In this document: positions 1-64,000 of the stretch, one piece after another
Layout: each line of letters opens with the position of its first letter
Numbering within the stretch: position 1 is the stretch's first letter
DNA from: Candidatus Omnitrophota bacterium
Lineage (GTDB): Bacteria > Omnitrophota > Gorgyraeia > Duberdicusellales > 4484-171
Direction of reading: 5' to 3'
Assembly: GCA_003154195.1 (NCBI GenBank)
Contig: PMCS01000008.1
Location: 79,366 to 143,365 of the forward strand
DNA length: 64,000 nt
Program-made: the position numbers and the translations under genes
The notes under the pieces: model-generated
Told to the model about the DNA's origin: nothing
Databases searched by the model: none
The model's input: only the letters and a program-made list of their open reading frames with translations

Positions 1-498
1 CTTCAAGATAAGCGAAAACTTACTATTTTCAGGGCAATCACCCTTAAAATAGCCTAAGCATACCAAATAGCCGAAGGGCGTTAATATATCATACTCCTCC
101 AAAGCTTGCAAGGTTTTTTTCAACATTCCCTTACAATATGGCGGGTCGATAAATATTAAATCAAAACATTTTTTATGCTCGAAAAAGTCCTTGATCGCCT
201 TAATGCCGTCCTTTAAATAAACCTTAGTCTGCTGTTCAATCTTAAAAATACCGGCGGTCTTTTTGATATTTTCTATGCACTCGTTATCCCCCTCGACAAA
301 AACTGCCTCTTTAGCGCCGCAAGAAATAGCTTCCAGCCCCAAGCTTCCGCTGCCGGCAAAAAGATCCAACACGGAACTTCCCGCAACTTCTTTGCTTAAA
401 ATATCGAAACAAGCCTTACGAACAATGTTTAAAGCCGGACGCGTATTCTTCGCGCAAATAAAGTTTCTTCCTTTATATATACCCTGAATAATTTTCAT
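1..498 (-). CDS. rsmD: 16S rRNA (guanine966-N2)-methyltransferase RsmD, partial (C-terminus runs off window start)
   Basis: Reverse translation from ATG at 498 gives MKIIQGIYKGRNF...LDLFAGSGSLGLEA...LIFIDPPY, with SAM-binding and DPPY motifs typical of RsmD. It is truncated at the window edge, so it is absent from the ORF track. Confidence 0.75.
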   Translation of the reverse strand, partial: MKIIQGIYKGRNFICAKNTRPALNIVRKACFDILSKEVAGSSVLDLFAGSGSLGLEAISCGAKEAVFVEGDNECIENIKKTAGIFKIEQQTKVYLKDGIKAIKDFFEHKKCFDLIFIDPPYCKGMLKKTLQALEEYDILTPFGYLVCLGYFKGDCPENSKFSLILK

Positions 499-527
499 AT
501 TAGAATCTTGACAAGGGGATAAATTTT

Positions 528-929
528 ATGTACGATAAAGATAACCTTATGTCTATACACCCCAATCCAGAATTTCACGTTGACTCCGCCAACCAAACAA
601 TTTTTCGTAATGCTTCTTTGCAAAAAATCCGTACCTTACGTTTGTTCTTCGTTTACGGGAATATAATTTTTATTATCGCCATGGCCTATGGAGCGTTGGG
701 AAAAATAACGTTTTTTATATCTCTACTCACATTTTTTTTATTATTTTTTTTAGCAACCGTCGCGGTAGCTTTCTGGCCTATGCCCAATATTTATTGTTCC
801 CAATGCAAAAAATCAATGCAAAACAAAAATGTTTTCGCTAAAGGAAAACTTGAACCGTTTTTGCTTTGTAGCGAATGCAAATTATACCTCGATCTTTCCG
901 ATATCAGCGAAAAACAAACCGCCCCTTAA
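528..929 (+). CDS. small membrane protein with C-terminal CxxC...CxxC zinc-ribbon
   Basis: 133-aa ORF with two hydrophobic helices followed by CSQCKK...CSECKLY. It is the only convincing plus-strand gene in this region. A GC hairpin (ggccggc-acagag-gccggcc) lies at about 1010-1035 downstream. Confidence 0.45.
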   Translation: MYDKDNLMSIHPNPEFHVDSANQTIFRNASLQKIRTLRLFFVYGNIIFIIAMAYGALGKITFFISLLTFFLLFFLATVAVAFWPMPNIYCSQCKKSMQNKNVFAKGKLEPFLLCSECKLYLDLSDISEKQTAP

Positions 930-1071
930 AATATTGTAGGGGCGGCCCCCCGTGTCCGTCCGCTATGATTTATTTAACGATAACCGGATAATTTATTATT
1001 TTGTAACAGGCCGGCACAGAGGCCGGCCCCTATAATATTTATTTCCAAAACGCGCGAAGGCATTTTTCCGA

Positions 1072-3153
1072 TTAAGCATTGCTATCGTCTTTTTCCAATA
1101 ATTCCCAGGCAAGATGTTCCCGAATGCAGCGATTTTGCGCTTTTTCCAACTGGGGATCATTCTTAATCACATCATAAGCAAATTTACGCGCCTGATGCAA
1201 GACTTCCATATCGCGCAGCGGATTAGCGAGCTTTAATTCCGGCAGGCCATGCTGCAACGAACCAAAAAAGTCGCCCGGCCCACGCATCAGCAGATCCTCT
1301 TCGGCAATCTTAAATCCATCATTGGTTGCCTCAATAATTCCAATCCTTCGCCGCGCTTCTTCCGATAGTTTATCGGAACTAATGAGAACAAAATAAGGCT
1401 GAAGCTCCGAACGCTGGACCCTACCCCGTAATTGGTGAAGCTGCGCCAGGCCGAACTTCTCCGGATTCTCCACAAGCATTACGGTAGCGTTTTCGATATT
1501 CACCCCCACCTCGACTACCGTGGTACAAACTAAAATATCTATTGTTTTATTCCGGAATTTTTCGATAATTTCTATCTTTTCTTCATGCTTCATCGCCCCA
1601 TAGAATTTTGCCGCTTTGAATCCGTTGAATTCCCGGGAAATCTTCTTATACATTAATTCGACCGATTTATAATCATCGTCCTCGCTCTCTTCAATCAACG
1701 GATAAATAATATAAACCTGCCTACCCTCAACCAATCGTTCACGTAAAAATTTATAAATTTCCTTACGTTTGCCCTCTTTTACCGAAATGGTCTTAGGCGG
1801 TATCCGATTTTTCGGTAATTCTTTTATAACGCTCAAATCAAGGTCGCCGTAAATCGAAAGCGCCAGAGAACGCGGGATCGGCGTTGCGCTCATTACCAGG
1901 CAATGAGGGCTTATTTTCCCCTTTTTCGGCAAAAGCGCTCTTTGCGCCACGCCAAATTTATGCTGCTCATCGATAACCGCTAATCCTAAATCCTTAAATT
2001 CGACCTCCTCCTGAATTAAAGCGTGCGTGCCGATGATTATATCGGTTTCGCCGTTTTTTAACTTTTCCCTGGCTGCCTCGGATTGTTTTTTAGACAACCC
2101 CGAAAGCAAAATATCGATTTTAAACCCGAAACCGGAGAATAATTTTTCCAGGGTCCGATGATGCTGATAAGCGAGGACCTCTGTCGGCGCCATTAATGCC
2201 GCCTGCCTCTTATTATCGGCGCAAATCCCAATCGCGAACGCCGCGACCACGGTCTTGCCGCAGCCGACATCGCCCTGCAGCAGACGATGCATCGGATAGC
2301 CCTTGGCTAAATCCGCGAAAATATCGGACAAAACATTTTCCTGTGACGCAGTTAAAACAAACGCCAGCTTGCTTTTAATTCGTTTTACCAATTCATCGCT
2401 TATCTTAAAAACCGGCCCCAGCTGCCGGCTCCGGCGGGCTTTGCGTAAATACACTAAAACCTGAGAAAAAAATAACTCTTCAAAAATAAATCTTTCCCGC
2501 GCGGTTTGCGCCTCATCCCAGGAAACCGGGAAATGAATCTCCTCTAACCCTTTGGCGATATTAGGAATACCCTTTTCTTTTCTTATATCGAACGGCAGGG
2601 GGTCTTTTAATTGAACCTTGAATTCGGCAAGAGAAGAAAAAATTGTTTTACGCAAGAATTTCTGGGTAAACGACGGGCAAAGGCGATAGACCGGAACAAT
2701 CCGGTTTAAATTTAAAGAATCGTCGCCATCCCGGGTCGCCAACTCGAATTCCGGCGAAACAAATTGCAGGGCGCTTCCCTTAACGGCCGGCTTTCCGTAA
2801 ATAATAATTTCATCGTTTACTTTTATTTTATCGGCCAACCAACCCTGATTAAACCAAACGCAATTAATTTTACCGGTATCATCGGCCAGAACAACTTCAA
2901 AAATATCCCGTACATGCGTTTTGGCACGCATAAAATACGGTATTTGCTTAAACCGGCGCGCGGCGACTCTGGCTTTGAGAAGCGCGGTTTCTTTTTCTTT
3001 AAGCTCTTTGATCTTTTTAAGGTTTCGCCGGTCTTCGTAACGAAAAGGGAAATAATAGAAGAGATCTTTTATATTACGCACGCCGAGCCTGGCGAACACT
3101 TCGGCTTTCTTGGGGCCGATACCTTTAAGATAGCGCAATTCTGTGGGGAGCAT
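1072..3153 (-). CDS. recG: ATP-dependent DNA helicase RecG
   Basis: 693 aa. N-terminus MLPTELRYLKGIGPKKAEVFARLG...FYYFPFRYEDR. DEQH helicase core (VIDEQHKFGVAQR) and the C-terminal region are typical of RecG. Confidence 0.9.
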   Translation of the reverse strand: MLPTELRYLKGIGPKKAEVFARLGVRNIKDLFYYFPFRYEDRRNLKKIKELKEKETALLKARVAARRFKQIPYFMRAKTHVRDIFEVVLADDTGKINCVWFNQGWLADKIKVNDEIIIYGKPAVKGSALQFVSPEFELATRDGDDSLNLNRIVPVYRLCPSFTQKFLRKTIFSSLAEFKVQLKDPLPFDIRKEKGIPNIAKGLEEIHFPVSWDEAQTARERFIFEELFFSQVLVYLRKARRSRQLGPVFKISDELVKRIKSKLAFVLTASQENVLSDIFADLAKGYPMHRLLQGDVGCGKTVVAAFAIGICADNKRQAALMAPTEVLAYQHHRTLEKLFSGFGFKIDILLSGLSKKQSEAAREKLKNGETDIIIGTHALIQEEVEFKDLGLAVIDEQHKFGVAQRALLPKKGKISPHCLVMSATPIPRSLALSIYGDLDLSVIKELPKNRIPPKTISVKEGKRKEIYKFLRERLVEGRQVYIIYPLIEESEDDDYKSVELMYKKISREFNGFKAAKFYGAMKHEEKIEIIEKFRNKTIDILVCTTVVEVGVNIENATVMLVENPEKFGLAQLHQLRGRVQRSELQPYFVLISSDKLSEEARRRIGIIEATNDGFKIAEEDLLMRGPGDFFGSLQHGLPELKLANPLRDMEVLHQARKFAYDVIKNDPQLEKAQNRCIREHLAWELLEKDDSNA

Positions 3154-3169
3154 GCTTAAATTAAAAAAC

Positions 3170-3310
3170 GGTTAGGGCAATGGTAACGATGCCAGTATGG
3201 GTTATGGCTATGGTTAGGGCTGTAAATTTGTACCAGCCTTAACCCTTGCCTTTGCCCAAACCGGCCTCCTTACCTTAGCCTTAGCCTAATAAGTAACCTT
3301 AGCCTTACCC
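3170..3310. repeat. GGTTAGGG...CCCTAACC palindromic intergenic element, copy A
   Basis: Left arm ggttagggcaatggtaacg and right arm ccttaacccttgcctttgcccaaaccggcctccttaccttagcc. The core TTGCCTTTRCCCAAACCGGC is shared with the copies at 8945, 25551 and 63573. Confidence 0.7.
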
Positions 3311-3334
3311 AAAAAGAAATTTTATGCCCTTTAA

Positions 3335-4111
3335 TTATCCGGTGTCTCTTTCAGAATCACAAATAAATAATCGCTTGAAATACTCTTCAATGACGCTTTT
3401 ATGGTCGAACGCCATCTCCGGCGGTAAATTATCGGGCGTAAAAATACCCGCCCCTTTAGCGTCGGAAGCGGCTTTTAAAATTCCTTTGCCTTTGCCGTAA
3501 AAAACAATAGTAACCGTATGAAATCGCGGGTCCCGTTCGGGCCGGGAACAGACTTTAAAAAGTTTATAGCCGGTAAAGTCTAAACCGGTTTCTTCCTTCA
3601 CTTCGCGCCTGACGCCTTCCTCGGCGCTTTCGCCATAATCAAGAAAACCTCCCGGCATCGCCCAGCCGAAAGGAGGATTGGAACGCTCGATCAAAACCAC
3701 GCCGTTATTGTATTCGATGATTCCATCGACAGTGACAAACGGCCCCTGGCAAAGTACGTTAACCAGATGGCCGAGATAACCGGTTAAAATTTTTTTAAAA
3801 AAAGAGACGTCCTTTTCATTATTTAAAGTAAAAATAATTTCTTTTATCGCAGGGTTTTTTGTTTCCCGCGAATAGCGCCAGGCTTCCTGCGCCATAATCC
3901 GGCTGCTCCAGGCAACAGGAAAATCCTTGCTGTGGGGCGCGGGAACTAGAATCCGCCGTTTTCGTTGTTTCTGCCCGGCCAAGAGAATACCGCGCGTCCA
4001 CAATCTTAATGAATTTTCGTCTAAATTCGTGCCGCCGTCAAAAATCTTCTTACCTTTGGCCGATTCAACAACCGATATTTTTATCCCACGAATAATCATA
4101 ACGCACACCAA
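3335..4111 (-). CDS. NUDIX hydrolase with N-terminal extension
   Basis: Perfect Nudix box GFLDYGESAEEGVRREVKEETGL (GX5EX7REUXEEXGU). The true start may be an internal Met. Confidence 0.7.
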   Translation of the reverse strand: MVCVMIIRGIKISVVESAKGKKIFDGGTNLDENSLRLWTRGILLAGQKQRKRRILVPAPHSKDFPVAWSSRIMAQEAWRYSRETKNPAIKEIIFTLNNEKDVSFFKKILTGYLGHLVNVLCQGPFVTVDGIIEYNNGVVLIERSNPPFGWAMPGGFLDYGESAEEGVRREVKEETGLDFTGYKLFKVCSRPERDPRFHTVTIVFYGKGKGILKAASDAKGAGIFTPDNLPPEMAFDHKSVIEEYFKRLFICDSERDTG

Positions 4112-4364
4112 ACCCCTTACTCTTTTTTAGCCACTATGGACTTATTATTTAGGTATCTCTGGATTATATCTATATATTTTTCGCGCATTTCAACCTAAAA
4201 TTATATTAATTTTTTTGTTTTTTGCTTGCCGTTATTTTTCTATATCAATTTTTATCCGTGACTATCCGTCCCCTTCGGGGAGGCTTCGCTTCGCTACGCA
4301 CTGTAAATCCGTGGCCAAAAAATATTTTTGATTCGACAATTTCGTATGTTTCATAGCAGACGGG

Positions 4365-5912
4365 TTATGCCCTCGCTCTTCTATCTTTTCGTCCCAGCGG
4401 CTGCTGCCGCAGACGTCCCACGTCCTTCGGTTTTTCTCTGACACTTTGACACTCTGACACTATTCTTTCGTCCCTCTTCCCTTGTCTCCTCACTAAGCTC
4501 TCCGCTATCCGGTAAGCATCCTGTTTGGTAGTAACCTTACCCAAAGCCTGCTCTTCCTTAATTTTAGTAAGAATTATACCAACCAACCTCGACGGCTTTA
4601 AACCAAATTTTTTCATTATATCATATCCGTCGATAATTTTAATAACGGGTTTTGTTTTTTTGGCATCGAAATAGCCTTGCGCCAGATCAAGCATAATCCG
4701 TTCATGCCTTTTCCTTTTTTTACTGTCGGTCTTTGGGCCACGCGTAGCGCGCCAATCGGAAAGAGAGAGCAAAATTACCGCTACGCCGTCTTCTCCCGTG
4801 TCGCGAAAAAAACGGTATACCGCCCGGAGCGTCGGTTTTTTCTGGTCCGCTAAAAATCCCGGCCGCATATGCCAGAAGATAAGTTTTTTTAAAATTTCCC
4901 TTTCCCGGGAAGAAAGCCTCAGGCGTTCGGCAACTTCTTCGGCCATTTCCCGGCCGATTTTTTCGTGGCCGTAAAAAATCGTCTTACCGTCTTTGTTCGC
5001 CTTAGCGGCGGGCTTACCGATATCATGCAAAAGACAGGCTAATTTTATAATCTGGGAAAGCTTGCGATTTTGCGCCGGTTCTTCGGCCAGATAATTTAGA
5101 AAATCGCCGCAGCGGTTGAATCGCCGGCGGTAAAGTAATTCAAACTGGCGTAACGCTTCCAGCGAATGGGCCAGGACATCAAGATGGTGATACCCCCCTT
5201 CCTGGGTAACCCCCCTGGCTTCGGCAATATGAGGGATGACTTCATCCAGAATAGAAAGCTTCTCCATTATTTTTATTGCCGAAAGCGAACAGGGAGCGGC
5301 AAATATTTTAAATAATTCCTCGCCGATTCTCTCTCCGGAAACATTTTCGATTAATTGCCTGGCGCGGGCCATTAATCCTAAAGTCCGTTTTTCGATACGG
5401 AAACCATAATTTACCATTATCGAAAAACCGCGCAAAATTCGCAAGGGATCGTCGCTAAAACTATTATCGGCGACAACCCTTATAGTCTTTCCCGCTAAAT
5501 CGCGGCAGGCATTAAATTCATCAATCAACACTGGTTTGACACTGGAAATATTTACCGCCAAAGTATTGATGGTAAAATCGCGCCGGATTAAATCCTGCGA
5601 AAAATCATCGCCGCGCATTAAAGTAAAATCATAAGATAAAATTTTGCCTTTCGTCTTTATTATTACTCGATAGCTGCCATGCGCTTTGTCCAAGGTTATA
5701 AACCGGGAACGTGTTTTTTGAGCAAATTCTTTTACAAAAGGCAGAATTCCATCATCGACGCAAAAATCGAAATCAAAAAATTCTTTATTTCTATTTAGGC
5801 ATACATCGCGCAAGAAGCCGCCGACCAGCCAGACATCAATATTTTTTTTACGGCTTATTTTAGAAATTAAAGAAAGGCGGGGGATGATTTTGAGAGCTTT
5901 GGTCAGATTCAT
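4365..5912 (-). CDS. cca: tRNA nucleotidyltransferase (CCA-adding enzyme) with HD domain
   Basis: Pol-beta-like head GGFLRDVCLNR...DFDF plus HD motif LLHDIGKP. The C-terminal tail is encoded by the GACACT direct repeats at 4440-4470. Confidence 0.8.
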   Translation of the reverse strand: MNLTKALKIIPRLSLISKISRKKNIDVWLVGGFLRDVCLNRNKEFFDFDFCVDDGILPFVKEFAQKTRSRFITLDKAHGSYRVIIKTKGKILSYDFTLMRGDDFSQDLIRRDFTINTLAVNISSVKPVLIDEFNACRDLAGKTIRVVADNSFSDDPLRILRGFSIMVNYGFRIEKRTLGLMARARQLIENVSGERIGEELFKIFAAPCSLSAIKIMEKLSILDEVIPHIAEARGVTQEGGYHHLDVLAHSLEALRQFELLYRRRFNRCGDFLNYLAEEPAQNRKLSQIIKLACLLHDIGKPAAKANKDGKTIFYGHEKIGREMAEEVAERLRLSSREREILKKLIFWHMRPGFLADQKKPTLRAVYRFFRDTGEDGVAVILLSLSDWRATRGPKTDSKKRKRHERIMLDLAQGYFDAKKTKPVIKIIDGYDIMKKFGLKPSRLVGIILTKIKEEQALGKVTTKQDAYRIAESLVRRQGKRDERIVSECQSVREKPKDVGRLRQQPLGRKDRRARA

Positions 5913-6329
5913 TTAAATCACAGGCGGATTGTTTTCCTCCGCTAATTTATCCAGCACTTTGTCGTCGACAAAAATCGGTGCTTTAGTTCTTACCGCCAAA
6001 GCGACGCCGTCGGAAGGGCGAGCATCGACGATTTTTAATTTTCCGGTATTATCTTTAAGATAAAGTTTAGCGTGAAACGTTCCTTCCAGAAGTTTATCGA
6101 TAACGATTTTTTCCAATCCCGCCCCCAGAGATTTAATAATCGCGCACGCTAAATCATGCGTCAGGGGGCGCGAAGACACAAAACCACCGATTTGCGTCCG
6201 TATCGCTACCGCTTCGTTGATCCCAATAATAACGGGAAAAATGCGGTCGCCGCCGCTTTCTTTTAAAACGATGACCTGTTCGCTTTTCGCTTCGTCGATA
6301 ACAATGCGGGATAATTCGAATTCAACCAT
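5913..6329 (-). CDS. bifunctional nuclease (BFN/DUF151) family protein
   Basis: 138 aa with GTFHAKLYL...DARPSDGVALAVR, typical of the DUF151 nuclease family. A hairpin module lies immediately upstream of the ATG and no Shine-Dalgarno sequence is visible. Confidence 0.55.
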   Translation of the reverse strand: MVEFELSRIVIDEAKSEQVIVLKESGGDRIFPVIIGINEAVAIRTQIGGFVSSRPLTHDLACAIIKSLGAGLEKIVIDKLLEGTFHAKLYLKDNTGKLKIVDARPSDGVALAVRTKAPIFVDDKVLDKLAEENNPPVI

Positions 6330-6331
6330 AA

Positions 6332-6458
6332 CCGGAAAAATGCGGCAAACGCATTTTTCCGGTCCTGCCCTGCCTATCGGCAGGAAAAAATGCCGTTTAC
6401 CTTTCTTCTCCTATCCGCGAAGCGGATGATAATTATTTTTTGCTTCGCAAAAAATAAT
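6332..6458. repeat. cluster of four hairpin repeat modules
   Basis: ccggaaaaatgcggcaaacgcatttttccgg (6332-6362); cctgcctatcggcagg (6368-6383); atccgcgaagcggat (6413-6427); aattattttttgcttcgcaaaaaataat (6431-6458). Each module recurs elsewhere in the window. Confidence 0.8.
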
Positions 6459-6460
6459 GT

Positions 6461-6922
6461 TTATTTTATTTTCTTGCTGAGGATTTCGCGCATTTCACGC
6501 ATGAACTGGTTAATATCTTTGAATTGGCGGTAAACCGAAGCAAAACGGACATAGGCGACGTCATCCAGCTTGGCTAGTTTCTCGACGACTATTTCCCCTA
6601 ACTGACGCGATTCTATTTCCTGTTCGAATTTCTTTTGGACATCCAGCTCGACCTCACTGACCATGCTTTCCATTTTTTCCATACTTACCGGGCGCTTTTC
6701 GCAAGCCTTTAGCAGGCCGTTTAAAATTTTCTGGCGGTTGAACGGCTCGCGCCGGCCATCTTTTTTTATTACCATCAAGGGAGTTTTTTCTATATACTCG
6801 TAAGTGGTAAAACGTTTACCGCAGTTGATACATTCACGGCGCCGACGCACCGCTGTGCTTTCCGCGGTTTCCCTTGAATCGATTACCTTATCTTCATTAT
6901 GGTTGCAAAAAGGGCATTTCAT
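6461..6922 (-). CDS. nrdR: transcriptional repressor NrdR
   Basis: [17 protein letters not shown]...[17 protein letters not shown] zinc ribbon plus ATP-cone. Confidence 0.9.
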
Positions 6923-7177
6923 TTAATCCCTCCCTTTAATGAGCAGATACTTTACAAATTTTTACCAAAATTTGTAAAGTATAGTACCGCTCCGGCGGGA
7001 CGTCTGCGAATTAAACCCCGCCCTTTTGGCGTCATCGATAAATCAAACTTTTCTTTATAATAACCGCTCTATAATTACAATAAACCGTTTTTTCATCTAA
7101 ACATCTCGCCAAAAGGGCGGGGTCAAATTCGACTACGTATTTTTGCTGCACTCATCGAGCCGGCAAAAATCCAAATC

Positions 7178-7639
7178 TCATTTGATTTTTATCTTCCGCA
7201 ATTTTACCTTCGCTTCTTTCAAAAAAGACGCCGCCATTTTATCGGGATAATCGCCGGCAACAATGACTTCTTTTATACCGACATTTACAATCATCTTTGC
7301 GCAGATGCTGCAAGGCGTATGAGTAATATACAAAATACTGTCTTTTGCCGATATTCCGTGCCGCGCCGCCTGCAAAAATACATTTTGTTCGGCATGCAGC
7401 CCGCGGCAAATCTCATGGCGCTCGCCGCTGGGCACATTAAGTTTCTGGCGAAGACAACCGACGATATCGCAATGCGTAATTCCCGCCGGCGCGCCATTAT
7501 ACCCGGTAGCAAGGACATGCCGGTCATTAACCAATACTGCGCCGACTTGCCGGCGCAAGCAGCTGGAACGCTCGCTCACCAGATACGCCACCTTCATGAA
7601 ATATTCGTCCCACTTAGGCCGGCTGGTATTTTTTGCCAT
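7178..7639 (-). CDS. dCMP / cytidine-deoxycytidylate deaminase (ComEB-like)
   Basis: Zinc-binding motifs HAEQNVFLQAARHG and PCSICAKMI. Confidence 0.85.
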   Translation of the reverse strand: MAKNTSRPKWDEYFMKVAYLVSERSSCLRRQVGAVLVNDRHVLATGYNGAPAGITHCDIVGCLRQKLNVPSGERHEICRGLHAEQNVFLQAARHGISAKDSILYITHTPCSICAKMIVNVGIKEVIVAGDYPDKMAASFLKEAKVKLRKIKIK

Positions 7640-7663
7640 GCGAAAATCCTTATTTTACGGTAA

Positions 7664-8911
7664 CTATTCTAAATTTTCGTATAAGGGAAATTTATTGGTT
7701 AATTCAATCACGCTCTTTTTAATTTTTCCCAATTCGTCAATATTATCTTTGTTGGATAACGCCGCATCAATAAAGCCGGCGATTTGAGCGATTTGTTCCT
7801 CTTTCATCCCGCGGGTAGTCATCGCGGGAGTGCCGATTCTTATGCCACTGGCCGTTGCCGGCGGCTGGGGGTCATAAGGAATCAGATTCTTATTAACCGT
7901 TATATTTACTTCATCCAGGATAACCGTCGCTTCCTTGCCGGTAATGTTTTTTGGCCTTAAATCCACCAGGAATAAATGGGTATCGGTACCGCCGCCGACA
8001 ATCCGATACCCTTTTCCTTCAAGACATTTGGCAAAATAAGCGGCATTAACCACGACCTGTTTTTGATATTGGACAAATTCCGGCCTTAACGCCTGGCCGA
8101 AGGCCACAGCTTTTGCCGCGATAATATGCATCAATGGCCCGCCCTGTATGCCGGGGAAAACCGCCGTATCGATTTTTTTAGCGAATTCTTTACGGCAAAG
8201 GATAAACCCGGCGCGGGGACCCCTTAAAGTCTTATGCGTAGTGGACGTAACAAACTCGGCATATTCGCAAGGATTAGGATGAATTTTGGCGGCAACTAAA
8301 CCGGCAAAATGGGCCATATCTACCAATAAGTACGCGCCGACCTTATCGGCAATCTGACGAAATTTCTTAAAATCGATGACCCGCGGATAAGCACTTGCCC
8401 CAGCGATGATCATCTTAGGTTTATGCTGTAAAGCTAAAGACTCGATTTCACCGTAATCGAGGCGTTCGGTATCTCGATTCACGCCGTAAGCGACAATATT
8501 ATAAAATTTGCCGCTAAAATTCAGCTTATGGCCGTGCGAAAGATGTCCGCCGCACGCTAAATCCATGGCCAGGATTGTATCTTTCGGCTCTAAAACCGCC
8601 AGCATCACCGCCATATTCGCCTGTGTTCCCGAATGGGGCTGGACATTGGCATGTTCGGCGCCAAAAAGAGCTTTTACCCGGTCGCGGGCCAGGTCTTCAA
8701 CCTCATCGACAAAACGGCAACCGCCATACCAACGAGCCCGGGGATATCCTTCGGCATATTTGTTGGTAAGGACTGAACCCTGCGCTTCGAGGACCGCCGG
8801 AGAAGTAAAATTTTCGCTGGCAATCAATTCAATATGCTCGCGCTGGCGCGTAAGTTCTCTCTGGATACTCGCGAATATTTCCGGATCGGCGTTTCTTAAA
8901 ATATCAGACAT
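7664..8911 (-). CDS. glyA: serine hydroxymethyltransferase
   Basis: 415 aa with [29 protein letters not shown] and the PLP-lysine region [12 protein letters not shown]. Confidence 0.95.
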
Positions 8912-8944
8912 GTTTTACCTCTTGTTAAATTAAAAAAGACATTT

Positions 8945-9110
8945 CAATTCTTACCGGCACCCTGGCCATTGCCTTTACCCAAACCGGCTTTCCGCCTTCG
9001 CTAAAGTTAGCCTGATAGGCAAAACCTATCCATATTTGATGGCTGGCTTCGGCGAGACTTCTCCAAAGCTCGAAGAGCGAAGGAGAGCCTAACCCTGGCC
9101 CTAACCCATT
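8945..9110. repeat. GGTTAGGG/CCCTAACC-family element, copy B (inverted relative to copy D)
   Basis: ccctggccattgcctttacccaaaccggc matches the family core. ggcttcggcgagacttctccaaagctcgaagagcgaagg is the reverse complement of the module at 63593-63633. Ends gcctaaccctggccctaaccc and abuts the rpiB stop. Confidence 0.7.
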
Positions 9111-9559
9111 CGGATGCTCTCCCTCTCCTCTATTTCCGCTATCTTTTTTAATCTACGCTGGTGCCTCCCACCTTCAAATCCCGTCTTCAGCCAGGCCAAA
9201 ATAACTTTTTTGAGATAATCACCCTTTAGAAAGCCGGCCGGTAAAACCAAAACGTTGCTGTCATTATGCTGCCGGGTAAGCTTGGCGGTTTTTAAATTGA
9301 AAACGAGAGCGGCGCGCGCCCCCCGGACTTTATTGGCGGCGATGCAACTTCCAATACCAGTATAGCAGATGACAATCGCTCTATCCACTTTTTTCTCGCG
9401 TACCGCCAGGCATGCCGGATAAATATAATCAGGATAATCGCAGGGGTCGTCCGAATGAGTGCCGAAATCAATAACCTCATACCCCTTATCCTTTAAAAAA
9501 TCCGTAAGGATATTTTTAAGTTTAAACCCGCGATGATCGCCGGCGATAGCTATTTTCAT
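9101..9559 (-). CDS. rpiB: ribose-5-phosphate isomerase B
   Basis: MKIAIAGDHRGFKLK...CYTGIGSCIAANKVRGARAAL. The start is refined to the ATG at 9559; the ORF track extends 16 codons further upstream. Confidence 0.9.
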   Translation of the reverse strand: MKIAIAGDHRGFKLKNILTDFLKDKGYEVIDFGTHSDDPCDYPDYIYPACLAVREKKVDRAIVICYTGIGSCIAANKVRGARAALVFNLKTAKLTRQHNDSNVLVLPAGFLKGDYLKKVILAWLKTGFEGGRHQRRLKKIAEIEERESIRMG

Positions 9560-9636
9560 TGTTTTATATACACAGATAATCACTGATGAGACGATGCAGA
9601 TGATCACAGATAAATATCAGCGATAATTAGCGTTCT

Positions 9637-10734
9637 TCACAGCCATTCCTTCAATTCCACGATTGCTTCTTTTATAATATCAAATGCTTCTTCATAATGT
9701 TCCTGGCTCTTGCCGATAGGATCGGGAACGCCGATCACTCTTCCATCGGATAAAAATTTTCTCAACGGGAAAACCCTGCCTTCTGCCGTCGGTTCAAGCT
9801 TTAAAACGTAATCGGTATGCGCGTCTTCCATGGTAAAAATCAAATCCGAAGAAAGAATCAACTGCCGGTTAAGTTTTGTCGCGCGAAAACCCCTGATATC
9901 CATGCTTTCTTTTTCTTTTAAAAGACTGACGATGGAACTGGAAGCCGCGGAGCCTTCATAAGCATAAACGCCGGCGGAGATTATTTCATACCGATCTCTT
10001 AAATATGGCTTCGATTCGTCAATCTGCTTCTCCAGAATAAATTGGGCCATGGGAGAGCGACAAGTATTGCCCGTACAGATAAAAATAACCCGTTTTTTTA
10101 TAAAAACATCGACGATTTCTCTTTCCGATATCGTCCCTTCCCGCAAAATCTTGAAAGGATTACACGTTAAATCTACAACCGTAGATGCTTGCCGATAAAG
10201 GGACGGCCCGCTGTCGACAATTAAATCCACAAGGTTTCCTAAGCCGGATTCGACTTCCTGAGCGGATGCCGCCTCCGGCTTACCGCTTAAATTTGCCGAA
10301 GGCAAATAGACCGGCGCGTTTACCCCTTTTAAGATTTTATTGGTAACAATGTGCGCCGGAATACGTATGCCTAATTTTTCGTCTTTATCCGAATAATAAA
10401 TCATCGTCAGCGGCCCCGGCCAAAATTTTTCCATCAGCCGATAAGCAAAGGGGGGCATTACGGTAAAATAGTAATCCCTTGCCTTTTCCCAGCTATCGGA
10501 AACAATGGCAAAAGGTTTATCGGGCGGCCGGTTTTTTATCCGGGCAAGTCTCTGCACGGCATCTTTGTTCTCGGCATAAGCCGCCAAACCATAAACTGTT
10601 TCCGTAGGCAAAACAACAATCATCCCGTTTAAGATAGCATCCACCGCTTTACCGATAAGCGCAAAATCAATTTTCTGAGGATCAATAAATATTTTTTCCA
10701 TATTATTTTTTGCTGCGCAAAAAATAACCGCCAT
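9637..10734 (-). CDS. fusion of threonylcarbamoyl-AMP synthase (TsaC/YwlC) and low-molecular-weight protein phosphatase (YwlE-like)
   Basis: N-terminal YrdC/Sua5 domain (VVLPTETVYGLAAYA...WPGPLT) and C-terminal LMW-PTP P-loop FICTGNTCRSPMAQ with ...VPDPIG. The likely true start is the ATG at 10701, one nucleotide from a hairpin. Confidence 0.8.
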   Translation of the reverse strand: MAVIFCAAKNNMEKIFIDPQKIDFALIGKAVDAILNGMIVVLPTETVYGLAAYAENKDAVQRLARIKNRPPDKPFAIVSDSWEKARDYYFTVMPPFAYRLMEKFWPGPLTMIYYSDKDEKLGIRIPAHIVTNKILKGVNAPVYLPSANLSGKPEAASAQEVESGLGNLVDLIVDSGPSLYRQASTVVDLTCNPFKILREGTISEREIVDVFIKKRVIFICTGNTCRSPMAQFILEKQIDESKPYLRDRYEIISAGVYAYEGSAASSSIVSLLKEKESMDIRGFRATKLNRQLILSSDLIFTMEDAHTDYVLKLEPTAEGRVFPLRKFLSDGRVIGVPDPIGKSQEHYEEAFDIIKEAIVELKEWL

Positions 10735-10825
10735 CCGCTTCGTCCCGACGCGCCTGAATATCGCGAAAATACCTTTTCAGACATTTTCGCGAAGCTTTCG
10801 GGACTCCGCTTACGCTTCGCGGATG
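10703..10825. repeat. AT hairpin plus interrupted CCATCCGC hairpin with about 70-bp nested insertion
   Basis: ttattttttgctgcgcaaaaaataa (10703-10727). ccatccgcttcg ... cgcttcgcggatg are split by an insert that carries its own palindrome cgcgaaaat...attttcgcg. Confidence 0.65.
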
Positions 10826-10885
10826 AAGAACGGTATATTGAAACGCGGGTACCTTGCCACAAAGCAGGCAATCATAAGCAATTCT

Positions 10886-11353
10886 TTATTTAAATTTAAG
10901 CTTCAACACTCTCAATACCGGGCAATACTTCTTATCTTTCAAAGCAAGAATCTCTACGGCGAGAATAATAGAATTCAAAAATGCCGGTTTGCCGATACCG
11001 GCGCAAGCTATGCCCAACCCTTTGGGGATACTGACCATGGAAAAAACGGCATCCAGGCCATCGAGCATACCGCCTTTTAACGCCACGCCGATAACCGGTA
11101 TATTTACATAAGAAGCGATGAACCCGGGAAGCGCCGCGGCCATGCCGGCGCAGGCAATTATCACACCAACCCCTTGTTTCTCCACATTCAAGCAATATTC
11201 CCGCAGTTTTTCCGGATGGCGATGCGCCGAAATAACCTGCAAGTCATATCCGATATTTAACTCATTCAACAAATCAAAGCCTTCTTTCAAAGTTTCCAAG
11301 TCGCTTTTACTGCCTGCCACAACCGCTATTTCTTTTTTCGGTATTTTCATCAT
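10886..11353 (-). CDS. purE: N5-carboxyaminoimidazole ribonucleotide mutase
   Basis: MMKIPKKEIAVVAGSKSDLET...GVGVIIACAGMAAALPG. A GGGAGG Shine-Dalgarno sequence lies 3-6 nt upstream of the tandem ATGs. The ORF-track start at 11455 is probably too long. Confidence 0.9.
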   Translation of the reverse strand: MMKIPKKEIAVVAGSKSDLETLKEGFDLLNELNIGYDLQVISAHRHPEKLREYCLNVEKQGVGVIIACAGMAAALPGFIASYVNIPVIGVALKGGMLDGLDAVFSMVSIPKGLGIACAGIGKPAFLNSIILAVEILALKDKKYCPVLRVLKLKFK

Positions 11354-11491
11354 TCGCCTCCCGAATATCGCAGATAAAAAGAATCCTTCAACTCGGCGAA
11401 GTCTCATTAATAAAAATTGAGCCCGCAAGCTTGCTTCGCCGCTACAACAGCGCAACCGCCTAACGGGCTCAACTATTCTACCTTACTGCCG

Positions 11492-12802
11492 TTAAGATTT
11501 CAACGCCTTATTTCCGATATCGTTGCGATAATGCAATCCGTGAAAAAAGATATTTTTAATCGCGCCGTAAACTTTATCCCGCGCGTCGCCGATAGTATCG
11601 CCTAACGCGCAAACATTTAAAACTCTTCCGCCGTTGGTTATGAATACCTTTCTTTCCTCTTCTGAATTTACCTTATCGGATTTTCTTCTCTGGTCCATTT
11701 TTGTGCCGGCATGAAAAATAAAGATATCTTTCATCTGACCAACAACACCAAGGCCGCCGATGACCTTACCCGTCTCATAATCACCGGGGTAACCGGCGGA
11801 AGCCAGAACAACGCTAAGACAAAACCGATTATCCCATTCAAGCTTTACGCCTTCCAGCTTACCATCAACCGCCCTAAGCATAACCTCGATTAAATCGCTT
11901 TTCAGCTTAGGTAAAATTGACTGGGCCTCGGGATCGCCAAAGCGGACATTGAACTCCAAAACATAAGGTTCATTATTTTTAACCATAATCCCTGCGTACA
12001 AGACCCCCCGATAGGGTTTTCCCTCCGCGGCTAAACCCTGGATGAGCGGCTTAAAAATTTTTTCGCTTATTTTAGCGGACAATTCCTGGTTAATCAGCGG
12101 CGCCGGCGAATAAGCGCCCATCCCGCCGGTATTCGGGCCTTTATCCCCATCAAAAATACACTTATGATCCTGAGAGCTTTCCAACAATACGATATTCTTG
12201 CCGTCGGTAATCGCCAGGATCGAAGCTTCCTGTCCATCCAGGTATTCTTCGATAACAACCCTGTCTCCGCTTGGACCAAATTCCTTTTTTACCATTATCA
12301 AATCTATGGCATCGGACGCTTCTTGAATAGTTTTAGCCACGACTACGCCCTTGCCCGCGGCTAAACCGTCGGCTTTAATGACAATGGGCACGCCTTTTTC
12401 TTTAATATATTTTTTCGCCGCCTGCGGTTCGTTAAAAACAGCAAAATCTGCCGTAGGAATTTTATATTTCCGCATTGTTTCCTTGGCAAAAACCTTGCTG
12501 CTTTCAAGCTTTGCCGACTCTTTATCGGGGCCGAATATTTTCAGGCCATGAGCAATAAACACATCGACAATACCATCAGCCAGTGGCGCTTCCGGGCCGA
12601 CTATCGTAAGGTCGATTGCTCTATCTTTTGCGAATTTCAAAAGCCCAGTAATATCATCAGAGTCAATGGCGATATTTTCGGCGGCTAAAGATGTCCCGCC
12701 GTTGCCCGGCGCGCAATAAATTTTTTCCACCAGCTTCGACTGGGCGATTTTCCAGCATAAACAATGTTCCCTTCCGCCTGAACCAATAACTAATATTTTC
12801 AT
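11492..12802 (-). CDS. purD: phosphoribosylamine--glycine ligase
   Basis: MKILVIGSGGREH...ATP-grasp...AGYPGDYETGKVI. Confidence 0.95.
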   Translation of the reverse strand: MKILVIGSGGREHCLCWKIAQSKLVEKIYCAPGNGGTSLAAENIAIDSDDITGLLKFAKDRAIDLTIVGPEAPLADGIVDVFIAHGLKIFGPDKESAKLESSKVFAKETMRKYKIPTADFAVFNEPQAAKKYIKEKGVPIVIKADGLAAGKGVVVAKTIQEASDAIDLIMVKKEFGPSGDRVVIEEYLDGQEASILAITDGKNIVLLESSQDHKCIFDGDKGPNTGGMGAYSPAPLINQELSAKISEKIFKPLIQGLAAEGKPYRGVLYAGIMVKNNEPYVLEFNVRFGDPEAQSILPKLKSDLIEVMLRAVDGKLEGVKLEWDNRFCLSVVLASAGYPGDYETGKVIGGLGVVGQMKDIFIFHAGTKMDQRRKSDKVNSEEERKVFITNGGRVLNVCALGDTIGDARDKVYGAIKNIFFHGLHYRNDIGNKALKS

Positions 12803-12973
12803 GTTTACCCCCTAGCGCGGTGAAACCGGCATCCGTATTTCTATTCCTTTCGGTTAATTGCCCTTTATACCTGTTGTGTTGTGTTTATTATTATACTCCA
12901 AAACAAATAGAATGTCAGCGGAAAATAATTATTTCGGCTTTACGCTAAATATAATGTTCAAGCCTGATATTTT

Positions 12974-14410
12974 TCAATGAAGATTACTCACGAAGCCGGT
13001 TAATTTTTTTTCCAACTCGCCAAGGCTGACGCCGAGCTTATCTTCCAAAACCCCGATGCGTTCATCAACACTTAAGATTCGCCGGTTTTCGTTATTCAAA
13101 GCGACCATGTATTTAAAAAACTGCGGCCGGAATTGCGGCTGCATCAAATAATAGAATAACGCCCAACTTTCCTTATAGGCGAGATTTTCTTCATCCCGGC
13201 CTAAATTATAAAATTTAGCGTTATCGGTATAGGAAAATAAATCCTTCAAAGCGATATATTTATTAGCGGTTATTGCCGTTTTAAAAATACTTAAATTTTC
13301 GCGGGAGAGAACGCCGATGGACGATGTCTGGCAAAACGTTGCCAAGCCTTCGATAAGCCAGGTATCAAAATTATTACCCGCCAACACTCCCAGCTCAAAG
13401 GATAGTTGATGCGCCGATTCGTGGCGTAAAACTTCGATATTGCTTCCCTTGGCGGAAAAAGTAATATTGTTCATATACCCCGACAACGACGCCTCGTAGC
13501 TTTCGATCTGGCGCAGGTTATGCTGGTAGGTTTCATAGTCAATATCGGCATATTTTTTGTTATCCTCTTTCATCTTCCTGATTCGTTCATTTTCCCGCAT
13601 TACATAATCACCGGCCTGTTTGTAATATGCTTCCTCAAAAAAGTTATACATCGCAAACAGGTTAGATCGGGGATTATAAAATCCCGAGGAACCGGCGAGA
13701 TAAGGCGCAACCCTTGCCGCGTAAGAGCGGTATTCGTCGGGCTTACCGAAAACAATAACGCAGGCATGCCGGGAAAGCCTCTGGTCGATGAGTGGGTTAA
13801 AAATCGCGTTGAATTCGCTATAAAGATTACCGAGCAACCCGATAGTTTTGGCGATCTTAAAATAATCCTGGTCGGTAAAAAAACTGTAGATTCCCTTGCG
13901 GTAAAACTTAAAATTCTTGAATTCTTTCCTGACCTTTATCTCGACAAGCGTAATCTCGGCATTTTCGCTACCAGCAGCCTCGGCCCATAGAATATCTTTC
14001 CGGGCGAGCCTGCGCACAATGTTCCCGGAATTGCCGAATACCTGCCTTACGTTAATATAGTCCGCGACAGCAGTTTGCGCGATGCCGGTAACTTTAGACC
14101 CATCCCTTAGATGAAAAACGGTTTCATCTAAGGGCGCGATTTCTCCTATCAGTTGTTTTTTTATCGCCAGGTCTTCCGCGCTTAGATTATCGTTGTCGCC
14201 CGGCCGCTTAAAGGCGGCGGCTGAATTCGTCTCGGCAATAATACCGTATCCCGGTTTATCTTTCAAAGTATGGTGCGCCGGCGCCATGTCTTTAATCCCC
14301 AGGGAAAATTTGGCTAAAAGCTGTCCCCGATAGAAGAAACGATCGGCAACGTCGAAGATAACGGCGGCGGCAACGAGAAATATAAGGATTTTTAAAAATC
14401 GGGGCATCAT
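12974..14410 (-). CDS. secreted/membrane-anchored protein with HExxH motif (DUF1570-like putative metallopeptidase)
   Basis: N-terminal signal/anchor MMPRFLKILIFLVAAAVIF and a single HESAHQL zinc-peptidase-like motif. The family call is by recall only. Confidence 0.4.
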   Translation of the reverse strand: MMPRFLKILIFLVAAAVIFDVADRFFYRGQLLAKFSLGIKDMAPAHHTLKDKPGYGIIAETNSAAAFKRPGDNDNLSAEDLAIKKQLIGEIAPLDETVFHLRDGSKVTGIAQTAVADYINVRQVFGNSGNIVRRLARKDILWAEAAGSENAEITLVEIKVRKEFKNFKFYRKGIYSFFTDQDYFKIAKTIGLLGNLYSEFNAIFNPLIDQRLSRHACVIVFGKPDEYRSYAARVAPYLAGSSGFYNPRSNLFAMYNFFEEAYYKQAGDYVMRENERIRKMKEDNKKYADIDYETYQHNLRQIESYEASLSGYMNNITFSAKGSNIEVLRHESAHQLSFELGVLAGNNFDTWLIEGLATFCQTSSIGVLSRENLSIFKTAITANKYIALKDLFSYTDNAKFYNLGRDEENLAYKESWALFYYLMQPQFRPQFFKYMVALNNENRRILSVDERIGVLEDKLGVSLGELEKKLTGFVSNLH

Positions 14411-14446
14411 AAGGGGAAGTTTGAAAACCGTAGGTTTTCATTTATC

Positions 14447-14509
14447 TAACTCCAGCAAGAGCCGCCATTTATATTATATTAATTATCGCTCCGGCTCTTG
14501 CTGGAGTTA
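14447..14509. terminator. 17-18 bp perfect inverted repeat with AT-rich loop
   Basis: taactccagcaagagccg ... cggctcttgctggagtta. The right arm overlaps the stop codon of the 14507..15469 gene. Confidence 0.5.
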
Positions 14510-15469
14510 GTTTTGCTTATCCGCCGGTTTTTTCTTGCGGCTTACCATAAAATAAATCAACCCCGCCACGACAAGTAAAATAACCGAAATAGATATATTG
14601 TTTTTATCAATTTTAAATCCCGCTTCAGGCGCAAGATTTTTCTTAGACGGCACTAATCTTACCGGCGCATTCGCCAGAGAAGCCGTTGCCGCCATATCCA
14701 GTATTTTTAAACGTAACTGCCGGTCTTCGCTCTTAGGATAAGTGAATGTAAGGTTAACGCCAAAACTGCCGGCCGTAGGAAAGAACAAATAGCGGTGAAT
14801 AATACTGCCGGACGACGAGATGTCGTAGACGCAAAGATAGCTGTCGAAACCGGCAATCGTTTCCTTGTCTTTTCTTACAAAACTGAGATTGTAGCCGAAG
14901 GGGTCGGCTTTTGGCTGCTTAAAAATATCAACAAACTCATCCTTTTTTTTCTTAGCATAAGCCTGGACATCCAAATAAACAATATGATTTTTTTTCGCGG
15001 GCGGCGGCCGGTAGCTTACGGTATAATCCGTCTCAAAAGCCGGGGGAACTTCTAAATTAAACTCCGGGGCTATCTCGATAGAAAAACCATAGCGACTGTT
15101 GCGCACAAGATATGAGTCTTTTATTTTTTTCTCGCCGGCGACGGACTCGCCGGAATAACTCTCGCCCGATGCGCCGGCGGCAGGCGCATTGATTTTTAAA
15201 ATCCCCGGCTCGTCGGCTTCGATGGTAGCGATCTCTGATTTTAATATCTTCGTTTCGCCCTTGCCGACGCCGACGGCAAACTCCAGCCACACCGCTTCGT
15301 CATCTTCTTTTACAATCCGGCCGTCAAACGAATTGCCGTTTTTTAAATTAACCGTTTCCGCTCGCGCCATCGGCAATAAGGCTAACGATAAAATAATTAA
15401 AAGATATTTTAATATTAATTTTTTACCAATATCTATTTGTTTTCGCATATCAGAAATCAATAAACGCAA
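14507..15469 (-). CDS. hypothetical secreted protein with C-terminal membrane anchor
   Basis: 320 aa. N-terminal signal LLIILSLALLPMARA and C-terminal helix ISVILLVVAGLIYFMVS followed by RKKK. No recognisable domain. It sits inside the pur cluster. Confidence 0.5.
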   Translation of the reverse strand: MRLLISDMRKQIDIGKKLILKYLLIILSLALLPMARAETVNLKNGNSFDGRIVKEDDEAVWLEFAVGVGKGETKILKSEIATIEADEPGILKINAPAAGASGESYSGESVAGEKKIKDSYLVRNSRYGFSIEIAPEFNLEVPPAFETDYTVSYRPPPAKKNHIVYLDVQAYAKKKKDEFVDIFKQPKADPFGYNLSFVRKDKETIAGFDSYLCVYDISSSGSIIHRYLFFPTAGSFGVNLTFTYPKSEDRQLRLKILDMAATASLANAPVRLVPSKKNLAPEAGFKIDKNNISISVILLVVAGLIYFMVSRKKKPADKQN

Positions 15470-15481
15470 TCACTCCTCCCC

Positions 15482-16495
15482 CTACACCATGACCATCTTT
15501 TCTCTCGCTTTAACTATCTCTCCGATAATATACGAATGAAAATTCTTATTTTTGCCCAGAAAATATAAAACCCTGGCCGCATGGTGCTTATCCAATACCA
15601 GAATCATCCCTATCCCCATGTTGAAAACCGTGCACATCTCGCGTTCGGGGATGCCGCCATTTTCCTGGATTATCTTAAAGATCCTCGGAACCGGCCAACT
15701 TTTCTTACGCAGCACCATCCCGCAACCGTCGGGGATGATTTTAGTAGCCTTGCTGTAAAACGCGCCGCCGGTGATATGGGCGATACCTTTAACCGGCGCG
15801 GCGCGCGAAGAAGAAAAAACCGAGAGTAAAGACAACACCGGTTTTACGTAAATACGGGTCGGAGCCAATAAATCTTTAGCGTATTTTTTTATATTTTTTT
15901 CACCTAAGGCCTTGCGCGCCAGGGAGAAACCGTTGGAATGTAAACCGCTCGAGCTAAGGCCGATCACAATATCGCCGGCTTTAATATCGCGGCCGTCAAC
16001 CATCTTTGTTCGGTCAACGACACCCACGCAAAAACCGGCCAAATCATATTCATCCGGTTTATACATCCCCGGCATTTCCGCGGTTTCCCCTCCTACTAAA
16101 TGGCAATCGGATTCCTGCATCCCCTGATGGATACCGGAAACAATATCTTTTAAAACTTTCGGCTTAACCTTGCCGCAGGCGATATAGTCTAAAAAAAATA
16201 ACGGCCTAGCGCCGAGGCAGATAACATCGTTAACGTTCATCCCCACCAGATCAATGCCTACGGTATTATGAATATCGCAATCGATGGCAATTCTTAGTTT
16301 GGTCCCCACCCCATCGGTCGAAGAAACTAAAACCGGGTCCTTACACCCCGATAAATACGGCGATAAGGCAAACGGCGAACCAAACGCCCGGGCGCTGGTC
16401 GGCATATTAGTCGAAACGAAATTCTTTATCCCCGCGACGAATTCATCGGCCTTCTTGATATCCACGCCGGATTTTTTATAAGTCAGTTTTTTCAT
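15482..16495 (-). CDS. purM: phosphoribosylformylglycinamidine cyclo-ligase (AIR synthetase)
   Basis: VGIDLVGMNVNDVICLGARPLFFLDYIACGK... typical of PurM. Confidence 0.95.
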   Translation of the reverse strand: MKKLTYKKSGVDIKKADEFVAGIKNFVSTNMPTSARAFGSPFALSPYLSGCKDPVLVSSTDGVGTKLRIAIDCDIHNTVGIDLVGMNVNDVICLGARPLFFLDYIACGKVKPKVLKDIVSGIHQGMQESDCHLVGGETAEMPGMYKPDEYDLAGFCVGVVDRTKMVDGRDIKAGDIVIGLSSSGLHSNGFSLARKALGEKNIKKYAKDLLAPTRIYVKPVLSLLSVFSSSRAAPVKGIAHITGGAFYSKATKIIPDGCGMVLRKKSWPVPRIFKIIQENGGIPEREMCTVFNMGIGMILVLDKHHAARVLYFLGKNKNFHSYIIGEIVKAREKMVMV

Positions 16496-16725
16496 ATTTT
16501 TTTACTCCGTAAAAAAATAACCTTCTGTAGAAAATATCTTTGGAAAATTATCTACATTAGCTACATGGCCTACATGTATGCATTGAATTGCCTTGCGAAC
16601 TTTGCCAGCCTCGCCTAGCCCGCCTTGCCGAACAAGTCGAGGCAGGCTCGGCTAGGCGGGCGCCTTTACGGGAAAAGGTTTTAGTTATTTTTTCTTAACT
16701 GCAAGATGTTGATTTTCACTATGTT

Positions 16726-18111
16726 CTATTGTTCACATACATCTTTAGTCACGTTGGAGCACTTGACCGGATACTTGCCCGACCAGCACGCCGTGCAATA
16801 ATAATCGGCCTTATGTTTAAAGCACTTAAACATTCCCTCCAAACTCAAATACCCCAGGCTGTCGACTTCCAGGTACTTCTCCATTTCCTGGAGCGAATAG
16901 TTGTTGGCCAGTAATTTTTTCGGGTCGGGAAAATCAATCCCGTAGAAACAGCCGAATTTATGCGGCGGGCAAGAAACGCGCATGTGCACTTCCTTGGCGC
17001 CGAGCGCCCGGAAACTTTTAACCCTGGACTGAGAAGTCGTGCCGCGCACGATGGAATCATCGACAATCACAATCCGTTTGCCCTTGATTACTTCTTTCAA
17101 AATATTAAATTTCAGCTTAACGCCCAGCTCTCTTTTTTCCTGAAACGGCTGGATGAATGTCCGGCCGATGTAGTGGTTGCGGATAATCCCCAGTTCTAAA
17201 GGTATGCCGGATTCCTTGGCAAAGCCCAGGGCGGCGCTGGTGCCGGAATCGGGAACTCCCACAACATAATCCGCTTTAACCGGGTATTCGCGCGCCAGCC
17301 GCGCGCCCAGTTTTTCCCTGACCAAATGTACCGTTTCGCCGAAAATCACCGAATCCGGCCGGGAAAAATACACATGTTCGAAAGCGCAAAATGAAAACCG
17401 GCGCTGTTGCGCGGCATACCGGCGGCTGGAAACGCCTTTTTTATCGATTACCACCATTTCTCCCGGCTCGACCTCGGCCAATAATTGCGCGCCGGTTAAA
17501 TCGAGCGCGCATGATTCCGAAGCGACGAAATAAGTATCGCCGCTTTTACCGATACAAAGCGGCCGGAAACCTCCGGGGTCCCTGGCCGCGATAATCGCGT
17601 CTTTAGTCATCAGCAAAAGGGAAAACGCGCCGCGCAGATGTTTCATCCCATCGATAATCTTGTTCTCCAGGGAAACTGCTTTGGAACGCGCGATTAAATG
17701 CATAATCAACTCTGAATCGCAAGTCGTATGAAAAATAGCGCCCTTATCCTCCAGGCGCGCGCGCAGTTCTTCGGTATTAGTCAAATTACCGTTATGCGCC
17801 AACGCCAGAGGGTAACGATGCGATTCGACAAAAAGCGGCTGGATATTTTTAAAAGCGCTGGAACCGGTGGTCGAATAACGGACATGGCCGATTGCCTGGT
17901 GGCCTTTAAGTTTTTTTAACGAATCTTCGTTGAATACGTCGTCGACCAGCCCCATCCCCTTGTGGGAGTTGAAAACCGTGCCGTCATAAGAAATAATACC
18001 GCAGGACTCTTCGCCCCGGTGCTGGAGGGAAAAAAGCCCCAGAAAAGTCAGCGCGCTCGCCTCGTTGCTGTTGTATACTCCAAATAACCCGCAGTGATCT
18101 TTTATCGCCAT
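16726..18111 (-). CDS. purF: amidophosphoribosyltransferase
   Basis: MAIKDHCGLFGVYNS... Ntn glutaminase Cys, a PRTase domain and a C-terminal Cys cluster. Confidence 0.95.
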   Translation of the reverse strand: MAIKDHCGLFGVYNSNEASALTFLGLFSLQHRGEESCGIISYDGTVFNSHKGMGLVDDVFNEDSLKKLKGHQAIGHVRYSTTGSSAFKNIQPLFVESHRYPLALAHNGNLTNTEELRARLEDKGAIFHTTCDSELIMHLIARSKAVSLENKIIDGMKHLRGAFSLLLMTKDAIIAARDPGGFRPLCIGKSGDTYFVASESCALDLTGAQLLAEVEPGEMVVIDKKGVSSRRYAAQQRRFSFCAFEHVYFSRPDSVIFGETVHLVREKLGARLAREYPVKADYVVGVPDSGTSAALGFAKESGIPLELGIIRNHYIGRTFIQPFQEKRELGVKLKFNILKEVIKGKRIVIVDDSIVRGTTSQSRVKSFRALGAKEVHMRVSCPPHKFGCFYGIDFPDPKKLLANNYSLQEMEKYLEVDSLGYLSLEGMFKCFKHKADYYCTACWSGKYPVKCSNVTKDVCEQ

Positions 18112-18120
18112 AGTTTTTTA

Positions 18121-18454
18121 TTCCTTTTATTCGCTGTTCCAGCGAATTTCTATAAAACAATTTTGCGCCTCCGGCGGTGCCCTGCGGGCGGCGGTGTTAT
18201 AAAGCGGCTTGCCTTTGTGCTTTCCGCTCATAAGACAATTTTTTAACGGTAAAAGGCTGCGGTAATTTAGGCGGTTGCGTAACTCGCCCCGCCTCGGATA
18301 GCTCGGCGGGGCTCAAACACCCGCAACCGTCCCGGCTTCGCTTCGGGATTTCCTGAATTCCCTCAGCCTTTTACCTAAAATTGTCAAATCGCGGAAACCG
18401 CAAAGCCAATCCGTTTATAGGTTAAAAATAAAAAAAACAAATTGTGGATAGCGA
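18121..18454 (-). promoter_or_regulatory. 334-nt highly structured purQ-purF intercistronic/leader region
   Basis: Multiple hairpins: attcgctg/cagcgaat, gcggttgcg...cgcaaccg enclosing gccccgcc...ggcggggc, and cccggcttcgcttcggg. Also a 27-bp GC motif gcctccggcggtgccctgcgggcggcg (18166-18192) that recurs at 51384-51410. No riboswitch consensus was recognised. Confidence 0.4.
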
Positions 18455-19318
18455 TTATTTTTTACGAAGTAAAAAATAATTGACGGCGTTTTGAAAAATA
18501 CGTAATCCCCAGGGAACAGTTTTTTTCTTATGCCAATCGGGAATCTGGTGCTCGAACATACAGCGTTCCGGATGAGGCATCAGCCCTAAGATTCTTCCCG
18601 TCGCGTCGGTGATACCGGCAATGTTACGCAGGGAACCATTAGGGTTGACCGTTTCACTTTCTTCGATTCCACCAACATCATCACAATACCTGAAAGCGAT
18701 CCGGCCGGCGGCCTCAAGCTCCTTGACTATTTTTTGAGGCGCAAGAAACTTTCCTTCGCCGTGAGCAATCGGCAACCGTATCACTTCCGGTAAGCCCTTC
18801 GTCCATATCTTTTCCGGTTTTGTTTCTTTCTTTTCGTCCCTCGTCCTTCGTCCCCGCCATCCTGCGGATGGCGAGGTCTCGCCAATTTGTTTTACAAATT
18901 GGCGGACTTCTTCCTTCGTTTTAAGGTATATCCATCTATCAACAAACCGGCCGCAGTCATTAAAGCTGAGAGTGACTTTCTGCCGGAAATCCGCGTCGGG
19001 CAAGATTCCGGTTTTAACCATTACCTGAAAACCGTTACAAATACCCAGTACCAGTCCACCCTTGCCGATAAAAGCCTTTAATTCATCCTTGAGCCACAAA
19101 AGCAGTTCTAAAGAAAAAATTTTCCCCGCGCCGAGGTCATCGCCGTAGCTGAAGCCCCCGGGAAAACAAATAATCTGGTAGCGCGATAGGCTCTTTGCTT
19201 CTTTAACATAATTGATATGCCGCAAAGAAGCTTCGGCTCCGGCCAGCTCAAAGGCCAAAGTCGTTTCCTTATCGCAGTTAATCCCCGCCGTACGTAATAT
19301 TAATGCTTTAGGTTTCAT
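18455..19318 (-). CDS. purQ: phosphoribosylformylglycinamidine synthase I (glutaminase subunit PurQ) carrying an in-frame repeat-element insertion
   Basis: MKPKALILRTAGINCDKET...GICNGFQV...PIAHGEG...MPHPER. It carries about 28 extra residues (ETSPSAGWRGRRTRDEKKETKPEKI) relative to canonical PurQ. The ORF-track start at 19366 is a TTG; the ATG at 19318 is preferred. Confidence 0.85.
   Translation of the reverse strand: MKPKALILRTAGINCDKETTLAFELAGAEASLRHINYVKEAKSLSRYQIICFPGGFSYGDDLGAGKIFSLELLLWLKDELKAFIGKGGLVLGICNGFQVMVKTGILPDADFRQKVTLSFNDCGRFVDRWIYLKTKEEVRQFVKQIGETSPSAGWRGRRTRDEKKETKPEKIWTKGLPEVIRLPIAHGEGKFLAPQKIVKELEAAGRIAFRYCDDVGGIEESETVNPNGSLRNIAGITDATGRILGLMPHPERCMFEHQIPDWHKKKTVPWGLRIFQNAVNYFLLRKK
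18836..18905. repeat. three-hairpin repeat cluster inserted in-frame in purQ
   Basis: ccatcctgcggatgg (18858-18872), ggcgaggtctcgcc (18870-18883; same motif at 35918-35931) and ccaatttgttttacaaattgg (18882-18902). Confidence 0.7.
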
Positions 19319-19366
19319 AAAAATAAAATCGAGATAAAAACAAAACCATAAAGCTTCTACCACCAA

Positions 19367-19599
19367 GACACCAAGACACCAAAAAAATTAAAAACTATAG
19401 ATTTTTTCGTGAATTTGTGTCTTGGTGGCAAAAACATTTTTGTTTTTATTTTAAAACCTAAACCTTACCACAGAGGCACCAAAAAAAGACTCAAAACCTT
19501 AAAACTCTATCACTAAGGCACTAAGAAAACCAAAAATTATATTTTTTCTTAGTGTACTTGGTGCCTTGGTGGTAAATTTTTAGGTTTTATTCAGATACT
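19367..19599. repeat. purL-purQ intercistronic region with three long imperfect hairpins
   Basis: accaccaagacac...gtgtcttggtggt; taccacagaggcaccaa...ttggtgccttggtggta enclosing cactaagaaaa...ttttcttagtg. Confidence 0.6.
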
Positions 19600-22491
19600 T
19601 CACTGGAATTCTTTAAAAGTACCTGTCCAGGCCTTACGCAGTTTCGCAAGGCTTTCGTTTACCACCGGCTTACTGTTTTTGTTGTAAATCATTAAATCCG
19701 GTTTATCATCCACGCAGCCGATTAAACCAAAAGGCAGGCCTTTTAACGTTTTTTCAAAATCCTTTTTGTCTCGCTTTACCACTTCAACGATAAAACGCGT
19801 AGGCGATTCGCTGAATAAGACTTCATAATCCAGAAGCTTTCCGGACACAGGAGCTTCGGCTAAAAATACATTGGCGCCCAGGCCTGACCCCATGCACATT
19901 TCAGCAAGCGCTACGGCCATGCCGCCCTCGGATAAATCATGGCAGGAAGCAACCAGGCCTTTTTTGGCGGCCCGGCTTAATCCGGTAAAAATATCGTAAG
20001 CATCAGCCTTATCTACTTTAGGCACGATACCGCCGGTAATTCCGGCGTTACGAAAATATTGCGACGCGCCGAGTTCCGGCTTAGTTTTACCGACTAAATA
20101 AATCAGGTTGCCCCTTTGGGTAAAGTTATTGCCGGAAACTTCCTGCCAATCGTCAATCACCGAAATCGCCGAGATCAATAATGTCCCCGGTATGGCGATA
20201 TCCTTTCCCTCTACGGAATACTCATTATAAAGGCTGTCTTTCCCGGAAATAAAAGGAATTTTAAAATAAGTAGAAAAATCGTAGCAGCCCTTAGAAGCGC
20301 GCACCAAGCCGGCTAAAGTTTCAGGATCCTGCGGCGAACCCCAGCAGAAATTATCCAGAATATAGGTCCGGCGTAAATCCGCGCCGCAGCTTATCAGGTT
20401 GCGCAGCGCCTCATCGATTGCCAGGGCCGCAGTCCAATAAGGGTCGATATCAGAATAAAAAGGGTTTATCCCCATCCCGATGACTACCGCCTTGCGGCTT
20501 TTCAAATCAGGCCTTACCACTGCGGCGTCGCTTACCCCAAGCCGGCCGCCGGTTTCGGCCATCGATTTTAAAACCGAACCGGCCTGGACTTCATGGTCGT
20601 ATTGGCGTAAAATCCAATCTTTCGGGCTGATGTTGGGCGACGCCAGCAAAGCGAGTAAATCTTTATTATAGGACTTTTTATCGCCAACTTTTGTGTCTTC
20701 TTCTTTTTTAATCTGCCAGGCCGCTTTTTTAGCCAGCTTGGGCAGATTAAAAATAAAATCCATGTCGAGCTCTGCTACTTTATTGCCGGAGTAAAAAAGC
20801 CTCAATCTATGATCGCCGGTCACCTTGCCCACTACCGTCATCTCCACGTCTTCTTCGTCAAAGATTTCTTTTAAGGCCGTGATATTTTCTTCCTTAGTGG
20901 TAAATACCATGCGCTCCTGCGATTCGGATATCCAGATCTCCGTATAGGAAAGGCCGCGGTATTTTAACGGCACCTTATCGAGCTCAACTTCAACCCCATG
21001 CTCGGAGGCGATTTCAGTAATGGCGCTGGAAATACCGCCGGCGCCGCAATCGGTAATCGCGTTGAATAAATTCTTATCGCGGCTGCACAACAGCGCTTCG
21101 GTGAGTTTCTTCTCTTCGATGGCATTACCGATTTGCACGGCGCTGTTTAAGGCAACGGTCTGCTCGTCGAGCTCCCGCGAAGAAAAAGTCGCGCCGTGTA
21201 TCCCGTCGCGGCCGGTCTTTGCTCCGCATAAAACCACAACGTCGTCAATATCGACTTTCTTGAACGATTTATTTTTAGGGAGAATGCCCAGCGTACCGCA
21301 ATAAACCAGAGGGTTGCCCAGAAAGCGCCGGTCAAAAAGCACGGCGCCGGCGACCGTCGGGATGCCCATGCGATTTCCGTAATCACGCACGCCGCCAATC
21401 ACTCCTTTAATAATACGTTTAGGATGCAACAACCCCTTAGGAAGGTCATCGTAGCTGATATCCCAGGGAGCAAAACAAAAAACATCGGTATTGGCAAACG
21501 GCTTAGCGCCGCAGCCGGTGCCTAAAATATCCCTGATCACGCCGCCGATGCCGGTAGACGCACCGCCATAAGGCTCCAGGCTGGAGGGATGGTTGTGCGT
21601 TTCAACCTTAAAGCAAATATTATTTTTCGCGTCAAAATCGACGATACCGGAATTATCGTGGAATACGGAAACACACCCTTTGTGGCTAATCTCGTTGGTC
21701 GCCTGCATCACCGTAGATTTCAGCAGGCCGTTAATCGTCTCTTTTTTAACCACGGCGCCGGATTCGTCCCGCTCTTCGTATTCGATAATCCCCCGGAAAG
21801 TTTTATGACAGCAATGTTCCGACCATAGAGTGGCAATCGTCTCTAATTCGCAATCCGTAGGGTTATTTTGCCGGGCGGTAAAATAACCCTTAATAATCCT
21901 CATCTCTTCTAAGCTGAGCGAAAGACAGCCCTGTTTAGAAATTTCCATTAAACGATTGTCATCAGCCGAAAGAATATCAACGCTGCGTAGCTCAAAGCAA
22001 TAATCTTTGCCGGCGAACTCGCTCAAGGTAGATAAATTTTTAACTTTATTATAATCGAGCACATGTTCAATAAGCGGATTATACAAAACCCTGGGGGCCA
22101 GCTTTTCGATATCCCTGACGGATAAACCGTCAAACTTATACCAGCGGGCGGTACGCGCGGTGGCAACCGGCACGTTTAAATCCTTGATCGCTTTTTCTAA
22201 AGACAGCGCCACGGGATCGCACACCCCGGGATTATGGGTGACCAGAATCTCATTGATTTGAGGGGGCGCCGCAAAAAAACCTCGGGCAAGAATATAATTT
22301 TCAGTAACCGGATCGATGAGAAGCCGGATAACGATTTCTTCGATTTTGTTTTCGGGCAGATTCGATTCGATAAAATAAACCGTACGGCAAGAAGCCTCAA
22401 AGATTTTGCCGATGCCTGAATCTTTTATCTGGTTAATCAGTCCGGTATGCCGGCTTTCTTTTTTGGGGATGATATCTACGCGGTGAACCAT
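19600..22491 (-). CDS. purL: phosphoribosylformylglycinamidine synthase II (PurL) with N-terminal PurS-like domain
   Basis: 963 aa. The core carries typical PurL motifs (HNHPSSLEPYGGASTGIGGVIRD...). It is about 220 aa longer than stand-alone PurL, and the first 80 aa have a PurS-like pattern (...IDPVTENYIL). Confidence 0.85.
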   Translation of the reverse strand: MVHRVDIIPKKESRHTGLINQIKDSGIGKIFEASCRTVYFIESNLPENKIEEIVIRLLIDPVTENYILARGFFAAPPQINEILVTHNPGVCDPVALSLEKAIKDLNVPVATARTARWYKFDGLSVRDIEKLAPRVLYNPLIEHVLDYNKVKNLSTLSEFAGKDYCFELRSVDILSADDNRLMEISKQGCLSLSLEEMRIIKGYFTARQNNPTDCELETIATLWSEHCCHKTFRGIIEYEERDESGAVVKKETINGLLKSTVMQATNEISHKGCVSVFHDNSGIVDFDAKNNICFKVETHNHPSSLEPYGGASTGIGGVIRDILGTGCGAKPFANTDVFCFAPWDISYDDLPKGLLHPKRIIKGVIGGVRDYGNRMGIPTVAGAVLFDRRFLGNPLVYCGTLGILPKNKSFKKVDIDDVVVLCGAKTGRDGIHGATFSSRELDEQTVALNSAVQIGNAIEEKKLTEALLCSRDKNLFNAITDCGAGGISSAITEIASEHGVEVELDKVPLKYRGLSYTEIWISESQERMVFTTKEENITALKEIFDEEDVEMTVVGKVTGDHRLRLFYSGNKVAELDMDFIFNLPKLAKKAAWQIKKEEDTKVGDKKSYNKDLLALLASPNISPKDWILRQYDHEVQAGSVLKSMAETGGRLGVSDAAVVRPDLKSRKAVVIGMGINPFYSDIDPYWTAALAIDEALRNLISCGADLRRTYILDNFCWGSPQDPETLAGLVRASKGCYDFSTYFKIPFISGKDSLYNEYSVEGKDIAIPGTLLISAISVIDDWQEVSGNNFTQRGNLIYLVGKTKPELGASQYFRNAGITGGIVPKVDKADAYDIFTGLSRAAKKGLVASCHDLSEGGMAVALAEMCMGSGLGANVFLAEAPVSGKLLDYEVLFSESPTRFIVEVVKRDKKDFEKTLKGLPFGLIGCVDDKPDLMIYNKNSKPVVNESLAKLRKAWTGTFKEFQ

Positions 22492-22580
22492 ATTTTAGAC
22501 CTTGGATAATACGATTGCGCAGGAAACTATTTTAATAACTGTGAGGATATTTGAAAAGGGGAAAAGGTGTCTGTCCCCTT

Positions 22581-23888
22581 TTAAATTCCCGTCCTTTTAT
22601 AAATTTTATCGACATTGATTAGATAAGTATGGGGGTCAAAGATTTCTTCGATTTCTTTCGGCATCAAATATTTTTTAATACGGTTGTCGCGCGATACTTC
22701 CTTCTGGAAATTAGAATTGCCGTTAATCACTTTCAGAGAAATATCCTGGACGATCTCGTAAGCGTCCATGCGCGAAAGCCCCCGGCTCATCAGCTTAAGC
22801 AGGATTTTCTGCGAGTAAATCAGGCCGCGGTTGAGTTCGATGTTACGCATCATATTCTGGGGATTGACTTTGAGGTTTTCCACCACTTCAATCATTTTTT
22901 TAAGCATGTACGCGATTGCTGCGGTAGAATCCGGCAGGATCACCCTTTCCGATGATGAATGCGAGATGTCGCGTTCGTGCCAGAGATTGATATTCTCAAA
23001 CGCTACCTGGGAATTAGCCCGCAGCAGGCGGCTCAACCCGCAGATTCTTTCGCAAATCACCGGGTTCTGTTTGTGCGGCATCGCACTCGAACCCTTCTGT
23101 CCGGCATAAAAAGGCTCTTTTACTTCATCGACTTCGGTGCGATGGAGATGCCTTACTTCAGTGGCGAAACGTTCCAGGGTCGCCCCCAGTAAAGCCAGTA
23201 AAGAAAGATAATAGGCAAAACGTTCTCTCGATACTACCTGGGTTGAAACTAAAGTATGGTTTATACCCAATTTTCGGCAAATATATTCTTCGACTTTCGG
23301 TTCATGATAGGCGAATGTCCCCACGGCGCCGGAAATCTTGCCGCAAGCGACATACTTTAAACTATCCCGGAGCAGGCGCTGCTCTTCAATCAAATCGTTA
23401 TAAAAATAAAGGAATTTAAGGCCAAAGCTGTAGATCTCGGCGTGCACGCCGTGAGTGCGGGCGATGCAAAGCATATCCTTGTGCTTAATCGCCCTATCCT
23501 TAACCTCTTTTATTAAAATACCGAGCTGTGATAGGATAATTTCTGTGGCATCCCGGAGCTGCCAGGCAAGCGTCGTATCGAGAAGATCGGAAGAAGTCAT
23601 CCCCATGTGCAAATATTTAGCCGCCCGCCCTAATTGCGGGGAAATATGTTGCAGAAAAGCGACAATATCATGCTGGGTCTGCTCTTCGATTTTTTTAATC
23701 GCGGGAACAGATATTTTAACGCCGGCAAACGATTTGCTTATACCGGGGGGTATTTTCTTATATGTTTCCAAGGCCCGGCAAAGCAGCTTTTCAATCTCCA
23801 GGAACCGGCGGAATTTTTCTTCCTCGTCCCATATTTTAGCGATTTCCGGCGGATTATAACGTTCAATCATAATTTTATGAAACACCAA
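22581..23888 (-). CDS. purB: adenylosuccinate lyase
   Basis: MIERYNPPEIAKIWDEEEKF... and fumarate-lyase signature GSSAMPHKQNP. The likely start is the internal MIERY. Confidence 0.95.
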   Translation of the reverse strand: MVFHKIMIERYNPPEIAKIWDEEEKFRRFLEIEKLLCRALETYKKIPPGISKSFAGVKISVPAIKKIEEQTQHDIVAFLQHISPQLGRAAKYLHMGMTSSDLLDTTLAWQLRDATEIILSQLGILIKEVKDRAIKHKDMLCIARTHGVHAEIYSFGLKFLYFYNDLIEEQRLLRDSLKYVACGKISGAVGTFAYHEPKVEEYICRKLGINHTLVSTQVVSRERFAYYLSLLALLGATLERFATEVRHLHRTEVDEVKEPFYAGQKGSSAMPHKQNPVICERICGLSRLLRANSQVAFENINLWHERDISHSSSERVILPDSTAAIAYMLKKMIEVVENLKVNPQNMMRNIELNRGLIYSQKILLKLMSRGLSRMDAYEIVQDISLKVINGNSNFQKEVSRDNRIKKYLMPKEIEEIFDPHTYLINVDKIYKRTGI

Positions 23889-23939
23889 GGTTCTCCCTGC
23901 GGCTTGCCGCAGGGTATTCGGCGAAGAAGAATAAAAAAA

Positions 23940-24326
23940 TTAGTAAGTGACATTGGCGGTAATCGTGCTGCTCTCGTTAAAAGGATATGGGTCGGCGGCA
24001 TTCGGGGCAACCCGGGTGACAGCAACACTCACGGGATACCCCGGCACGTTGGCCGCGCCTACATTCACGGGATTGACAACCGCTTCGTTTCTTATTAATC
24101 TATCGGTAGCATTAACAAGACCCGCTTGCGCGGCGTAGAAAGAACGGATTCTTCTTATCTTATTTTCCGTCAACCGCGACTGCTGGGTCATAATCGTTAA
24201 AACCGCCAGGGCAAGAGCAGAAACTACCAGCATAATCCCGATCACCGCCAGCAACACCACTGCCTTCTTCATCAACCCAAATACACAAGCCTCTTTTTTA
24301 TGAGCGGAAAAATAGTAGGTTTTCAT
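23940..24326 (-). CDS. PilX-N-like minor pilin / pseudopilin-like membrane protein
   Basis: MKKAVVLLAVIGIMLVVSALALAVLTIMTQQSRLTENKIRRIRSFYAAQAGL resembles the PilX N-terminal domain pattern. No canonical GFTLIE prepilin motif. Confidence 0.4.
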   Translation of the reverse strand: MKTYYFSAHKKEACVFGLMKKAVVLLAVIGIMLVVSALALAVLTIMTQQSRLTENKIRRIRSFYAAQAGLVNATDRLIRNEAVVNPVNVGAANVPGYPVSVAVTRVAPNAADPYPFNESSTITANVTY

Positions 24327-24404
24327 ATCTGCCGGCCCTGTAGGCGGATAAGTAATCTGAACGAGCCGCTTTGCTCTTCCTATTCCGGCTCGTTCAGATT
24401 AGGG

Positions 24405-24602
24405 TTAGCGTAAGCTTATCCTATAATCGCCGCTGTCAAAAACAACCAGAACATGGCCTTCCCGGGCAAGCCAGCCTAAACTCATCAAAATAAGTTCCCG
24501 GGGTTTTTCCACGCCGCCGCATAATTTTGTCAAAGTTACCTGGCCATTTTGATCCAGAAAATGCCATATCTCGCCCGCCGTTATACCGATCTCTGTAATC
24601 AT
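24405..24602 (-). CDS. small winged-helix-like protein (hypothetical)
   Basis: 65 aa: MITEIGITAGEIWHFLDQNGQVTLTKLCGG... A repeat module lies about 20 nt upstream. Confidence 0.35.
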   Translation of the reverse strand: MITEIGITAGEIWHFLDQNGQVTLTKLCGGVEKPRELILMSLGWLAREGHVLVVFDSGDYRISLR

Positions 24603-24708
24603 TTTTACCTCTCTTTATTTTAATGAAACTTGCCCGGTATTCCGGGCTTAGTTGAATTATCCCCGAAGAGGAATTTGCTTCGCAAAAAAATAAACATCCC
24701 GCTTACGC
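24602..24708. repeat. degenerate family-3 element plus partial AT/CG hairpins
   Basis: aatgaaacttgcccggtattccgggcttagttgaattatccccgaag, then tttgcttcgcaaaaaaataaac and atcccgcttacgcggat. Confidence 0.5.
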
Positions 24709-24902
24709 GGATAAAATATTACTTACCTACCCCGGGGTATAATCCTATGAATTTCAATTACTATGCTTCCTTAATGATCCTCGGACAGACTGTTTGCTGA
24801 AGCTCCACAATCTCACAGGCATGGTCTTCCGGAGTTGGGATAAAGATACCGCAGGTATCCTTATCCCAATTGTACTACTGACCGCTGTTATTTCAAGTAA
24901 AA

Positions 24903-25538
24903 CTATTTTTCGCGCCGCGAAAAATAGCCCGCGATAAGCATTTTAACATTATCGCCGATACGCGAAAATTCCTTATCGGCAAATAAATCTTTGTTAAAAA
25001 CGCTCCCGCCGAAGGCGGCCGCGTCGGCGCCGTTTTTAAAAAACTCGGCGATGTTGGCGGCGTTCACGCCGCCGCAAGCAAGCAGTTTTATATGCTCAAA
25101 GGGAGCCTTTATTTCCTTAAAATAAGCTGGGCCAAAAAAGCCGGCGGGAAAAACCTTTACCATTGCCGCCCCCGCCTGCCAGGCGCAATATATTTCCTGC
25201 GGGGTAAGCGCGCCCGGGAAAAAAGCGATTTTTTCCCTTCGGCAAAAAATCGCTACTTCTTTTACCAAAACCGGAGAAACAATAAATGAAGCCCCGGCAT
25301 TGATCGCCGCCTTTAAAGAACTTTCGTCGAGGACTGTTCCCGCGCCGACCGACAACCTGCCCCTGGCCGCCTTAATTGTCCTTTTGATAACCGCCGCGGC
25401 ATGGGGGGTATTCAAAGTAATCTCAATTGCTCTCAGGCCGACAGCCGCTACCGCTTCCACCAGCGGCTCGATATCTTCTTCCTTAACCCCACGTAAAATG
25501 CCCAAAATAGGAAGCTTTTCAAATTCTTTGATGTCCAT
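24903..25538 (-). CDS. eda: KDPG / KHG aldolase (Eda)
   Basis: LPILGILRG...IEITLNTP...GAGTVLD...FPG; Eda fold. The palindrome ctatttttcgcgccgcgaaaaatag overlaps the stop. Confidence 0.85.
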   Translation of the reverse strand: MDIKEFEKLPILGILRGVKEEDIEPLVEAVAAVGLRAIEITLNTPHAAAVIKRTIKAARGRLSVGAGTVLDESSLKAAINAGASFIVSPVLVKEVAIFCRREKIAFFPGALTPQEIYCAWQAGAAMVKVFPAGFFGPAYFKEIKAPFEHIKLLACGGVNAANIAEFFKNGADAAAFGGSVFNKDLFADKEFSRIGDNVKMLIAGYFSRREK

Positions 25539-25550
25539 AATTAAAAACTA

Positions 25551-25722
25551 GGTTAGGGTAAGGGTAAGGGTAAGGGTTAAGGGTTAAGGGTTAAGGGTTA
25601 AGGTTTAATAATCTTTTTTTTAAAAGCCTTTACCTTAACCCTAACCCAAACCCAAGCCGGCCTCGTAACCCTGACCTTAACCCGGTATTTATCATACCGG
25701 CTTCCTCACCCTAGCCTTGGCC
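25551..25722. repeat. GGTTAGGG/CCCTAACC-family element, copy C, with telomere-like G-tract minisatellite
   Basis: ggttaggg (gtaaggg)x3 (gttaaggg)x4 ... ccttaaccctaacccaaacccaagccggcctcgtaaccctgaccttaaccc...caccctagcc. There are seven GGG tracts spaced 3-4 nt apart. Confidence 0.75.
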
Positions 25723-26673
25723 CTATTCTTCTTCTACGTCGATAAAGCTCTCGTAAAACTCGCGGTAATCCTCTTTCTTATCGGACTCGCGAAGAGCGAT
25801 TGCTTCTTTAGGATGGGTGTTAAACATCCCGGCAATCGCGTAAGGGATGATATAACCCCATTCAATCTTATCCCGTAAAGGAATAAACTCCTTAGAGATC
25901 AAATCAAGTACCGGCCGGATATCGAATTTGGGATTTTTTAAAAATCCCAGCAAAAGTTCCAGGGGACAGTTTCCCGCGGCACGGCCGATACCGTAAACCG
26001 TAGCATCCAGATAATTGGCGTTATGAATAATCGCTTCGATTGTATTAGCAAAAGCAAGCTGCTGGTTATTATGTCCGTGAAAACCTACTTCCTTGGTTTT
26101 TAAAATACTCTTTACTTTTTTAATCAAAAACTCCGTAGTTTCCTGATAGAGAAAACCAAAGCTATCCACCACATAAATTACGTCGGCCTTGCTTTCTCTT
26201 TCCAACTGGTCTAAGGCTTCGTTAAGTTCATTATCCAATGCCTTGGTGATCGCCATGATATTCACGGTAGTCTCATAGCCTTTGTCATGAAATTCATTAA
26301 CCAACCTTATCGCTTTATCAATATCTTTAACATAGCTGGCAACCCGGATCATGCTCACCGGGCTCTCTTTTTTAGGCTTAACGTCAGCCGGGTCGACCCT
26401 TCCGATATCGGCCATCACGGAAATTTTTGTCTTGGAAGGGATGCCTTCGATAACGCGATTGATGATATCATCCTCGCAGAATTTCCACGGCCCGTATTCG
26501 GAAGCGGAAAAAAGTTTTTTGGAATTACGGTAGCCGATTTCCATATAATCCACGCCGGCGGCGGAAAGCGCGCTGTAAACCGCGCGGACAAATTCGAAGC
26601 TGAAATCGTGGTCGTTGATCAGGCCGCCATCCCGGACCGTACAGTCAAAAACTTTTATTTTTTCTCTAAACAT
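25723..26673 (-). CDS. HMGL-like / DRE-TIM metallolyase family aldolase
   Basis: DCTVRDGG, DSFG and HGHNNQQLAFANT motifs of the pyruvate carboxyltransferase/HMGL-like fold. Specific substrate unknown. Confidence 0.55.
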   Translation of the reverse strand: MFREKIKVFDCTVRDGGLINDHDFSFEFVRAVYSALSAAGVDYMEIGYRNSKKLFSASEYGPWKFCEDDIINRVIEGIPSKTKISVMADIGRVDPADVKPKKESPVSMIRVASYVKDIDKAIRLVNEFHDKGYETTVNIMAITKALDNELNEALDQLERESKADVIYVVDSFGFLYQETTEFLIKKVKSILKTKEVGFHGHNNQQLAFANTIEAIIHNANYLDATVYGIGRAAGNCPLELLLGFLKNPKFDIRPVLDLISKEFIPLRDKIEWGYIIPYAIAGMFNTHPKEAIALRESDKKEDYREFYESFIDVEEE

Positions 26674-26939
26674 AGCTTTATCTCCTCAATGAGGCTTGGG
26701 TTTTTATAAGCCGTAGGCGCAGTAAAAACCCTTAGCCTAATTTCCCGCCCCTGGCGGGATCCCGCTTCCTCGACATGCTTATTCAGGAAGGCGGTGATAC
26801 TTCCGAGGCGTTTCGGGAAAATATCGTAAGAGATTTCACCGGTATATAGACGCCCGGAAGCCTATCTGATTTATTTAGGAATACTATTTGCAGTAAGCCC
26901 CACTGGCTCGTCTATACAAATATATTTATCTTTTCGCCG

Positions 26940-26975
26940 CAAAAAAATGAATGCCTGCCGAACGACGCAGGCTAT
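26940..26975 (-). terminator. rho-independent terminator downstream of pilT
   Basis: Minus strand reads gcctgcgtcgttcggcaggc followed by a U-run. Confidence 0.6.
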
Positions 26976-26987
26976 TTTATATGAAAA

Positions 26988-28043
26988 TTACAGCTGGCTC
27001 GATGTGGCCGGACGAAAAATAGCGCGAGCGGCGGTTTCTTTAGAAATAATTCCTTGCTGCGCCAATCTTCTTACGTCAGAATCCATAGTCATCATACCCA
27101 TATTTGTTCCGGTTTGTATTATCGAGTATAACTGATGGGTGTGGCCTTTACGAATGAGATTAGCAACGGCCGGCGTCACGATTAAAACTTCCCTGGCCGC
27201 CGTTCTCCCATTGCCGTCTTTAAGCGTCAAAAGCTGCTGGCAAATTACGCCTTTCAAAACCCCGGCGAGCATCGTTCTTATCTGTTGCTGCTGGTAGGGC
27301 GGAAAAACGTCGATAATCCGGTCTACAGTTTGCAACGCATCCGGCGTATGCAAAGTAGCAAAAACAAGATGACCGGTTTCCGCAATCCCCAGAGCGGCGG
27401 AGATCGTTTCCAGATCGCGCATTTCCCCCACCAGAATCACGTCGGGATCTTCGCGCAAAGCGTATTTAAGCGCGCGGGTGAAAGAAGAAGTATGGGTGCC
27501 TACTTGCCTCTGGGTAACCATTGCCCGCGCGTGAGGATAAATAAATTCAACGGGGTCTTCAATGGTTATAATATGCCGTGGTTCGGTCTGGTTTATTTTG
27601 TTGATTAACGCCGCCAGAGTAGTCGACTTACCATTCCCGGTAGAACCAACCACTAAAACCAAACCGTTATTCAGTTCGGTAAGCCTTATGACTTCCGGCG
27701 TCAAATTCAATTCTTCCGGTGTGGGAATCTTAAAAGGTATAACTCTTATGGCAATGCCGATACCATCTTGCTGCCGATAAAGATTTGCCCGAAAACGGCA
27801 CAAACCTTCGATCTTATAGGAAAAATCCAGTTCCCATTCTTTTTCGAACTCTTCACGCTGTTCCTGCGTAATCATGCTATAGATAAGCTGCGCAGCGGCT
27901 TCCTTGCTTAAAGGGGGAAAATCTTCGAGCGGCTTTATCTCGCCATATAAACGTATGCTTGGCCGCAGGCCGACGGCAAGATGGAGGTCGCTGGCTTTCT
28001 TTTCTACCGTAAACCGCAAAAGATCATTAATATTAACATCCAT
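26988..28043 (-). CDS. pilT: type IV pilus retraction ATPase PilT
   Basis: Walker A GSTGNGKST and ...GEMRDLETISAALGIAETGHLVFATLHT typical of PilT. Confidence 0.9.
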   Translation of the reverse strand: MDVNINDLLRFTVEKKASDLHLAVGLRPSIRLYGEIKPLEDFPPLSKEAAAQLIYSMITQEQREEFEKEWELDFSYKIEGLCRFRANLYRQQDGIGIAIRVIPFKIPTPEELNLTPEVIRLTELNNGLVLVVGSTGNGKSTTLAALINKINQTEPRHIITIEDPVEFIYPHARAMVTQRQVGTHTSSFTRALKYALREDPDVILVGEMRDLETISAALGIAETGHLVFATLHTPDALQTVDRIIDVFPPYQQQQIRTMLAGVLKGVICQQLLTLKDGNGRTAAREVLIVTPAVANLIRKGHTHQLYSIIQTGTNMGMMTMDSDVRRLAQQGIISKETAARAIFRPATSSQL

Positions 28044-28069
28044 ATATTTAATTTAGCATACGCCGGCCT

Positions 28070-29728
28070 TTACGTCAATCGTAAATCCTTTACGGCAAGG
28101 CGGGAAGTATTATAGAAGGGGTCTTTCTCTAGGGTATAGGCGATATCGAAACAGTCGGCGAATTTAACGATTTCCATAAGGTCTTTATCGTAAACAACAG
28201 CTTCCATGGTCCTATCGCTTTGCTCAAGCCATAAGGAAAAACCCCTGCCGGCTTTTTGGGGAGGTTTCTTTTTGGTAACGCCGCGGGTAACAAACAGCGG
28301 CGCGCGGTTCTCCTCTCCGTAAGGCTTGAGCTTCTCCATCTCTTCGCATAACCCCGGGGTAATCTCGTTAAAATCAAGGCGGCAATCGATGTCGCAGACG
28401 GGGACTAAATCATGGGTCGACAAACTTTTTTTAAGATAATCGTTAACGCGCCGGTGGAATGAATTTATCTCATCCCGGGGAATATTGATACCGGCAGCTT
28501 TCTTATGGCCGCCGTACTCGCAAAAACCGGCAGAACATTTCTCTAAAACCTCCATCAGGTGCACACTGTGGATCGAACGCGCCGAACCGCGGGCTGAATC
28601 TTCCTGGAGCGAAAAAACAAAAGACGGCCGATAGTATTTTTCCGCTAATCTTGAAGCGACAATGCCCAGTACCCCGGGATGCCAGTCGTTTCCGGAAACC
28701 ATGATCGCGTAGTCATCGCCGGAATTTTTCTCTAAGATCAACTCTGCCTCCCGTAGGATAACGCTTTCGATATCTTTACGCGTTTTATTATATTCGTTAA
28801 GTTTTTGGGCCAGCCGTAAAGATTCGTCTTGGTCGCGGCTTAAAAATAAATCCAGAGCGTCGTTGGCGTGCGCGATGCGTCCGGCGGCGTTAATGCGCGG
28901 GCCGAGAATAAACCCCAGGTGAAACGAATCGAGATTCCTCTGTTTGACGCCGCTGGCCTCGCACAAGCTTTTAATCGCAAGGCGTTCGCTCTGGCGGATA
29001 CATTTTAAGCCTTCGATTAAAAGAGCCCTGTTTTCGCCGCGCAAGGGAACAACATCACAAACAATAGACAAGGCCGCCAAATCCAAAACATCATAGCAAT
29101 CCTCGCCGGTCAACGCCTGCAACAGCTTAAACGACAGGGCTCCGGCGCTGAAATCTTTAAAAGGATAATCCGAATCCGCTCTCTTGGGATTAACAAACGC
29201 GAATGGCCGGTTTGCTCCTTCCTTAGGGTGATGGTGATCGACCACAATCGCCTCTATCCCGTATTGTTCCGCTAAATTTATCTCATTAAAAGAATTTGTG
29301 CCGCAATCAAAAGCGACGATAAGGCCGGCGCCGAAAGAACGGGCTTTTTCGATCGCGTCAACGCTTAACCCGTAACCGTCATTGACGCGATGGGGGATAT
29401 AAAAAAAACAGGGCGAAGTATGGCGCAAAATAAATTCATTAAATATCGCGCAACTGGTGACGCCATCGACATCATAATCGCCGACGACAAATATCTTTTC
29501 CCGCGCGGTAATCGCTTTCTTGATACGCTCAACCGCCCGGGCCATATCGGGAAGCGCCAGCGGCGAAGGAAGATGATCGACATCGGGATTCAAAAATTCT
29601 TCGACATCGTCGCCTCCGGATAAACGATAGGCCAAAACCTGCGCCAATGGCAGGGAAATGTTATAGCGCTCGCTAAAGGCTCGGGCTTGCGGATGGGTTT
29701 CTTTTATTTTCCAGTTTTTTCGTTTCAT
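28070..29728 (-). CDS. recJ: single-stranded-DNA-specific exonuclease RecJ
   Basis: DHH motifs VVGDYDVDGVTS and IVVDHH, plus DHHA1. The start is refined to MKRKNWKIK at 29728; the ORF-track start at 29803 reads through two hairpin modules. Confidence 0.85.
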   Translation of the reverse strand: MKRKNWKIKETHPQARAFSERYNISLPLAQVLAYRLSGGDDVEEFLNPDVDHLPSPLALPDMARAVERIKKAITAREKIFVVGDYDVDGVTSCAIFNEFILRHTSPCFFYIPHRVNDGYGLSVDAIEKARSFGAGLIVAFDCGTNSFNEINLAEQYGIEAIVVDHHHPKEGANRPFAFVNPKRADSDYPFKDFSAGALSFKLLQALTGEDCYDVLDLAALSIVCDVVPLRGENRALLIEGLKCIRQSERLAIKSLCEASGVKQRNLDSFHLGFILGPRINAAGRIAHANDALDLFLSRDQDESLRLAQKLNEYNKTRKDIESVILREAELILEKNSGDDYAIMVSGNDWHPGVLGIVASRLAEKYYRPSFVFSLQEDSARGSARSIHSVHLMEVLEKCSAGFCEYGGHKKAAGINIPRDEINSFHRRVNDYLKKSLSTHDLVPVCDIDCRLDFNEITPGLCEEMEKLKPYGEENRAPLFVTRGVTKKKPPQKAGRGFSLWLEQSDRTMEAVVYDKDLMEIVKFADCFDIAYTLEKDPFYNTSRLAVKDLRLT

Positions 29729-29776
29729 ATTTTTTTGCTTCGCAAAAAAATATCCTTCCATCCGCTTCACGGATGG
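29728..29776. repeat. AT hairpin plus CCATCCGC-TTCA-CGGATGG hairpin pair
   Basis: tatttttttgcttcgcaaaaaaata followed by ccatccgcttcacggatgg, in the recJ 5' region. Confidence 0.8.
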
Positions 29777-29944
29777 AAAAGACACATCAAAATACCGACA
29801 CACCTATCAAACGTAGTCTTCTGGTACATGGATAACTCTCAAAATTTATTTTATCATAAAAACGGCGGAAACAGAAAAGATTTTAAAATTCGGCTTAATA
29901 TATAACATATTTATTAGCGAAATGCCAATTTTCAACCGGGAAAA

Positions 29945-31951
29945 TCAGAACTCTCGTTTCAGGAAAATAACGCTCAAGGCAGGTAGTGTCAGATTGAGGG
30001 AATAAGGCTGGTTGTGCATGGTTATCCAGTCGGCGTTAACCCCACCGCAATTGCCCTGGTTGCCGCCGCCATACTTAAATGCGTCGCTGTTTAATACCTC
30101 TTTCCAGTAGCCTTCAGCGGGAACACCGACGCGGTAAGCGTAACGCGTTACCGGCGTAAGGTTGCAAACGACTAAAATCACATTCGGCGTGGTGGCGCCG
30201 CGCCGGATAAAGCTGACGACGCCGGAATCGGTATCGGAAAAATCGATCCAGGAAAAGCCTTCCCATGTAAAATCTTTTTGGAACAGCACCGGTTCGTTAC
30301 GATAAAAATGGTTCAGGTCTTTTACCCATGTTTGTATCCCCTTATGCCAATCTATCCCCAACAAATGCCAATCAAGGCTGGAATCGTGGTCCCATTCGCG
30401 GCCCTGCGCCAATTCCGCACCCATAAACAAAAGTTTCTTGCCGGGAAACCCGTACATATAGCCGAAAAGCTGGCGCAAATTGGCAAATTTCTGCCAGCAT
30501 TCCCCGGGCATCTTAGAAAGCAGCGAACCTTTACCGTGGACGACTTCATCGTGCGAAAGGGAAAGCATGAAGTTTTCCGTAAACGCGTAAAGCATACTGA
30601 AGGTAAGGTTATTATGGTGATGCTTGCGGTAAACCGGGTCTTTGCTGAAAAACTCCAGGGTATCGTGCATCCAGCCCATGTTCCACTTAAGACCGAAGCC
30701 GAGGCCGCCTTCATGGATCGGCTTAGAGACCTTGGTCCACGATGTCGATTCCTCGGCGATCATCTGCGTCCCCGGATAATTTTTATAAACCGCTTCATTA
30801 AGGCGCTTGAGAAAATGAATCGCGTCTAAATTTTCCCGGCCGCCCTGGGCATTAGGGATCCACTCCCCTTCTTTACGGGAATAATCCAGGTAAAGCATCG
30901 ATGCTACCGCGTCCACGCGCAAGCCGTCGGCGTGATACCGGTCAAGCCAGAAGAGAGCGCTGGAGATCAAAAACGAACGCACTTCATTGCGGCCATAGTT
31001 AAAAATATAACTCTTCCAATCGGGATGGAATCCTTTTTTATCGTCATTGTGTTCATATAAATCGGTCCCGTCAAAATTCATCAGCCCATGCAAATCGCCG
31101 GGGAAATGACTGGGAACCCAGTCTAAAATAACACCGATACCCTGCTCGTGCAGGTAATCGACCAGGTACATAAAATCCTGCGGGCTGCCGTAACGGCTGG
31201 AAGGCGCGAAATATCCGGTTACCTGATACCCCCAGGAAGCATAGAAAGGATGTTCCATTACCGGCATGAATTCTACGTGGGTAAATCCCATTTCCTGCAC
31301 GTAATCCGCCAAGCGCGGCCCTAATTCCCGATAAGAAAGCGAGCGGTTGCCGTCTTCGGGAACCTTGCGCCAGCTGGGCAGATGCATTTCGTAAATCGAC
31401 ATCGGGCTGTTTAAATCATTAAACCGGTAACGGTTCTGGATCCACTCGTCGTCGTGCCAATCATAATTAAGACTGCTGACCACCGAAGCGGTTTTAGGCG
31501 GCATCTCGCAGAAAAAAGCGTAGGGATCGGCTTTTTCTAAAATCTGCCGGTGAAATCGGGAAACAATGTGGTATTTATAAATCGCGCCGGCAGGTACTCC
31601 GGGAATAAACCCTTCCCAGAGGCCGGTAGAATCCCAGCGGCTGGACAAAGGATGCGCCCCGGGGTTCCAGTTGTTAAAATCGCCTACCACCGAAACGCTT
31701 TCGGCGTCCGGAGCCCATACGGCGAAATGCGCGCCGGCCTTGCGTCCCACCATGCGCAGATGCGCTCCCAATTTTTCGTATAGCCGGAAATGATTGCCTT
31801 CGCGGAAATAATGGGCGTCTTCATCATTAAATTCACTGACGCCGTAAATTACCTCGCCGATAGGCTGAGGCGGGTGGGAAATTTTCAGCGATAAGGGCTT
31901 TTTAACCCTGACTGGATTTCTTCTTGTATTGGATTTTTGTTTTTTTATCAC
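29945..31951 (-). CDS. glgB: 1,4-alpha-glucan branching enzyme
   Basis: 668 aa GH13 enzyme with the N-terminal CBM48 region (VWAPDAESVSVVGDFNNWN) and catalytic motifs. Confidence 0.9.
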   Translation of the reverse strand: MIKKQKSNTRRNPVRVKKPLSLKISHPPQPIGEVIYGVSEFNDEDAHYFREGNHFRLYEKLGAHLRMVGRKAGAHFAVWAPDAESVSVVGDFNNWNPGAHPLSSRWDSTGLWEGFIPGVPAGAIYKYHIVSRFHRQILEKADPYAFFCEMPPKTASVVSSLNYDWHDDEWIQNRYRFNDLNSPMSIYEMHLPSWRKVPEDGNRSLSYRELGPRLADYVQEMGFTHVEFMPVMEHPFYASWGYQVTGYFAPSSRYGSPQDFMYLVDYLHEQGIGVILDWVPSHFPGDLHGLMNFDGTDLYEHNDDKKGFHPDWKSYIFNYGRNEVRSFLISSALFWLDRYHADGLRVDAVASMLYLDYSRKEGEWIPNAQGGRENLDAIHFLKRLNEAVYKNYPGTQMIAEESTSWTKVSKPIHEGGLGFGLKWNMGWMHDTLEFFSKDPVYRKHHHNNLTFSMLYAFTENFMLSLSHDEVVHGKGSLLSKMPGECWQKFANLRQLFGYMYGFPGKKLLFMGAELAQGREWDHDSSLDWHLLGIDWHKGIQTWVKDLNHFYRNEPVLFQKDFTWEGFSWIDFSDTDSGVVSFIRRGATTPNVILVVCNLTPVTRYAYRVGVPAEGYWKEVLNSDAFKYGGGNQGNCGGVNADWITMHNQPYSLNLTLPALSVIFLKREF

Positions 31952-32078
31952 GATAGGGATATTTTTTTAGCCACGGATACGCACTGATTAAACACAGATA
32001 AAATAATTATTTAATTATTTTCATCCGTGTTTATCCGTGTCAATCTGTGGCAAAATAAAAACACCGATAATCAGCTTA

Positions 32079-32531
32079 TCAAGCAGCATTCAACTTGCTT
32101 CTCACTATTTCGCTGACTTTTTTGGAATCGGCGCGGACGCCGACCTTAGCCAGGACTTCTTTCATCACCTTGCCCATATCTTTAATAGAAGAGCTGCCGG
32201 TATCTTTAATCGCCTGGGCGACGATATCGGACAATTCCGCGGCGGTTAAGCCCTCAGGAAGATAGACATTTAAAATGTTTATTTGCGAATCGACTTCCTG
32301 GATGAATTCCGGCTTGCTGGCCGTGCCGATACTTGTCTTAGCGTCATCCAGACGTTTTTTCTGTTTACTGATAACCGTCAATGTTTCATTATCGTCAAGC
32401 TTATTTTTTTTCGCGGCGATTGCCGCGTTCTTGATCTCGGCGCGCAAATAGTTTAAAAAATCAAACCGCGGCTTATCCTTCGCCTTCATCGCCGCAACAT
32501 AATCCTGATAAATTTTTTCTTCTATTGTCAT
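32079..32531 (-). CDS. GatB/YqeY domain protein
   Basis: MTIEEKIYQDYVAAMKAKDK...LNYLRAEIKN... typical of the YqeY family. Confidence 0.7.
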   Translation of the reverse strand: MTIEEKIYQDYVAAMKAKDKPRFDFLNYLRAEIKNAAIAAKKNKLDDNETLTVISKQKKRLDDAKTSIGTASKPEFIQEVDSQINILNVYLPEGLTAAELSDIVAQAIKDTGSSSIKDMGKVMKEVLAKVGVRADSKKVSEIVRSKLNAA

Positions 32532-32546
32532 AGCTATTCTCCTTTT

Positions 32547-32577
32547 TATTTATTTTTTGCGCAGCAAAAAATAAATA
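32547..32577. repeat. AT hairpin module
   Basis: ttatttattttttgcgcagcaaaaaataaataa, between the MFS stop and the yqeY start. Confidence 0.75.
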
Positions 32578-32644
32578 ATTATATTATACCAAAACGACAG
32601 CGTAAAAAAAGGTTTATCGCGATAAGCTATGTTTCCACTGCTTG

Positions 32645-33913
32645 CTATATACTTGTGGGGATGGCCGGTATTATCCCTTTTTTCAAATATACCAGGCGTA
32701 TCTTTTCCCGCAAGACCGGCAACTTCCCGCTGAACAGCAAAGCGCCGATAACACAGCACACCCCTCCGATCAAAAGCGTTGCCGGCGCGCCGATTTTAGT
32801 CGCCAAGGTTCCGGCAAACAGGCTGCCGAACGGCATTGTCCCCATAAACGCCATCGTGTAAAAACTCATCACCCGGCCGCGCTTATCGTCGTCGACCACT
32901 GTCTGCAAAATCGTATTGGATGAAGCCATCTGGACCATCATGCTGAACCCCGCGGCCAGGATAAAAAACATTGCCAGCCATAAATTACGGCAGAAAGAAA
33001 CCGCGATAATCGCCAAGCCGAAAGAAGCGGTATTCAGCATAATCAGATTTTCCAAACCAATAACTTTTTTCCGGCCGGCAAGATAAATCGCGCCGGTTAA
33101 CGCCCCCACCCCCGACATCGCCACCAGAAACCCCAACGTCCGGGAATCGCCGTGAAAAACATCGCGCGCAAACACCGGCATCAACACCTGGTAGGGCACG
33201 CCGACCAAACTGGTCATTGCCAGGAGAAAAATAATATATTTTATCGGCGCGAAACCCATCACGTACTTTAAACCGTCTTTTATTTCCGATAGCATACGCT
33301 TATCGGGAATATTTTTCTCTACATAGGTTATTTTCATCGCCAGCAGGGAAACAATCACTGCGATATAGCTCACGGCGTTAAGCAAAAAACAGACCCCTTC
33401 TCCGGCAATGGCGATAATAATCCCGGCAAATGCCGGCCCCAGGAGCTTAGCGATATTAAACATCGACGAATTAAGCGCGATCGCATTGCCCAAATCCTCT
33501 TTCTTCTCGATCATCTCGATGATAAACGACTGGCGTATCGGGATATCGAAACAATTCACTATGCCCAGTAAAGAGCCAAGCGCGATTATCTGCCAGATGA
33601 CGATATGGTTGGTCAGTACCAAGATCGTTAAAACTACCGCCTGAAGCATCGCCAGGCTCTGGGTAATCACCAGCAACCGGTGTTTATTGTGCCGGTCGGC
33701 AATGACCCCGGCAAAAGGAGAAAAAACAAAGGTGGGAATTTGGCTGGCGAAACCGGCCACGCCCAAAAGCAGCGCTGAATTCGTCAGCCGGTACACCAAC
33801 CACCCTACGGCAATAGACTGCATCCAGGTGCCGATAAGGGAAATAACCTGGCCGAAAAAAAACAGGCGGTAATTACGGTAAGATAAACAACGGAAAACAA
33901 GTTTGAAATTCAT
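32645..33913 (-). CDS. MFS transporter (EntS/macrolide-efflux-like)
   Basis: 422 aa with about 12 TM helices and an MFS_3-like N-terminus YRNYRLFFFGQVISLIGTWMQ. Confidence 0.75.
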   Translation of the reverse strand: MNFKLVFRCLSYRNYRLFFFGQVISLIGTWMQSIAVGWLVYRLTNSALLLGVAGFASQIPTFVFSPFAGVIADRHNKHRLLVITQSLAMLQAVVLTILVLTNHIVIWQIIALGSLLGIVNCFDIPIRQSFIIEMIEKKEDLGNAIALNSSMFNIAKLLGPAFAGIIIAIAGEGVCFLLNAVSYIAVIVSLLAMKITYVEKNIPDKRMLSEIKDGLKYVMGFAPIKYIIFLLAMTSLVGVPYQVLMPVFARDVFHGDSRTLGFLVAMSGVGALTGAIYLAGRKKVIGLENLIMLNTASFGLAIIAVSFCRNLWLAMFFILAAGFSMMVQMASSNTILQTVVDDDKRGRVMSFYTMAFMGTMPFGSLFAGTLATKIGAPATLLIGGVCCVIGALLFSGKLPVLREKIRLVYLKKGIIPAIPTSI

Positions 33914-34055
33914 AGTCAGGTATTATAGCAAAAGCGGCGGGTTTGGGTAGGATTAAAAGACAGCGGGCAGGAAGGAGTAGGTAGGAATGCTGAAGGCGTA
34001 ATTATCTAAAATAACACTATACGCTTACCCGAAAGCACACTAGAATAGAAGGCCC

Positions 34056-34595
34056 ATGATGATACATTTCGATAAATTATGCAAGCAGGCTAATTTTATC
34101 GTGATAAAATATTTTAACAACCACGGTTATCAATTCCGGAATAATGCCTGTGAGGAACAAGACTTACGACAGGAAGCCAATATACTTGTATGGCATATCC
34201 TTAAAAGCAAAAATTACCAGGATAAACCCTTTCCTGAATTAAAAAAAATCATAAACTCAGCGGTGGGAAGAAGAATGGAAGATCTAAAAAATAAAGCCCA
34301 TAGATATGCCGAGAAATTCACGGTTATTAACTTAGAAATGCAGGTAAACGACGATGAATATCTTGATAGCCTTAATCCCGAAGACAGCCGTCGGAAAGAA
34401 ATATACCCATTTATTAACGATTTAGGTAAATTAGGTGTTTGTACCCCCCAAGAATGCGACTTGATCCATAAAAGATTCGTCCTAAACAGGACAATGGAAG
34501 AGATTGGGGCCGAATATAAGGTATCCAAGGGGCGAATCAGCCAGATATTTAAAGAAATCCTGGAAAAAGTCAAAAATAAATTAAACAATTCCTAA
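34056..34595 (+). CDS. divergent ECF-like sigma-70 family protein
   Basis: 179 aa. Region-2-like DLRQEANILVWHILKSKNYQDKPFPE and region-4-like HTH LNRTMEEIGAEYKVSKGRISQIFKEILEKV. Markedly AT-rich. Plus strand, among minus-strand neighbours. Confidence 0.5.
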   Translation: MMIHFDKLCKQANFIVIKYFNNHGYQFRNNACEEQDLRQEANILVWHILKSKNYQDKPFPELKKIINSAVGRRMEDLKNKAHRYAEKFTVINLEMQVNDDEYLDSLNPEDSRRKEIYPFINDLGKLGVCTPQECDLIHKRFVLNRTMEEIGAEYKVSKGRISQIFKEILEKVKNKLNNS

Positions 34596-34857
34596 CTTCA
34601 TCCCATTAATGTATGTGAAGAGACAATCCGCAACTTAACCTCCCCATTCCAACTTACCCGTCAAATAATACTCAGATCGGTTTAAATTAAGCTAAAATAC
34701 TAGGTTTTTGTGGTAATCGGCGGGTTGTGAGCTAATATATCGTGTCCCCGGAACTTTGCAAAAATTTCACCACAGAGCGCACAGAGTTCACAGAGATGAT
34801 CAATCAATTCACATTTCAAGGGCTGCCCCTGTTATCCTTCTCCTGTTATCCTTGTTA

Positions 34858-35814
34858 TTAGCGCCTATTTTTTATGTAGCTATTCTTTAATAAAAAATCA
34901 TACGTGGCGTTACAAGCAAAATCATGCCCCTTGGGTGTCCAATGGGACCTGTCTCCGGGATATCGATAAGAAGTTTGCAAAGCAATATATGGTATATTAC
35001 TTTTTATACAGTTTGACTCCATATCCTGATCTTTATCGATAAAACCTATGATAAGCGTAGAATTGTTCGCTTTTAAAAAACTATTCATTTCGCATATAAT
35101 ATTATTGGTTGGATCAGGCACGTGAATTGTTGGGCTGGCAATCTGAAATATTACCTTGAGAACAGCGCTAAATAAATAACTTTTAAAAAAACCAGAATGC
35201 TCATGATAATAATAATTTTGCGACTTGGGAACGGGGATTCCCTTTAAGACGAGCTTGTTGCTCTGAATAACGAAATATGGTTTATAATAACCGTCATACC
35301 TTACGTTGGTTGAATTATCATCGCGGTCATTATCTTCAAACATCAAAAATACTATATCTGGTTTATAACGATAGAAATATTTCTTTAGGATGAGATATTC
35401 TTGGTCGGAGCCATAACCGCTGACCCCAAAATTAAGTATCTCATAATCCGGCAACAATTTCTGTAGTTTTTCAGTGAAACGTTCTTTTTGCTCAACGTCA
35501 TATCCCCAGACAAAAGAATCTCCCAGAAAAATGATTCGCGGCTTTCCTTTTGGTCCATGGTCGCGATCGCGAAAGCCAACTGAATTGTTTTTTACAAAAA
35601 TCTTCCTGCTCCCCGTATAATAATGTTCCTCGCCGCTTATGGGAAACCATCCCAGTTCTTTATCATATTTATAAAGAAGATTTCGCTCATCGTAATGGAG
35701 AAAACCGCTGAGGCAGCGCGTATTCAAAAATAGCCGGCAGCCCCCTTCGCCTAAAAAACAAGCAAAAACAAGTCCCATAACAATACTAATTATCCAAAAT
35801 AATAATTTTTTCAT
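34858..35814 (-). CDS. SGNH/GDSL hydrolase family protein with N-terminal anchor
   Basis: IIFLGDSFVWG (GDS block) and GVSGYGSDQE. AT-rich coding sequence. Confidence 0.6.
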   Translation of the reverse strand: MKKLLFWIISIVMGLVFACFLGEGGCRLFLNTRCLSGFLHYDERNLLYKYDKELGWFPISGEEHYYTGSRKIFVKNNSVGFRDRDHGPKGKPRIIFLGDSFVWGYDVEQKERFTEKLQKLLPDYEILNFGVSGYGSDQEYLILKKYFYRYKPDIVFLMFEDNDRDDNSTNVRYDGYYKPYFVIQSNKLVLKGIPVPKSQNYYYHEHSGFFKSYLFSAVLKVIFQIASPTIHVPDPTNNIICEMNSFLKANNSTLIIGFIDKDQDMESNCIKSNIPYIALQTSYRYPGDRSHWTPKGHDFACNATYDFLLKNSYIKNRR

Positions 35815-36096
35815 AACCCGTTTATTCCAAATCTAGACTGCTCCCCACATCTCCGCCTATCCCGATAAGTATAAGTTTCAAGGAATAACAGCCCTTGCCT
35901 GCCAAAAGTTGAAACTTTTGGCGAGGTCTCGCCTCCGGCGGAAAATGTGAATTGACCCTATTTTCCCCGCCCCTTTTATTTTTTTAATCTGTGAAAATCT
36001 GAGGAATCTGTGGACAAAAAGCTTTCGTTTTTCCAGCTTCCTTTTTCCTTATTTTTTCCAATGCCCCGTTATATCACATTCCCCCAAAAAAGTAAA

Positions 36097-36164
36097 CCCG
36101 AAAAGTGTGTTTAGAGCGAGCAAAGAGCGGCAAATATTTGCCGCGAGTAAACACATTTTTCGGG
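36097..36164. promoter_or_regulatory. nested palindrome (operator-like)
   Basis: cccgaaaagtgtgtttag ... gtaaacacatttttcggg, enclosing the perfect 18-bp palindrome gcggcaaatatttgccgc. Confidence 0.45.
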
Positions 36165-36187
36165 TGGAGAAAAACTTTCACCATATT

Positions 36188-36230
36188 AGAAAAACCCCGG
36201 CAAGCAGGTATCTTTACCTGCCTACCGGGG
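36188..36230 (-). terminator. rho-independent terminator of the Cys-rich secreted protein gene
   Basis: Minus strand reads ccccggtaggcaggtaaagatacctgcttgccgggg followed by ttttt. Confidence 0.7.
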
Positions 36231-36248
36231 TTCAATCTCTATACTTAC

Positions 36249-36752
36249 TTATTTTTTCTTATTTTCGTTAGCTTCGTTTTTAGGCTCTACTTTTTCACCG
36301 GCCTCTTCCTTCTCATTCATCTCTTCCATCGCTTCTTTCTTATGCTTAGAATTGCACATTCCCTTCAATTCTTTTGCTAATTTGGGATTTGATTTTTCTA
36401 ACGCCGCGGCAGAATCTTTTAAAAGTTTTGTCCTGGCTTCATAGCGTTCCTTACGCGCTTTCCATTCCTGGGCTTCCTTGGTTTTCTCATCGGCAAAAGC
36501 CTTCAATTCTTTCGCTAACTCCGGATTGGTTTTCTCCAAAGCGGCGGCCGAATCATTTAAAGCCTTGATCTTGGCTTCCGGGCTTCCTTTACCTTCTTTC
36601 CCCTTCTTGCAGCAATCTTTACCTTTCCCGCAACACTCCTTGCCATCTTTACCTTTCTCACCGCACTTCTTTTCCGCAAACGATGAACCGGATACAAAAC
36701 AAGTAACCGCGAACACAAACGCTACAACCAACGCACCTTTTAACAATTTCAT
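36249..36752 (-). CDS. secreted Cys/Lys-rich protein with two internal repeats
   Basis: Signal peptide MKLLKGALVVAFVFAVTCFVSGSSFA, then CGEKGKDGKECCGKGKDCCKKGK. Two repeats of about 30 aa (KALNDSAAALEKTNPELAKELKAFADEK / KLLKDSAAALEKSNPKLAKELKGMCNS). AGGGAGG Shine-Dalgarno 7 nt upstream of the ATG at 36752. Confidence 0.55.
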   Translation of the reverse strand: MKLLKGALVVAFVFAVTCFVSGSSFAEKKCGEKGKDGKECCGKGKDCCKKGKEGKGSPEAKIKALNDSAAALEKTNPELAKELKAFADEKTKEAQEWKARKERYEARTKLLKDSAAALEKSNPKLAKELKGMCNSKHKKEAMEEMNEKEEAGEKVEPKNEANENKKK

Positions 36753-36900
36753 ACCAACCTCCCTTTTAGTTACAATAAAACCTATCCTTGCCACAAAGAC
36801 GCCAAGACTCTAAGCTGGAACAAATGAAGAAAAACCAGATACCCCTTAACAACGAATCACACTAATCACGCGAATAAAATATGAGAAAAAATATCACCAC

Positions 36901-37560
36901 TTAATTTTCTAAAATTTTTGGGGTTGGCGCGGATTCAATACGTATGCCGCCATTATGCTCAATCTTAATCGTATAAATAAGGCCGGGAATAAATCTTGTT
37001 CCGGGAGCTTCAATTTGAGCGTTCTTCACCCCAACCCTCTTTGCCGCGCTGCTGTCCAAAGCGTACCCCCAGAAGTTCTCCCACAGCTTTTGCTCAAAAT
37101 AATTCTTCGCCACAGAAATCCTGTACCCGCCAGGAACTGACTTTGCCTTAGTTATCTCATGCTCAACAGTATTCGCCCCATCAAGAGAAAATACCTTCCA
37201 GAAAATATAGGCGCTCCTGCCGCGAAGCCCATCGCCTTTTTTAACATAAACATCATCGAACCGTATCACTAAAGATTGAAACTGGATAATATTATCGGGA
37301 AAAGTAAAATATAAGGGCGCTAAGGGATTACCTCGTGAATCGAACTCTAAAAATTTAATCGTAGTGGGGTGTTTTTTGGTCTTGGGGTCAAATTTTGTAT
37401 CCGTGACAATAGCTTGCGCGATTCGCGAATCGGCCTGCAGACGGACGATAATCTCTTTTAGTGTTTTAACTTCCTGGAAGCTGCGCCAAAAATAAAAACC
37501 AGCTAAAATTAACCCCAGGACAACCAGTAAATTAAAAATTAATTTAAGTTTTTTGAACAT
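36901..37560 (-). CDS. hypothetical membrane-anchored protein
   Basis: 219 aa with a single N-terminal helix. No recognisable domain. Confidence 0.45.
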   Translation of the reverse strand: MFKKLKLIFNLLVVLGLILAGFYFWRSFQEVKTLKEIIVRLQADSRIAQAIVTDTKFDPKTKKHPTTIKFLEFDSRGNPLAPLYFTFPDNIIQFQSLVIRFDDVYVKKGDGLRGRSAYIFWKVFSLDGANTVEHEITKAKSVPGGYRISVAKNYFEQKLWENFWGYALDSSAAKRVGVKNAQIEAPGTRFIPGLIYTIKIEHNGGIRIESAPTPKILEN

Positions 37561-37791
37561 TTATAGAAATATACTGCTCCCTATTAACAAAATAAGGTTT
37601 TTAAGCTGCCCCCCGGAATTACAAAAGAAAAAAGGCACCGACCCCTTTATCAATTCATTTTAAAAGTATAATTGGCCATTAGGCATTTATCATTTTTAAA
37701 AATTTAAAATGGTAAATGGTCAATGAACATTTTAAAATGAAATTACGTATTTATAATTTTGGTGCCTTTGTGTCTATATTTCGCTAAGGTT

Positions 37792-39765
37792 TTATTCGTA
37801 ACGCAGTGCCTCAATCGGGTTCAAACTGGCAGCCTTTTTCGCCGGCCACAGCCCAAACCCCACCCCCACGCCAATCGAAAAAACCGTAGAAAGGACGATG
37901 GACATCAGCGAAACCTTAGTCGCCCAGCCGGCAATAAGCGATAGGGCGATAGAGCTTCCGGCGCCGAGGATGATCCCGATAAGGCCGCCGGTAAAGGTCA
38001 TCACCACGGATTCGATAAGAAACTGCGCCATGATGTCGCTATTAGTCGCGCCGATGGCTTTACGCAAACCGATTTCCCGGGTGCGCTCGGTAACGGAAAC
38101 GAGCATTATATTCATAATCCCGATGCCGCCGACAAGAAGCGATATCGCAGCGATAAACCCCAAAAGCATCGTCATCGTCGTCGTCGTGCTTTTCAATGTC
38201 TCCTGGATATCCGCCATGTTACGGATCTCGAAGGAATTCTCCTGCTCGTCTTTGGTTACCAGGCGATGGCGCTTGATAATAAGTTTAGTGATAGCGTCCT
38301 GCGCCTCCTCCATCAATCCAATATCCTTGATCTCCACATCAATCGAATCAACATATTCTTTACCCAGAAGCCGGTACATCGCGGTAGTAATCGGCATCAC
38401 CACCAGGTCATCCTGATCCTGGAAGGTATTGGCGCCTTTTTCCGGCAAGATCCCGATTACTTTAAAATTTATCTTATTTATTTTTACCACCGCGCCGACA
38501 GGGCTGGCGTCGGCGAAAAGCTGGCGCACCGGGGTCATCCCTAAAAGAACCACCTTCGCGCGCGCACGCAGTTCGGCGTCGGTAAAAAATCTTCCCGTTG
38601 TAGGTTGTGATGCCCGCATTGTCGCGTAATCCACGCCTACTCCCTGGACCTGAGTATTCCAGTTTTTGTTGGCGTAAACCATCTGCCCCCGGCCCCGTAC
38701 GGTAGGAGAAACATTTTTGACCTGCGGCACTTTAAACATCGCGTCGCTATCAAGCATAGTAAACCGGGTAACTGTGCCGGACTCCATCGCCACCCCGCGC
38801 ATCTTGTTGGAACCGGGCCTCACCGTCAAAAGATTCGAACCAAGGGAGGCCAGGCTTTTGGCGATCGAATCCTGCGCGCCCTGGCCCAGAGCCAGCATCG
38901 CGATTACCGAGCCTACGCCGATAAGAATACCCAGCATGGAAAGGACCGAGCGCATCTTATGGGAAATGATGGAATAAAAAGCCTGTTTCAAATGGTCGCC
39001 AAACTCCGCCTTTGCCTTATCGCCGCTGATTGCCAACAAAGCCTTATCCAAGGAACCATCGCTGCCGGCTTTTGCGGCCAATTTTACCTGCGGCGGCGCT
39101 TTTGTTTCATCGGAAATTATTTTTCCGTCGCGCATACGGATAATCCTTTTGGCGTGCACCGCGACTTCATCCTCATGGGTGACCATAATAATGGTCTTAC
39201 CCTGTTCATTAAGTTTTTTTAAAATAATGATAATTTCCTGTTCGCTTTTAGTATCGAGGTTGCCGGTCGGTTCGTCGGCAAAAATAATCGGCGGGTCATT
39301 AACCAAAGCCCGGGCAATGGCAATACGCTGCTGCTCGCCGCCGGAAAGCTCATTGGGCCGGTGCAGCATTCTTGCCTCAAGCCCGACGTCGATGATTTTC
39401 TGCCGGGCCTGCGCCTGCATCTTGCGCTTGCCGGCGTATAATAACGGCAAGGAAACATTTTCCAAAGCGGTGCTGCGGCCGAGCAGGTGGAATTGCTGGA
39501 AAACAAAACCGGCAATTTTGTTGCGGATTGCCGCCAATTCGTCATCATTGCAATTATCGATTTGTTTTTTCCCTAAAAAATAGCTGCCCTTATCCGGCCG
39601 GTCAAGAAAACCTAAAAGATGCAGCAGGGTAGATTTGCCCGAACCGGAAGGGCCCATGATCGCAACGAACTCGCCCTCTTCTATCTTGAGCGACACATCG
39701 CGCAAAGCGTAAACCGCCGCCGTGCCTATGCCGTAAGTTTTGGAGATATTCTTGAGTTCAATCAT
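37792..39765 (-). CDS. macB: MacB-type ABC transporter (fused ATPase plus FtsX permease)
   Basis: Walker A GPSGSGKST, LSGGEQQR signature, a periplasmic domain and four TM helices. Confidence 0.9.
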   Translation of the reverse strand: MIELKNISKTYGIGTAAVYALRDVSLKIEEGEFVAIMGPSGSGKSTLLHLLGFLDRPDKGSYFLGKKQIDNCNDDELAAIRNKIAGFVFQQFHLLGRSTALENVSLPLLYAGKRKMQAQARQKIIDVGLEARMLHRPNELSGGEQQRIAIARALVNDPPIIFADEPTGNLDTKSEQEIIIILKKLNEQGKTIIMVTHEDEVAVHAKRIIRMRDGKIISDETKAPPQVKLAAKAGSDGSLDKALLAISGDKAKAEFGDHLKQAFYSIISHKMRSVLSMLGILIGVGSVIAMLALGQGAQDSIAKSLASLGSNLLTVRPGSNKMRGVAMESGTVTRFTMLDSDAMFKVPQVKNVSPTVRGRGQMVYANKNWNTQVQGVGVDYATMRASQPTTGRFFTDAELRARAKVVLLGMTPVRQLFADASPVGAVVKINKINFKVIGILPEKGANTFQDQDDLVVMPITTAMYRLLGKEYVDSIDVEIKDIGLMEEAQDAITKLIIKRHRLVTKDEQENSFEIRNMADIQETLKSTTTTMTMLLGFIAAISLLVGGIGIMNIMLVSVTERTREIGLRKAIGATNSDIMAQFLIESVVMTFTGGLIGIILGAGSSIALSLIAGWATKVSLMSIVLSTVFSIGVGVGFGLWPAKKAASLNPIEALRYE

Positions 39766-39766
39766 T

Positions 39767-39826
39767 TTATTTTTTTGCTCCGCAAAAAAATAACCGGATA
39801 AATTTTTTGCAAAGCAAAAAATTTAT
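39767..39826. repeat. two tandem AT hairpin modules
   Basis: ttatttttttgctccgcaaaaaaataa and ataaattttttgcaaagcaaaaaatttat, between the macA stop and the macB start. Confidence 0.75.
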
Positions 39827-40806
39827 CGCCGGGCGCCGCCGCGCGGGCCGAACGGCACAAGGGGATTGCTGCTGCCGGGATTATTTTTTTTCTTAGCAAC
39901 GTTAGCTTTTTCCGGCATAATCAATACCACATCCTCGGCTTCTAAACCGGAAATAATTTCCGTGTTTTTGTCGTCGGCAATGCCGGTAGTTATTTCCACC
40001 CGCGTAGGCTTTTTGCCGTCGCCGCCATGGTTCTTCACAAAAACAAAAGTGCCATGCTTGCCCTGCTTTACCGCCTCGTTGGCAAGCATTAAAACATTAG
40101 TCCTGCTTTCTTCGATAATATCCACGTTGGCGCTCATCCCGGAACGAAACACATCAGGAACCTGGTCCGGTAAAATATCAACCTCATAAATCGTGACATT
40201 GTTAACCGTTTTCGATTCATAATAAATATGGTCGACTTTACCTTTAGCTTTTATCAGAGGGTAAGCGTCTAAGCTGATACTCGCTTCCTGGGCAAGCTTC
40301 ACTTTCCCGACATCGGTCTCATCGACCTGCGCCTGGACAATCAACCGGTCCGACAGGACAATAACCGGGTCGGAAGACGTCATGGTCTGGCCGGGCTCCA
40401 CGGAACGAACGATAACCTGCGCGTCGATCGGGGCGACCAAAGGCGTCGGCTTATAAACATCTTTCCAATACGCTATCGCGGTCGCGCCCTGCGTCCTGGC
40501 AGCGTCAAGCAAAGCTGCCCGCTCGGTAGAGCTCATCCACGCCAAAACCTGACCCGCTTTTACTTTTTGGCCCTCGACGACCAGGATTTCCTCGACGCGG
40601 CCGTTGATCGGCGGCTTGATCTCCAGGCGATTCTGGGGCTGCACCACCCCGGTGGTAGAAACAGACGTCTGGATATCGCCGTAGACAGGGGTTACTTCTT
40701 TGATAACTTCACCCTTAGCGCTGCCTTTTTTAAATTTTACGAATAATGCGACGGCGGAAATAACAATAATTATAATAACGATAATTTTTAATTTATTGAT
40801 TTTCAT
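39823..40806 (-). CDS. macA: periplasmic adaptor (membrane fusion) protein, HlyD/MacA family
   Basis: N-terminal anchor, a biotinyl-lipoyl-like hairpin and a beta-barrel. Overlaps tolC by 14 bp. Confidence 0.85.
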   Translation of the reverse strand: MKINKLKIIVIIIIVISAVALFVKFKKGSAKGEVIKEVTPVYGDIQTSVSTTGVVQPQNRLEIKPPINGRVEEILVVEGQKVKAGQVLAWMSSTERAALLDAARTQGATAIAYWKDVYKPTPLVAPIDAQVIVRSVEPGQTMTSSDPVIVLSDRLIVQAQVDETDVGKVKLAQEASISLDAYPLIKAKGKVDHIYYESKTVNNVTIYEVDILPDQVPDVFRSGMSANVDIIEESRTNVLMLANEAVKQGKHGTFVFVKNHGGDGKKPTRVEITTGIADDKNTEIISGLEAEDVVLIMPEKANVAKKKNNPGSSNPLVPFGPRGGARR

Positions 40807-42058
40807 CTAAAGTCACTCCTTTGGCTTGTGCCCAATTCGCCTCCGCGATAAGAGCGTTATATTGAGTATTGAGAAATGCCTTTTTCGCGCTCACGAAAGC
40901 GTCTTCGATGATCGTCCAGGTATCAAAAGTAATAAGGCCGATCGAATACTCCGCCTGGGCTATTTTTGAACGTTCCTTTGCCGCCGCTAAAAACTTTTTT
41001 TGTACCCCCAGGTTATCGATGGAATTTTGTAAATTGATCCAGGTCTGTTCAAGCGTTAAAAGCACTCCGTCTTTACCGCTGCGTTCATCCGCCTGGGACT
41101 GGTTGAAAACGGCGCGCGCTTTATCATATTGCGCCAGCCGGCTTCCCCCTTCGAATAAAGGAAACGACACGCTTATCCCCATACTCCACTGGTTCTGGGA
41201 CGGCGGCCACTGCGAATCGGTTTTGCCGGCGGAAGCATTAGCATAAATCTGCGGGAAAAAATCCGCGCCGGCAGATTTTATGCCGAGCCGCGCGGCTTCC
41301 TTACGGGCAATTAATTCCTGTAAAAACGGCGAACCTTGCGCCACCGCCTCAAATTCAGGCATCAATCTATCGGTGTCAACGATGATAAAGTTACCTTTTA
41401 TTGCCGGCGTCGAAAAAACGCTCCTGCCTAATTCCTTGATCAAGCTCCGATTGGCTAACAGTATATTTCTTTGCGACTGGCGCACTTCAAATTCCGCCTG
41501 GGCCAAATCAGCGGCGGCGGAAAGAAGCGACCCCCGGTGTTCGCTGCCGGCGTTATACCGCATTTCGACCAAAGCATAATTATCCCGGCGGAGCTTTAAT
41601 ATGCCCCTGGTAATATTTAAAAGCTTATATGCCTGCAAGAGGCCGGCGAAAGCGGTGCGCAGCCTGAGGCGGATGTTTGACGATGTCACCTGGTAGGCAT
41701 AAAAACTGGCTTTTAAATTCTGCGACGCCGCGCGCACATTATAAATAGTCTTCAATCCGTCGAATAATAATTGCTGGCCGGATACCCCGTAAGAATAAGA
41801 ATCGGACTTTATCCCGGCAGTATTGCGGGAAGTTTGCTGGTTGGCGGTGCTGTTTATCTGGGGGAGATAATTGCTCCGGGCGATCGATTTATCGGCAGCG
41901 ACCTGGTTTACCTTTTCCCGCGCCGAGATCAAATCCGGATGGTCGGTCTTCGCTTCAGCGACACAATCCTGCCAGCCGAGAATATCCTGCGCGAAGGAAA
42001 CCCCTTCAACGCCCGTGCACAACAAAAATAAGCAAAGTATAATTTTAGTTAACCGCAT
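40793..42058 (-). CDS. TolC-like outer-membrane efflux protein
   Basis: 421 aa with a signal peptide and duplicated OEP repeats. Confidence 0.7.
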   Translation of the reverse strand: MRLTKIILCLFLLCTGVEGVSFAQDILGWQDCVAEAKTDHPDLISAREKVNQVAADKSIARSNYLPQINSTANQQTSRNTAGIKSDSYSYGVSGQQLLFDGLKTIYNVRAASQNLKASFYAYQVTSSNIRLRLRTAFAGLLQAYKLLNITRGILKLRRDNYALVEMRYNAGSEHRGSLLSAAADLAQAEFEVRQSQRNILLANRSLIKELGRSVFSTPAIKGNFIIVDTDRLMPEFEAVAQGSPFLQELIARKEAARLGIKSAGADFFPQIYANASAGKTDSQWPPSQNQWSMGISVSFPLFEGGSRLAQYDKARAVFNQSQADERSGKDGVLLTLEQTWINLQNSIDNLGVQKKFLAAAKERSKIAQAEYSIGLITFDTWTIIEDAFVSAKKAFLNTQYNALIAEANWAQAKGVTLDENQ

Positions 42059-42143
42059 CAGTTATTATTTTATCCTCCGCAGACTTAGACAAAAGAAACC
42101 GGCTAAAAGTTCCGCTATTGCCGGCGGCGCGAAAAACCGCCGG

Positions 42144-42530
42144 TTATTTGCCTAAAATATTTTCCACCATCGTTAAAAGCGCCTCGTTGTCAAACGGCTT
42201 GGGGATAAAAAAAATATTTTTGATCGATCCGCAGGAAATCCTTTGTTCATCAATATAATGCCCCGAAAGAATAATGACCGGGATATCGCGGGTGTGCAGG
42301 CTGCCTTTCAACCTGGCGATAACTTCATACCCGTTCATCGTCGGCATATTCATATCGAGAATAAGCAGGTCGGGGACATCGGCGTCGATGAGGTCCAGCG
42401 CCTTCTTGCCGTCGGGAGCGTCCCGCACCTGGGTAAAACCCCTGGCCGTTATGACCTGCCTGAGCAAATCGATGATCTCCGGTTCATCATCGGCGATGAC
42501 TATTTTCTTTGATTGTTTTTTACCGGGCAT
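42144..42530 (-). CDS. stand-alone response-regulator receiver (CheY-like)
   Basis: IVIADDEPEII...LLILDMNMPTMNGYEV...; phospho-acceptor Asp present. Confidence 0.85.
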   Translation of the reverse strand: MPGKKQSKKIVIADDEPEIIDLLRQVITARGFTQVRDAPDGKKALDLIDADVPDLLILDMNMPTMNGYEVIARLKGSLHTRDIPVIILSGHYIDEQRISCGSIKNIFFIPKPFDNEALLTMVENILGK

Positions 42531-43239
42531 AATAGGAACCGAACATCCCTTCCAGGCTGTCCAGCATCTCCTCCAGCGTCATATTTATATAATTGGCGGC
42601 GGTGTCCAGGATAACGAAAGCGTTCACGCCGGCGTCGCGGGTAGTAATGTCAAGAAGCCGGCTGCAAAAACTCTTATCGACTACCCGGACATCTTCGTAA
42701 ATCTTCTTAAGATTCTTTAAATCCCAGTCGGGCTTGCCGCCTCTTCGATGGCAAAAATATTGCGCCGATAGGTACATCGAGATCATCCGGTAGGCCGTCT
42801 CCTCCATACTGGCGAAAGGAAGATGAAAACGCACCATCGGCTGTAATTTGGCCATAATCGGACAGCCGCTGGTAACCATATAAATACCGATCAAAGAACT
42901 CAACCCATACTGCAGGGGAGCATTCTTAAGATATGTCCTTTCATCAGATTGAACCAAGACTTCTATTTCTTCATGCGAAACGGAAGTCTTGAAAAAATCG
43001 ATAACGTCGGCCAGGTTAACGGCAACGGGGCAAAAACGACAGGAATTATCGTCTAAGGGGCAAATCGGGCACTTATGGTATTTCAATTCGGTCCAGGGGT
43101 ATGGCGATTCTTTCCGGGGATTTATATAATTTAAATCCCTAGCGCCCAAAGAAATCTTGAATTCTTTTTTAACTCCGTCCTTAAAAGTAAACCGGTAAAC
43201 GTAGTTGATGGTGTTGGCGTCATTAATATTTCCCGTCAT
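42520..43239 (-). CDS. hypothetical Cys-rich protein co-transcribed with the receiver gene
   Basis: 239 aa with HKCPICPLDDNSCRFCP. No recognisable family. Overlaps the receiver gene by 11 bp. Confidence 0.5.
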   Translation of the reverse strand: MTGNINDANTINYVYRFTFKDGVKKEFKISLGARDLNYINPRKESPYPWTELKYHKCPICPLDDNSCRFCPVAVNLADVIDFFKTSVSHEEIEVLVQSDERTYLKNAPLQYGLSSLIGIYMVTSGCPIMAKLQPMVRFHLPFASMEETAYRMISMYLSAQYFCHRRGGKPDWDLKNLKKIYEDVRVVDKSFCSRLLDITTRDAGVNAFVILDTAANYINMTLEEMLDSLEGMFGSYYAR

Positions 43240-43298
43240 CTAAATTCCCCTTTAAGAGCCGTCGGCAACGTCAAGATGTTGTTCCTTCTTTACTTCTC

Positions 43299-43658
43299 TT
43301 ACATTCTTTCTGCCGTACCTCTCAGCAAAACCAATATCGCCGAATGCGGAGCAACAACATATTTTTTGTTTTCGAATTTTATCTCAACGCCCTGATCCCG
43401 CAAAAAAATACAATAATCACCAGGCCGCGCCTGTAAAGGAAAATACCTGTCCCGCGCTTTAGTCGCCCAGGGCTCCTGGTCCAAAAGGCTGGGGTCGGGC
43501 ACAGGGTACCCCGGGCCGGTCTTCACGATTTTACCCGACTGCACCCGATCTTTATCTTTTACTCCCTGAGGAAGATAAAGCCCGCTGTCGGTCTTACCTT
43601 CACCCTCATCAAGCTCAATCAGCACCTTGTCGCCTACGATTATAAGTTCTTTGTCCAT
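43299..43658 (-). CDS. GroES/Cpn10-like protein with insertion
   Basis: IIVGDKVLIELDEGEGKTDSGLYLP...GDYCIF...KYVVAPHSAILVLL has a GroES-like pattern but with a 15-20 aa insert. No groEL adjacent. Confidence 0.4.
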   Translation of the reverse strand: MDKELIIVGDKVLIELDEGEGKTDSGLYLPQGVKDKDRVQSGKIVKTGPGYPVPDPSLLDQEPWATKARDRYFPLQARPGDYCIFLRDQGVEIKFENKKYVVAPHSAILVLLRGTAERM

Positions 43659-43662
43659 ATTT

Positions 43663-43980
43663 TTAATGAAACTTCGCCAAACACAAGCCCGAAGGGCGCC
43701 GCGCGAGGCGGTAGTCGAATTATCCCGAAGGGACGGGATTTACTTCGTAAAAAAATATCCTCCATCCGCTTCGCGGATGGAGAAAAAATAAATAAAATAT
43801 TTCCCCTGCGTCTTTAATGATACTAAAACATCTTGTTTTAGTCAACCCCGTTAGAAAACTTCGTTTTCTAACGGGGTAAAGATAAATAGTTTAACCGAAA
43901 AAATTTTTCCTGCCTAAGGCAGGGCAAGACCGAGAAAATGCGTAACCGCATTTTCTCGGTTAGCGAAAACTATTTATCTA
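43663..43980. repeat. mosaic of at least seven hairpin repeat modules (candidate structured RNA)
   Basis: Inverted family-3 element (43663-43740); ccatccgcttcgcggatgg (43762-43780); ctaaaacatcttgttttag (43823-43841); ccccgttagaaaacttcgttttctaacgggg (43848-43878); cctgcctaaggcagg (43909-43923); ccgagaaaatgcgtaaccgcattttctcgg (43929-43958); all within an outer palindrome agataaatagttt...aaactatttatct. Confidence 0.75.
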
Positions 43981-45981
43981 TTTATTGATTTTAGCCACCA
44001 ATTCTTCAATTCGGTGCTCCACGCTGCGCTCGATCATCGCCGGTAATAACGCGTGTAATTTTTTCTTAAAATCCGAGTCCAACCATTTAAAATTCATCGC
44101 CTCGTAAGAACCGGATAGCTGGAAATCAAAATCCAGAAAAAACGAATTTTTATCAATAAGACCGAATAACGGCCGGAATTTAGGCGAAGCGGCCAAAATA
44201 TTTTTGGATAAAAGAAGCGAGAGACGGCTGGAAACCAGGCCTTCGGCGTTTACGCTGAGGCTGCCCTTCAATTTCACATCGGGAGAGTTTAATTTTATTT
44301 TTTCGATATTGACCGTCTCATCTTTTATTACAAACTGCGCGATCAGTCGATCGAAATCAATTTTTTTAAGGGGCGGTAAAATGAAGAAATCGGATAACCA
44401 GTTAAAAAAACTAACATCCTTGAGACAGCCGTTTTGTATGAAAAAATTTCCTTTTAAAAAAGGAAATAAATAATTATTATAAACGATACCGGCGTCGCAT
44501 TTGCCGTGAAACCCCTTAAACCGTGGCGACAAATCAACCAATTTACCGGCGTCGGCGCCTTTAACTGCGATATTGCATGATTTTAAAAATAGGCCGCGGT
44601 TAAAATCCAATACCCCTTCTGCCCGCAAAAATCCGTCGTAAAGATAAGAAGAAAATTTAAAATCTCCGGCGCCGATCCTTCCCGCCGCCATAAAATCTTT
44701 TAAAAAAATACGGGAAGTATTCTTGCCGGCTTTATAAGAAATTTTTGCCTCGGGAAAATATAACCGCAACCCCGCGAGCAAATTTACGCCCAGCGATAAA
44801 TCTTTAAATTTCGCGACCAACCTGGTAAAATCGCGGTAATCCGGTTTTTGTAAAAAATCATAATAAACCTTTCCGCTGAATTTACCGGATTTTACGGCCC
44901 CTAAAACACCCAGATCAAATACGTTTAAATTTTTAACTTCCCGACGATATCGCTGGGCCGGATAGGAAGAAAACTTAAAATTTAAGAGGTAAGCTTTATC
45001 CCCGGAAATAACGCCGCGCAGGCCATAGGGTACACCTTGTAAGGAAAAAGTGAAATTCTCCAAAGTAATGGTTTTCCCGTTAATTTTTGCCAAACAATCA
45101 AAATCGAAAATATCAAAAGATTTCCTGCTTGAGAAATAAGGATGCGGCATATTTGTTTCGCCGAAACCGCCTATGGCACCGGACAGTTTATCGGGAAAAT
45201 TGATCGCGGCGATTAGATTGCTCAATGATAAAACCCCGTTAAGCCGTAAGGTATCTTGCTGAAAAGACCCCCAGAACTTCGCATAAAAGTAATTCTTTTT
45301 TAACTCTAGATTCTCGATGTTTACGCCGTTTTTTGTCCGATATCCGGAAAAACTAAATTCTAAAAAATTATCTTCCGCCGGCGCCTTGTTCCCGGCGCCG
45401 AAATTAATAAATTTGCCCAGCCTGATCCGGCCATAACTCGATATAAGATTATTACGCGATTTTTCAAAAACAACGTCAGCCCCTATTTTCAAAAAATTAT
45501 TCTCCCCTGATATAAATAAAGCGTTCCTCAGGACAACGCTAAAATCTTCCGCTTCCTCCGGGGTATAATCGAATAGACGCCCCTGAATATTTTCGCGGGA
45601 AAAGCTCCCGTAATTGTTGACAGTAATCACTGGTTTATCGATATAAATCCTGGTAATTTTAAAATCTCCTCCTGAGATAAACTGGAACAAAGGGAAAAAG
45701 ATTTTAACTTTTCGGGCGCGGTTAAAAAAGAAGCTTCTTCCCCGTCCGGAAGGAGGCTTAAAGGAAATATCGTTGATGATAAAACAATGGGGAGGAAAAT
45801 ACAAAATATTACGAAAAGTTACCGGCTGGCCTAAATACGCGGATATATCGCGCTCAATCTTAGTTTTCTGGATATTTACCGCGACATTAAAAACCAATGA
45901 ACCAAAAACTATCGATCCCGCTACAATCAAACTGCCCCGCAATAACCGGGAAACAGTTCTACGATAAGTATTCTTTGACAT
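43978..45981 (-). CDS. AsmA-like / DUF748-type envelope biogenesis protein (putative)
   Basis: 667 aa with an N-terminal TM helix then a long beta-rich domain. Confidence 0.35.
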   Translation of the reverse strand: MSKNTYRRTVSRLLRGSLIVAGSIVFGSLVFNVAVNIQKTKIERDISAYLGQPVTFRNILYFPPHCFIINDISFKPPSGRGRSFFFNRARKVKIFFPLFQFISGGDFKITRIYIDKPVITVNNYGSFSRENIQGRLFDYTPEEAEDFSVVLRNALFISGENNFLKIGADVVFEKSRNNLISSYGRIRLGKFINFGAGNKAPAEDNFLEFSFSGYRTKNGVNIENLELKKNYFYAKFWGSFQQDTLRLNGVLSLSNLIAAINFPDKLSGAIGGFGETNMPHPYFSSRKSFDIFDFDCLAKINGKTITLENFTFSLQGVPYGLRGVISGDKAYLLNFKFSSYPAQRYRREVKNLNVFDLGVLGAVKSGKFSGKVYYDFLQKPDYRDFTRLVAKFKDLSLGVNLLAGLRLYFPEAKISYKAGKNTSRIFLKDFMAAGRIGAGDFKFSSYLYDGFLRAEGVLDFNRGLFLKSCNIAVKGADAGKLVDLSPRFKGFHGKCDAGIVYNNYLFPFLKGNFFIQNGCLKDVSFFNWLSDFFILPPLKKIDFDRLIAQFVIKDETVNIEKIKLNSPDVKLKGSLSVNAEGLVSSRLSLLLSKNILAASPKFRPLFGLIDKNSFFLDFDFQLSGSYEAMNFKWLDSDFKKKLHALLPAMIERSVEHRIEELVAKINK

Positions 45982-46027
45982 AAAAATCTTTTATACAAAC
46001 GTTACAGAATATCCTAATTATCAGTTT

Positions 46028-46558
46028 TTAGAAAGTGATTTTTGCGCCAAGCTTGTCATCGATAAAAATTTCTACCCGGTCGATAAAATACCTGGCCTTA
46101 TATTTTTTGGAAAGAGCCGATTTATAACGATATTCTTTAAAATCTTTAAAAATAAGAAAGTTCGTTTTAGCCTTAACAATCCGGGTTTCTAAATCTTTAG
46201 CTAAATTATCATTTTTTTGCCGCTCGGCGATTTGCGCTAAATAAAAAAAGGCGAAAACCACGGCGCCGGACCCCGGATACTTAGAAATTAATTCGTTAAA
46301 CGCCGCCGCGGCCGGCCCTGTGTCATTAACCAAAAAATAATACTCCCCCACCGCGAATAAAGCGTCAGGAAAAAATTTAGAATCGGGATAATTCCTGACA
46401 ATCAGGTCAAAATAGGAAAAAGCGAAATCAACGCTTTTCGCCCGGCTGCATTCAATCCCTTTTGAATATAAATCTTTGTCTTCGCCGGCAAAAACCGGAT
46501 TAAAAAACAACGCGTTAAAAAATAGAGTGATTAAAATTATCAGGGTGTATTTTTTCAT
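46028..46558 (-). CDS. secreted TPR-like protein (YbgF/BamD-like)
   Basis: Signal peptide, then two ...NYPDS..FPDALFAVGEYYF / ...KYPGSGAVVFAFFYLAQ repeats. Confidence 0.5.
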   Translation of the reverse strand: MKKYTLIILITLFFNALFFNPVFAGEDKDLYSKGIECSRAKSVDFAFSYFDLIVRNYPDSKFFPDALFAVGEYYFLVNDTGPAAAAFNELISKYPGSGAVVFAFFYLAQIAERQKNDNLAKDLETRIVKAKTNFLIFKDFKEYRYKSALSKKYKARYFIDRVEIFIDDKLGAKITF

Positions 46559-46885
46559 AAGTTTTAGCGATAATTATTTTATACCCGGCGAGACTCATTG
46601 CTTAGGGCAATGGGACTAAGCCTCAAACTCATTGCCCCCTTCGGGGCAATGAAACTTGGCCCGCCAAATACGGCGGGAGTTAGTTTCATTGATTCGGCTA
46701 TCCCCCTACGGGGATAGTTCAACTAAGCCCGGGGCACCAGGCAAGTTTCATTACGGCGAAGTCTCAAGCTCATTACCTGAAATCTGAAGTCGCGCTCTAA
46801 GCGCTCCCACGATTCCAGGTAATTCGACTACCGCCTCATTCTGCGCCCTTCGGGCTTGTATTCGGCGAAGTCTCATTAGATATCG
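46559..46885. repeat. tandem array of short hairpins ending in a family-3 element
   Basis: cattgcttagggcaatg; cattgccccttcggggcaatg; cccgccaaatacggcggg; ctatccccctacggggatag; gcgctctaagcgc. Then ggtaattcgactaccgcctc...cttcgggcttg...ggcgaagtctcattaga (46818-46882). Confidence 0.75.
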
Positions 46886-47589
46886 TCGCTGGCAAGATTT
46901 TTTTCGACGAATTCGATGATCGTATTCTGCTGTTCATTACTATTATTATAAAACTCAAGCCCCATCCCGGGAAATTCCAGAGGCTGGATGCTTTCATCGG
47001 TGACCCAGACGACTTTGGCCTCGGCATCAATAACCGGAGGTTTATGCGCGAAATGCATCCGGATGGAAAGCAGGTCGCCAGCCGGAAAAACTTTCGTGCC
47101 GATCATAAAAACTCCAATCGCGCTTAGATTTATAATATTACCCTTGAAAAAATCCTGGGAGGAAAATTTAAGCTTGTACTCAATAACGCTGTCTATTTCC
47201 AGCCTCTTGAATTTTCTTCGCAACTTTTTTTTGAGAGACCCGGGCGATTCTTTATCTTCACGAAGGCTGGAAAATGCCTCGTCTTCGCTATTATAGTATT
47301 CGAGTACCCGGTCAAGGCCGACTACAGAAAATAATCTTACGACATGGCCCGGTAAGTTATAAAGCTTCATTTTTCCGCCGTGGTTGAGCACATTCTTGTA
47401 AGCAACGGCAATCAGGGAGATACCGACATAATCCACTAAGTTGATACCGGCAAAATTACACAAAATGTCTTTGGATTTATTGGCGACCGACCAGCCCACG
47501 GCCTCGACAAACTCCGAAGCATTAATATCGATATTCCCCTCGGGGACAATAATAACCGCGCCTTCTCTTTCGCTTACGGTGATTTTCAT
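46876..47589 (-). CDS. STAS (anti-sigma-factor antagonist) plus PilZ fusion protein
   Basis: N-terminal SpoIIAA-like STAS (MKITVSEREGAVIIVPEGNID...YNLPGHVVRLFSVVGLDRVLEYY). C-terminal PilZ with RRKFKR (RxxxR) and NLSAIGVF (D/NxSxxG). The stop codon lies inside the family-3 element tail TCATTAGA. Confidence 0.7.
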   Translation of the reverse strand: MKITVSEREGAVIIVPEGNIDINASEFVEAVGWSVANKSKDILCNFAGINLVDYVGISLIAVAYKNVLNHGGKMKLYNLPGHVVRLFSVVGLDRVLEYYNSEDEAFSSLREDKESPGSLKKKLRRKFKRLEIDSVIEYKLKFSSQDFFKGNIINLSAIGVFMIGTKVFPAGDLLSIRMHFAHKPPVIDAEAKVVWVTDESIQPLEFPGMGLEFYNNSNEQQNTIIEFVEKNLASDDI

Positions 47590-48005
47590 TTCATTAAAAA
47601 AGAAAGAAAAAATAAAAGAGCAACGATTCCTACGCCGATAATTACCGCATCGCCCAGATTTATCTTCTTTTTGCTTCCGCTAACCACCCTGTCGGCGGCT
47701 GCCCCCTTAAGCGCAGAGTTTTCCGGCCCGGAAACCGCCGAACCTTGGGGAAGAATATCTGCCCGGGCGATTTCTTTATCCTTGGCCGGAGCGCTTACCG
47801 CCGCCGGGACAAACCCGTCATTGACCGCGCCGCTTTCTACGGCGGGGCTACTTTGCGCGTCAGCAAATTCATCCATCAACTGCCCGAGAAATTTACGGCA
47901 ATCGTTGCACACACAAAGATGCTCCTCAACAGCAGCCTGCTCTTCTTTAGGGGCAGTATGTTTTATATACGCCGGGATAATCTTTTTTATGCCTTCACAA
48001 TCCAT
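47586..48005 (-). CDS. zinc-finger (ZAS, HxxxCxxC) anti-sigma factor with C-terminal TM helix
   Basis: MDCEG...EEHLCVCNDCRKF, a linker, then the helix VIIGVGIVALLFFLSFLM. Overlaps the STAS-PilZ gene by 4 bp (ATGA). Confidence 0.65.
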   Translation of the reverse strand: MDCEGIKKIIPAYIKHTAPKEEQAAVEEHLCVCNDCRKFLGQLMDEFADAQSSPAVESGAVNDGFVPAAVSAPAKDKEIARADILPQGSAVSGPENSALKGAAADRVVSGSKKKINLGDAVIIGVGIVALLFFLSFLMK

Positions 48006-48021
48006 GGGGAAGCCTCAGAAA

Positions 48022-48103
48022 CCCTTCGCTTCGCTCAGGGTTAATTCGACTACGGCCTCACTCTACGCCCTTCGGGCTTGATTTCGGCCAAGTCTCATTA
48101 AAT
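48022..48103. repeat. family-3 element (GGTAATTCGACTACCGCCTC...GGCGAAGTCTCATTAAAT)
   Basis: cccttcgcttcgctcagggttaattcgactacggcctcactctacgcccttcgggcttgatttcggccaagtctcattaaat. Confidence 0.8.
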
Positions 48104-48170
48104 AAAAAAGGGGTAGAATTCAGTTTATTTCTGAAATTCCACCCCTCCTTTCCGCTTATTGAGCGGTAAA

Positions 48171-48335
48171 TCAGCTTTTTTTCTTTTTGGCGTTGAGCCT
48201 TCTTTCCTGAGAAGGCTTAGTGTAATACTGCCGGTCTTTGCACTCTTTTAAAATACCCTCGCGCTTACACTGCATCTTGAACACCCGCAATGCTTTTTCA
48301 AAATCTTCTCTTTTTTCGATTTTAACCTCGGCCAT
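48171..48335 (-). CDS. rpsU: 30S ribosomal protein S21
   Basis: Translates to MAEVKIEKREDFEKALRVFKMQCKREGILKECKDRQYYTKPSQERRLNAKKKKS (54 aa). AAGGAGGG Shine-Dalgarno 5 nt upstream. Absent from the ORF track (below 60 aa). Confidence 0.8.
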   Translation of the reverse strand: MAEVKIEKREDFEKALRVFKMQCKREGILKECKDRQYYTKPSQERRLNAKKKKS

Positions 48336-48418
48336 TGTCCCTCCTTAAATTATGCTAACTTTTTTTATTATAGCATATTTTCAAAATACCGCAAGCGGCT
48401 TTTCCGGATTAGTTGAAT

Positions 48419-50323
48419 CTATTGGATAAATTTAGTCTTTGACTCTCGAATCTGAATCTCGATGGCCATGATTTTATCATCGAGATCCTTTACGATAAGC
48501 TGGTAATAGCGCACAATATCCTCGCCATGCCGGGGGTTATCGACGATGCGCTGCTTAGCCCCTTTTTCAATCTCGAGTTTTTCTTTTTGCTTACGCAAAC
48601 TCTTTATCTTCTTTGCCAATTTCGCATTATGCTCTTCTTTATCCGTCCCCACGGTATTCTCAGCCGCCGGATTTAAGACTTGGCTGGCTTGCCCTTCTCC
48701 GGTTTTTTTGCCCGAAGCAGTTTTCGTTTTACCCTGCGTAAACGTCTGGCTCTTTTCAAGATAATAATCGAACCTACCCGGATACTTGCGCACCTGGCCG
48801 TCTTTTACTTCATATACACCATTGGCCAGCGACCGGACAAAATGGATATCATGGCTGATAAAAACAATCGTCCCCTCATAATCATTAAGCGCTTTTATCA
48901 AGGCCTCTACGGCATCAACGTCTAAATGCGTAGTCGGCTCATCCAGGAGTAAAAAATTCGGCGGGTTAATCAAAAGTTTCGCCAGAATCAACCGGCTCTT
49001 TTCCCCGCCGGAAAGAACTTTAACCTTCTTTTCCACATCGTCGCCCCGGAATAAAAATGCGCCTAAAATCGTGCGTAAATTTTCCGGGGGAAGCCGGCCG
49101 CCGGCGGCGGAATACGCTTCTTCCAGCACGGTATTATCGAAATTTAAAACATCCAGACGGGCTTGGGAAAAATAACCGATATCCACATTAACCCCGACGA
49201 CACGCTGGCCGGAATCAACAGGGATAACCCCGGCGAGAATCTTGAGCAGTGTGGACTTACCCGCGCCGTTTTCTCCCGCCAGTACGGCTTTTTCGCCGCG
49301 GCTGATCTCGAAATCGAAATCTTTGTAAACCGGCAAATCGCCGTAGGCCTTAGACATCTTATTTAATTTTATCACGTTATAGCCACTTTGTTTAGTCGCG
49401 GGGAACTTAAAGCTTTTGATGCTTTCACGGTAATCGGCCGGCACGATGATTTCTTCCATCATCTCCAGCTGCTTTTTCTTGGCGCGCACCTGGCTGGCCT
49501 TATTCGGTTGGGCGTGGAACCGGTCGACAAACTCCTGCAACTGCTTGCGCCGTTTTTCCTGTTCGCTGTGCTGGCGCAACAGGAAATCCCTTTTTTGATC
49601 CTGTAATTTATAGTATTCTTCGTAGTTGCCCTTGACCTTGCTGATAACACCGTTTTCCAAAACCAGCGTATAATTGGTAACATCATCGAGAAAATCGCGG
49701 TCGTGAGAAATTATAATAAAAGTGCCCTTATAATCCGCTAAATAATCCTTAAACCACAGCGCGGCGGATAAATCGAGGTAATTGGTAGGTTCATCCAACA
49801 AAAGTAAATCGTATTCAAAAGTCAAAAGGCGCGCCAGGAGCGTGCGCATCTGCCAACCGCCGGAAAGTTCAAGGATCGGCCGGCTAAAATCTCTCTGCTT
49901 AAAACCCAGGCCGGCTAAAATCTGCTTAGCCTTATACTCAAGCTGGGAATAGCCCAAACGGTCAAGCTCATGGATAATATCGGCGTAGCGGTGGCTTCCC
50001 GCCTGGCCCAACGCCTCAAGCTCTTCCTTTTCTTTCTTCAGGCGCATCATCGCCGGGTCACCCTCGGTAAGCTCCTGCAGCACCGTATGCGCCGACGCGA
50101 AACTTGATTCTTGCGCCAAATATCCGATACGGATATTTTTATATATCTGGACGCTCCCGTCGCTCGCCTCGGATTCGTCTAAAATAATACGAAACAAAGT
50201 AGATTTCCCCGCGCCGTTAGGCCCGACCAGTCCGACCTTCTCCCCCCGGCTGATATTAAGGGAAACCCGGGAGAATAAACTCCGGTCGCCGAAAGATTTA
50301 GATAAATTATTTATTGAAAGCAT
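48419..50323 (-). CDS. ABC-F family ATPase (Uup/EttA/YheS-like)
   Basis: Two ABC cassettes (GPNGAGKST / GENGAGKST with LSGG signatures) separated by a linker. A basic C-terminal tail. No TM domain. Confidence 0.9.
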   Translation of the reverse strand: MLSINNLSKSFGDRSLFSRVSLNISRGEKVGLVGPNGAGKSTLFRIILDESEASDGSVQIYKNIRIGYLAQESSFASAHTVLQELTEGDPAMMRLKKEKEELEALGQAGSHRYADIIHELDRLGYSQLEYKAKQILAGLGFKQRDFSRPILELSGGWQMRTLLARLLTFEYDLLLLDEPTNYLDLSAALWFKDYLADYKGTFIIISHDRDFLDDVTNYTLVLENGVISKVKGNYEEYYKLQDQKRDFLLRQHSEQEKRRKQLQEFVDRFHAQPNKASQVRAKKKQLEMMEEIIVPADYRESIKSFKFPATKQSGYNVIKLNKMSKAYGDLPVYKDFDFEISRGEKAVLAGENGAGKSTLLKILAGVIPVDSGQRVVGVNVDIGYFSQARLDVLNFDNTVLEEAYSAAGGRLPPENLRTILGAFLFRGDDVEKKVKVLSGGEKSRLILAKLLINPPNFLLLDEPTTHLDVDAVEALIKALNDYEGTIVFISHDIHFVRSLANGVYEVKDGQVRKYPGRFDYYLEKSQTFTQGKTKTASGKKTGEGQASQVLNPAAENTVGTDKEEHNAKLAKKIKSLRKQKEKLEIEKGAKQRIVDNPRHGEDIVRYYQLIVKDLDDKIMAIEIQIRESKTKFIQ

Positions 50324-50392
50324 AGGCAGATATTATAACAAAATAAGGTTGTTTTGGTAGGCTTTTCAATAAATCAGAAAATACATATTTTA

Positions 50393-51382
50393 TCAAACTT
50401 TCATCCGCCAGCAATTGTGGATATTTTTGTTACGATAGTCTTCGGGAATGGTTTTAGGGGTTAATTTTACGATATCTTTTACCGGCAGGCCTTCAAACTG
50501 CGGCTCGAACCGCTGGTGGTTGGCCGAAAAGAATAAATCAGAGCCGGGGCGCATGATCATTAAAACATCGCGCAACAGCTGCGGATGGTCGCGGTTAATA
50601 TCAAACGCCGCCTGTTCCCGGCTATCTTTATAAAAAGAAGGCGGATCGACAAACGCCAGGTCAAAACGCTCATTTTTACGATACGCTTGCGCCAGATAGC
50701 TCATCGCGTCCGCCTGAATCAGTTTATGCTTTGGCGCCCATAAACCGTTTAGTATCAAATTATCCTTCGCCCAATCGATATAAGTTGACGAACGGTCGAC
50801 CGTTACCGTAGTTTTAGCCCCGGCGGCGGCCGCGCAGGTAAACGCGCCGGTGTAGCCGAATAAATTCAGGAAATCTTTCCCCGGGGCGATCCCGGCGACA
50901 AGCACGCGCGTATCGCGATGGTCGGAGTACAACCCCGTATCGATAAAATCGTCTAAATTTACCCAGAAACGCAGATTACGCTCACGAACTTCGAAGCGTT
51001 CGCCGCGCGAATCGATTTTTTCATAACGCGGCCCATCCGCGACATTGGTATGCCGGCGTTTTAAATGGATTTTTTCCGGGGGCACGCCTAAAGCCCGGGC
51101 CGCGGCATTAGCCATTTGCGGCAGGTACTCTAAACTAGTCTGTATCCGCTCATACTCAGCGACCACGAGATGCCCCGCGTACCAATCGACAACGACGCGG
51201 ATATCCGGGCTGTCCCAATCGTAAAGCCGGAAACAATCGATGGACTGACGTTTAAATCTTTTACAAAAATGTCGAAATCTCTTTGCGACACTATTGGCTA
51301 AAACTTCTGCCTGGATTTTCGCCTTTTCCTGAGTCACGAAGCCTCTTGGTCTTATGTTTTGTTTTATTATTTTTTGAATCAT
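50393..51382 (-). CDS. rlmK: 23S rRNA m7G2069 methyltransferase RlmK-like (stand-alone)
   Basis: RLYDWDSPDIRVVVDWYAGHLVV, KDFLNLFGYTG, FDLAFVDPPSF and IHNCW closely match the RlmK domain of E. coli RlmKL. Confidence 0.8.
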   Translation of the reverse strand: MIQKIIKQNIRPRGFVTQEKAKIQAEVLANSVAKRFRHFCKRFKRQSIDCFRLYDWDSPDIRVVVDWYAGHLVVAEYERIQTSLEYLPQMANAAARALGVPPEKIHLKRRHTNVADGPRYEKIDSRGERFEVRERNLRFWVNLDDFIDTGLYSDHRDTRVLVAGIAPGKDFLNLFGYTGAFTCAAAAGAKTTVTVDRSSTYIDWAKDNLILNGLWAPKHKLIQADAMSYLAQAYRKNERFDLAFVDPPSFYKDSREQAAFDINRDHPQLLRDVLMIMRPGSDLFFSANHQRFEPQFEGLPVKDIVKLTPKTIPEDYRNKNIHNCWRMKV

Positions 51383-51486
51383 AGGTACAATGCCTCCGGC
51401 GGTGCCCTGCGGGCGGCGTGTGCTATATGGCGGATTGGTTTTGCGCTTTATAGGTGGAAAAGAAAAAAATAAAACTTAAACTAAAT

Positions 51487-51807
51487 TCAATTACTTATTT
51501 TTTTACGCTTGCTCGATTTTTTACCCATCAATTTCTCTTTCTGCTTACGCTTCAATCGCTTAATCCTTATCTCTTCCAAAAACGCGTTTTTAAAATAGCG
51601 GTATTTCTTGCACCACGCTAATTTCACCGGCAGACGGGTTCGCGTATATTTTGCGCCCTTGCCGGCGCGATGTTTGGCGACTCTTTGTTTTAGATTCGGC
51701 GTATAACCGGTATAGTAAGTATTATCGCAGCAACGCAGGATATATACCCAGAATTTGCCGTAACGCTTTAGCTTTTTCCGCTTTTTTTTAATCTTTTTAT
51801 CGCACAC
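51487..51807 (-). CDS. GIY-YIG nuclease family protein (UPF0213)
   Basis: [38 protein letters not shown] is a GIY-YIG motif. Lys-rich tails. Confidence 0.7.
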
Positions 51808-51862
51808 AGGATATTATGGCAAATCGACAACTTTTATTTTATTTTCCATGGCAGGTATAATT

Positions 51863-52444
51863 TTATCGAAAAATCGCTAAAATTCCAAACAAAATGAATA
51901 TTCCGGCGGATGCTATTTTGATTGCCTTTTCCGGCAGTCTCTTATGAGCGGCAATGCCAATAGCTATCGCTAAACCGTCGGCAAGGACCATCCCCATGGT
52001 CGAGCCCAGCCATACGCCGATAAAATCAATCAACGAATGGTATTGCGCCGCCAGGGATATCGTGGCCAGTTGAGTCTTATCGCCAAGTTCCGCCAAAAAA
52101 AACGCGATTGCCACCGTCATAATCGGGCCGAATTTAGCCTTGCCCTTAGCAGCATCATCGTTTTTGTCGCCCCTGAGCGTCCAGATGCCGAAACCGATAA
52201 AAGAAATCCCGATGATTATTTTTAAATAATTTAAAGGGATAATACCGTTAACAAAAACACCGATCCCGGCAGAGAATAAATGTACCAGCGCCGTAGCGAT
52301 AAAAACACCAGCGATGACTTTTGACGGTTTATATTTCGTGGCAAAGGAAAGCGCGACCAACTGGGTCTTATCGCCCATCTCGGCAACGGCAATTAATAAA
52401 AAAGAAGAGAAAAAACTAAACATAACCCTCCAGTTTAGACCCAC
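51863..52444 (-). CDS. UPF0016/GDT1 family cation (Mn2+/Ca2+) transporter
   Basis: Two E-x-G-D-K-T-Q motifs (EMGDKTQ, ELGDKTQ) in a duplicated 3-TM architecture. Confidence 0.8.
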   Translation of the reverse strand: MGLNWRVMFSFFSSFLLIAVAEMGDKTQLVALSFATKYKPSKVIAGVFIATALVHLFSAGIGVFVNGIIPLNYLKIIIGISFIGFGIWTLRGDKNDDAAKGKAKFGPIMTVAIAFFLAELGDKTQLATISLAAQYHSLIDFIGVWLGSTMGMVLADGLAIAIGIAAHKRLPEKAIKIASAGIFILFGILAIFR

Positions 52445-52494
52445 ATACCCTCAGAAAGCAGTGAATTACCACCTACAAAGTCGGTGGTTTAGTA

Positions 52495-53232
52495 TTACCC
52501 CAGCGTCTCCCTAAACCACCCCTGTATCAACCCCATCATTTCGCCGTAATATTCCTTTACCAGATACTCGGCGTGCGGCCCGTTTTTCAAGATAACAATC
52601 TTCTTGAATGACGGCGTAGCATCATGCAAAGCTTGAGAATGCCAGGATTTTACCACCCAATCTTTATCACCATGGATATAGAGCACCGGTATTTTAAATT
52701 TTCCTATTGAATCGAGCGGCCTGTTTTTCTTCAGCCAAAACGGCCCGGGGCGCACACCCTTGCCGGTTCTTCCTTCTTTACTTATTAAGGTATAAACAAC
52801 ATCGTTTTTCCAATCCAGTTCAAACAATCGGTAATCTATTTTATTAAAATCTGAGGGGCCGCTCACGCTTATTAGAGAAGCGATACCTCCCTCAGCGGCA
52901 ATCGCATTAATGATGATGCCGGCGCCCAAGGAAAATGCCGTCACGCCGATGCTTTTATAGCGCGGCCTCAAATATTCGAGGACAGCCCTAAAATCCTGCT
53001 CTTCTTTACTCGTCCACCAGAATAAACCGCTTGACTGGCCATGGCCGCGCCAATCAAACATAAACACATCGTACTCGTCAAACAAGCCTCGCGCGAGTTT
53101 CTGTAAAAGGACGGAATCCTTGCTGTTATAAAAACCATGTGCGATCACAACGACTTTGTCGTGACCGCCGATATGGTGGCAATAAGAAATATTACACTTA
53201 TCAAACGTCAGCAAAACGCCGCGCGACCACAT
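52495..53232 (-). CDS. alpha/beta hydrolase
   Basis: HGFYNSKD... and nucleophile elbow AFSLGAG. Confidence 0.65.
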   Translation of the reverse strand: MWSRGVLLTFDKCNISYCHHIGGHDKVVVIAHGFYNSKDSVLLQKLARGLFDEYDVFMFDWRGHGQSSGLFWWTSKEEQDFRAVLEYLRPRYKSIGVTAFSLGAGIIINAIAAEGGIASLISVSGPSDFNKIDYRLFELDWKNDVVYTLISKEGRTGKGVRPGPFWLKKNRPLDSIGKFKIPVLYIHGDKDWVVKSWHSQALHDATPSFKKIVILKNGPHAEYLVKEYYGEMMGLIQGWFRETLG

Positions 53233-53306
53233 TAGGCTATCTCTCCCTTAAAATTGTATTGCTTTTATGCCAACGGAAAAGAAAACACGGGGTATTATTT
53301 TCCAGA

Positions 53307-53516
53307 TTACCGGGGTAAATGTTTATTCTCGTGAGCGCTGCTAAGGGGAAGTTTATCTAAAATCTCCCGCTCTAAGCTGATAAGCAGATGAGCCCTACCC
53401 CAGCGAAGCTGTACCTCAGGGGTAAGGCTGTCGAGTTTTTCTCGGGCAAGCTTTTGCGCGTAACGCAACCGCTCGGTTTCATTTTTGAATTTAGGAATTT
53501 TTTCTTTCTTTTTCAT
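53307..53516 (-). CDS. small Lys-rich hypothetical protein
   Basis: 69-aa ORF. A perfect 16-bp-stem hairpin lies 5 nt from its ATG and leaves no room for a Shine-Dalgarno sequence, so the gene is uncertain. Confidence 0.3.
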   Translation of the reverse strand: MKKKEKIPKFKNETERLRYAQKLAREKLDSLTPEVQLRWGRAHLLISLEREILDKLPLSSAHENKHLPR

Positions 53517-53520
53517 AATA

Positions 53521-53562
53521 TAATTTTAAAGGCCGGTAAAAACTTCCCGGCCTTTAAAATTA
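53521..53562. terminator. perfect 16-bp-stem hairpin (bidirectional terminator candidate)
   Basis: taattttaaaggccgg taaaaacttc ccggcctttaaaatta, downstream of the MBL-fold gene. Confidence 0.55.
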
Positions 53563-53587
53563 TATATGCTTTTTTGCTTTTTTCAAG

Positions 53588-54445
53588 TCAGATTTTTTCC
53601 GCATAAATACTTACTTTTTTTGTTTTAATATGCATAGCGCCTTCTACATCCGCCTCAATAGTGATAATACCGTCGGTATCCGTACGAAGCAAGCGGCAGC
53701 CGGATGCTTTTAAGCGCGCAAGCGTTTGTATATCCGGATACTGAGGTCGCGCTGATTCATTGACGCTCATAACGGCGATCTCAGGCTCCACGCGTTTAAG
53801 AAAATCGGCGCTGCAGGTATCCTTGCCGCCATGATGCCCGACTTTTAAAACATCCGACGACAACCGCTTGTATTTTTCCATGATAGCGCGTTCTACCGTA
53901 ACATCCGCATCGGCCATACAAAGGCACGCAAATTTTCCCCATTTCAAACGTACAACTATAGAACCCGGATTAGCGCAGCCTTCATCGCCGGAAGGCGGCC
54001 ATAACACATCAAAACGCACGCCGCCTATCGCAAACACCCTGCCCTGCGCAAGCGGTTTATATCCTACATACCTGCGCACCAATCTCGTATACGAGCGGTA
54101 AAAATCATCATCGATAGCGTCCACATCGCACCCGTTATCGTACACCGCTGCAACATCCATTTGGCGTAAAATAAAAAATACGCCGCCGGCATGATCGGCA
54201 TGTGGATGCGTAATGACCAGAGCATCCAGTTTACGGATACCGGCGTTATTAAGGTACCGCAAAACATTCCACCCGCTGGCCAGATCGCCGGCATCAATAA
54301 GCACGGTTTTATTACCGGGCGTGCGCACTACACAGGAATCGCCCTGGCCGACATCCAAAAAAGTCACCGACAAGGTATCTCCCGCGTAACATAGCGGCAG
54401 TGAAACCATCAAAATAAAAAAAATAATATATTTTGCCGTCGTCAT
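53588..54445 (-). CDS. secreted MBL-fold metallohydrolase (ComEC C-terminal-domain-like)
   Basis: Signal peptide MTTAKYIIFFILMVSLPLCYA, then VTFLDVGQGDSCVV...LDALVITHPHADHAGG. The ORF track extends to 54529; the ATG at 54445 is preferred. Confidence 0.7.
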   Translation of the reverse strand: MTTAKYIIFFILMVSLPLCYAGDTLSVTFLDVGQGDSCVVRTPGNKTVLIDAGDLASGWNVLRYLNNAGIRKLDALVITHPHADHAGGVFFILRQMDVAAVYDNGCDVDAIDDDFYRSYTRLVRRYVGYKPLAQGRVFAIGGVRFDVLWPPSGDEGCANPGSIVVRLKWGKFACLCMADADVTVERAIMEKYKRLSSDVLKVGHHGGKDTCSADFLKRVEPEIAVMSVNESARPQYPDIQTLARLKASGCRLLRTDTDGIITIEADVEGAMHIKTKKVSIYAEKI

Positions 54446-54462
54446 AATCAATCCCCAATCCC

Positions 54463-54996
54463 TTATTTTCTGGTTACTGACAGCTGATAACTGGTTACTG
54501 AAAAATATATTACGCCTCCCCACAAACACCCATATATATTAAGCAATACATCGCTCCATTCAAAATACCGATATGGTAAAAATCGCTGGAATCCTTCGTC
54601 AAGCAATCCAAACATAACCGCAAGCGCCAACGCCTGCGCATACCGTTTATACGATTTTGATAAACCGGCAATATCGCGGCATGCCAGCCATGCCAACAAA
54701 CCATATTCATACACGTGCAAGCGCTCTTCGGTAATACGTAAAAAACCGGTCGCGGCAATACCCGCTACCAATACAATACAAGCCGGCAAACACCGGAGAA
54801 TCGATCCGGTATACCGATAAAAAAATCGCACCACCAAAACAAAAGCTGCCGCACATACCAAAAAAACAACTACGACAAATGCTGTTTCGCCAAAATGTTT
54901 TTTAAAAACAAGCATTACCGGCCGGCTAAACGAAGCCGCTGCCACAAAAAAACAGCCCAAAAAAAACGTCAAACGGGAAAGGCCTAGCATAAACAT
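54463..54996 (-). CDS. hypothetical polytopic membrane protein (possibly VanZ-like)
   Basis: 177 aa with 4-5 predicted TM helices. Weak family assignment. Confidence 0.35.
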   Translation of the reverse strand: MFMLGLSRLTFFLGCFFVAAASFSRPVMLVFKKHFGETAFVVVVFLVCAAAFVLVVRFFYRYTGSILRCLPACIVLVAGIAATGFLRITEERLHVYEYGLLAWLACRDIAGLSKSYKRYAQALALAVMFGLLDEGFQRFLPYRYFEWSDVLLNIYGCLWGGVIYFSVTSYQLSVTRK

Positions 54997-55073
54997 CAGA
55001 GCTAAATTATAAGTGATGCGTGATAAATTATTAATTTCTTGTCCATGTCCACCACTGAAAATAACCTAAATAG

Positions 55074-56975
55074 TCATTTCCGAAGGAAATTTTCTTGCGC
55101 TCTTTTTTTACGCGGCAAAGGATGGGATTTACTATGCTCCGGCTGAAAATCTTTGAGTAACCCGGCGGCGCCTAATTTTTGCAGCGCTTCTTTCACGAAT
55201 TGTTTATTTTTAGGATTTCTGTATTGCAGTAAGGCGCGCTGGTATTTACGCTCCTTAAATTCTCTGGCGACATAAACTTTCTGTCCGGTTAAGGGATGTT
55301 TACCGGTATGATACATGCAACTCGCCAGGCACATCGGTAAAGGCATAAAATCCTGGATCTGTTCAGAACTGATGCGCTTTTTCTTAACATAAAGAGCCAA
55401 GGCTAAAGCATCCTTAAGTGTGGCGCCGGGGTGGCCGACAATAAAATAGTTCACCAGAAAACATTTTTTATCCATCTTCTTATTGAAATGTTCGAACTTT
55501 TTTAAAAAATCTTCGTAAATATCCAACCCCGGTTTATTCATCAGAGAAAGAACATCACCGCAAATATGTTCCGGCGCCACCTTCAGGTAACCGCTGATAT
55601 GATGGCGCATGGTTTGCGCTAAATATTCATCGGCATCGCTGTCGGTCAGCAAATCATACCGGAAACCGCTTCCGATAAACACATGTTTTACCCCGGGCAA
55701 CTGTTTGATTTTTTGATACAAGCGTAAACTTTCCTTATAGCCTAGTTTTAGATTTTTGCATTTACGCGGGACAAGGCAATGGTTTTCACAGAAATCGCCG
55801 TTATACCAAAGCGGACAGGACGCATGGTAAAGATTTGCCGTAGGGCCGCCGACATCGGTTATTGTGCCTCTAAAATATGTTTGCCGCGTAAGCCCGGTTA
55901 CTTCCCGCAAAATAGAATTTTCACTGCGCGACTGGACGATCCTCCCCTGGTGCAGCGACAAAGAACAAAAACTGCACTCTCCCGGGCAACCGCGGTGCGA
56001 AACAATAGAAAATCTGACCGTCTCCAGCGCCGGCACGCCTCCCTCCCGGTCATAAACCGGATGCCAGTTGCGCGCATAAGGCAGTTCATAAACTTTATCC
56101 AATTCTTGCGTATTTAAAGGTAATGCCGGGGGAAGCTGGATCACAAAACGGTCGGCGTGTTTTTGTGCCAAGGGCTTAGCGCGGGAAGGGCTTTGCTGAC
56201 GATAAACCAGGCTGAAAGACTGGTTGAATTTATCTTTATCAGCCGCAGTTTCTTCAAAAGACGGTAAAGCGATAAAATCGCTTAAAAAATCAATGGTTCT
56301 ACGGTTAATCACCGTACCCTTTATATCGTTTAAAGAATCAGGCGCTTCGCCTTTATTCAACCGGCCGGCAATTTCCACGATTGGGCGCTCCGCCATGCCA
56401 TAGACTAAAATATCGGCCTTAGCGTCCACAAGAATGGAGCGCCTGGCTTTATCATCCCAATAGTCATAGTGCGCCAACCGGCGCAAACTTGCCTCGATGC
56501 CGCCTAAAACTATCGGGATTTTGCCGAAAATCTGGCGCACTCGATTAGCATAAACGATTAAAGGCCGGTCCGGCCGCTTGCCGGATTTCGCTCCCGGCGA
56601 ATAATCATCCGATTGCCTGGGCTTTTTGTTGGAAGTATAATTGGCGACCATTGAATCCACATTGCCGCTGGTGATACCGAAAAAAAGGCGGGGACGGCCG
56701 AGGGCCTGAAAATCTTTTGTTTCGCGCCAATCCGGTTGGGCGATTATGCCTACTTTATAGCCGGCATTTTCCAAGACCCGGGAAATAACCGCGGCGCCAA
56801 AAGAAGGATGGTCGATATAAGCGTCGCCGGTAATAATAATTATATCGCATTGCTGCCAACGGCGCTGTTTCAGGTCGGATTGGTTGACGGGAAGAAAATC
56901 ACAAGGTAGAGAACTATCACTAACCTTATCGGTGGTTTTAAATACTGCCATAGAACTGGCCGGTGGATTTGACAT
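55074..56975 (-). CDS. ygiQ: YgiQ-family (UPF0313) radical SAM protein
   Basis: DIIIITGDAYIDHPSFGAAVISRVL... and CPGECSFC radical-SAM cysteines. The start is refined to MSNPP at 56975; the ORF track's longer N-terminus reads through a repeat element. Confidence 0.85.
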   Translation of the reverse strand: MSNPPASSMAVFKTTDKVSDSSLPCDFLPVNQSDLKQRRWQQCDIIIITGDAYIDHPSFGAAVISRVLENAGYKVGIIAQPDWRETKDFQALGRPRLFFGITSGNVDSMVANYTSNKKPRQSDDYSPGAKSGKRPDRPLIVYANRVRQIFGKIPIVLGGIEASLRRLAHYDYWDDKARRSILVDAKADILVYGMAERPIVEIAGRLNKGEAPDSLNDIKGTVINRRTIDFLSDFIALPSFEETAADKDKFNQSFSLVYRQQSPSRAKPLAQKHADRFVIQLPPALPLNTQELDKVYELPYARNWHPVYDREGGVPALETVRFSIVSHRGCPGECSFCSLSLHQGRIVQSRSENSILREVTGLTRQTYFRGTITDVGGPTANLYHASCPLWYNGDFCENHCLVPRKCKNLKLGYKESLRLYQKIKQLPGVKHVFIGSGFRYDLLTDSDADEYLAQTMRHHISGYLKVAPEHICGDVLSLMNKPGLDIYEDFLKKFEHFNKKMDKKCFLVNYFIVGHPGATLKDALALALYVKKKRISSEQIQDFMPLPMCLASCMYHTGKHPLTGQKVYVAREFKERKYQRALLQYRNPKNKQFVKEALQKLGAAGLLKDFQPEHSKSHPLPRKKRAQENFLRK

Positions 56976-56983
56976 ACCCATTA

Positions 56984-57058
56984 CCCCCTTCGGGGGTAAT
57001 TCGACTACCGTCTCGTCCGGCGCGCTTTGCGCTTGGACTCGACGAAGTCTCATTAAAT
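56984..57058. repeat. family-3 element
   Basis: taccccttcgggggtaattcgactaccgtctcgtccggcgcgctttgcgcttggactcgacgaagtctcattaaat. Its 3' TCATTAAAT contains the greA stop. Its 5' hairpin sits 8 nt upstream of the ygiQ ATG. Confidence 0.8.
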
Positions 57059-57523
57059 TGATATACCCACAACTTTATACTTAAGTACTCCGGCAGGGAC
57101 CTCTACTTCTACCGTATCTCCTACCGCTTTGCCCAACAGCGCTTTTCCGACAGGAGAAGTAACGGAAATGGAGCCGTCGGCGGCGTTTGCCTCATCAGAA
57201 CCTACCAGTTTATATTCCGTTTCCTCCCCGGTATCTAAATCGGCTATTTTAACTTTATTACCCAGATAAGCTTTGTCGCCGGCAGCAACCGGGTGCTCGA
57301 TCAGCTCGGCTCGCGTAAGCCGGTCTTCTAAATCTTTTATTCTTTTTTCGTTGTGCGCGAACGCTTCTTTGGCCGCGTCATATTCGGCGTTTTCGCTTAA
57401 ATCGCCCAGAGAACGCGCGTGCGACAGAGCCGCGGCGATTTCCCTGCGCTTTTTATTCTTCAGTTCCTCTAATTCCTTAATTAATTTATCATGCCCTTCT
57501 TTAGTTAAATAAATCCTTTCCAT
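57053..57523 (-). CDS. greA: transcription elongation factor GreA
   Basis: MERIYLTKEGHDKLIKELEELKNKKRREIAAALSHARSLGDLSENAEYDAAKE... typical of GreA. Confidence 0.9.
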   Translation of the reverse strand: MERIYLTKEGHDKLIKELEELKNKKRREIAAALSHARSLGDLSENAEYDAAKEAFAHNEKRIKDLEDRLTRAELIEHPVAAGDKAYLGNKVKIADLDTGEETEYKLVGSDEANAADGSISVTSPVGKALLGKAVGDTVEVEVPAGVLKYKVVGISI

Positions 57524-57544
57524 ATAAGCCTCCGAAATTATTCT

Positions 57545-57910
57545 TCATTTGACCTTGAATTTAATCACGATATCGGCGGCTTCATCCTTTCCGCCGGCCG
57601 CGCCATCCGCTCCCAAGCTGATAAGCCTTACGTTATCAGCGCTATCGACCTGATAGATTATCGGCCTGCCCCATTTATCTTTTATATCACCGACCGAACA
57701 TTCTATCCCGCCTGCGCCGATCATCTCGCGCAAAGACACCGGCGGCTTTTTGTTTAAAACCGTATAGGCCAAAACGCAATCCTTCAACTTTTTCATCCCC
57801 CGATAAGTCTTCCGGATCGAAAAAGCGTCAAAAATAGAAAAAATAAGATAGGTAAAAAAAACCACGACAAAAAGATACATCTTTATTTGACGCCGGTTTG
57901 GCCTATTCAT
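57545..57910 (-). CDS. GspG-C-domain pseudopilin-like protein with non-canonical N-terminus
   Basis: C-terminus KDKWGRPIIYQVDSADNVRLISLGADGAAGGKDEAADIV matches the T2SS GspG signature. The N-terminal helix MYLFVVVFFTYLIFSIF lacks the G-F/E5 prepilin cleavage motif. Confidence 0.5.
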   Translation of the reverse strand: MNRPNRRQIKMYLFVVVFFTYLIFSIFDAFSIRKTYRGMKKLKDCVLAYTVLNKKPPVSLREMIGAGGIECSVGDIKDKWGRPIIYQVDSADNVRLISLGADGAAGGKDEAADIVIKFKVK

Positions 57911-57926
57911 CGCACGCTTCCCTCTC

Positions 57927-60900
57927 CTATGGTTGAGAACCCGGCGCTTTCGGCGTGCCGGTTAAACCATTAATATCCACGGGCTTCCTGAATAAAAAAT
58001 TACCCGTCGTAACTTTCTGCACGCTGCCGTCTTGTTTGTTTAATTGCACATAATACTTCTTCCCACCTTTTTTAACGCCGACACTCCACGATAAATCGGC
58101 ATCTTTAACCGAGATAACTTCTCCGCCGATCGCCAACCCCGCAAAATGCGCGGCGCCGTCATGGGTAAGCCTCTCTTTAATAAATTCTTGCTTTTGGGAA
58201 TCTACTTTTATTATCAGATAACCGAGAGACGAAAGAAATTGGAATTCCCATCCATCATGCCAGGGGTTTGTCTCTTCCCCCGTTATGACCGTTATTTTAT
58301 TATTGGCTAAAATCTTTTGAGCTTCCTGATAACAATAATCTTTAAGCAAACGCAGGGTTAACTTAACCGAAGCATCTTCTTCTATCTCGGCAAGCGCGCT
58401 CCATTTTTTTGAAGCAAGGCTGATTATCCATCGGCCGTTCTTAAAATCTTTCCGCACCGGTAAAAAATATTTTTCTCCGCTCTCCTTCGCCGCCGCGGCG
58501 ACAGCTAAATCATCCGCCTCCGGCGCCGAAAGGTACTTCTTCAGAGTTACCTTTTCCGATTCATCTTCAACAACCAGAATCATCCCTTTAGGGTAATAAA
58601 AATTCCACATATTATTTTGCTGCCAGATTGCCAGAGGTTCTTCGCTCGCGTTTTCTTTCGCGATTTGCTTAACCCTTGTTTCGCTGATGGTTTTCTTCTG
58701 GTTCACTACTTTCCCCGATTTTTTATTCACCTTAAAAGTATAATTATAATCGGCAGTATTATAATTCAGGATATATAAAAAACCGCGCACTTCGATATTT
58801 TCTTCTTTTAAATCGAGATCGGGAAATATTTTTTTTATTTCCGTTATCGCCTCCTGCTTGGAAAAGGCGGGAAATTCCGCTTTTAATTCGCGCCGCAGGA
58901 TATCGAAATAAAAGTCGATAATCTTTTTGTTATAATCAATGGCGATTTTCCAGGCAACCGCCACATTCTTTTCAATAAGATTAACCGCTACCTCCTTAGG
59001 ATGAATATTCATCTCCCTGCCCACGTGGCTTTTAACGTCGATCTCGGAAAGCCTGTTCGCCGTAGGCAGAAGAACCGCTACCTTTTCCCAGAGCTGAGCC
59101 GAACGACGATTATCTTCGCGAGCCAAAACAATCTCCACCAGCTTGTCCTGCGCTTCTTTTTCTAATTTAAGCGGAGCGTCGAAGCGGCAGAATTTGCCCT
59201 CATCTTTCACCCGGTCAACTACATTGCCGAGAGAATCCCGTTTCAGGGTGTTAATCTTCCAGTCAGCCCGGTGCACGCGCGTTATTAAAAGCTGTACGTT
59301 TCTAAACCGCGCCTCATCGGCGGGTATCCCTTCTTTTGCCAACTCCGCAAGGCAGAGTTTTATGACTTCTTCCGGCTCAATGTCAAGAATAAACGGCTCG
59401 CCCCTGGCAATTCCGAAATTAAAACCTTCAAAGATTGTTTCGGGGAGTAAAACCGTCGTTCTCGCTTGCTCGCCTTCCTGGCCGGTTGCCTCTTTTCCGC
59501 TCAGGTAAAAAGTTTTATAATTGCCCTGCACCTGGCGGCTCATGACCATGGAAATAAGAGACGGCGGTAAAATACGGTGGAAACTGGCAACCCTTCTCGT
59601 CTTTACCAAAATTACCTCTCCGGAACGCAGTTTAATCAAAAATTGCTCGTTATCAAGAATATCCAAAAATGTGGCCAGTTTATCGAATTTTACTCCTGAC
59701 TGAAAACCGTTCTCTAAAATCTTCTCTTTTTCTTTATTGGTGGAAAGTTTGCCGATAACCCAGGTATCGCAATCATTGATCCCTTTAAAATCGATATCTT
59801 CTAAATACTGGGTAGCTAATACGCAGCAAACGCCGGAATTCTTGCTTTCTCTTAATAATAATTCGATCGCCGGCCTGGCTACAAAATGAAACGGATCGGT
59901 AGATAAAAATGACCGCTTTGAGCCGATCTCATCGATATAAAATATAAGGCGCGGCCGATCGCTGGGGCCCTGTTTTTTCATCCAGCAATAAATCGAATAA
60001 GCAACCTGGGAAATAACCAGGTAACGGTCTTCAAAAGTTTCCAGCTCGGAAAGATTAATGATGTTGATAGGTGTTTTATCGAACCTTTGGGAAAATAAAT
60101 CAATATCCAAGGGGACGCCGTCATACCAAATACGCTCGGCGCCGTTCAAGTGTTCGCGTAATTTATCCGCTAAGAGTTTGCGCACGGGCTCCGGTATGTA
60201 TTCATCGACCGGCGCGTCCCCCACCTTCGCCAACGGCAGGTGATCGATCAAATCAATAAAGCGTGCCAAACCTTTAATACCATGAATCTCAATACCATTC
60301 AACCAGCTATAAAGAATCAATTCCGATAAAAAATTCTTCTCCCGGTCTTTCTGATTTATTTCTTCGTTAACGTACAGACGGCCGATAAGAGCGCTTATCA
60401 GAAAATCGATTGCCGTAAAAATATTTTCCCGCTCTTTATCGTAAAGCTCTTTTATATTTTCGGGAGCCGGAGGCAGTAAAGAAATCGCCAAAGGTATGCC
60501 TGATTTAGAACGCGGGGTAAAGACAGCGACCTCAACCGTATCCTTTAATCGTTTAACATAATCCTCGGTCAAGCCAAATCTTCCCAGGTGCCTCATTTGG
60601 TTATCGAATTCCTGTCTTGCCCGGTCTCGCCAGTCTTCACTTTGTCCGTATTCTTCGGAAAAAAATTCGAAATATTCCGGCGAGGTTTTATCGAATAAAA
60701 GGCACAGAGAGGAAAGGTCGCCTTTAAGGTCAATGATAATCGAGGGCACTTCCTTTTGCGCTGCTTCTTCGATAATGCTTTTGGCAAAAACAGTCTTACC
60801 ACAAGCCGGTGACCCGCAGATAAAAACATGGCCCATGAGATTCCCCATGGGCAGGAAAAATTTTGAAAGCAGCCCTCCGCCGCTTTCCAGCGAAATGCGA

Positions 60901-61013
60901 TTACCCAAAAATAAGCTTTCTAAACGTAAATCGTCCGACATATTTTCAATGAGGCTTATCCCGCCGCATTTTGGCGGGATGCAGCCGAATTGGCCCGGCA
61001 CTAATTTTGTCAC
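57927..61013 (-). CDS. large P-loop NTPase, DUF87 / HerA-VirB4-like core with about 550-aa C-terminal region of unknown function
   Basis: Walker A ICGSPACGKT, Walker-B-like LIFYIDEIG and an ATQ sensor motif (CCVLATQYLEDID). 1028 aa. The ORF-track start is a GTG; possible internal ATG starts at 60941 and 60848. Confidence 0.5.
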   Translation of the reverse strand: MTKLVPGQFGCIPPKCGGISLIENMSDDLRLESLFLGNRISLESGGGLLSKFFLPMGNLMGHVFICGSPACGKTVFAKSIIEEAAQKEVPSIIIDLKGDLSSLCLLFDKTSPEYFEFFSEEYGQSEDWRDRARQEFDNQMRHLGRFGLTEDYVKRLKDTVEVAVFTPRSKSGIPLAISLLPPAPENIKELYDKERENIFTAIDFLISALIGRLYVNEEINQKDREKNFLSELILYSWLNGIEIHGIKGLARFIDLIDHLPLAKVGDAPVDEYIPEPVRKLLADKLREHLNGAERIWYDGVPLDIDLFSQRFDKTPINIINLSELETFEDRYLVISQVAYSIYCWMKKQGPSDRPRLIFYIDEIGSKRSFLSTDPFHFVARPAIELLLRESKNSGVCCVLATQYLEDIDFKGINDCDTWVIGKLSTNKEKEKILENGFQSGVKFDKLATFLDILDNEQFLIKLRSGEVILVKTRRVASFHRILPPSLISMVMSRQVQGNYKTFYLSGKEATGQEGEQARTTVLLPETIFEGFNFGIARGEPFILDIEPEEVIKLCLAELAKEGIPADEARFRNVQLLITRVHRADWKINTLKRDSLGNVVDRVKDEGKFCRFDAPLKLEKEAQDKLVEIVLAREDNRRSAQLWEKVAVLLPTANRLSEIDVKSHVGREMNIHPKEVAVNLIEKNVAVAWKIAIDYNKKIIDFYFDILRRELKAEFPAFSKQEAITEIKKIFPDLDLKEENIEVRGFLYILNYNTADYNYTFKVNKKSGKVVNQKKTISETRVKQIAKENASEEPLAIWQQNNMWNFYYPKGMILVVEDESEKVTLKKYLSAPEADDLAVAAAAKESGEKYFLPVRKDFKNGRWIISLASKKWSALAEIEEDASVKLTLRLLKDYCYQEAQKILANNKITVITGEETNPWHDGWEFQFLSSLGYLIIKVDSQKQEFIKERLTHDGAAHFAGLAIGGEVISVKDADLSWSVGVKKGGKKYYVQLNKQDGSVQKVTTGNFLFRKPVDINGLTGTPKAPGSQP

Positions 61014-61039
61014 AGCAAAATCAGTGCCGGGTTATACTC

Positions 61040-61298
61040 CGCAAAAAATACTGCCATCCGCTTGCGCGGATGGGAAAAAGGTAGATTACAGAAAAACAAC
61101 CAAGAAACAATCACCAAACAATATCTAATCTCATAGTGGTTATTTTAGCACTTTCGGTATTATAGACAAGATTATAAATCTTAACGCTTAAGTTTATTTT
61201 TTGCGCCGCGAAAAAAGACCCTTCGCTTCGCTCAGGGTAATTCGACTACCGCCTCGTCCGGCGCGCTTCGCGCTTGGACCCGGCGAAGTCTCATTAAA
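61040..61298. repeat. repeat cluster: half AT hairpin, CCATCCGC hairpin, AT hairpin and a family-3 element
   Basis: gccatccgcttgcgcggatggg (61053-61074); ttttttgcgccgcgaaaaaa (61197-61216); cccttcgcttcgctcagggtaattcgactaccgcctcgtccggcgcgcttcgcgcttggacccggcgaagtctcattaaat (61217-61298). Confidence 0.8.
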
Positions 61299-61877
61299 TT
61301 TTTTTAAAAGTTTTTTAAAAACCCTGCCGGGAAATCCCACGACGTTATCGTAGTCTCCCTTAATAGATTTTATAAACTGGCCCCTTAAATCCTGAATCGC
61401 GTAGCTGCCGGCTTTATCGCGGAAATCGCCGCGGCCGAGATAATCGGTTATTTCGTCAGCCTTAAGCTTTTTAAAATTAACTTCCGTCTTCGCATAATCC
61501 GTGACTAATTTTTTATCGCGCCGCCGGCACAGGGCAAGCCCGGTGATAACTTCGTGAGTATTCCCCGATAAAATCGAAAGCATCTTTTTCCCGTCCCGGT
61601 AATTCCGCGGCTTGCCTAAAATCTTATTCTTAAAAACAACAATGGTATCGGCGCCGGCCACAATCAATCGGGGAAATTTTTCAGCTACCGCTTGCGCCTT
61701 TAATGTCGCTGCCAAAACCGCAAATGAAACCGGGTTTTTTTCTTTAATCGCACCTTCATCGATATCGGCAGGGTAAATAATAAAGTCTCTGACGATTTTT
61801 TTAAGGAGATTTATCCGGCGCGGCGAGCGGGAGGCAAGGACAATTTTAATATTTTTATAATTCTTGCGGGGTTTCAT
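61194..61877 (-). CDS. maf: Maf-like nucleoside triphosphate pyrophosphatase with repeat-encoded C-terminal extension
   Basis: IVLASRSPRR...GADTIVV...GKP...; Maf fold. The last 33 or so residues (ETSPGPSAKRAGRGGSRITLSEAKGLFSRRKK) are translated from the family-3 element plus an AT hairpin. Confidence 0.85.
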   Translation of the reverse strand: MKPRKNYKNIKIVLASRSPRRINLLKKIVRDFIIYPADIDEGAIKEKNPVSFAVLAATLKAQAVAEKFPRLIVAGADTIVVFKNKILGKPRNYRDGKKMLSILSGNTHEVITGLALCRRRDKKLVTDYAKTEVNFKKLKADEITDYLGRGDFRDKAGSYAIQDLRGQFIKSIKGDYDNVVGFPGRVFKKLLKKFNETSPGPSAKRAGRGGSRITLSEAKGLFSRRKK

Positions 61878-61914
61878 CGCTATTCTAAATAATTAGCGCG
61901 CCGGAAAAATTTCA

Positions 61915-63558
61915 CTAAATGCCGGCCGATTCTTTTTTTATCCGCATCAGCGGACAGTAATTATTTTTTACGCAGTAAAAAATAATTAGCGGCAGAAAAA
62001 TAACAAATACGCCCGAAATGATAAAGTAAAAATTATGCGATCTCATGAGCGGCATCCCGACGATAACAGCGTCGATGACAAAATGCGCCAGAACAACAGT
62101 TTCGAAACCATACCGTAAAAATACTAAAACAAAGATACTGCCGAATATCGTAAGCTCGATGCCGCGAAGATAAACGGGAAAAAATGCGTAGGTGGAATGA
62201 GCAAAACCCCAGAATAAAGCGGACAAAAAAATTGCCAATAACGTACACTTGGTAAAAGCTTTTAAAAAAGTAAACGCAAAAAGCCGATAGGCCGCCTCTT
62301 CGCCGATCGCCGCGACAAGGCTGATTGTTAATACGGAGATAAACGGCAAAAAAGTGGCCAACGCGTTAGAATAGCTTGTATCCGGTACTATCCAGGCGCC
62401 GAAAAAGTTCTTTGCCCCCAAATAAAATAAAGTGATGTAACCTAAAAATATAAAAGCTAAACTGTAACCAACGATAAATACCGGCGTAATCCGCGAAAAT
62501 TCAATCTTTTTATCTTTAAACGCCCTGTAGACAGTTAACTTATCCCGGGATAGCGCTTCCCCTAAGGTTACATACGCGAAAATAAACATCACTAAACCTA
62601 TAGTAGAGACAACCGCGCCCGAAAGCGCATTCATAAAGAATAAAACCTTACTGATTGTGTCGGGGTAAGAATTCCATATAAGCGGTAAGCCGTTAAAAAA
62701 CGAGAATAAACTTAAAACACCGACAATCGCGCTAAGCAGGACCCCGGGCATCCAGTCAAAACATAAATTTTTTACTTTGAAACCAAGCAGGAATACGGCG
62801 GCGACGGTAAGAATAAACATCGCGATTTGAGACGATACCGCTAAAGCCGCGCCCCAGGATGTTTCTTTATTAAACGAACGCCAGAATTCTTCGGGAATAT
62901 AGAGGTACCTTTTAAACCTGCCGACTTTATCCCCATAAACATCCACGGCTAATCTTAAAGCGGCGTTTTTGACCCGATAATATTTTCTCTCCCATTCAAA
63001 ATAATGGTCGGTTCGATGATTTCGTTTTTCACTGGCGCTTTCTTTAAGCCGATAATCCGCCAGATTAAAACCGGCGGAACTAATCATATTTTGCGCGATA
63101 ACCTTAGCGTTTTTAGAAGAAAGGTCGGCGCCGGGCGAATCGTCAAGCAAAAAATGCCTGAAATTCAAAACATCGCCGCTGGCTGGGTCAACATCGGCGG
63201 CATAACCTTCCTTCTCCAACTCCTTGAACCATCGAATGTGCCAAAAACAAATGGCGACATCCTTGTTGGAAAGACTACTTGACGGAAATTTATACTTATC
63301 CGCGCGTTGGTAATCATTTTTTTGCAAATAGGCAAGCACCGAATCGTTGGAAGAAAAAATTATCGTTTTTTCAAACCCCTGTAAATTAAATTTTTCTTTC
63401 GCGAAAAATAACTCCGCTCTTCTTAAAACTTCTTTTTTATCCAGTTTAAGGTCGACGGGGGCAACAGGAAAGATTTTGCCGAAATACGACAAAAAAATAA
63501 TGATTCCCGCCGCGCCAAAAACCAGCCAAATGATTAAAGGTTTTATATTTTTGCCCAT
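61915..63558 (-). CDS. CPBP (CAAX protease / Abi) family intramembrane metalloprotease with N-terminal periplasmic domain
   Basis: EEAAYRLF, FWGFAHS and HFVIDA motifs in C-terminal TM helices. The tail ...FYCVKNNY... is encoded by an AT hairpin. Confidence 0.7.
   Translation of the reverse strand: MGKNIKPLIIWLVFGAAGIIIFLSYFGKIFPVAPVDLKLDKKEVLRRAELFFAKEKFNLQGFEKTIIFSSNDSVLAYLQKNDYQRADKYKFPSSSLSNKDVAICFWHIRWFKELEKEGYAADVDPASGDVLNFRHFLLDDSPGADLSSKNAKVIAQNMISSAGFNLADYRLKESASEKRNHRTDHYFEWERKYYRVKNAALRLAVDVYGDKVGRFKRYLYIPEEFWRSFNKETSWGAALAVSSQIAMFILTVAAVFLLGFKVKNLCFDWMPGVLLSAIVGVLSLFSFFNGLPLIWNSYPDTISKVLFFMNALSGAVVSTIGLVMFIFAYVTLGEALSRDKLTVYRAFKDKKIEFSRITPVFIVGYSLAFIFLGYITLFYLGAKNFFGAWIVPDTSYSNALATFLPFISVLTISLVAAIGEEAAYRLFAFTFLKAFTKCTLLAIFLSALFWGFAHSTYAFFPVYLRGIELTIFGSIFVLVFLRYGFETVVLAHFVIDAVIVGMPLMRSHNFYFIISGVFVIFLPLIIFYCVKNNYCPLMRIKKESAGI
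61958..61988. repeat. AT hairpin module inside the CPBP 3' coding end
   Basis: taattattttttacgcagtaaaaaataatta; near-identical to 18454-18480. Confidence 0.75.
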
Positions 63559-63572
63559 AATGAATAAAAAAT

Positions 63573-63836
63573 GGCTGAGGCAATGGTAATGCCATCCTTC
63601 GCTCTTCGAGCTTCGGAGAAATCTTGCCGAAGCCTTGGCGAAGGCAGACCTTGGCGAAGGCAGACCTTGGCGAAAGCAGACCTTGGCGAAGGCAGACCTT
63701 AGCGAAGGCAGACCTTAGCGAAGGCAGACCTTAGCGAAGGCGGAAAGCCCGTATGGGTTATAGTTAAGGTTATGGCTGTGAATTCGTATCAACCCTAACC
63801 ATTGCCTTAACCCAAACCGGCTTCCTAACCCTAGCC
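63573..63836. repeat. GGTTAGGG/CCCTAACC-family element, copy D, containing a 16-bp tandem repeat
   Basis: ggctgaggcaatggtaatg...; tandem (ggcgaaggcagacctt) of about 6.7 copies at 63637-63743; ...gtatgggttatagttaaggttatggctgtgaattcgtatcaaccctaaccattgccttaacccaaaccggcttcctaaccctagcc. Confidence 0.8.
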
Positions 63837-63882
63837 GATTATTATTACCAATTTTTTAATTATAGCCGGACACCCTACTTTT

Positions 63883-64000
63883 CTATCGGGAGAAATAAAC
63901 GTCTATCTTCTCTACCGCTTTTTCCCTTACGGCAATGCTTAACGGAACGGGTATAGTATCGCCGTTGATTTCCGTAGTTTTGCCTTTAAGATCGCGCACA
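63883..64000 (-). CDS. 3' end of a minus-strand gene (product unknown)
   Basis: Reverse frame reads ...VRDLKGKTTEINGDTIPVPLSIAVREKAVEKIDVYFSR* with the stop at 63883-63885. Truncated by the window edge. Confidence 0.3.
   Translation of the reverse strand, partial: VRDLKGKTTEINGDTIPVPLSIAVREKAVEKIDVYFSR

Follow-up and report, generated by a model that had tools for sequence, protein, structure and literature searches.

Hairpin-forming repeat modules flush with gene ends in a Candidatus Omnitrophota genome

Do the short repeats that lie between the genes of a Candidatus Omnitrophota bacterium supply stop codons, C-terminal tails and possibly ribosome-binding sites to their neighbours, as the initial annotation of this DNA had proposed? 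The whole stretch analysed, hereafter the window, is 64,000 nt long (GCA_003154195.1 PMCS01000008.1:79366-143365), and its short intergenic spacers are built largely as a mosaic of small hairpin-forming repeat modules. One of these, R1 (the "type-4" element), is 59 nt long, reads TAATGAGACTT–variable hairpin–TAGTCGAATTA on the gene strand, and occurs in about 10 copies. The usual order of modules is R1, then a CCCC..GGGG hairpin, often followed by an A/T hairpin of the form ATTA-T6-GC-loop-GC-A6-TAAT; whichever way an A/T hairpin is oriented, its 5' arm consists of the T-run and its 3' arm of the A-run.

R1 forms a single long imperfect hairpin, with an outer stem (TAAT/ATTA), a 2x2 internal loop (GA/GA), a stem of GACT/AGTC and a variable inner stem-loop. 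The pattern TAATGARACTT-N15-45-TAGTYGAAYTA has seven matches in the window against 0.00 expected, and an R1 covariance model finds nine matches there (E = 4e-15 to 2e-5) plus a weak one (E = 0.013). In 55 copies drawn from many genomes, paired cells make up 90.9%, compared with 72.8% for shuffles and no more than 49% when partners are slid; covariation scores 0.457 versus 0.133, and all four Watson-Crick pair types are represented in the inner stem. The P2 pair also covaries, being G-C in 75 cases, A-T in 26 and mismatched in only six. The better-folding strand is the one with the GA/GA loop and GAA triloops (73 versus 21 for the variable part). When the two ends, TAATGAGACTT and TAATTCGACTA, are compared, 8 of 11 positions match and the GA/TC asymmetry is conserved; the TA at both ends may be either a TA duplication or the element's own bases. 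A search of Rfam 15 with the window and 16 R1-carrying loci gave no match at the gathering score, only chance-level matches (E up to 5). R1 belongs to a covarying hairpin family that is apparently undescribed and is present in several phyla: we found it in many Omnitrophota and in metagenome-assembled genomes (MAGs) labelled Planctomycetia, Syntrophaceae/Smithella and Bacteroidota.

R1 copies on the minus strand of the window lie at 46820-46878 (53.7 bits, E = 2.8e-14), 48042-48100 (56.4 bits, E = 3.7e-15), 56997-57055 (55.8 bits, E = 5.9e-15) and 61238-61296 (53.9 bits, E = 2.3e-14), with a diverged copy, AAATGAGATTT...TAGTCGAATTT, at 7125-7183 (36 bits, E = 1.7e-8). The copy at 48042 follows the S21 gene and its T-run and overlaps no ORF; a second hairpin module (48006-48041) then abuts the ATG of the zf-HC2 gene at 48005. 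Between the STAS-PilZ and TPR lipoprotein genes, R1 is followed by a mosaic of hairpin modules (46560-46819, minus strand) that includes a hairpin, TCATTGCCCC-CTTC-GGGGCAATGA (46629-46652), and a short R1 copy (46715-46753) lying inside a degenerate outer one. Nested copies also occur at a locus of another genome (L125), and a further locus (L054) has a tandem array with a 118-nt period. Copies in the opposite orientation, on the plus strand, lie shortly upstream of start codons. The one at 43664-43722 (46.6 bits) is preceded by the hairpin HP2, an A/T module and a CATCCGC hairpin, and 5 nt separate its TCATTA end from the ATG (43658) of a GroES-like gene. A short one at 24621-24659 (41.4 bits), with the same order of neighbouring modules, precedes the ATG of a small winged-helix ORF by 18 nt, and a diverged one at 26688-26742 (36.7 bits, E = 1e-8) precedes that of an HMGL-like gene (26673) by 14 nt, with GAGGAG between.

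Seven of the approximately 55 genes in the window have a stop codon inside a repeat module. For three of them the first in-frame stop is R1's own TAA or TGA. The gene greA (57053-57523, minus strand) ends ATT TAA TGA, its TAA (57055-57053) lying inside TCATTAAAT, and the STAS-PilZ gene (46876-47589) ends ATC TAA TGA, with its TAA at 46878-46876. Both stops had been attributed to the tail of the element, and both attributions hold, except that the tail at STAS-PilZ reads TCATTAGAT rather than TCATTAAAT. The third gene, encoding a dCMP/cytidine deaminase (7178-7639), stops at the TGA of the diverged copy at 7125-7183. The other four stops fall within A/T-rich 12-bp hairpins. PurQ (18455-19366) ends ...NYFLLRKK*, and its final residues (...YFLLRKK*) and stop are encoded by a perfect 12-bp hairpin (18454-18480), as first annotated; the KDPG aldolase gene stops at the terminal TAG of a hairpin at 24903-24927; the 5' arm of a hairpin at 39797-39827 holds the TAA of an HlyD-like gene, and a second A/T hairpin there (39767-39793) ends 2 nt before the ATG of a MacB-like gene; and the stop of Maf is the terminal TAA (61196-61194) of an imperfect hairpin. 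In other genomes, copies flush with a stop read TAA|TAATGA (L117, L118) or share their TAA with the gene (L120, L124, L045, L077). Seven of eight stop-overlapping R1 copies are in the TAA frame (p = 0.0026 against an expectation of one third). The TAATGA end is thus often a stop codon because R1 repeats sit flush against gene ends.

GreA has 156 residues in the window and 155-160 in 117 of the 119 other homologues listed (162 and 166 in the remaining two), every named one being from Omnitrophota. The GreA proteins of the four nearest relatives, which have no R1 match in 20 kb, finish at the same residue with a TGA or TAA stop, and the end of the window's GreA also matches that of Escherichia coli. 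There is therefore no shift of the protein boundary at GreA: its orthologues without R1 have an identical C-terminus, an outcome that the initial annotation had itself named as evidence against its claim. The STAS-PilZ protein stops 8 residues past the PilZ domain, and PurQ gains a few residues at most. The CPBP protease is of normal length, with about 5 residues inserted; a perfect 14-bp A/T hairpin (61958-61988) inside its ORF, 43 nt from the 3' end, encodes IIFYCVKNN, and since 14 further codons follow before the stop at 61915, the hairpin does not, as had been suggested, encode the final residues.

The exception is Maf (61194-61877, minus strand). Its reading frame runs AAA AAA TTT AAT GAG ... 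into R1, one frame off that of greA-type stops, and continues through three repeat modules: the R1 copy at 61238, whose open second frame is translated as NETSPGPSAKRAGRGGSRI..., an HP2-type module, CCCTGAGCGAAGCGAAGGG (61237-61219), and the imperfect A/T hairpin (61218-61193) that contains the stop. The latter two modules span 61193-61237. The ORF ends ...GLFSRRKK*. Pfam Maf covers residues 11-194 of 227, so the tail comprises 33 residues, exactly as first described. Most homologues have 184-194 residues; none of the 119 others listed aligns past approximately 86% of the query, that is, past the Maf domain, and a relative with a 59% identical YgiQ encoded nearby has a Maf that lacks the tail and ends ...LLKQFKRTLEADTR*. 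Judged from sequence, Maf is the only clearly lengthened protein, and its tail would be made if the ORF is translated as annotated. The broader proposal that the elements reshape gene boundaries is not supported in general, given what is seen at GreA, STAS-PilZ, PurQ and CPBP; the initial interpretation is only partly borne out.

The idea of a ribosome-binding site contributed to ygiQ is unsupported. HP2, a perfect 9-bp hairpin (ATTACCCCC-TTC-GGGGGTAAT, 56980-57000), shares ATTA with the outer stem of the R1 copy that follows greA; GGGGGTAAT lies at 57000-56992 on the minus strand. The GGGGG arm proposed as the Shine-Dalgarno sequence of ygiQ is, as stated, 8 nt before the ATG at 56975. In the predicted minimum-energy fold, however, the G-run is paired in the 9-bp stem, and the greA-ygiQ spacer as a whole folds with z = -4.85 relative to shuffled sequence. 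The start of ygiQ is itself uncertain. Gene callers differ (659 or 635 aa), and a mechanically called long ORF starts at an ATG (57053-57051) that overlaps the greA stop and crosses R1 in the third frame. One YgiQ orthologue begins only 3 residues before the conserved FLP motif, and the ATG at 56975 may therefore not be the ygiQ start. In other genomes, Shine-Dalgarno sequences abut R1-family copies at their other end, with R1 in the other orientation.

We propose, with a probability of roughly 0.6, that the modules are REP/BIME- or MITE-like elements with lineage-specific gain and loss, which persist flush against the ends of ORFs. Such modules would survive only where genes stay unbroken, that is, at positions flush with ORF ends. 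Where R1 lands directly on or after a TAA stop, the protein would be unchanged even though the stop is formally R1's (GreA and STAS-PilZ, and the dCMP deaminase via TGA), because the conserved 5' end of R1 is TAATGA. The same applies to the A/T hairpins, since AAATAA closes their 3' arm. In the window copies that are entered by an ORF, the other two frames happen to be open, so that a shift of phase by one base lets the ORF run through R1, the second hairpin and the A/T hairpin; at Maf, the ORF continues in this way to the TAA of the A/T hairpin, 33 residues further on. The distribution of R1 among relatives fits gain and loss of an element of this kind. R1 is missing after greA in the four relatives and before the GroES-like gene in six; the six GroES-like orthologue loci (105 kb) have one strong R1 match compared with approximately 10 in the 64-kb window, and R1 density differs about tenfold or more between Omnitrophota genomes. 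Both presence at orthologous loci and copy number therefore vary, as they do for mobile repeats, among relatives that are distant (53-74% protein identity), so that loss of R1 is indistinguishable from gain. The contigs of the species itself are all 99.8-100% identical, with no polymorphic empty site among them; hence, we infer mobility only from where R1 occurs and where it is missing in distant relatives. Effects of the transcribed hairpins on mRNA stability or termination are likewise conjectural.

Some properties of R1 sit less comfortably with a transposable repeat. No target-site duplication was found apart from the ambiguous TA at both ends, and no associated transposase was seen in the 64-kb window or in scattered stretches of up to approximately 20 kb of other genomes. 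The ends are not true inverted repeats, and the conserved GA/GA mismatch is at odds with recognition of double-stranded terminal repeats by a transposase. Within one genome, the stems of R1 copies differ by compensatory changes, a sign that the copies are old and selected for structure and not the product of recent transposition. Tentatively, the modules could instead be functional structure cassettes, made of RNA or single-stranded DNA, at the boundaries of genes, which they would mark; their overlap with stops and starts would then be function rather than side effect. In one orientation, a hairpin just 5' of the Shine-Dalgarno sequence would stabilise the mRNA 5' end, serve as a processing site or insulate translation; in the other, a stop in the foot of the hairpin would serve a 3' stabiliser or a modulator of termination or ribosome rescue, a role that has been proposed for E. 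coli REPs near stop codons. Placement in other genomes is one argument for this possibility. R1 there is usually in the opposite orientation and 10-12 nt (mode) upstream of the start codons of diverse housekeeping genes. Between co-directional genes, the two orientations are represented by 33 and 13 copies (p = 0.0045). Of the 33 copies in the common orientation, 23 have a start codon no more than 18 nt away, mostly with AGGAGG between, and the Shine-Dalgarno sequence directly abuts TCATTA. Divergent genomes repeatedly have R1 upstream of recA, rpsK and the gene for L25, one copy separates rpsM from rpsK, which normally share one operon, and some copies are flush with the ends of tRNA genes. 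The recurrence at recA, rpsK and L25 fits a functional leader element better than a purely selfish repeat, and the strong bias in orientation and position, the covarying stems, the flanks that are fixed across phyla and the strong folding of the spacers point the same way.

Against such cassettes stand the absences at the GroES-like and greA loci, the differences in density, the occurrence of both orientations within one genome and the lack of an Rfam family; moreover, in the common orientation the better-folding strand of R1 is antisense to the downstream gene. In addition, no intrinsic terminator (a G+C-rich hairpin with a U-tract) coincides with an R1 copy or A/T hairpin in the window, and a scan for sigma-70 cassettes, defined as -35 and -10 hexamers 16-18 nt apart with A at -11 and T at -7, found no hexamer match on the window's R1 copies. 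Some Planctomycetia-labelled MAGs have a palindrome, CCCTTGACATC..GATGTCAAGGG, beside R1 that sets TTGACA 16 nt from TTTAAT, although with no A at -11; R1 copies from Omnitrophota have no -35-like motif.

The long Maf invites a further explanation, namely that the R1 hairpin stimulates a dnaX-type -1 frameshift, or RNA polymerase slippage, such that most ribosomes read ATT TAA to give a canonical-length Maf ending ...LLKKI and the 227-aa form is minor. A dnaX-type site combines an in-phase X XXY YYZ heptamer with a spacer of 5-9 nt, a stable downstream structure and a defined -1 product, and at the level of sequence all of these features are present at Maf. An A7 run (61299-61305, minus strand), in phase as A AAA AAA, lies 8 nt upstream of the strong P2-P3 helix of an R1 copy that folds as a whole at -29.4 kcal/mol; the -1 frame then reads ATT TAA TGA, reaching R1's tandem stops after one codon, and the resulting end, ...KKLLKKI, agrees in position with that of homologues (...KKLLKxF plus 0-8 residues). 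Nevertheless, we consider frameshifting improbable. Lysine-rich ends (KKLLK) are ancestral in the Maf family, which could make the A-run a coincidence; in organisms studied to date, ribosomes shift less readily on A AAA AAA than on A AAA AAG; and no other R1 copy has a slippery site upstream. Least probable of all is that mechanical ORF calling produced the overlaps and that a homopolymer error in the assembly produced the Maf extension: the extension does hinge on one base of the A7 run, and gene callers do disagree over the ygiQ start, but an identical 227-aa Maf is encoded on nine contigs with records in NCBI, JGI and ENA, independent ENA, JGI and Logan assemblies are 99.8-100% identical to the window here, and the stops of GreA and STAS-PilZ are independent of how genes are called.

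If R1 is a REP/BIME- or MITE-like element, as we favour, it differs from each of the systems already described. Like the REP/BIME elements of Enterobacteria and the GTAG/CGTC-tagged REP superfamilies, which have been reported in Planctomycetes too (Di Nocera et al., 2013; PMC3733652), R1 is a short, multi-copy imperfect palindrome that combines with other motifs as mosaics and lies mostly between co-directional genes, where it is often probably transcribed, and sometimes inside genes. A REP of the RAYT system is a palindrome of 20-40 bp with an unpaired GTAG or CGTC on one side, in a genome that contains a RAYT (Y1 transposase) gene flanked by such repeats. R1 has no such tag: TAGTC stands 3' of the variable stem with its AGTC paired to GACT, and the base before TAG can be T, G, C or A, being G in some copies only. 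R1 differs further in its conserved paired flanks, which are the same across phyla, and its GA/GA internal loop, and no RAYT gene was seen with it in the small part of each genome covered.

R1 resembles integron attC sites in general design only. In attC sites the conserved ends pair, the central spacer stays unpaired, and a second short helix that contains unpaired bases leads to a variable terminal stem-loop; in both, sequence is free while structure is kept, and the asymmetry implies that one folded strand matters. An attC site is defined by R''/R' cores (RYYYAAC ... GTTRRRY), an integron integrase and a cassette array. R1 ends in TAATGA...GAATTA and lacks these cores, no integrase was seen with it, and it flanks greA, maf, ygiQ, groES and similar housekeeping genes rather than cassettes; it is not an attC site. 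Neisseria Correia elements (CREE/NEMIS) are also small, gene-proximal and hairpin-forming, with inverted ends beginning TA; they are co-transcribed with genes, are processed as hairpins by RNase III and can alter the expression of their neighbours. Their length of 100-155 bp, 26-bp true terminal repeats, TA duplication, IHF site and confinement to one genus are not found for R1. Rickettsia palindromic elements, repeats of 100-150 bp tolerated in frame within protein-coding genes, add internal peptide segments to proteins, which recalls the A/T hairpin in the CPBP gene and the translated modules in Maf, although coding overlap in the window is confined to gene ends.

The effect on neighbouring genes described here has a precedent in Coxiella burnetii, in which QMITE1 and QMITE2 overlap the 3' ends of functional genes by 1-50 bp, mostly with no change in protein length, and enhC of the Dugway strain has gained 33 residues through an indel that joined the ORF to the repeat (PMC5896051). 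Both families are hairpin repeats that overlap gene 3' ends with the same effect. QMITEs have no sequence relationship to R1 and a host from a different phylum; they also have terminal inverted repeats and direct repeats, and no start-codon-proximal orientation bias has been reported for them. A MITE is defined by true terminal inverted repeats, duplication of its target site and the existence of full-length insertion sequences related to it. Repeats that overlap the 3' ends of genes are already known, the Coxiella QMITEs being an example, whereas the R1 family itself seems to be undescribed.

The 59-nt hairpin repeat R1 runs from a TAATGA end to a GAATTA end on the gene (minus) strand, which carries nearly all genes in the window, and there reads TAATGAGACTT - 37 nt - TAGTCGAATTA. 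Four minus-strand copies (46820-46878, 48042-48100, 56997-57055 and 61238-61296) lie within the region covered by the initial annotation, which had claimed that repeat elements supply stop codons, C-terminal tails and possibly ribosome binding sites to flanking genes. The R1 pattern matched seven times in the window, compared to 0.00 times in shuffled sequence. A covariance model built from 55 copies gave ten matches, including a diverged one at 7125-7183 that provides the TGA stop of a dCMP deaminase gene, and three copies on the other strand, at 43664, 24621 and 26688. In a census of perfect hairpins in the window, A/T hairpins, which are a separate module type, held the stop codons of a KDPG aldolase gene (24903) and an HlyD-like gene (39823), and others lay 0-15 nt from start codons. 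The stops of 7 of the ~55 window genes fall within a repeat module; the presence of repeats at gene ends is thus real and beyond chance.

Nearly every R1 copy has a second hairpin after it, of the form (A/T)YCCC...GGGR, which we refer to as HP2; in the window, an A/T module and a CATCCGC hairpin often come next, in fixed order. Nested R1 copies are found at 46700-46790 of the window and in one stretch from elsewhere (L125). Hairpins of the type (C)CATCCGC-loop-GCGGATGG, usually adjoining an A/T hairpin, are located at 6395-6420, 10730-10745, 24700-24720, 29756-29778, 43760-43782 and 61054-61073, and the last of these precedes a T-run and received a terminator-like score. Two A/T hairpins (16495-16519 and 39767-39793) reach to within 0-2 nt of the ATGs of the PurM-like and MacB-like genes, leaving no intervening Shine-Dalgarno sequence; a GAAGG immediately 5' of the hairpin of the PurM-like gene would be brought near the ATG by folding.

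Repeats of other kinds are also present in the window. About eight tandem copies of the 16-nt unit CCTTGGCGAAGGCAGA occupy 63617-63760. In intergenic regions at 25540-25720, 3155-3330, 8915-9100 and 63790-63825, short GGTTAGGG/GGTTAAGG-like repeats stand opposite CCCTTAACC-like ones on the same strand, forming large inverted arrays that resemble telomere repeats. Further intergenic families, with motifs such as CCACCAAGGCACCAAG/GGTGCCTTGGTG and CACAGATT/CACGGATAAACACGGAT, are found at 19370-19600, 31955-32075, 4115-4360 and 35800-36250. Lastly, a long A/T-flanked palindrome at 53517-53566 (AAAGGCCGG...CCGGCCTTT within ATATAATTTTAAAGG...), between a metallo-beta-lactamase-fold gene and a small ORF, has sub-threshold Rfam matches to miRNA precursors and is probably a bidirectional terminator.

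The greA gene ends ATA TCA ATT TAA TGA, and its stop codon (TAA at 57055-57053) does lie inside the tail of R1, as initially annotated, but the gene boundary has not moved. Residues 1-154 of the 156-aa GreA align with residues 1-155 of the 158-aa E. coli protein, and 117 of the 119 other homologues listed are 155-160 aa long (the other two are 162 and 166 aa; the named ones are all from Omnitrophota). In the four nearest relatives (65-72% identity), the protein terminates at the same residue (VPAGxLKYKVxxxx*), with TGA or TAA as the stop codon, and a search with filters off detected no R1 in 20 kb in these four. Because element-free relatives end at the same residue, R1 sits exactly where the ancestral greA stop lay, and it "supplies" the stop in a formal sense only. 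The STAS-PilZ gene, which extends 8 residues past the PilZ domain, ends GAT ATC TAA TGA; its TAA (46878-46876) comes from the R1 tail, although on the plus strand this tail reads TCATTAGAT rather than TCATTAAAT, as had been stated.

PurQ ends NYFLLRKK*, with the stop inside a perfect 12-bp A/T hairpin (18454-18480), but this takes the protein only ~4 residues beyond the end of the PurL alignment, relative to PurL's own end. In the CPBP protease gene, the hairpin at 61958-61988 encodes IIFYCVKNN; contrary to the original description, these are not the final residues, with 14 codons following, and the hairpin accounts for some five residues inserted close to where the last helix ends, in a 547-aa protein whose single-domain homologues are 522-547 aa long. 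The proposed ribosome binding site of ygiQ, GGGGGTAAT, is indeed 8 nt before the ATG at 56975, but its G-run is paired in a 9-bp hairpin of the predicted minimum-energy fold of the spacer (-41.5 kcal/mol, z = -4.85), and the position of the start is ambiguous. Gene callers give a YgiQ of 659 or 635 aa, and because only three residues precede the FLP motif (residue 53 of the long window ORF) in a 59%-identical orthologue, possible starts are 56981, 56975 and sites further downstream.

Our search for R1 outside the window used one genome per GTDB species and two 11-mers spaced 15-45 nt apart, and returned at least 104 stretches; by our own arithmetic, ~17 chance matches are expected in the 596 Gb scanned. 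The matches listed are mostly from Omnitrophota MAGs, with several from MAGs labelled Planctomycetia, Smithella/Syntrophaceae or Bacteroidota, and a few, in Pelagibacter, Methanobrevibacter and similar organisms, that have no fold. Real R1 copies share an architecture of helices P1 to P3, from the outer stem inward: P1 (TAAT/ATTA), a GA/GA internal loop, P2 (GACT/AGTC), a U-U mismatch, and a variable P3 that is often tipped by an inner GCC-GAA-GGC. In the 55-copy alignment, 90.9% of cells are paired, compared to 72.8% after shuffling (0 of 500 shuffles reach the observed value) and at most 49% with slid partners; the covariation score is 0.457 versus 0.133, and all four Watson-Crick pair types occur at P3 positions. 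The variable P2 base covaries (G-C 75, A-T 26, mismatched 6), and the P3 base differs among window copies (CGCC/GGCG, CGTC/GACG, GGCC/GGCC). The paired ends (TAAT, GA-GA loop, GACT) are conserved at every base across Omnitrophota and the MAGs labelled Planctomycetia, Syntrophaceae/Smithella and Bacteroidota; the inner stem is free to vary, by compensation. In its variable part, R1 folds better as the TAATGA strand (73 versus 21); G-U counts did not differ significantly between strands (45 versus 33, p = 0.21). Rfam searches of the window and 16 element-carrying loci, at gathering and permissive thresholds, gave no match, and scans for terminator-like or sigma-70-like sequences gave none on R1. 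A full-text literature search for four 11-mers returned only chance matches in unrelated eukaryotic and other papers, and a search on Omnitrophota repeats returned nothing specific.

Further arrangements of R1 occur outside the window. One Omnitrophota MAG has four tandem units of R1, HP2 and spacer with a 118-nt period (L054 1115-1524). R1 is flush with the ends of tRNA genes at L024 3863-3994, L099 6304-6432, L016 7517-7647 and L056 3018-3086, with the L056 copy starting at the TAA of the apparent anticodon loop of a truncated tRNA 5' half; a tRNA/tmRNA search of the window itself found none. One Fusobacteriaceae MAG has a 37-nt version, TAATGAGACTTAGGCTTTTAAGCCTTTAGTCGAATTA, within a longer conserved repeat (ATACAAATAAGATTTTTATTGGTTT ... 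TGGAGTGGCGAGGA...) on many contigs (L012, L017, L047, L060, L066, L068, L071, L072, L081, L092, L102, L108), with no Rfam match there. In Planctomycetia-labelled MAGs (L061, L076, L095, L097, L100, L101), the module adjoining R1, and sometimes also the R1 inner stem, is a palindrome, CCCTTGACA...TGTCAAGGG, that sets a consensus TTGACA 16 nt from TTTAAT.

Among the matches listed that lie between co-directional genes, the TAATGA end, read on the opposite strand as TCATTA, faces the downstream start in 33 copies, compared to 13 in the greA-type orientation (p = 0.0045). For 23 of these 33, a start codon is within 18 nt, most often at 10-12 nt, and the sequence in between is usually AGGAGG directly abutting TCATTA (start-proximal GTDB loci L007-L110, e.g. 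L079 2506-2561, L067 1162-1218 and L061 1763-1828). The downstream genes are unrelated housekeeping genes: those for RecA, S11 (rpsK) and L25 each occur twice, with each pair from divergent genomes, alongside S19 (rpsS), SOD (sodA) and RuvB; one copy lies between rpsM and rpsK. Copies in the greA-type orientation are within 5 nt of the upstream stop in 4 of the 13 cases listed. A scan of JGI metagenomes for the window's R1 subtype gave 17 stretches, several from peat/bog samples that host the species (Ga0302322 also gave L006). In these, R1 directly follows a TAA (TAA|TAATGA: L117, L118), has its TAA in common with an ORF (L120, L124), or, on the other strand, is 1-18 nt from the starts of NadE-like, PriA-like and other genes. 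Where the 5' end of R1 overlaps an upstream ORF, the ORF is in the TAA frame in seven of eight copies (p = 0.0026), which means either that the target includes TAA or that selection acts against copies adding tails in the other frames. An apparent second case of read-through (L118 and L125, frame b, 156 codons) was rejected, since the translation is not protein-like and the TAA of the real gene directly precedes the element.

R1 was found upstream of the GroES-like gene at none of six orthologue loci (68-74% identity), which together cover 105 kb and contain only one strong R1 match, 13 nt before a start; the 64-kb window contains about ten. Taken with the greA comparison, these loci show R1 to be present in a lineage-specific way and in very different copy numbers, as is usual for a proliferating repeat, although the relatives are too distant for single insertion events to be seen. 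We propose, with a probability of roughly 60%, that R1 and the other modules are REP/BIME- or MITE-like palindromes that would survive only when flush with gene ends. Gene-end effects would arise because R1 has tandem stops (TAA TGA) in a single frame and A/T hairpins end in AAATAA; Maf and the long ygiQ ORF enter their R1 copies in other frames, which there contain no stop. As the main alternative, the modules could serve as functional structures in leaders or trailers. This would fit the start-proximal bias of R1 and the recurrence of the same target genes, but not the absence of R1 at orthologous loci, and we consider it possible though on balance unlikely. We are slightly more doubtful that R1 is an undescribed, structured multi-phylum element, representing either a new class of leader/intercistronic cis-element or an attC-like hairpin of folded single-stranded DNA for a putative recombinase, which as a side effect may supply the hairpin and stop of a dnaX-like frameshift at maf.

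R1 differs from described elements in several respects: it fails the GTAG/CGTC tag test for REPs, has no attC cores, is not an intrinsic terminator, and has no Rfam model. Four other identities were not adopted. The terminator reading was rejected for lack of a U-tract. For the promoter reading, which we did not take up, TTGACA-N16-TTTAAT is found in some Planctomycetia-labelled copies and absent from Omnitrophota copies, and the -10-like hexamer has no A at -11. The GA/GA loop recalls hammerhead and K-turn motifs, but its symmetry and the lack of matching core motifs led us to drop both. As for a phage origin, seven IMG/VR pattern matches include no R1-type hairpin except a weak one (L131, -7.8 kcal/mol); at least some, including three near-identical copies, are apparently in coding sequence, and we took them as chance matches that serve as a negative control.

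The claim of a 33-residue, repeat-encoded extension of Maf is borne out. The reading frame runs through R1 (TTA AAA AAA TTT AAT GAG ACT ...), the CCCTGAGCGAAGCGAAGGG module and an imperfect A/T hairpin whose TAA (61196-61194) is the stop, giving the predicted tail NETSPGPSAKRAGRGGSRITLSEAKGLFSRRKK. The Pfam Maf match covers residues 11-194 of 227, and none of the 119 other homologues listed, which are mostly 184-194 aa long, aligns past ~86% of the query, i.e. beyond the Maf domain; those aligned end ...KKLLKxF plus 0-8 residues. A relative with partly the same neighbour genes, among them a nearby YgiQ of 59% identity, lacks the element, and its Maf is 194 aa long and ends LLKQFKRTLEADTR*. The end of maf shows all cis features of a dnaX-type -1 frameshift site: the heptamer A AAA AAA in phase (61299-61305, minus strand), an 8-nt spacer to the stable P2-P3 helix in an R1 copy that folds at -29.4 kcal/mol as a whole, and a -1 frame that reads ATT TAA TGA. 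Frameshifting here would restore a Maf of canonical length, but the arrangement may be coincidental, and we regard such frameshifting as very improbable. It is unlikely that the extension is an assembly artefact, because independent assemblies agree: identical GreA proteins are encoded on contigs, up to 280 kb long, from several ENA, JGI and Logan metagenome samples, and six retrieved contigs of the species are 99.8-100% identical to the window over the shared region. Source-named homologues of Maf, GreA and the GroES-like protein are mostly from "Candidatus Omnitrophica/Omnitrophota"; given that the nearest Maf from another organism is only 59% identical, the species has no close sequenced relative.

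Effects of small palindromic repeats on gene ends have been described before. In Coxiella, QMITE copies share 1-50 bp with the 3' ends of functional genes, whose products keep their size, and enhC gained 33 residues through an indel that joined it to a QMITE2 copy (PMC5896051); REPs inside or beside genes are known from many phyla (PMC3733652). Our analysis extends this known effect to a new phylum, and Maf provides a natural example of how a tail originates, from a single-base difference in phase relative to an element with stops in only one frame. In such genomes, automatic gene calling cannot be relied on at boundaries rich in repeats, as illustrated by the two lengths called for YgiQ (659 and 635 aa), the several ORF starts that run into hairpins, and the 33 residues added to Maf; C-terminal "domains" like the Maf tail should be recognised as repeat-derived. 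The part of the finding that is worth following up is the R1 family, with its flanks conserved across phyla and its start-proximal position. If the cross-phylum flanks, covarying stem and, in other genomes, fixed start-side position reflect function, R1 would be a testable new cis-element in poorly known phyla.

What the first reader, a model, noticed from the sequence alone, without database searches (positions are those of the whole stretch)
46876..48005. ZAS anti-sigma factor translationally coupled to a STAS-PilZ fusion, with no adjacent sigma factor
The upstream gene encodes a zinc-finger (HLCVCNDC, HxxxCxxC) membrane-anchored anti-sigma-like protein. Its stop overlaps (ATGA) the start of a protein that fuses an anti-sigma-antagonist STAS domain to a PilZ domain with intact RxxxR and D/NxSxxG c-di-GMP-binding motifs. 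This architecture would let c-di-GMP feed directly into a partner-switching module. No ECF sigma gene is adjacent. The only sigma-like gene in the window is the divergent AT-rich one at 34056. rpsU lies immediately upstream.
Basis: partly seen in the sequence, partly recalled or inferred. Interest (0 to 1): 0.6.

Follow-up and report, generated by a model that had tools for sequence, protein, structure and literature searches.

The report
Zinc anti-sigma-like protein with STAS-PilZ partner
An uncultured Omnitrophota bacterium carries a membrane-tethered zinc-finger anti-sigma-like gene next to a gene that fuses an anti-sigma-antagonist (STAS) domain to a c-di-GMP-binding PilZ domain; the pair is kept together across the phylum and has not been studied, and it may let c-di-GMP act on an anti-sigma factor without phosphorylation.

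Summary
Both genes lie on the minus strand. The 139-aa zf-HC2 protein (47586-48005) overlaps by ATGA the start of a 237-aa STAS-PilZ fusion (46876-47589). rpsU lies upstream behind a strong terminator, and no sigma gene is adjacent.

Comparison with 47 Omnitrophota species adds four points.
- The zf-HC2 gene precedes STAS-PilZ in all 44 loci where upstream sequence exists.
- The ancestral unit is a three-gene operon, zf-HC2, uppP, STAS-PilZ (33 of 44 loci). uppP has dropped out at least four times, and the other two genes stayed together each time.
- The STAS domain has an invariant Tyr where SpoIIAA has its phospho-serine. No kinase or phosphatase is nearby, so canonical phospho-regulated partner switching is excluded. 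The PilZ c-di-GMP motifs are invariant.
- The zinc-finger protein is always tail-anchored, with no periplasmic domain.

My best reading, from inference only, is a phosphorylation-independent module. c-di-GMP would bind the STAS-PilZ linker and barrel and gate the STAS domain's interaction with the membrane-tethered anti-sigma-like protein. That protein's sigma target is unlinked and unknown. A rival reading centres on the envelope and UppP. I found no publication on this fusion. I rate it a new variant of a known kind, of moderate interest.

The parts
47586..48005 (-). Gene for a 139-aa tail-anchored zf-HC2 (ZAS-like) protein
   Evidence: ORF. Pfam zf-HC2 E 7e-8 and weak NCBIfam anti-sigma subfamily hits. 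An orthologue lies upstream of STAS-PilZ in 44 of 44 evaluable Omnitrophota loci. All 45 N-termini match zf-HC2.
47862..48005 (-). Conserved N-terminal zinc-finger domain (residues 1-48). Invariant residues: C3, Y13, H16, E27, H29, L30, C31, C33, C36, R37
   Evidence: Alignment A4 of 45 orthologues. The C-x25-H-x3-C-x2-C spacing matches the ZAS pattern. Weak, individually non-significant profile matches to ChrR, RslA (3hug_B) and RsiW cover the same region.
47658..47861 (-). Low-complexity Ala/Pro/Ser-rich linker (residues ~49-116), predicted disordered
   Evidence: AF2 pLDDT below 50 for residues 53-113. Total protein length varies from 90 to 455 aa between species, and the variation lies in this linker.
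47592..47657 (-). C-terminal transmembrane helix (residues ~117-138), with one residue after it, which makes the protein tail-anchored
   Evidence: Hydropathy scan: all 45 orthologues have one TM segment with only 1-8 residues after it. AF2 predicts a helix at 117-138 with pLDDT about 90.
47586..47589 (-). ATGA stop/start overlap between the two genes
   Evidence: Read directly from the sequence. No Shine-Dalgarno-like sequence is visible in the T-rich stretch just upstream. The same overlap occurs only in L020 among the 11 directly adjacent loci.
46876..47589 (-). Gene for the 237-aa STAS-PilZ fusion protein
   Evidence: Pfam and NCBIfam. More than 335 homologous clusters, where named all Candidatus Omnitrophota/Omnitrophica, all carrying PF01740 plus PF07238. 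AF2 model pLDDT 82.5.
47254..47589 (-). STAS domain (residues 1-112), SpoIIAA/RsbV-like
   Evidence: Foldseek: SpoIIAA 1th8_B TM 0.84, rmsd 1.7 Å; also RsbV and TM1442. Profile against PDB: SpoIIAA E 2e-13.
47428..47430 (-). Codon for Tyr54, the position of the phosphorylatable Ser58 of SpoIIAA
   Evidence: The HMM alignment places 'vDYvG' against 'MDSSG' of SpoIIAA. D53, Y54, G56 and S58 are invariant in 32 homologues. Distant STAS-PilZ fusions keep Ser at this position.
47203..47220 (-). Interdomain linker segment carrying the RxxxR c-di-GMP motif (R124-R125-K-F-K-R129)
   Evidence: R124, R125, F127 and R129 are invariant. The linker 115-128 is the only internal low-confidence stretch of the model.
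46879..47202 (-). PilZ beta-barrel plus C-terminal helix (residues 130-237), including N154-x-S156-x-x-G159 (window 47113-47130)
   Evidence: Pfam PilZ E 1.5e-13. Foldseek matches to c-di-GMP-bound Alg44, MapZ, BcsA and YcgR PilZ domains. N154, S156 and G159 are invariant.
48171..48335 (-). rpsU (ribosomal protein S21), a conserved upstream neighbour
   Evidence: Pfam and TIGR00030. rpsU was detected upstream of the ZAS gene (gaps 6-412 nt) in 19 related loci.
48101..48151 (-). Intrinsic-terminator-like hairpin (about 20 bp) plus U-tract directly after rpsU
   Evidence: RNA fold of 48006-48170(-): -65 kcal/mol, z -5.7. The simple scan missed it, probably because of how it counts stems and loops.
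48042..48104 (-). Copy of a ~60-nt dispersed structured repeat, between the rpsU terminator and the ZAS start
46820..46882 (-). Second copy of the repeat (89% identical). It begins at the STAS-PilZ stop codon, so the two copies flank the gene pair as direct repeats.

Best explanation
The two genes encode a conserved, phosphorylation-independent regulatory pair specific to Omnitrophota.

The first protein is held at the cytoplasmic face of the membrane by a C-terminal tail anchor. It presents a ~48-residue Cys/His zinc domain of the ZAS anti-sigma type. The second protein is a soluble c-di-GMP receptor: a SpoIIAA-like STAS domain joined to a canonical PilZ barrel, with the RxxxR motif in the flexible linker between them.

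Proposed mechanism:
1. c-di-GMP binds the linker and barrel, as in YcgR and PlzD-type proteins.
2. This fixes the orientation of the STAS domain and so switches its ability to bind the zinc domain.
3. STAS binding competes with, or enables, the zinc domain's hold on a sigma factor that is encoded elsewhere.

The c-di-GMP signal would replace the Ser phosphorylation that gates classical STAS antagonists. Ancestrally the pair is co-translated with UppP (undecaprenyl-diphosphatase), which suggests the output concerns envelope or lipid-carrier homeostasis.

Shown: the domains, the motifs, the Tyr substitution, the tail anchor and the conserved linkage. Inferred: c-di-GMP binding, the STAS-ZAS contact, the existence and identity of the sigma factor, and the direction of the switch.
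For: Domain identity: Pfam, NCBIfam, PDB profile and Foldseek results.

c-di-GMP motifs: invariant in 32 diverse homologues.

Linkage:
- A zf-HC2 gene lies upstream on the same strand in 44 of 44 evaluable species-level loci.
- Intergenic gaps are mostly -4 to +13 nt.
- uppP has left the operon in at least 4 separate clades, and the ZAS and STAS-PilZ genes remained adjacent each time. This argues that selection acts on the pair itself.

Loss of phospho-control:
- Tyr54 is invariant at the SpoIIAA Ser58 position.
- No HATPase_c or PP2C gene is in the window or among conserved neighbours.

Comparative support:
- Distant STAS-PilZ fusions (20-25% identity) keep the Ser. One of them directly follows an RsbW-like HATPase_c_2 gene. 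The slot upstream of a STAS-PilZ gene can therefore hold an anti-sigma of either class.
- ZAS-domain pairwise distances track STAS distances (r 0.56-0.62) better than PilZ distances (r 0.39-0.41). This is weak evidence.

Precedents:
- A STAS protein binds a non-kinase anti-sigma: PA3347 and FlgM (PMC8256260).
- c-di-GMP controls an anti-sigma directly: RsiG and sigma-WhiG (PMC7005675).
Against: - No sigma gene is adjacent in the window or is a conserved neighbour in 47 loci. This is atypical for ZAS anti-sigmas.
- Only ~48 residues of the zinc protein are conserved, which is shorter than a full four-helix anti-sigma domain. Its AF2 model is low confidence, and its PDB similarity to ChrR, RslA and RsiW is not significant (E 0.13-0.8).
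- In most species STAS-PilZ is translationally coupled to UppP, not to the zinc protein.
- ZAS distances correlate with UppP distances as well as with STAS distances.
- Four of five distant STAS-PilZ contexts show no anti-sigma neighbour.
- No interaction or ligand-binding data exist, and no complex prediction could be run.
Confidence: 0.4

Rival explanations
1. An envelope-centred membrane complex with no sigma factor. The zinc-finger protein, UppP and STAS-PilZ would form or regulate a membrane assembly. c-di-GMP, through STAS-PilZ, would tune undecaprenyl-phosphate recycling or a polysaccharide or cell-wall pathway that uses it. The zf-HC2 domain would serve only as a zinc or redox-sensitive docking site that recruits STAS-PilZ to the membrane.
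For: - The three-gene operon ZAS-uppP-STAS-PilZ is ancestral and present in 33 of 44 loci. The uppP stop overlaps the STAS-PilZ start by 4 nt in 24 of those 33.
- No sigma factor is linked anywhere.
- STAS proteins can regulate non-sigma targets (review PMC8256260). My own knowledge adds MlaB and the STAS domains of SLC26 transporters.
- PilZ domains classically regulate polysaccharide synthases such as BcsA and Alg44, which are structural neighbours of this one.
- A distant STAS-PilZ-like gene also lies next to a bacA gene, in convergent orientation (L055).
- STAS-UppP distance correlation is 0.68, and the partial correlation given ZAS is 0.47.
Against: - uppP has been lost from the operon at least four times, including in this window, without breaking the ZAS/STAS-PilZ pair.
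- uppP is not in this 64-kb window at all.
- The STAS domain is closest in sequence and fold to true anti-sigma antagonists: SpoIIAA, RsbV and RsfB.
- The zinc domain matches the anti-sigma zf-HC2 family in all 45 orthologues.
Confidence: 0.25
2. The two proteins do not interact, and the linkage is inherited synteny. The zinc protein would be an ordinary redox or zinc-sensing anti-sigma for a distant ECF sigma. STAS-PilZ would be a c-di-GMP receptor with an unrelated partner elsewhere in the genome.
For: - The region is a block of conserved housekeeping synteny. rpsU is upstream, and PPDK, an RpoD-like sigma and a phosphoribosyltransferase lie upstream in 8 loci.
- All genes of a genome share phylogeny, so the distance correlations are not specific.
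- The conserved C3/H29/C33/C36 set resembles the RsrA-type thiol-zinc switch, which needs no protein antagonist (my knowledge).
Against: - The linkage holds in 44 of 44 loci across proteins only 45-62% identical, while the flanking genes vary widely.
- Overlapping or near-overlapping stops and starts persist after four independent removals of the intervening gene.
Confidence: 0.15
3. Reverse wiring. The zinc domain would be the sensor, of redox state or zinc, and STAS-PilZ the regulated output. The tail-anchored protein would sequester STAS-PilZ at the membrane until oxidation or zinc loss releases it. Free STAS-PilZ with c-di-GMP would then act on a soluble target.
For: - Six invariant Cys/His residues (C3, H16, H29, C31, C33, C36) exceed the four needed for one zinc site.
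- There is no extracytoplasmic sensor domain.
- The long, variable, disordered tether fits a sequestration role.
Against: No evidence distinguishes this wiring from the best explanation. No candidate soluble target is conserved nearby.
Confidence: 0.1

Closest known systems
SpoIIAA/SpoIIAB and RsbV/RsbW partner-switching modules (Bacillus)
   Same: The STAS domain is the closest sequence and structural relative of SpoIIAA and RsbV. Its gene lies immediately downstream of an anti-sigma-type gene.
   Different: - The phospho-serine is replaced by an invariant Tyr.
- The partner is a zf-HC2 protein, not a GHKL kinase.
- No PP2C phosphatase and no linked sigma gene are present.
- A C-terminal PilZ domain is fused to the STAS domain.
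ZAS anti-sigma factors (RsrA, ChrR, RslA, RsiW)
   Same: It has the zf-HC2 motif C/H-x(23-26)-H-x3-C-x2-C at the N-terminus. It is membrane-anchored, as RsiW and RslA are.
   Different: - The conserved domain is only ~48 residues.
- It has extra invariant H16 and C31.
- It is tail-anchored with no extracytoplasmic domain.
- It is not encoded next to an ECF sigma.
- It is instead linked to uppP and a STAS-PilZ gene.
RsiG-sigma-WhiG (Streptomyces), c-di-GMP-armed anti-sigma (PMC7005675, PMC8325347)
   Same: c-di-GMP would control sigma availability post-translationally through an anti-sigma system.
   Different: RsiG binds c-di-GMP itself through helical ExxxSxxRxxxQxxxD motifs. Here the nucleotide would bind a PilZ domain on a separate antagonist protein.
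HsbA (PA3347)/HsbR/FlgM/HsbD and SiaC-SiaD in Pseudomonas (PMC8256260, PMC5085249, PMC8457831)
   Same: A STAS-type partner-switch protein binds a non-kinase anti-sigma (FlgM) and is connected to c-di-GMP signalling.
   Different: In Pseudomonas the switch is phospho-regulated and acts upstream of c-di-GMP synthesis. Here c-di-GMP would be the input, and phosphorylation is impossible at the canonical site.
Two-domain PilZ receptors with the RxxxR motif in the interdomain linker (YcgR, PlzD/VCA0042, MotI)
   Same: The RxxxR motif lies in a flexible linker before a canonical PilZ barrel. Domain re-orientation on ligand binding is the established mechanism for this class (10.1101/814665).
   Different: The N-terminal domain is a STAS domain rather than a PilZN or xPilZ domain. 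This fusion is not listed in the PilZ census.
Distant STAS-PilZ fusions from other metagenomic lineages (P0167, P0170, P0202, P0217 and others)
   Same: They have the same two-domain order and about the same length, ~240 aa.
   Different: - They share only 20-25% identity with the window protein.
- They retain Ser at the phospho-site.
- One is paired with an RsbW-like HATPase_c_2 gene (L053).
- None was seen with a zf-HC2 gene.

Membership tests
ZAS (zinc-binding anti-sigma factor, Pfam zf-HC2) | H-x3-C-x2-C motif with a fourth Cys/His ligand about 23-26 residues upstream | tested here: met
   C3, H29, C33 and C36 are invariant in 45 orthologues.
ZAS (zinc-binding anti-sigma factor, Pfam zf-HC2) | Profile match above the curated threshold | tested here: met
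   zf-HC2 scores 32.9 bits against a cutoff of 22.2. All 45 orthologues match. NCBIfam anti-sigma models score below their cutoffs.
ZAS (zinc-binding anti-sigma factor, Pfam zf-HC2) | Complete helical anti-sigma domain fold | tested here: inconclusive
   The AF2 model of the N-terminus reaches only pLDDT 55-71. Conserved sequence ends at about residue 48. PDB profile matches to ChrR, RslA and RsiW have E 0.13-0.8.
ZAS (zinc-binding anti-sigma factor, Pfam zf-HC2) | Cognate (usually ECF) sigma gene adjacent or co-transcribed | tested here: not met
   None is adjacent in the window. None is among the conserved neighbours of 47 loci.
ZAS (zinc-binding anti-sigma factor, Pfam zf-HC2) | Binds zinc and sequesters a sigma factor | not testable with these tools
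   This needs biochemistry or multimer modelling.
STAS anti-sigma-factor antagonist (SpoIIAA/RsbV type) | STAS fold and profile match | tested here: met
   Pfam STAS E 4e-13. PDB profile match to SpoIIAA E 2e-13. Foldseek TM 0.84.
STAS anti-sigma-factor antagonist (SpoIIAA/RsbV type) | Phosphorylatable Ser/Thr at the N-terminus of helix alpha-2 | tested here: not met
   Tyr54 is invariant and aligns to SpoIIAA Ser58.
STAS anti-sigma-factor antagonist (SpoIIAA/RsbV type) | Partner GHKL anti-sigma kinase and PP2C phosphatase | tested here: not met
   No HATPase_c or SpoIIE/PP2C gene is in the window or among conserved neighbours. The rest of the genome was not available.
PilZ c-di-GMP receptor (canonical) | PilZ beta-barrel fold and profile match | tested here: met
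   Pfam PilZ E 1.5e-13. Foldseek matches to Alg44, MapZ, BcsA and YcgR PilZ domains.
PilZ c-di-GMP receptor (canonical) | RxxxR and [D/N]xSxxG motifs | tested here: met
   R125/R129 and N154/S156/G159 are invariant in 32 homologues.
PilZ c-di-GMP receptor (canonical) | Binds c-di-GMP | not testable with these tools
   This needs ITC, DRaCALA or MST.
Partner-switching system | The antagonist binds the anti-sigma in a signal-dependent way and releases a sigma | not testable with these tools
   Only genomic linkage (44 of 44 loci) and weak distance correlation are available.

The most novel reading that the evidence does not exclude
A previously unrecognised signalling logic. c-di-GMP, read by a PilZ domain fused to a non-phosphorylatable STAS domain, would directly gate a tail-anchored zinc anti-sigma factor. 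This would be a second-messenger-driven partner switch that replaces the kinase/phosphatase pair. It would be conserved across the phylum Omnitrophota and ancestrally wired to undecaprenyl-phosphate recycling.
Probability: 0.3. Interest if true: 0.75.

Novelty: new variant of a known kind. Interest (0 to 1): 0.55.

Why it matters
Known links between c-di-GMP and sigma factors are few: RsiG-WhiG, and the Pseudomonas switches that act upstream of c-di-GMP synthesis.

A STAS-PilZ antagonist would show that the partner-switching scaffold can be re-wired so that a nucleotide second messenger replaces Ser phosphorylation. It would also give the first functional handle on a gene pair conserved throughout Omnitrophota, a large and mostly uncultured phylum. 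The ancestral coupling to uppP would tie c-di-GMP to lipid-carrier supply for envelope and polysaccharide synthesis.

The proteins are small and soluble, except for the tail anchor. The hypothesis can therefore be tested in vitro without cultivating the organism.

Tried and rejected
- Profile search with the 50-residue ZAS alignment against the 5.8-billion-protein set returned nothing at E up to 0.1. The full-length query found only 6 proteins. I could therefore not trace ZAS relatives outside Omnitrophota to find a cognate sigma by homology.
- The AF2 model of the ZAS protein had too low a confidence (pLDDT 54) for a fold search.
Single-sequence sensitivity is limited. The clustering-plus-Pfam census gave the same negative answer.
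- The mirror-tree distance correlation was inconclusive. ZAS correlates with STAS more than with PilZ, but equally with UppP.
- Rfam scan of the flanking intergenic regions gave only sub-threshold chance-level hits.
- Canonical phospho-dependent partner switching is rejected, because of Tyr54 and the absence of a kinase and phosphatase.
- I considered the RpoD/RpoS-like 273-aa sigma that lies 1-4 kb upstream in 8 loci as the target. It is absent from the window and is not consistently linked, so nothing supports it.
- I considered FecIR-like cell-surface signalling, because a TonB-dependent receptor and an ABC transporter lie upstream in 19 loci. The ZAS protein has no periplasmic domain and no FecR homology, and these genes are absent here. 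Rejected.
- A complex (multimer) prediction could not be run with the tools and quotas available.
Full report
**1. What is in the window**

Both genes are on the minus strand.

The first gene is 47586-48005 and encodes 139 aa.
- The first 37 residues match Pfam zf-HC2 at E 7e-8, above the gathering score.
- They also give weak matches to NCBIfam anti-sigma subfamily models.
- The sequence reads C3 ... H29-L-C31-V-C33-N-D-C36.
- An Ala/Pro/Ser-rich stretch follows. AlphaFold leaves it disordered (pLDDT below 50 for residues 53-113).
- A confident C-terminal helix spans 117-138. It is the only hydrophobic segment and has one residue after it.

The TGA stop of this gene overlaps the ATG of the second gene, giving ATGA at 47586-47589.

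The second gene is 46876-47589 and encodes 237 aa.
- It matches STAS (residues 3-105, E 4e-13) and PilZ (residues 124-229, E 1.5e-13).
- rpsU lies upstream at 48171-48335.
- A 20-bp hairpin plus U-tract follows rpsU. The pair is therefore probably transcribed on its own.

Pfam scans of essentially all ORFs of 70 aa or more in the window gave these results.
- The content is housekeeping.
- There is no GHKL anti-sigma kinase, no PP2C phosphatase and no GGDEF or EAL enzyme.
- The only sigma-like gene is the near-threshold ECF-like ORF at 34056-34595(+). It lies in a 35-39% GC patch.

**2. The STAS-PilZ protein**

- A database search returned more than 335 clusters at 90% identity. They are about 239 aa long, 50-62% identical to the window protein, and all carry both Pfam domains. 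Where a source names the organism it is Candidatus Omnitrophota/Omnitrophica. The names given are generic ("anti-sigma factor antagonist", "PilZ domain-containing protein").
- In an alignment of 32 members, R124/R125/F127/R129 and N154/S156/G159 are invariant. These are the RxxxR and [D/N]xSxxG c-di-GMP motifs. D53-Y54-x-G56-x-S58 in the STAS domain is also invariant.
- A profile search of the PDB aligns "vDYvG" to "MDSSG" of SpoIIAA. The invariant Tyr54 therefore occupies the position of the phosphorylated Ser58.
- The AlphaFold model has mean pLDDT 82.5. It shows two well-folded domains joined by a low-confidence linker (115-128) that carries the RxxxR motif.
- Foldseek places the N-terminal domain on SpoIIAA (TM 0.84, rmsd 1.7 Å), RsbV, TM1442 and RsfB. 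It places the C-terminal domain on the c-di-GMP-bound PilZ domains of Alg44, MapZ, BcsA, YcgR and VCA0042.

**3. Conserved context**

A scan of one genome per GTDB species gave 47 loci. Most are titled Omnitrophota MAGs. Some carry other labels (uncultured Planctomycetia, one Methanosarcinales, one unnamed bacterium), which I take to be mislabelling or contamination.

The zinc-finger protein:
- A same-strand ORF with H-x3-C-x2-C at residue 29 lies upstream of STAS-PilZ in 44 loci. The other three cannot be evaluated. One has an assembly gap directly upstream and two start at a contig end.
- All 45 N-termini, including the window's, match zf-HC2.
- M1, C3, Y13, H16, E27, H29, L30, C31, C33, C36 and R37 are invariant.
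- Every orthologue is tail-anchored. Each has one terminal TM helix with 1-8 residues after it. Total length runs from 90 to 455 aa because the disordered linker varies.

The operon:
- In 33 of 44 loci an undecaprenyl-diphosphatase gene (uppP/bacA; TIGR00753) sits between the two genes.
- The uppP stop overlaps the STAS-PilZ start by 4 nt in 24 of these 33 loci. The ZAS-to-uppP gap is usually 13 nt or less.
- Eleven loci, and the window, lack uppP at this position. Only L020 and the window have the ATGA overlap between the ZAS and STAS-PilZ genes.
- On a neighbour-joining tree of STAS-PilZ proteins the uppP-containing arrangement covers the whole tree, including the deepest branches.
- The direct arrangement appears in at least four separate clades. 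The window's nearest relative, L005, still has uppP.
- So uppP has left repeatedly, and the ZAS/STAS-PilZ linkage survived each time.

Other neighbours:
- rpsU was detected upstream of the ZAS gene in 19 loci, at gaps of 6-412 nt.
- Clustering all neighbour ORFs and annotating the recurrent clusters showed no sigma factor, kinase or phosphatase. It showed a TonB-dependent receptor and ABC transporter upstream, and small unannotated proteins, YqeY and a CBS protein downstream.
- An RpoD/RpoS-like 273-aa sigma lies 1-4 kb upstream in 8 loci. It is absent from the window.

**4. Wider distribution of the fusion**

- An exhaustive profile search of 1.84 billion representatives found 30 clusters at E up to 1e-30. 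This is the Omnitrophota family together with fragments of it.
- It also found a tail of full-length proteins of about 240 aa at 20-25% identity.
- These distant fusions keep a Ser at the phospho-site, as S-S-G or D-S-x-G.
- One directly follows an RsbW-like HATPase_c_2 gene (L053).
- Four other contexts show no anti-sigma neighbour. One of them has a convergent bacA gene.
- So the STAS-PilZ fusion exists in a canonical, apparently phospho-regulated form elsewhere. The Omnitrophota family is a Tyr variant paired with a ZAS-type protein.

**5. Literature**

- Full-text searches for STAS with PilZ, and for PilZ with anti-sigma-antagonist terms, found no paper describing the fusion.
- The PilZ domain census lists fusions with PilZN, HlyD, REC, GGDEF, EAL, HD-GYP, MCP and CheC domains, but not with STAS (10.1101/814665).
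- Three precedents are relevant:
  - The STAS protein PA3347 binds the non-kinase anti-sigma FlgM (PMC8256260).
  - c-di-GMP arms the anti-sigma RsiG (PMC7005675).
  - The HsbA/HsbD and SiaC/SiaD partner switches act upstream of c-di-GMP synthesis (PMC5085249, PMC8457831).

**6. Interpretation**

Shown:
- A canonical PilZ domain with invariant ligand motifs.
- A SpoIIAA-like STAS domain that cannot be phosphorylated at the classical site.
- A tail-anchored zf-HC2 protein with no extracytoplasmic sensor.
- Phylum-wide linkage of the two genes that is robust to rearrangement.

Inferred:
- The two proteins interact.
- c-di-GMP binding at the interdomain linker re-orients the STAS domain, as established for YcgR and PlzD-type receptors. 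This replaces phosphorylation as the gate.
- The zinc domain holds a sigma factor that is encoded elsewhere.

The main rival reading is that the trio with UppP forms an envelope or lipid-carrier regulatory unit with no sigma factor. The ancestral uppP coupling supports it. The repeated loss of uppP, and the absence of uppP from this window, count against it. Two other possibilities cannot be excluded: pure synteny, and reverse wiring in which the zinc domain is the sensor that sequesters STAS-PilZ.

**7. Verdict**

The finding is real, and its domain-level interpretation is right. It is not a canonical partner-switching system, and it is not rare within its phylum. As far as the accessible literature shows, it is uncharacterised. 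It is best classed as a new variant of known kinds (STAS antagonists, ZAS anti-sigmas, PilZ receptors). The interest is moderate. The mechanism is attractive and testable in vitro, but at present it rests only on comparative genomics.

Noticed in passing
window 46820-46882, 48042-48104, ~11340-11410, ~61225-61300 (all minus strand) and ~43660-43735 (plus strand): A dispersed ~60-nt repeat, TAATGAGACTTCGCC...GCCCGAAGGGC...GGCGGTAGTCGAATTA, has five copies in 64 kb (0.02 expected by chance for its core pattern). It folds into a nested hairpin, and the copies differ by compensatory changes (CTTCGCC/GGCGG against CTTGGCC/GGCCG; CCCGAAGGG against CGCGAAGCGCG). It usually starts at or just after a stop codon. 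Two copies flank the ZAS/STAS-PilZ pair as direct repeats. It may be a REP/MITE-like element or a 3'-UTR RNA motif.
   Followed up: partly
window 46559-46875 (minus strand): The 320-nt intergenic region downstream of STAS-PilZ is packed with about seven GC-rich hairpins that share AATGA(G/A)nCT-like flanks. Its MFE is -131 kcal/mol, z -5.5 against shuffles. No Rfam family reaches its gathering score.
   Followed up: partly
window 33900-35700: A low-GC patch (33-40% against a 45% window mean) holds a near-threshold ECF-like sigma gene (34056-34595) and a GDSL lipase. The sigma gene is one of only four plus-strand ORFs of 70 aa or more among 56. The patch may have been acquired horizontally. No anti-sigma gene lies beside it.
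   Followed up: partly
whole window: Coding-strand bias is extreme. 52 of 56 non-overlapping ORFs of 70 aa or more are on the minus strand, across the full 64 kb.
   Followed up: no
window 57927-61013(-) and 43978-45981(-): Two large ORFs (1028 aa and 667 aa) have no Pfam or NCBIfam match. The 667-aa ORF lies two genes downstream of STAS-PilZ, after a YbgF/CpoB-like TPR lipoprotein (46028-46558).
   Followed up: no
window 42144-43658(-): A cluster of three genes: a 119-aa Cpn10-like protein that matches only the first half of the GroES profile, a DUF6901 protein, and a stand-alone response-regulator receiver.
   Followed up: no
window 9637-10734(-): A fusion of a Sua5/YciO/YrdC domain with a low-molecular-weight phosphotyrosine phosphatase domain.
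   Followed up: no
L053:925-2098: In an unrelated metagenomic lineage, a distant STAS-PilZ fusion that keeps the phospho-serine directly follows an RsbW-like HATPase_c_2 gene. This looks like a canonical kinase-type partner switch that also carries a PilZ domain, and it too appears undescribed.
   Followed up: partly
L010, L011, L014, L017, L024, L025, L035, L037 (for example L011:2829-7609): A conserved block of PPDK, a 273-aa RpoD/RpoS-like sigma lacking region 1.1, and a phosphoribosyltransferase lies 1-4 kb upstream of the ZAS gene; rpsU was also detected in between in 5 of these 8 loci. This recalls the rpsU-dnaG-rpoD neighbourhood of other bacteria. The block is absent from this window.
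   Followed up: partly
L001:11558-12422 and L013:8676-9053: Additional stand-alone PilZ genes lie close to the STAS-PilZ gene in related Omnitrophota genomes. This indicates a broader c-di-GMP receptor repertoire in the phylum.
   Followed up: no

Follow-up and report, generated by a model that had tools for sequence, protein, structure and literature searches.

A HerA/DUF853-like ATPase gene packed with an orphan GspG-like gene and greA in a Candidatus Omnitrophota genome

When an ATPase gene, a pilin-like gene and greA follow one another within a few base pairs, do they form a dedicated molecular machine, or do they only share a stretch of chromosome? We consider this question for a locus in a 64-kb stretch of a Candidatus Omnitrophota chromosome (hereafter the window). 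The chromosome is compact and carries nearly all genes on one strand, and the remainder of the window holds core metabolism and repair genes. A sequence-only reading had proposed an operon between two repeats, possibly a novel secretion or filament module. Coordinates of the features discussed are collected in Table 1.

Table 1. Coordinates of the gene block, its parts and its flanking elements
Feature	Coordinates	Strand	Details
ygiQ radical-SAM gene, next downstream	55074..56981	-	TIGR03904, 820.8 bits; start is first Met after repeat element
Hairpin repeat copy between greA and ygiQ	56996..57056	-	-27.5 kcal/mol, z = -4.6
greA, canonical transcript-cleavage factor	57053..57523	-	156 aa (ORF finder); Pfam GreA_GreB_N and GreA_GreB; NCBIfam equivalog above cut-off
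Orphan 121-aa membrane-anchored GspG-like protein	57545..57910	-	ORF, Pfam/NCBIfam, structure alignment
T2SSG-matching part of pilin-like protein	57566-57688	-
Hydrophobic helix of pilin-like protein	57821-57877	-
ATPase gene	57927..60941	-	1004 aa from ATG 60941; 1028 aa if GTG 61013 (ORF finder, 57927-61013); homologues align from the Met at 60941
Six tandem ~60-aa units, each one helix and four strands, PepSY-like array, residues 630-985	57987..59054	-	AF2
Possible ubiquitin-like (beta-grasp) segment, residues ~510-590	59172..59414	-	polyubiquitin-like match and hhalign
HerA/DUF853-like P-loop ATPase domain, ~residues 1-470	59532..60941	-	motifs, homologues, profile and fold matches
ATQ motif	59808-59816		translation
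Walker B LIFYIDE	59928-59948		translation
DLKGDLSS	60708-60731
Walker A GSPACGKT	60792-60815		translation
Structured 5' leader, three strong hairpins before ATPase start codon	60945..61145	-	-80.4 kcal/mol, z = -6.0 vs shuffles
Candidate promoter-like site (TTGTCT, 16 nt, TG-TAAAAT) between maf and ATPase gene	61142..61169	-	consensus scan, pattern match only
AT-rich palindrome, terminator-like, at maf end	61193..61218	-	family D2; 1 of 11 window copies
Hairpin repeat copy at maf 3' end	61237..61297	-	-30.1 kcal/mol, z = -3.5

Layout and transcription of the gene block

The ORF coordinates bear out the close spacing already remarked on, with 16 bp between the ATPase and pilin-like genes and 21 bp between the latter and greA; 10 of the 50 same-strand gaps in the window measure 25 bp or less, so that both lie within the shortest 20%. 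The strand that the three genes share is uninformative, because 52 of the 56 window ORFs lie on it. A Shine–Dalgarno-like site (GGAGAGGG) stands 9 nt before the ATG of the pilin-like gene at 57910, and another, GGAGG, precedes the ATG of greA. The block is packed like one transcription unit, and its three genes are probably co-transcribed, possibly together with ygiQ; to this extent the proposed operon stands, but probably not as a dedicated module, since the neighbours differ across nine lineages (see below).

The ATPase ORF does extend to the GTG at 61013, giving the 1,028 residues originally counted, but judging from the alignment of homologues translation most likely starts at the ATG at 60941, the start also used in a 100% identical public protein record of 1,004 aa. 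The loop that contains the GTG is closed by a 16-bp stem and belongs to the structured leader of about 200 nt, which matched no Rfam family. The third gene is greA, as first named: its product is canonical (NCBIfam NF001263, 180.7 vs a cut-off of 145) and shows 82% identity over 114 aligned residues with the GreA of L030, the closest relative, where the protein is truncated. Here greA is a housekeeping gene.

Core and tail of the ATPase

Translation verified the P-loop, Walker B and ATQ motifs that had been read in the ATPase, and the motifs and catalytic residues are invariant in an alignment of seven homologues. No well-characterized family claims the protein: every Pfam and NCBIfam match is restricted to the P-loop region and falls below cut-off, and the best solved relatives in a PDB profile search are YjgR (E = 1.2e-4) and the HerAs of defence systems (E about 1e-4). 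The best profile matches are to PADLOC mad8/HerA (E = 4e-10 for the window ATPase, down to 1e-14 for homologues), Foldseek searches with the predicted model return HerA, DndH-C and HerA proteins from the Sir2 and DUF4297 systems, and several homologues are named DUF853 or HerA-like by NCBI. By these matches, we place the ATPase within the FtsK-HerA superfamily in a rare clade of its HerA/DUF853 (YjgR-like) branch. The FtsK-HerA half of the earlier DUF87/HerA-VirB4-like label is thereby retained and narrowed; a VirB4/TraC assignment was rejected, the profile and fold matches being to YjgR and HerA.

YjgR/DUF853 proteins (PF05872, HerA_C) are HerA-like P-loop ATPases. As in these, Walker A lies near the N-terminus with no HAS-barrel before it, and D-x-K-G-D-L, a helical insertion, Walker B (hhhhDE) and (A/S)-(T/S)-Q-N-P-x-D follow in order; among solved proteins, YjgR gives the best sequence match, and homologues bear PF05872 and PF01935 matches. 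However, the window ATPase scores 16.5 against the Pfam cut-off of 22, the similarity is confined to the motif regions, and the protein is about 530 C-terminal residues longer than the 503-aa YjgR. With the HerAs of the HerA-NurA, Sir2-HerA and DUF4297-HerA systems it shares the superfamily and core fold (with a low-confidence model, Foldseek gives probability 1.00 and a target TM-score of 0.30-0.44), and by analogy it would probably act as a hexameric ring translocase. It differs from them in lacking the N-terminal HAS-barrel and an adjacent NurA, Sir2 or DUF4297 gene, and in carrying a fused non-enzymatic repeat tail in place of a separate effector gene.

This tail had been called unrecognizable, and indeed the C-terminal half has no Pfam match at normal thresholds, but it does have recognizable structure: a possible ubiquitin-like segment followed by six repeat units that look PepSY-like in the predicted model. 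The first of these matches a polyubiquitin-like protein (E = 8e-10 over five repeated stretches) and aligns with ubiquitin by hhalign (probability 65%, E = 6e-5, 35% identity over 52 columns), in a region where AF2 model confidence is low. The six units, which can be aligned with one another, are modelled with a pLDDT of 85 and a pTM of 0.66, and the array as a whole matched no PDB structure (TM about 0.13). Their ~60-aa length, single helix followed by a four-stranded sheet, and tandem arrangement recall PepSY proteins (PF03413; YkoI/YpeB); a homologous fragment is labelled "YkoI" by JGI, and Pfam PepSY matches unit 6 (E = 0.0026) and one ATPase homologue, in both cases below cut-off. No PepSY score reaches its cut-off, however, and whereas known PepSY domains are typically extracellular, this array is predicted to be cytoplasmic, with no signal peptide or membrane segment. 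A literature search found no PepSY domain fused to an ATPase.

The tail is very rare. A search of 1.84 billion representative proteins returned 16, of which the full-length ones bear it on the same ATPase and the remainder are fragments plus one polyubiquitin-like protein that shares only a short ubiquitin-like motif; all named tail-bearing proteins, and all named homologues of the full-length ATPase, are from Omnitrophota (metagenome-assembled genomes in the latter case). About 85 further homologues match only the N-terminal part (40-49%), with other C-terminal modules. Because sister clades place an Mrr nuclease plus TPR repeats, a DnaJ domain or a zinc ribbon at the position of the tail, we read it as a putative substrate-binding or regulatory arm of the motor.

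The same fusion to an Mrr-type nuclease and TPR repeats raises the prospect that the ATPase works on its own as an NTPase of conflict with phages or plasmids, or as one that handles DNA. Its HerA-like ring would then engage foreign or damaged DNA while the tail senses a trigger or recruits host factors, and the pilin-like gene and greA would be bystanders. The PADLOC profile and defence-system fold matches given above point the same way, as do the patchy distribution and variable contexts of the gene and one homologue found next to an excisionase-like gene and an Apea-like HEPN protein. That HEPN match is, however, sub-threshold; the tail has no predicted enzymatic domain, neither the window nor most relatives hold a nuclease, Sir2, NurA, DUF4297 or methylase partner, no homologue was found in viral contigs, and in three lineages the gene lies in a vertically inherited core neighbourhood rather than a defence island. 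We regard a defence or DNA-handling role, which the sequence-only reading had offered as an alternative, as unlikely, if worth keeping in mind.

The pilin-like protein and the flanking repeats

The pilin-like protein had been described as a pseudopilin with a GspG C-terminal domain but no prepilin-peptidase motif, and both halves of this description were upheld. Pfam T2SSG scores 29.0 bits against a cut-off of 21, over residues 75-115 only, and the protein can be aligned to the solved GspG structure 2kep; a scan for the G-F/M-T-L-x-E prepilin motif found it neither here nor in any other window ORF. The resemblance to GspG (T2SSG, TIGR01710) covers the C-terminal beta region, including the SLGADG..GG...ADI loop, and, by inspection of the sequence, the overall layout of hydrophobic N-terminal helix, helical spine and small beta domain. 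In contrast to GspG, the protein lacks both a class III signal peptide and Glu5, reaches only 26 against the TIGR01710 cut-off of 88.85, and is an orphan: a search of 5.8 billion proteins gave no homologue from outside the species. The N-terminal helix has no prepilin-peptidase site, so the protein probably stays uncleaved as a membrane anchor.

The tight spacing between the genes for a hexameric-type ATPase and for a protein whose C-terminal domain is truly GspG-like could suggest a new secretion or filament system in which the HerA-like ATPase powers a pseudopilus. However, the protein lacks the cleavage site and Glu5 noted above, and the 64-kb window contains no platform protein, secretin, minor pilins or prepilin peptidase, nor any type II secretion or type IV pilus assembly set; its sole pilus-related genes are one for a PilZ-STAS protein and, at a distance of about 30 kb, one for a PilT-like ATPase. 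Moreover, the established motors of pili belong to the GspE/PilB family and are not HerA-like. As the pilin-like gene adjoins no other member of the ATPase family, the proposed secretion or filament module is largely refuted by lack of conservation, and we consider it very improbable.

Real repeat copies do bracket the block, as previously noted, but they appear to be dispersed intergenic hairpins rather than the ends of a cassette. The two flanking copies are 94% identical to each other and 74-80% identical to the remaining copies, a pattern that might be expected if the block were a mobile cassette bounded by direct repeats. Yet the element has five full and two partial copies in the window (chance expectation about 0.2 matches), at least three unrelated intergenic sites among them; the block encloses the housekeeping greA and shows no integrase, transposase or composition shift; the ATPase shares upstream synteny with lineage L114; the closest relative has greA and ygiQ adjacent without the element; and none of six independent same-species contigs lacks exactly the segment between the repeats. 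A mobile cassette is thus highly unlikely, and we interpret the flanking copies as independent insertions of a species-specific REP-like hairpin.

Like REP/MITE-like repeats, the element is about 60 nt long, is scattered between genes and folds into a strong hairpin, with compensatory differences from copy to copy, and all contigs that carry it are from the same species; it differs in matching no Rfam family and in bearing TAATGA at one end, the TAA of which is the upstream stop codon at two sites. One of these is greA, whose stop codon is the TAA of the downstream copy. The ATG of that copy yields a false N-terminal extension of ygiQ, and the apparent 1-nt overlap of greA and ygiQ is an artefact of extending the ygiQ ORF through the element. 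The ygiQ start most likely lies near 56981, as YgiQ homologues (the best named ones from Omnitrophota) are about 590 aa long and the L030 orthologue begins at the corresponding position. At the other end, maf reads through its copy as 33 extra codons, the Maf Pfam match stopping at residue 194 of 227.

Gene order in relatives

Comparison of the nine lineages carrying the full-length ATPase shows that the gene order is mostly not conserved. In no other lineage examined does the pilin-like gene stand beside the ATPase, and greA is near it in only one, L119/L034, where the wider neighbourhood is rearranged, GreA is only 64% identical, and the gene between ATPase and greA encodes a zf-HC2 protein unrelated to the pilin-like protein. 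In L116 the ATPase gene is alone between housekeeping genes on the opposite strand. The upstream Rce1-like gene is common to L114 and the window (55% identity), and a lipoprotein and a membrane protein are common to L114 and L119/L034.

Three of the nine lineages encode a single-pass membrane protein immediately after the ATPase: in the window the gap is 16 bp, in L114 it is 72 bp, and in L119 the gene, for the zf-HC2 anti-sigma-like protein, overlaps the ATPase stop codon by 4 nt. One might therefore propose an envelope-linked two-part module, in which the motor acts on, extracts or signals through a fast-diverging membrane-anchored partner and GreA is a co-expressed output or incidental. Such a module would fit the envelope proteins encoded nearby in these lineages, among them a lipoprotein, an Rce1-like protease, a protein with an inverse-autotransporter beta domain and a multi-pass membrane protein, and PepSY domains are known to regulate proteases. 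Against this, the three membrane proteins have no detectable similarity and appear to differ in topology by the positive-inside rule, the cytoplasmic part of the pilin-like protein amounts to only about 11 residues, and six of the nine lineages have no such neighbour, among them those with the closest ATPase homologues (47% identity). The three positive lineages also have further neighbours in common, so that common descent explains the pattern; we judge this module distinctly unlikely.

The reading we prefer, with slightly more confidence than doubt, is that of a co-transcribed block without a dedicated module, built around a stand-alone ring motor. Some observations run counter to it: the two short gaps and the ribosome-binding site in each are compatible with coupled expression; in the rearranged L119/L034 the ATPase is still followed by a membrane protein and then greA, which could reflect selection rather than inertia; and a membrane protein follows the ATPase in the three lineages named above. 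The preferred reading draws on the nine lineages, and in it we infer both how the ring motor works and what its tail does. The first gene would encode a stand-alone cytoplasmic ATPase with an intact, conserved catalytic site in its N-terminal 470 residues, most likely forming, by analogy with HerA and FtsK, a hexameric ring that pulls on a polymer (nucleic acid or protein) at the expense of ATP. The second would be a lineage-specific orphan whose product stays tethered in the membrane and is not built into a filament, and the third would be housekeeping greA. An ancestral Omnitrophota order would have run Rce1-like gene, ATPase, small membrane protein, greA, lipoprotein and membrane protein, with different lineages keeping different pieces, and the block would, somewhat more probably than otherwise, be left over from this common ancestry rather than constitute a new secretion machine.

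The ATPase motor and its family

The three-gene block consists of minus-strand ORFs of 1028, 121 and 156 amino acids within 57053-61013, separated by spacers of 16 and 21 bp, with Shine-Dalgarno-like sequences correctly spaced before both downstream genes (the pilin-like gene and greA). In its ORFs, spacing, ATPase motifs, GspG-like C-domain without a prepilin motif and canonical greA, the block as described in the initial sequence-only reading is borne out. The ATPase length of 1028 amino acids given there holds for the ORF counted from its GTG, but both the public gene call (database protein P0001, 100% identical) and homologue alignment place the start at ATG 60941, giving 1004 amino acids. 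The upstream GTG sits in the loop of a perfect 16-bp stem, and the approximately 200-nt 5' leader contains three strong hairpins (folding versus shuffled sequence, z = -6.0), which could be regulatory or merely further repeat-derived hairpins. An Rfam scan of the whole window, leader and repeats included, returned no family, so that neither the leader nor the repeats are known RNAs. Gaps of 25 bp or less make up the shortest fifth of same-strand gaps in the window (median 100 bp). Because the minus strand carries 52 of the 56 window ORFs, the shared orientation of the three genes carries no information; this strand bias, together with negative GC skew in 31 of 32 2-kb blocks, fits a single replichore with strong co-orientation. 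Positions of the features discussed here are collected in the following table.

Positions of genes, motifs and repeats (window positions unless a related locus, L, is named)
Feature	Position	Strand	Detail
ATPase	57927-60941	-	1004 aa
Walker A	60792-60815	-	GSPACGKT
Ubiquitin-like segment	59172-59414	-	residues about 510-590, between ATPase domain and repeat array; pattern xLDIEPEExIxxxxxELAKEGIP
5' leader of ATPase	60945-61145	-	
Pilin-like gene	57545-57910	-	121 aa
greA	57053-57523	-	156 aa
PilT-like T2SSE gene	26988-28043		
ORF without Pfam match	43978-45981	-	667 aa
ORF without Pfam match, same genome	L001 1796-4993		1065 aa
Hairpin repeat, flanking copies	56996-57056, 61237-61297	-, -	
Hairpin repeat, other full copies	43663-43723, 46819-46879, 48041-48101	+, -, -	
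Hairpin repeat, partial copies	11394-11410, 24620-24636		
AT-rich palindrome	6432-6457, 10702-10727, 16494-16519, 18454-18479, 24902-24927, 29727-29752, 32549-32574, 39767-39792, 61193-61218, 61960-61985, 63386-63411		TTATTTTTTGC-nnn-GCAAAAAATAA
16-nt tandem repeat	63633-63741		CCTTGGCGAAGGCAGA, 6.8 copies, 96% matches
Inverted copies related to tandem repeat	near 8977-9100		
zf-HC2 membrane protein gene	L119 9006-9728; L034 1130-1852		240 aa
HEPN-like gene	L008 2780-3292		170 aa

Translation confirmed the P-loop, Walker B and ATQ motifs that had been read from the sequence: Walker A fits GxxxxGK[ST], Walker B is LIFYIDE (hhhhDE), and residues G43, G48, K49, T50, D337, E338, A376, T377 and Q378 are invariant in seven full-length homologues. 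Matches of the ATPase to Pfam and NCBIfam profiles are all sub-threshold and all fall on the P-loop region (HerA_C, PF05872, 16.5 versus a cut-off of 22; DUF87, PF01935, 16.1 versus 23.2); since its homologues have precomputed PF05872/PF01935 matches, the window ATPase is a divergent relative. About 77 of the 86 proteins returned by a homologue search match only the N-terminal 40-49% of the query, carry PF01935/PF05872 matches and names such as "DUF853 family protein", and vary in their C-terminal parts (Mrr nuclease plus TPR repeats, DnaJ, zinc ribbon, or nothing). Among solved structures in the PDB, the family profile scores best with YjgR ("HerA like helicase") and with HerAs from the Sir2 and DUF4297 defence systems (E about 1e-4). 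Foldseek of the AF2 model, the ATPase part of which is of low confidence (pLDDT about 50-60), likewise finds HerA (4d2i), DndH-C (7es4) and the HerAs of Sir2 and DUF4297 defence systems, with 4d2i, 7es4 and 8zir/8xav/8wld at probability 1.00 and target TM of only 0.30-0.44. The mad8 (E = 4.2e-10) and HerA profiles of PADLOC also match, and a D-x-K-G-D-L motif is common to YjgR and the window ATPase. With Walker A starting at residue 43, only some 40 residues lie ahead of it and there is no HAS-barrel before the core. Taken together, these results place the ATPase within the FtsK-HerA superfamily in its HerA/DUF853 branch, for which no function is known. A scan of a genome collection with the ATPase alignment gave only N-domain relatives among the matches listed, and a scan of viral contigs gave no relative. 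By analogy, the N-terminal domain would form a HerA/FtsK-type hexameric ring acting on a polymer in an ATP-driven manner.

Assignment to VirB4/TraC or a coupling protein was rejected: TrwB_AAD_bind scores 20.0 versus 20.5 and covers residues 57-100 only, TIGR03743 (TraD) scores 17.8 versus 366, and the window contains no relaxase or T4SS gene. The main rival to the reading developed below is a DNA-handling or defence role for the ATPase, which we judge unlikely. The defence HerAs among its structural relatives and the mad8 match point in that direction; the comparison with HerA-partner defence pairs proposed at the outset found no NurA, Sir2 or DUF4297 gene adjoining the ATPase in the nine contexts examined, its neighbours in the window being maf, an Rce1-like gene, the pilin-like gene, greA and ygiQ. 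The mad8 profile match stands, but no other mad-like gene is adjacent, and MADS is described as an eight-gene operon (10.1101/2023.03.30.534895). Among the titles and abstracts retrieved on DUF853/YjgR, none addresses function, and the literature retrieved on YjgR/DUF853, MADS mad8, PepSY with HerA, and Omnitrophota pilins, judged by title, abstract and term searches within papers, contains nothing that explains the ATPase.

The C-terminal tail

The tail that follows the motor (whose domain spans about residues 1-470) is very rare: when 1.84 billion representative proteins were searched exhaustively with HMMER, 16 matched. Full-length matches carry the tail on the same ATPase; the others are fragments, except for the polyubiquitin-like protein P0099, which has in common with the tail only a short ubiquitin-like motif. 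All named members of the tail-bearing ATPase come from the uncultivated phylum Omnitrophota, and the best named relatives of the window's YgiQ (a radical SAM protein) are likewise Candidatus Omnitrophota MAGs. The tail had initially been called unrecognisable. For its repeat array as a whole, Foldseek with either the tail model or the full-length model found no counterpart in the PDB, but AF2 of residues 630-1004 (pLDDT 85, pTM 0.66) resolves six tandem units of about 60 residues, each a helix followed by four strands, and a possible ubiquitin-like segment precedes them.

The repeat units align among themselves. Weak but suggestive evidence links them to PepSY: unit 6 scores 18.5 bits against Pfam PepSY (PF03413; cut-off 24, E = 0.0026), the profile matches just 2 of 20 units tested, one ATPase homologue also matches PepSY weakly, and JGI names one fragment "YkoI", a PepSY protein. 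A repeat-unit profile searched against PDB sequences gave nothing significant, the PepSY protein UipA appearing at E = 1.6 only. A beta-propeller identity was rejected, as the Foldseek matches (TM about 0.13, rmsd >25 Å) are artefacts of repeated four-strand meanders. For the segment ahead of the array, P0099 matches at E = 8e-10, a value inflated because one motif recurs five times, and hhalign against ubiquitin gives a probability of 65% (E = 6e-5, ubiquitin residues 9-63) in a region where AF2 confidence is low; a ubiquitin-like (beta-grasp) fold is possible on this basis. No signal peptide or membrane segment was seen in the ATPase, so the entire protein is predicted to be cytoplasmic. The tail may serve as an adaptor or sensor arm, in place of which sister clades have the nuclease and TPR repeats or other modules. 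A HerA/DUF853-type motor that continues into six PepSY-like units, with a possible ubiquitin-like unit ahead of them, is a rare and apparently undescribed architecture within a known superfamily.

The pilin-like gene, greA and the flanking repeats

The pilin-like protein matches T2SSG (PF08334) above cut-off (29.0 bits versus 21) over its last 41 residues, corresponding to profile positions 65-106 of 108, and aligns with the GspG structure 2kep across the SLGADG..GG..ADI loop. It scores 26 bits against the GspG equivalog TIGR01710, well below that model's cut-off of 88.85. The N-terminus, MNRPNRRQIKMYLFVVVFFTYLIFSIFDAF, is a plain hydrophobic helix, and a motif search found no class III signal peptide (G|F/M-T-L-x-E) in this or any window ORF, in agreement with the description of a GspG-like C-domain without the prepilin-peptidase motif. 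Because there is no prepilin cleavage site, the protein would remain membrane-tethered. A search of 5.8 billion proteins yielded no homologue outside its own species (the word-index search matched the protein itself alone), and a phmmer search covering all window ORFs together with those of 113 loci numbered below L114 found same-species copies only.

These results bear directly on the idea that the block encodes a pseudopilus or secretion machine, a very improbable reading that the GspG-like C-domain invites but that the pilin-like gene speaks against in lacking a prepilin motif, homologues outside the species and assembly genes nearby. Whereas GspG normally occurs with GspD/E/F and minor pseudopilins, the only such gene in the window is PilT-like and lies about 30 kb away; it and a PilZ-STAS protein are the window's only pilus-related genes, and the 64 kb contain neither a platform protein nor a secretin, a prepilin peptidase or another pilin-like gene. 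The proposal of a new secretion or filament module therefore over-reached, as there is no new secretion system in the block. The remainder of the window is core chromosome (RecG, CCA-adding enzyme, SHMT, purine synthesis genes, RecJ, glycogen-branching enzyme, a MacB/TolC efflux set and an ABC-F protein). Two ORFs of the same genome, one of them in the window, have no Pfam match (see table).

The third gene is a canonical housekeeping greA, with both GreA/GreB domains (PF03449, 92.1 bits; PF01272, 95.5 bits), a score of 180.7 versus a cut-off of 145 for NF001263, and the acidic tip sequence GDLSENAEY. Its apparent 1-nt overlap with ygiQ is artefactual: codons 1-24 of the ygiQ ORF fall within a repeat element, YgiQ homologues are about 590 amino acids long, and in the closest relative ygiQ begins at a position matching 56981 or later.

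That repeat is one of five full and two partial copies in the window (about 0.2 expected by chance) and is REP/MITE-like. Each copy folds as a hairpin about 60 nt long, and where copies differ in the stem the changes are compensatory. The two copies flanking the block, 94% identical, are real elements at both of its ends, as had been noticed, but they are not cassette ends. In L030, the closest relative, greA and ygiQ are adjacent across a 49-bp spacer without the element (identity is 76% for YgiQ and, along the 114 residues present on the L030 contig, 82% for GreA), the repeat was found in same-species contigs only, and the block holds a housekeeping gene; a mobile cassette is accordingly most unlikely despite the bracketing copies. 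With its TAATGA end the element provides stop codons for both greA and the PilZ-STAS gene (ORF end 46876), the copy at maf is read through, adding 33 codons, and that at ygiQ produces a false N-terminal extension. Gene calls are distorted in this way, and automated annotation of these genomes will propagate the errors.

Two further repeats were observed. Eleven AT-rich palindromes, several of them close to or at the end of an ORF, resemble bidirectional terminator hairpins, and a 16-nt tandem repeat lies immediately upstream of the Rce1-like gene.

Gene neighbourhoods across lineages

We compared nine lineages with a full-length ATPase.

Gene contexts of the full-length ATPase (identity to the window protein)
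Lineage	ATPase identity	Context
Window species, six independent contigs	100%	Rce1-like, maf, ATPase, pilin-like, greA, ygiQ
L007/L008	47%	weak HEPN-like gene upstream; downstream gap about 530 bp
L016	47%	HhH-GPD-like gene downstream
L009/L010	33%	radical SAM gene on opposite strand
L011-L015	33%	small ORFs, no family matches
L115	37%	DUF4912 and GH57 genes
L116	34% (tail only)	alone, opposite-strand housekeeping genes both sides
L114	38%	Rce1-like (55% identical to window's), ATPase, 236-aa single-pass membrane protein, lipoprotein, membrane protein
L119/L034	about 31-35% (tail only)	ATPase, 240-aa zf-HC2 membrane protein, greA (64% identical), lipoprotein, membrane protein

The check on gene order proposed with the original reading thus went mostly against it: neighbours vary across the nine lineages, and no pilin-like ORF occurs at the other loci examined or beside the ATPase outside the window species. 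In L119 and L034 the ATPase is followed, with a 4-nt overlap at its stop codon, by a gene for a zf-HC2 (anti-sigma-like) single-pass membrane protein and then by greA; no ECF sigma factor adjoins the zf-HC2 gene. L114 and L034 have homologous lipoproteins and homologous membrane proteins, and BLASTP detected no mutual similarity among the three proteins directly following the ATPase in the window, L114 and L119. A GreA scan of metagenome contigs returned mostly distant taxa, and only L034 had the ATPase among the matches listed. In relatives with YgiQ at 62-64% identity, greA does not adjoin ygiQ, and the greA-ygiQ pairing is therefore shallow.

Separately, the protein upstream of the 47%-identical ATPase in L008 carries an Rx4H motif with a weak Apea-like HEPN match (E = 0.0018), and an excisionase-like MerR gene lies nearby too, a hint that the setting there is a mobile or defence one.

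The ATPase thus has intact, conserved catalytic motifs and a tail that is a modular repeat array, among neighbours that vary, and at least one lineage has the gene by itself. The simplest account is that an Omnitrophota neighbourhood was passed on vertically and eroded differently in each lineage; the slot after the ATPase would be variable, and the pilin-like gene would fill it in one lineage only. Set against this account, an envelope-linked two-gene module ranks next after a DNA-handling or defence role and is less probable than that role. A larger version, which we regard as a long shot, is an Omnitrophota-specific module of ATPase, variable membrane-anchored protein (pilin-like in the window, zf-HC2 anti-sigma-like in L119/L034) and GreA, in which a cytoplasmic ring motor would use its ubiquitin-like and PepSY-like arms to contact a sensor in the membrane and so link events at the envelope to transcription. 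Both module readings draw on the order ATPase, membrane protein, greA, kept in L119/L034 despite shuffled wider gene order; the dissimilarity of the proteins that follow the ATPase speaks against the two-gene version. If the larger module were real, it would represent undescribed envelope-to-RNA-polymerase signalling, or membrane-protein extraction.

The absence of the proposed secretion or filament machine closes an attractive but wrong lead. For the DUF853/YjgR branch, the swapping of C-terminal modules suggests that one motor is shared while its adaptors can be exchanged. In the Omnitrophota proteins a predicted cytoplasmic PepSY-like array would broaden the known use of the PepSY fold.
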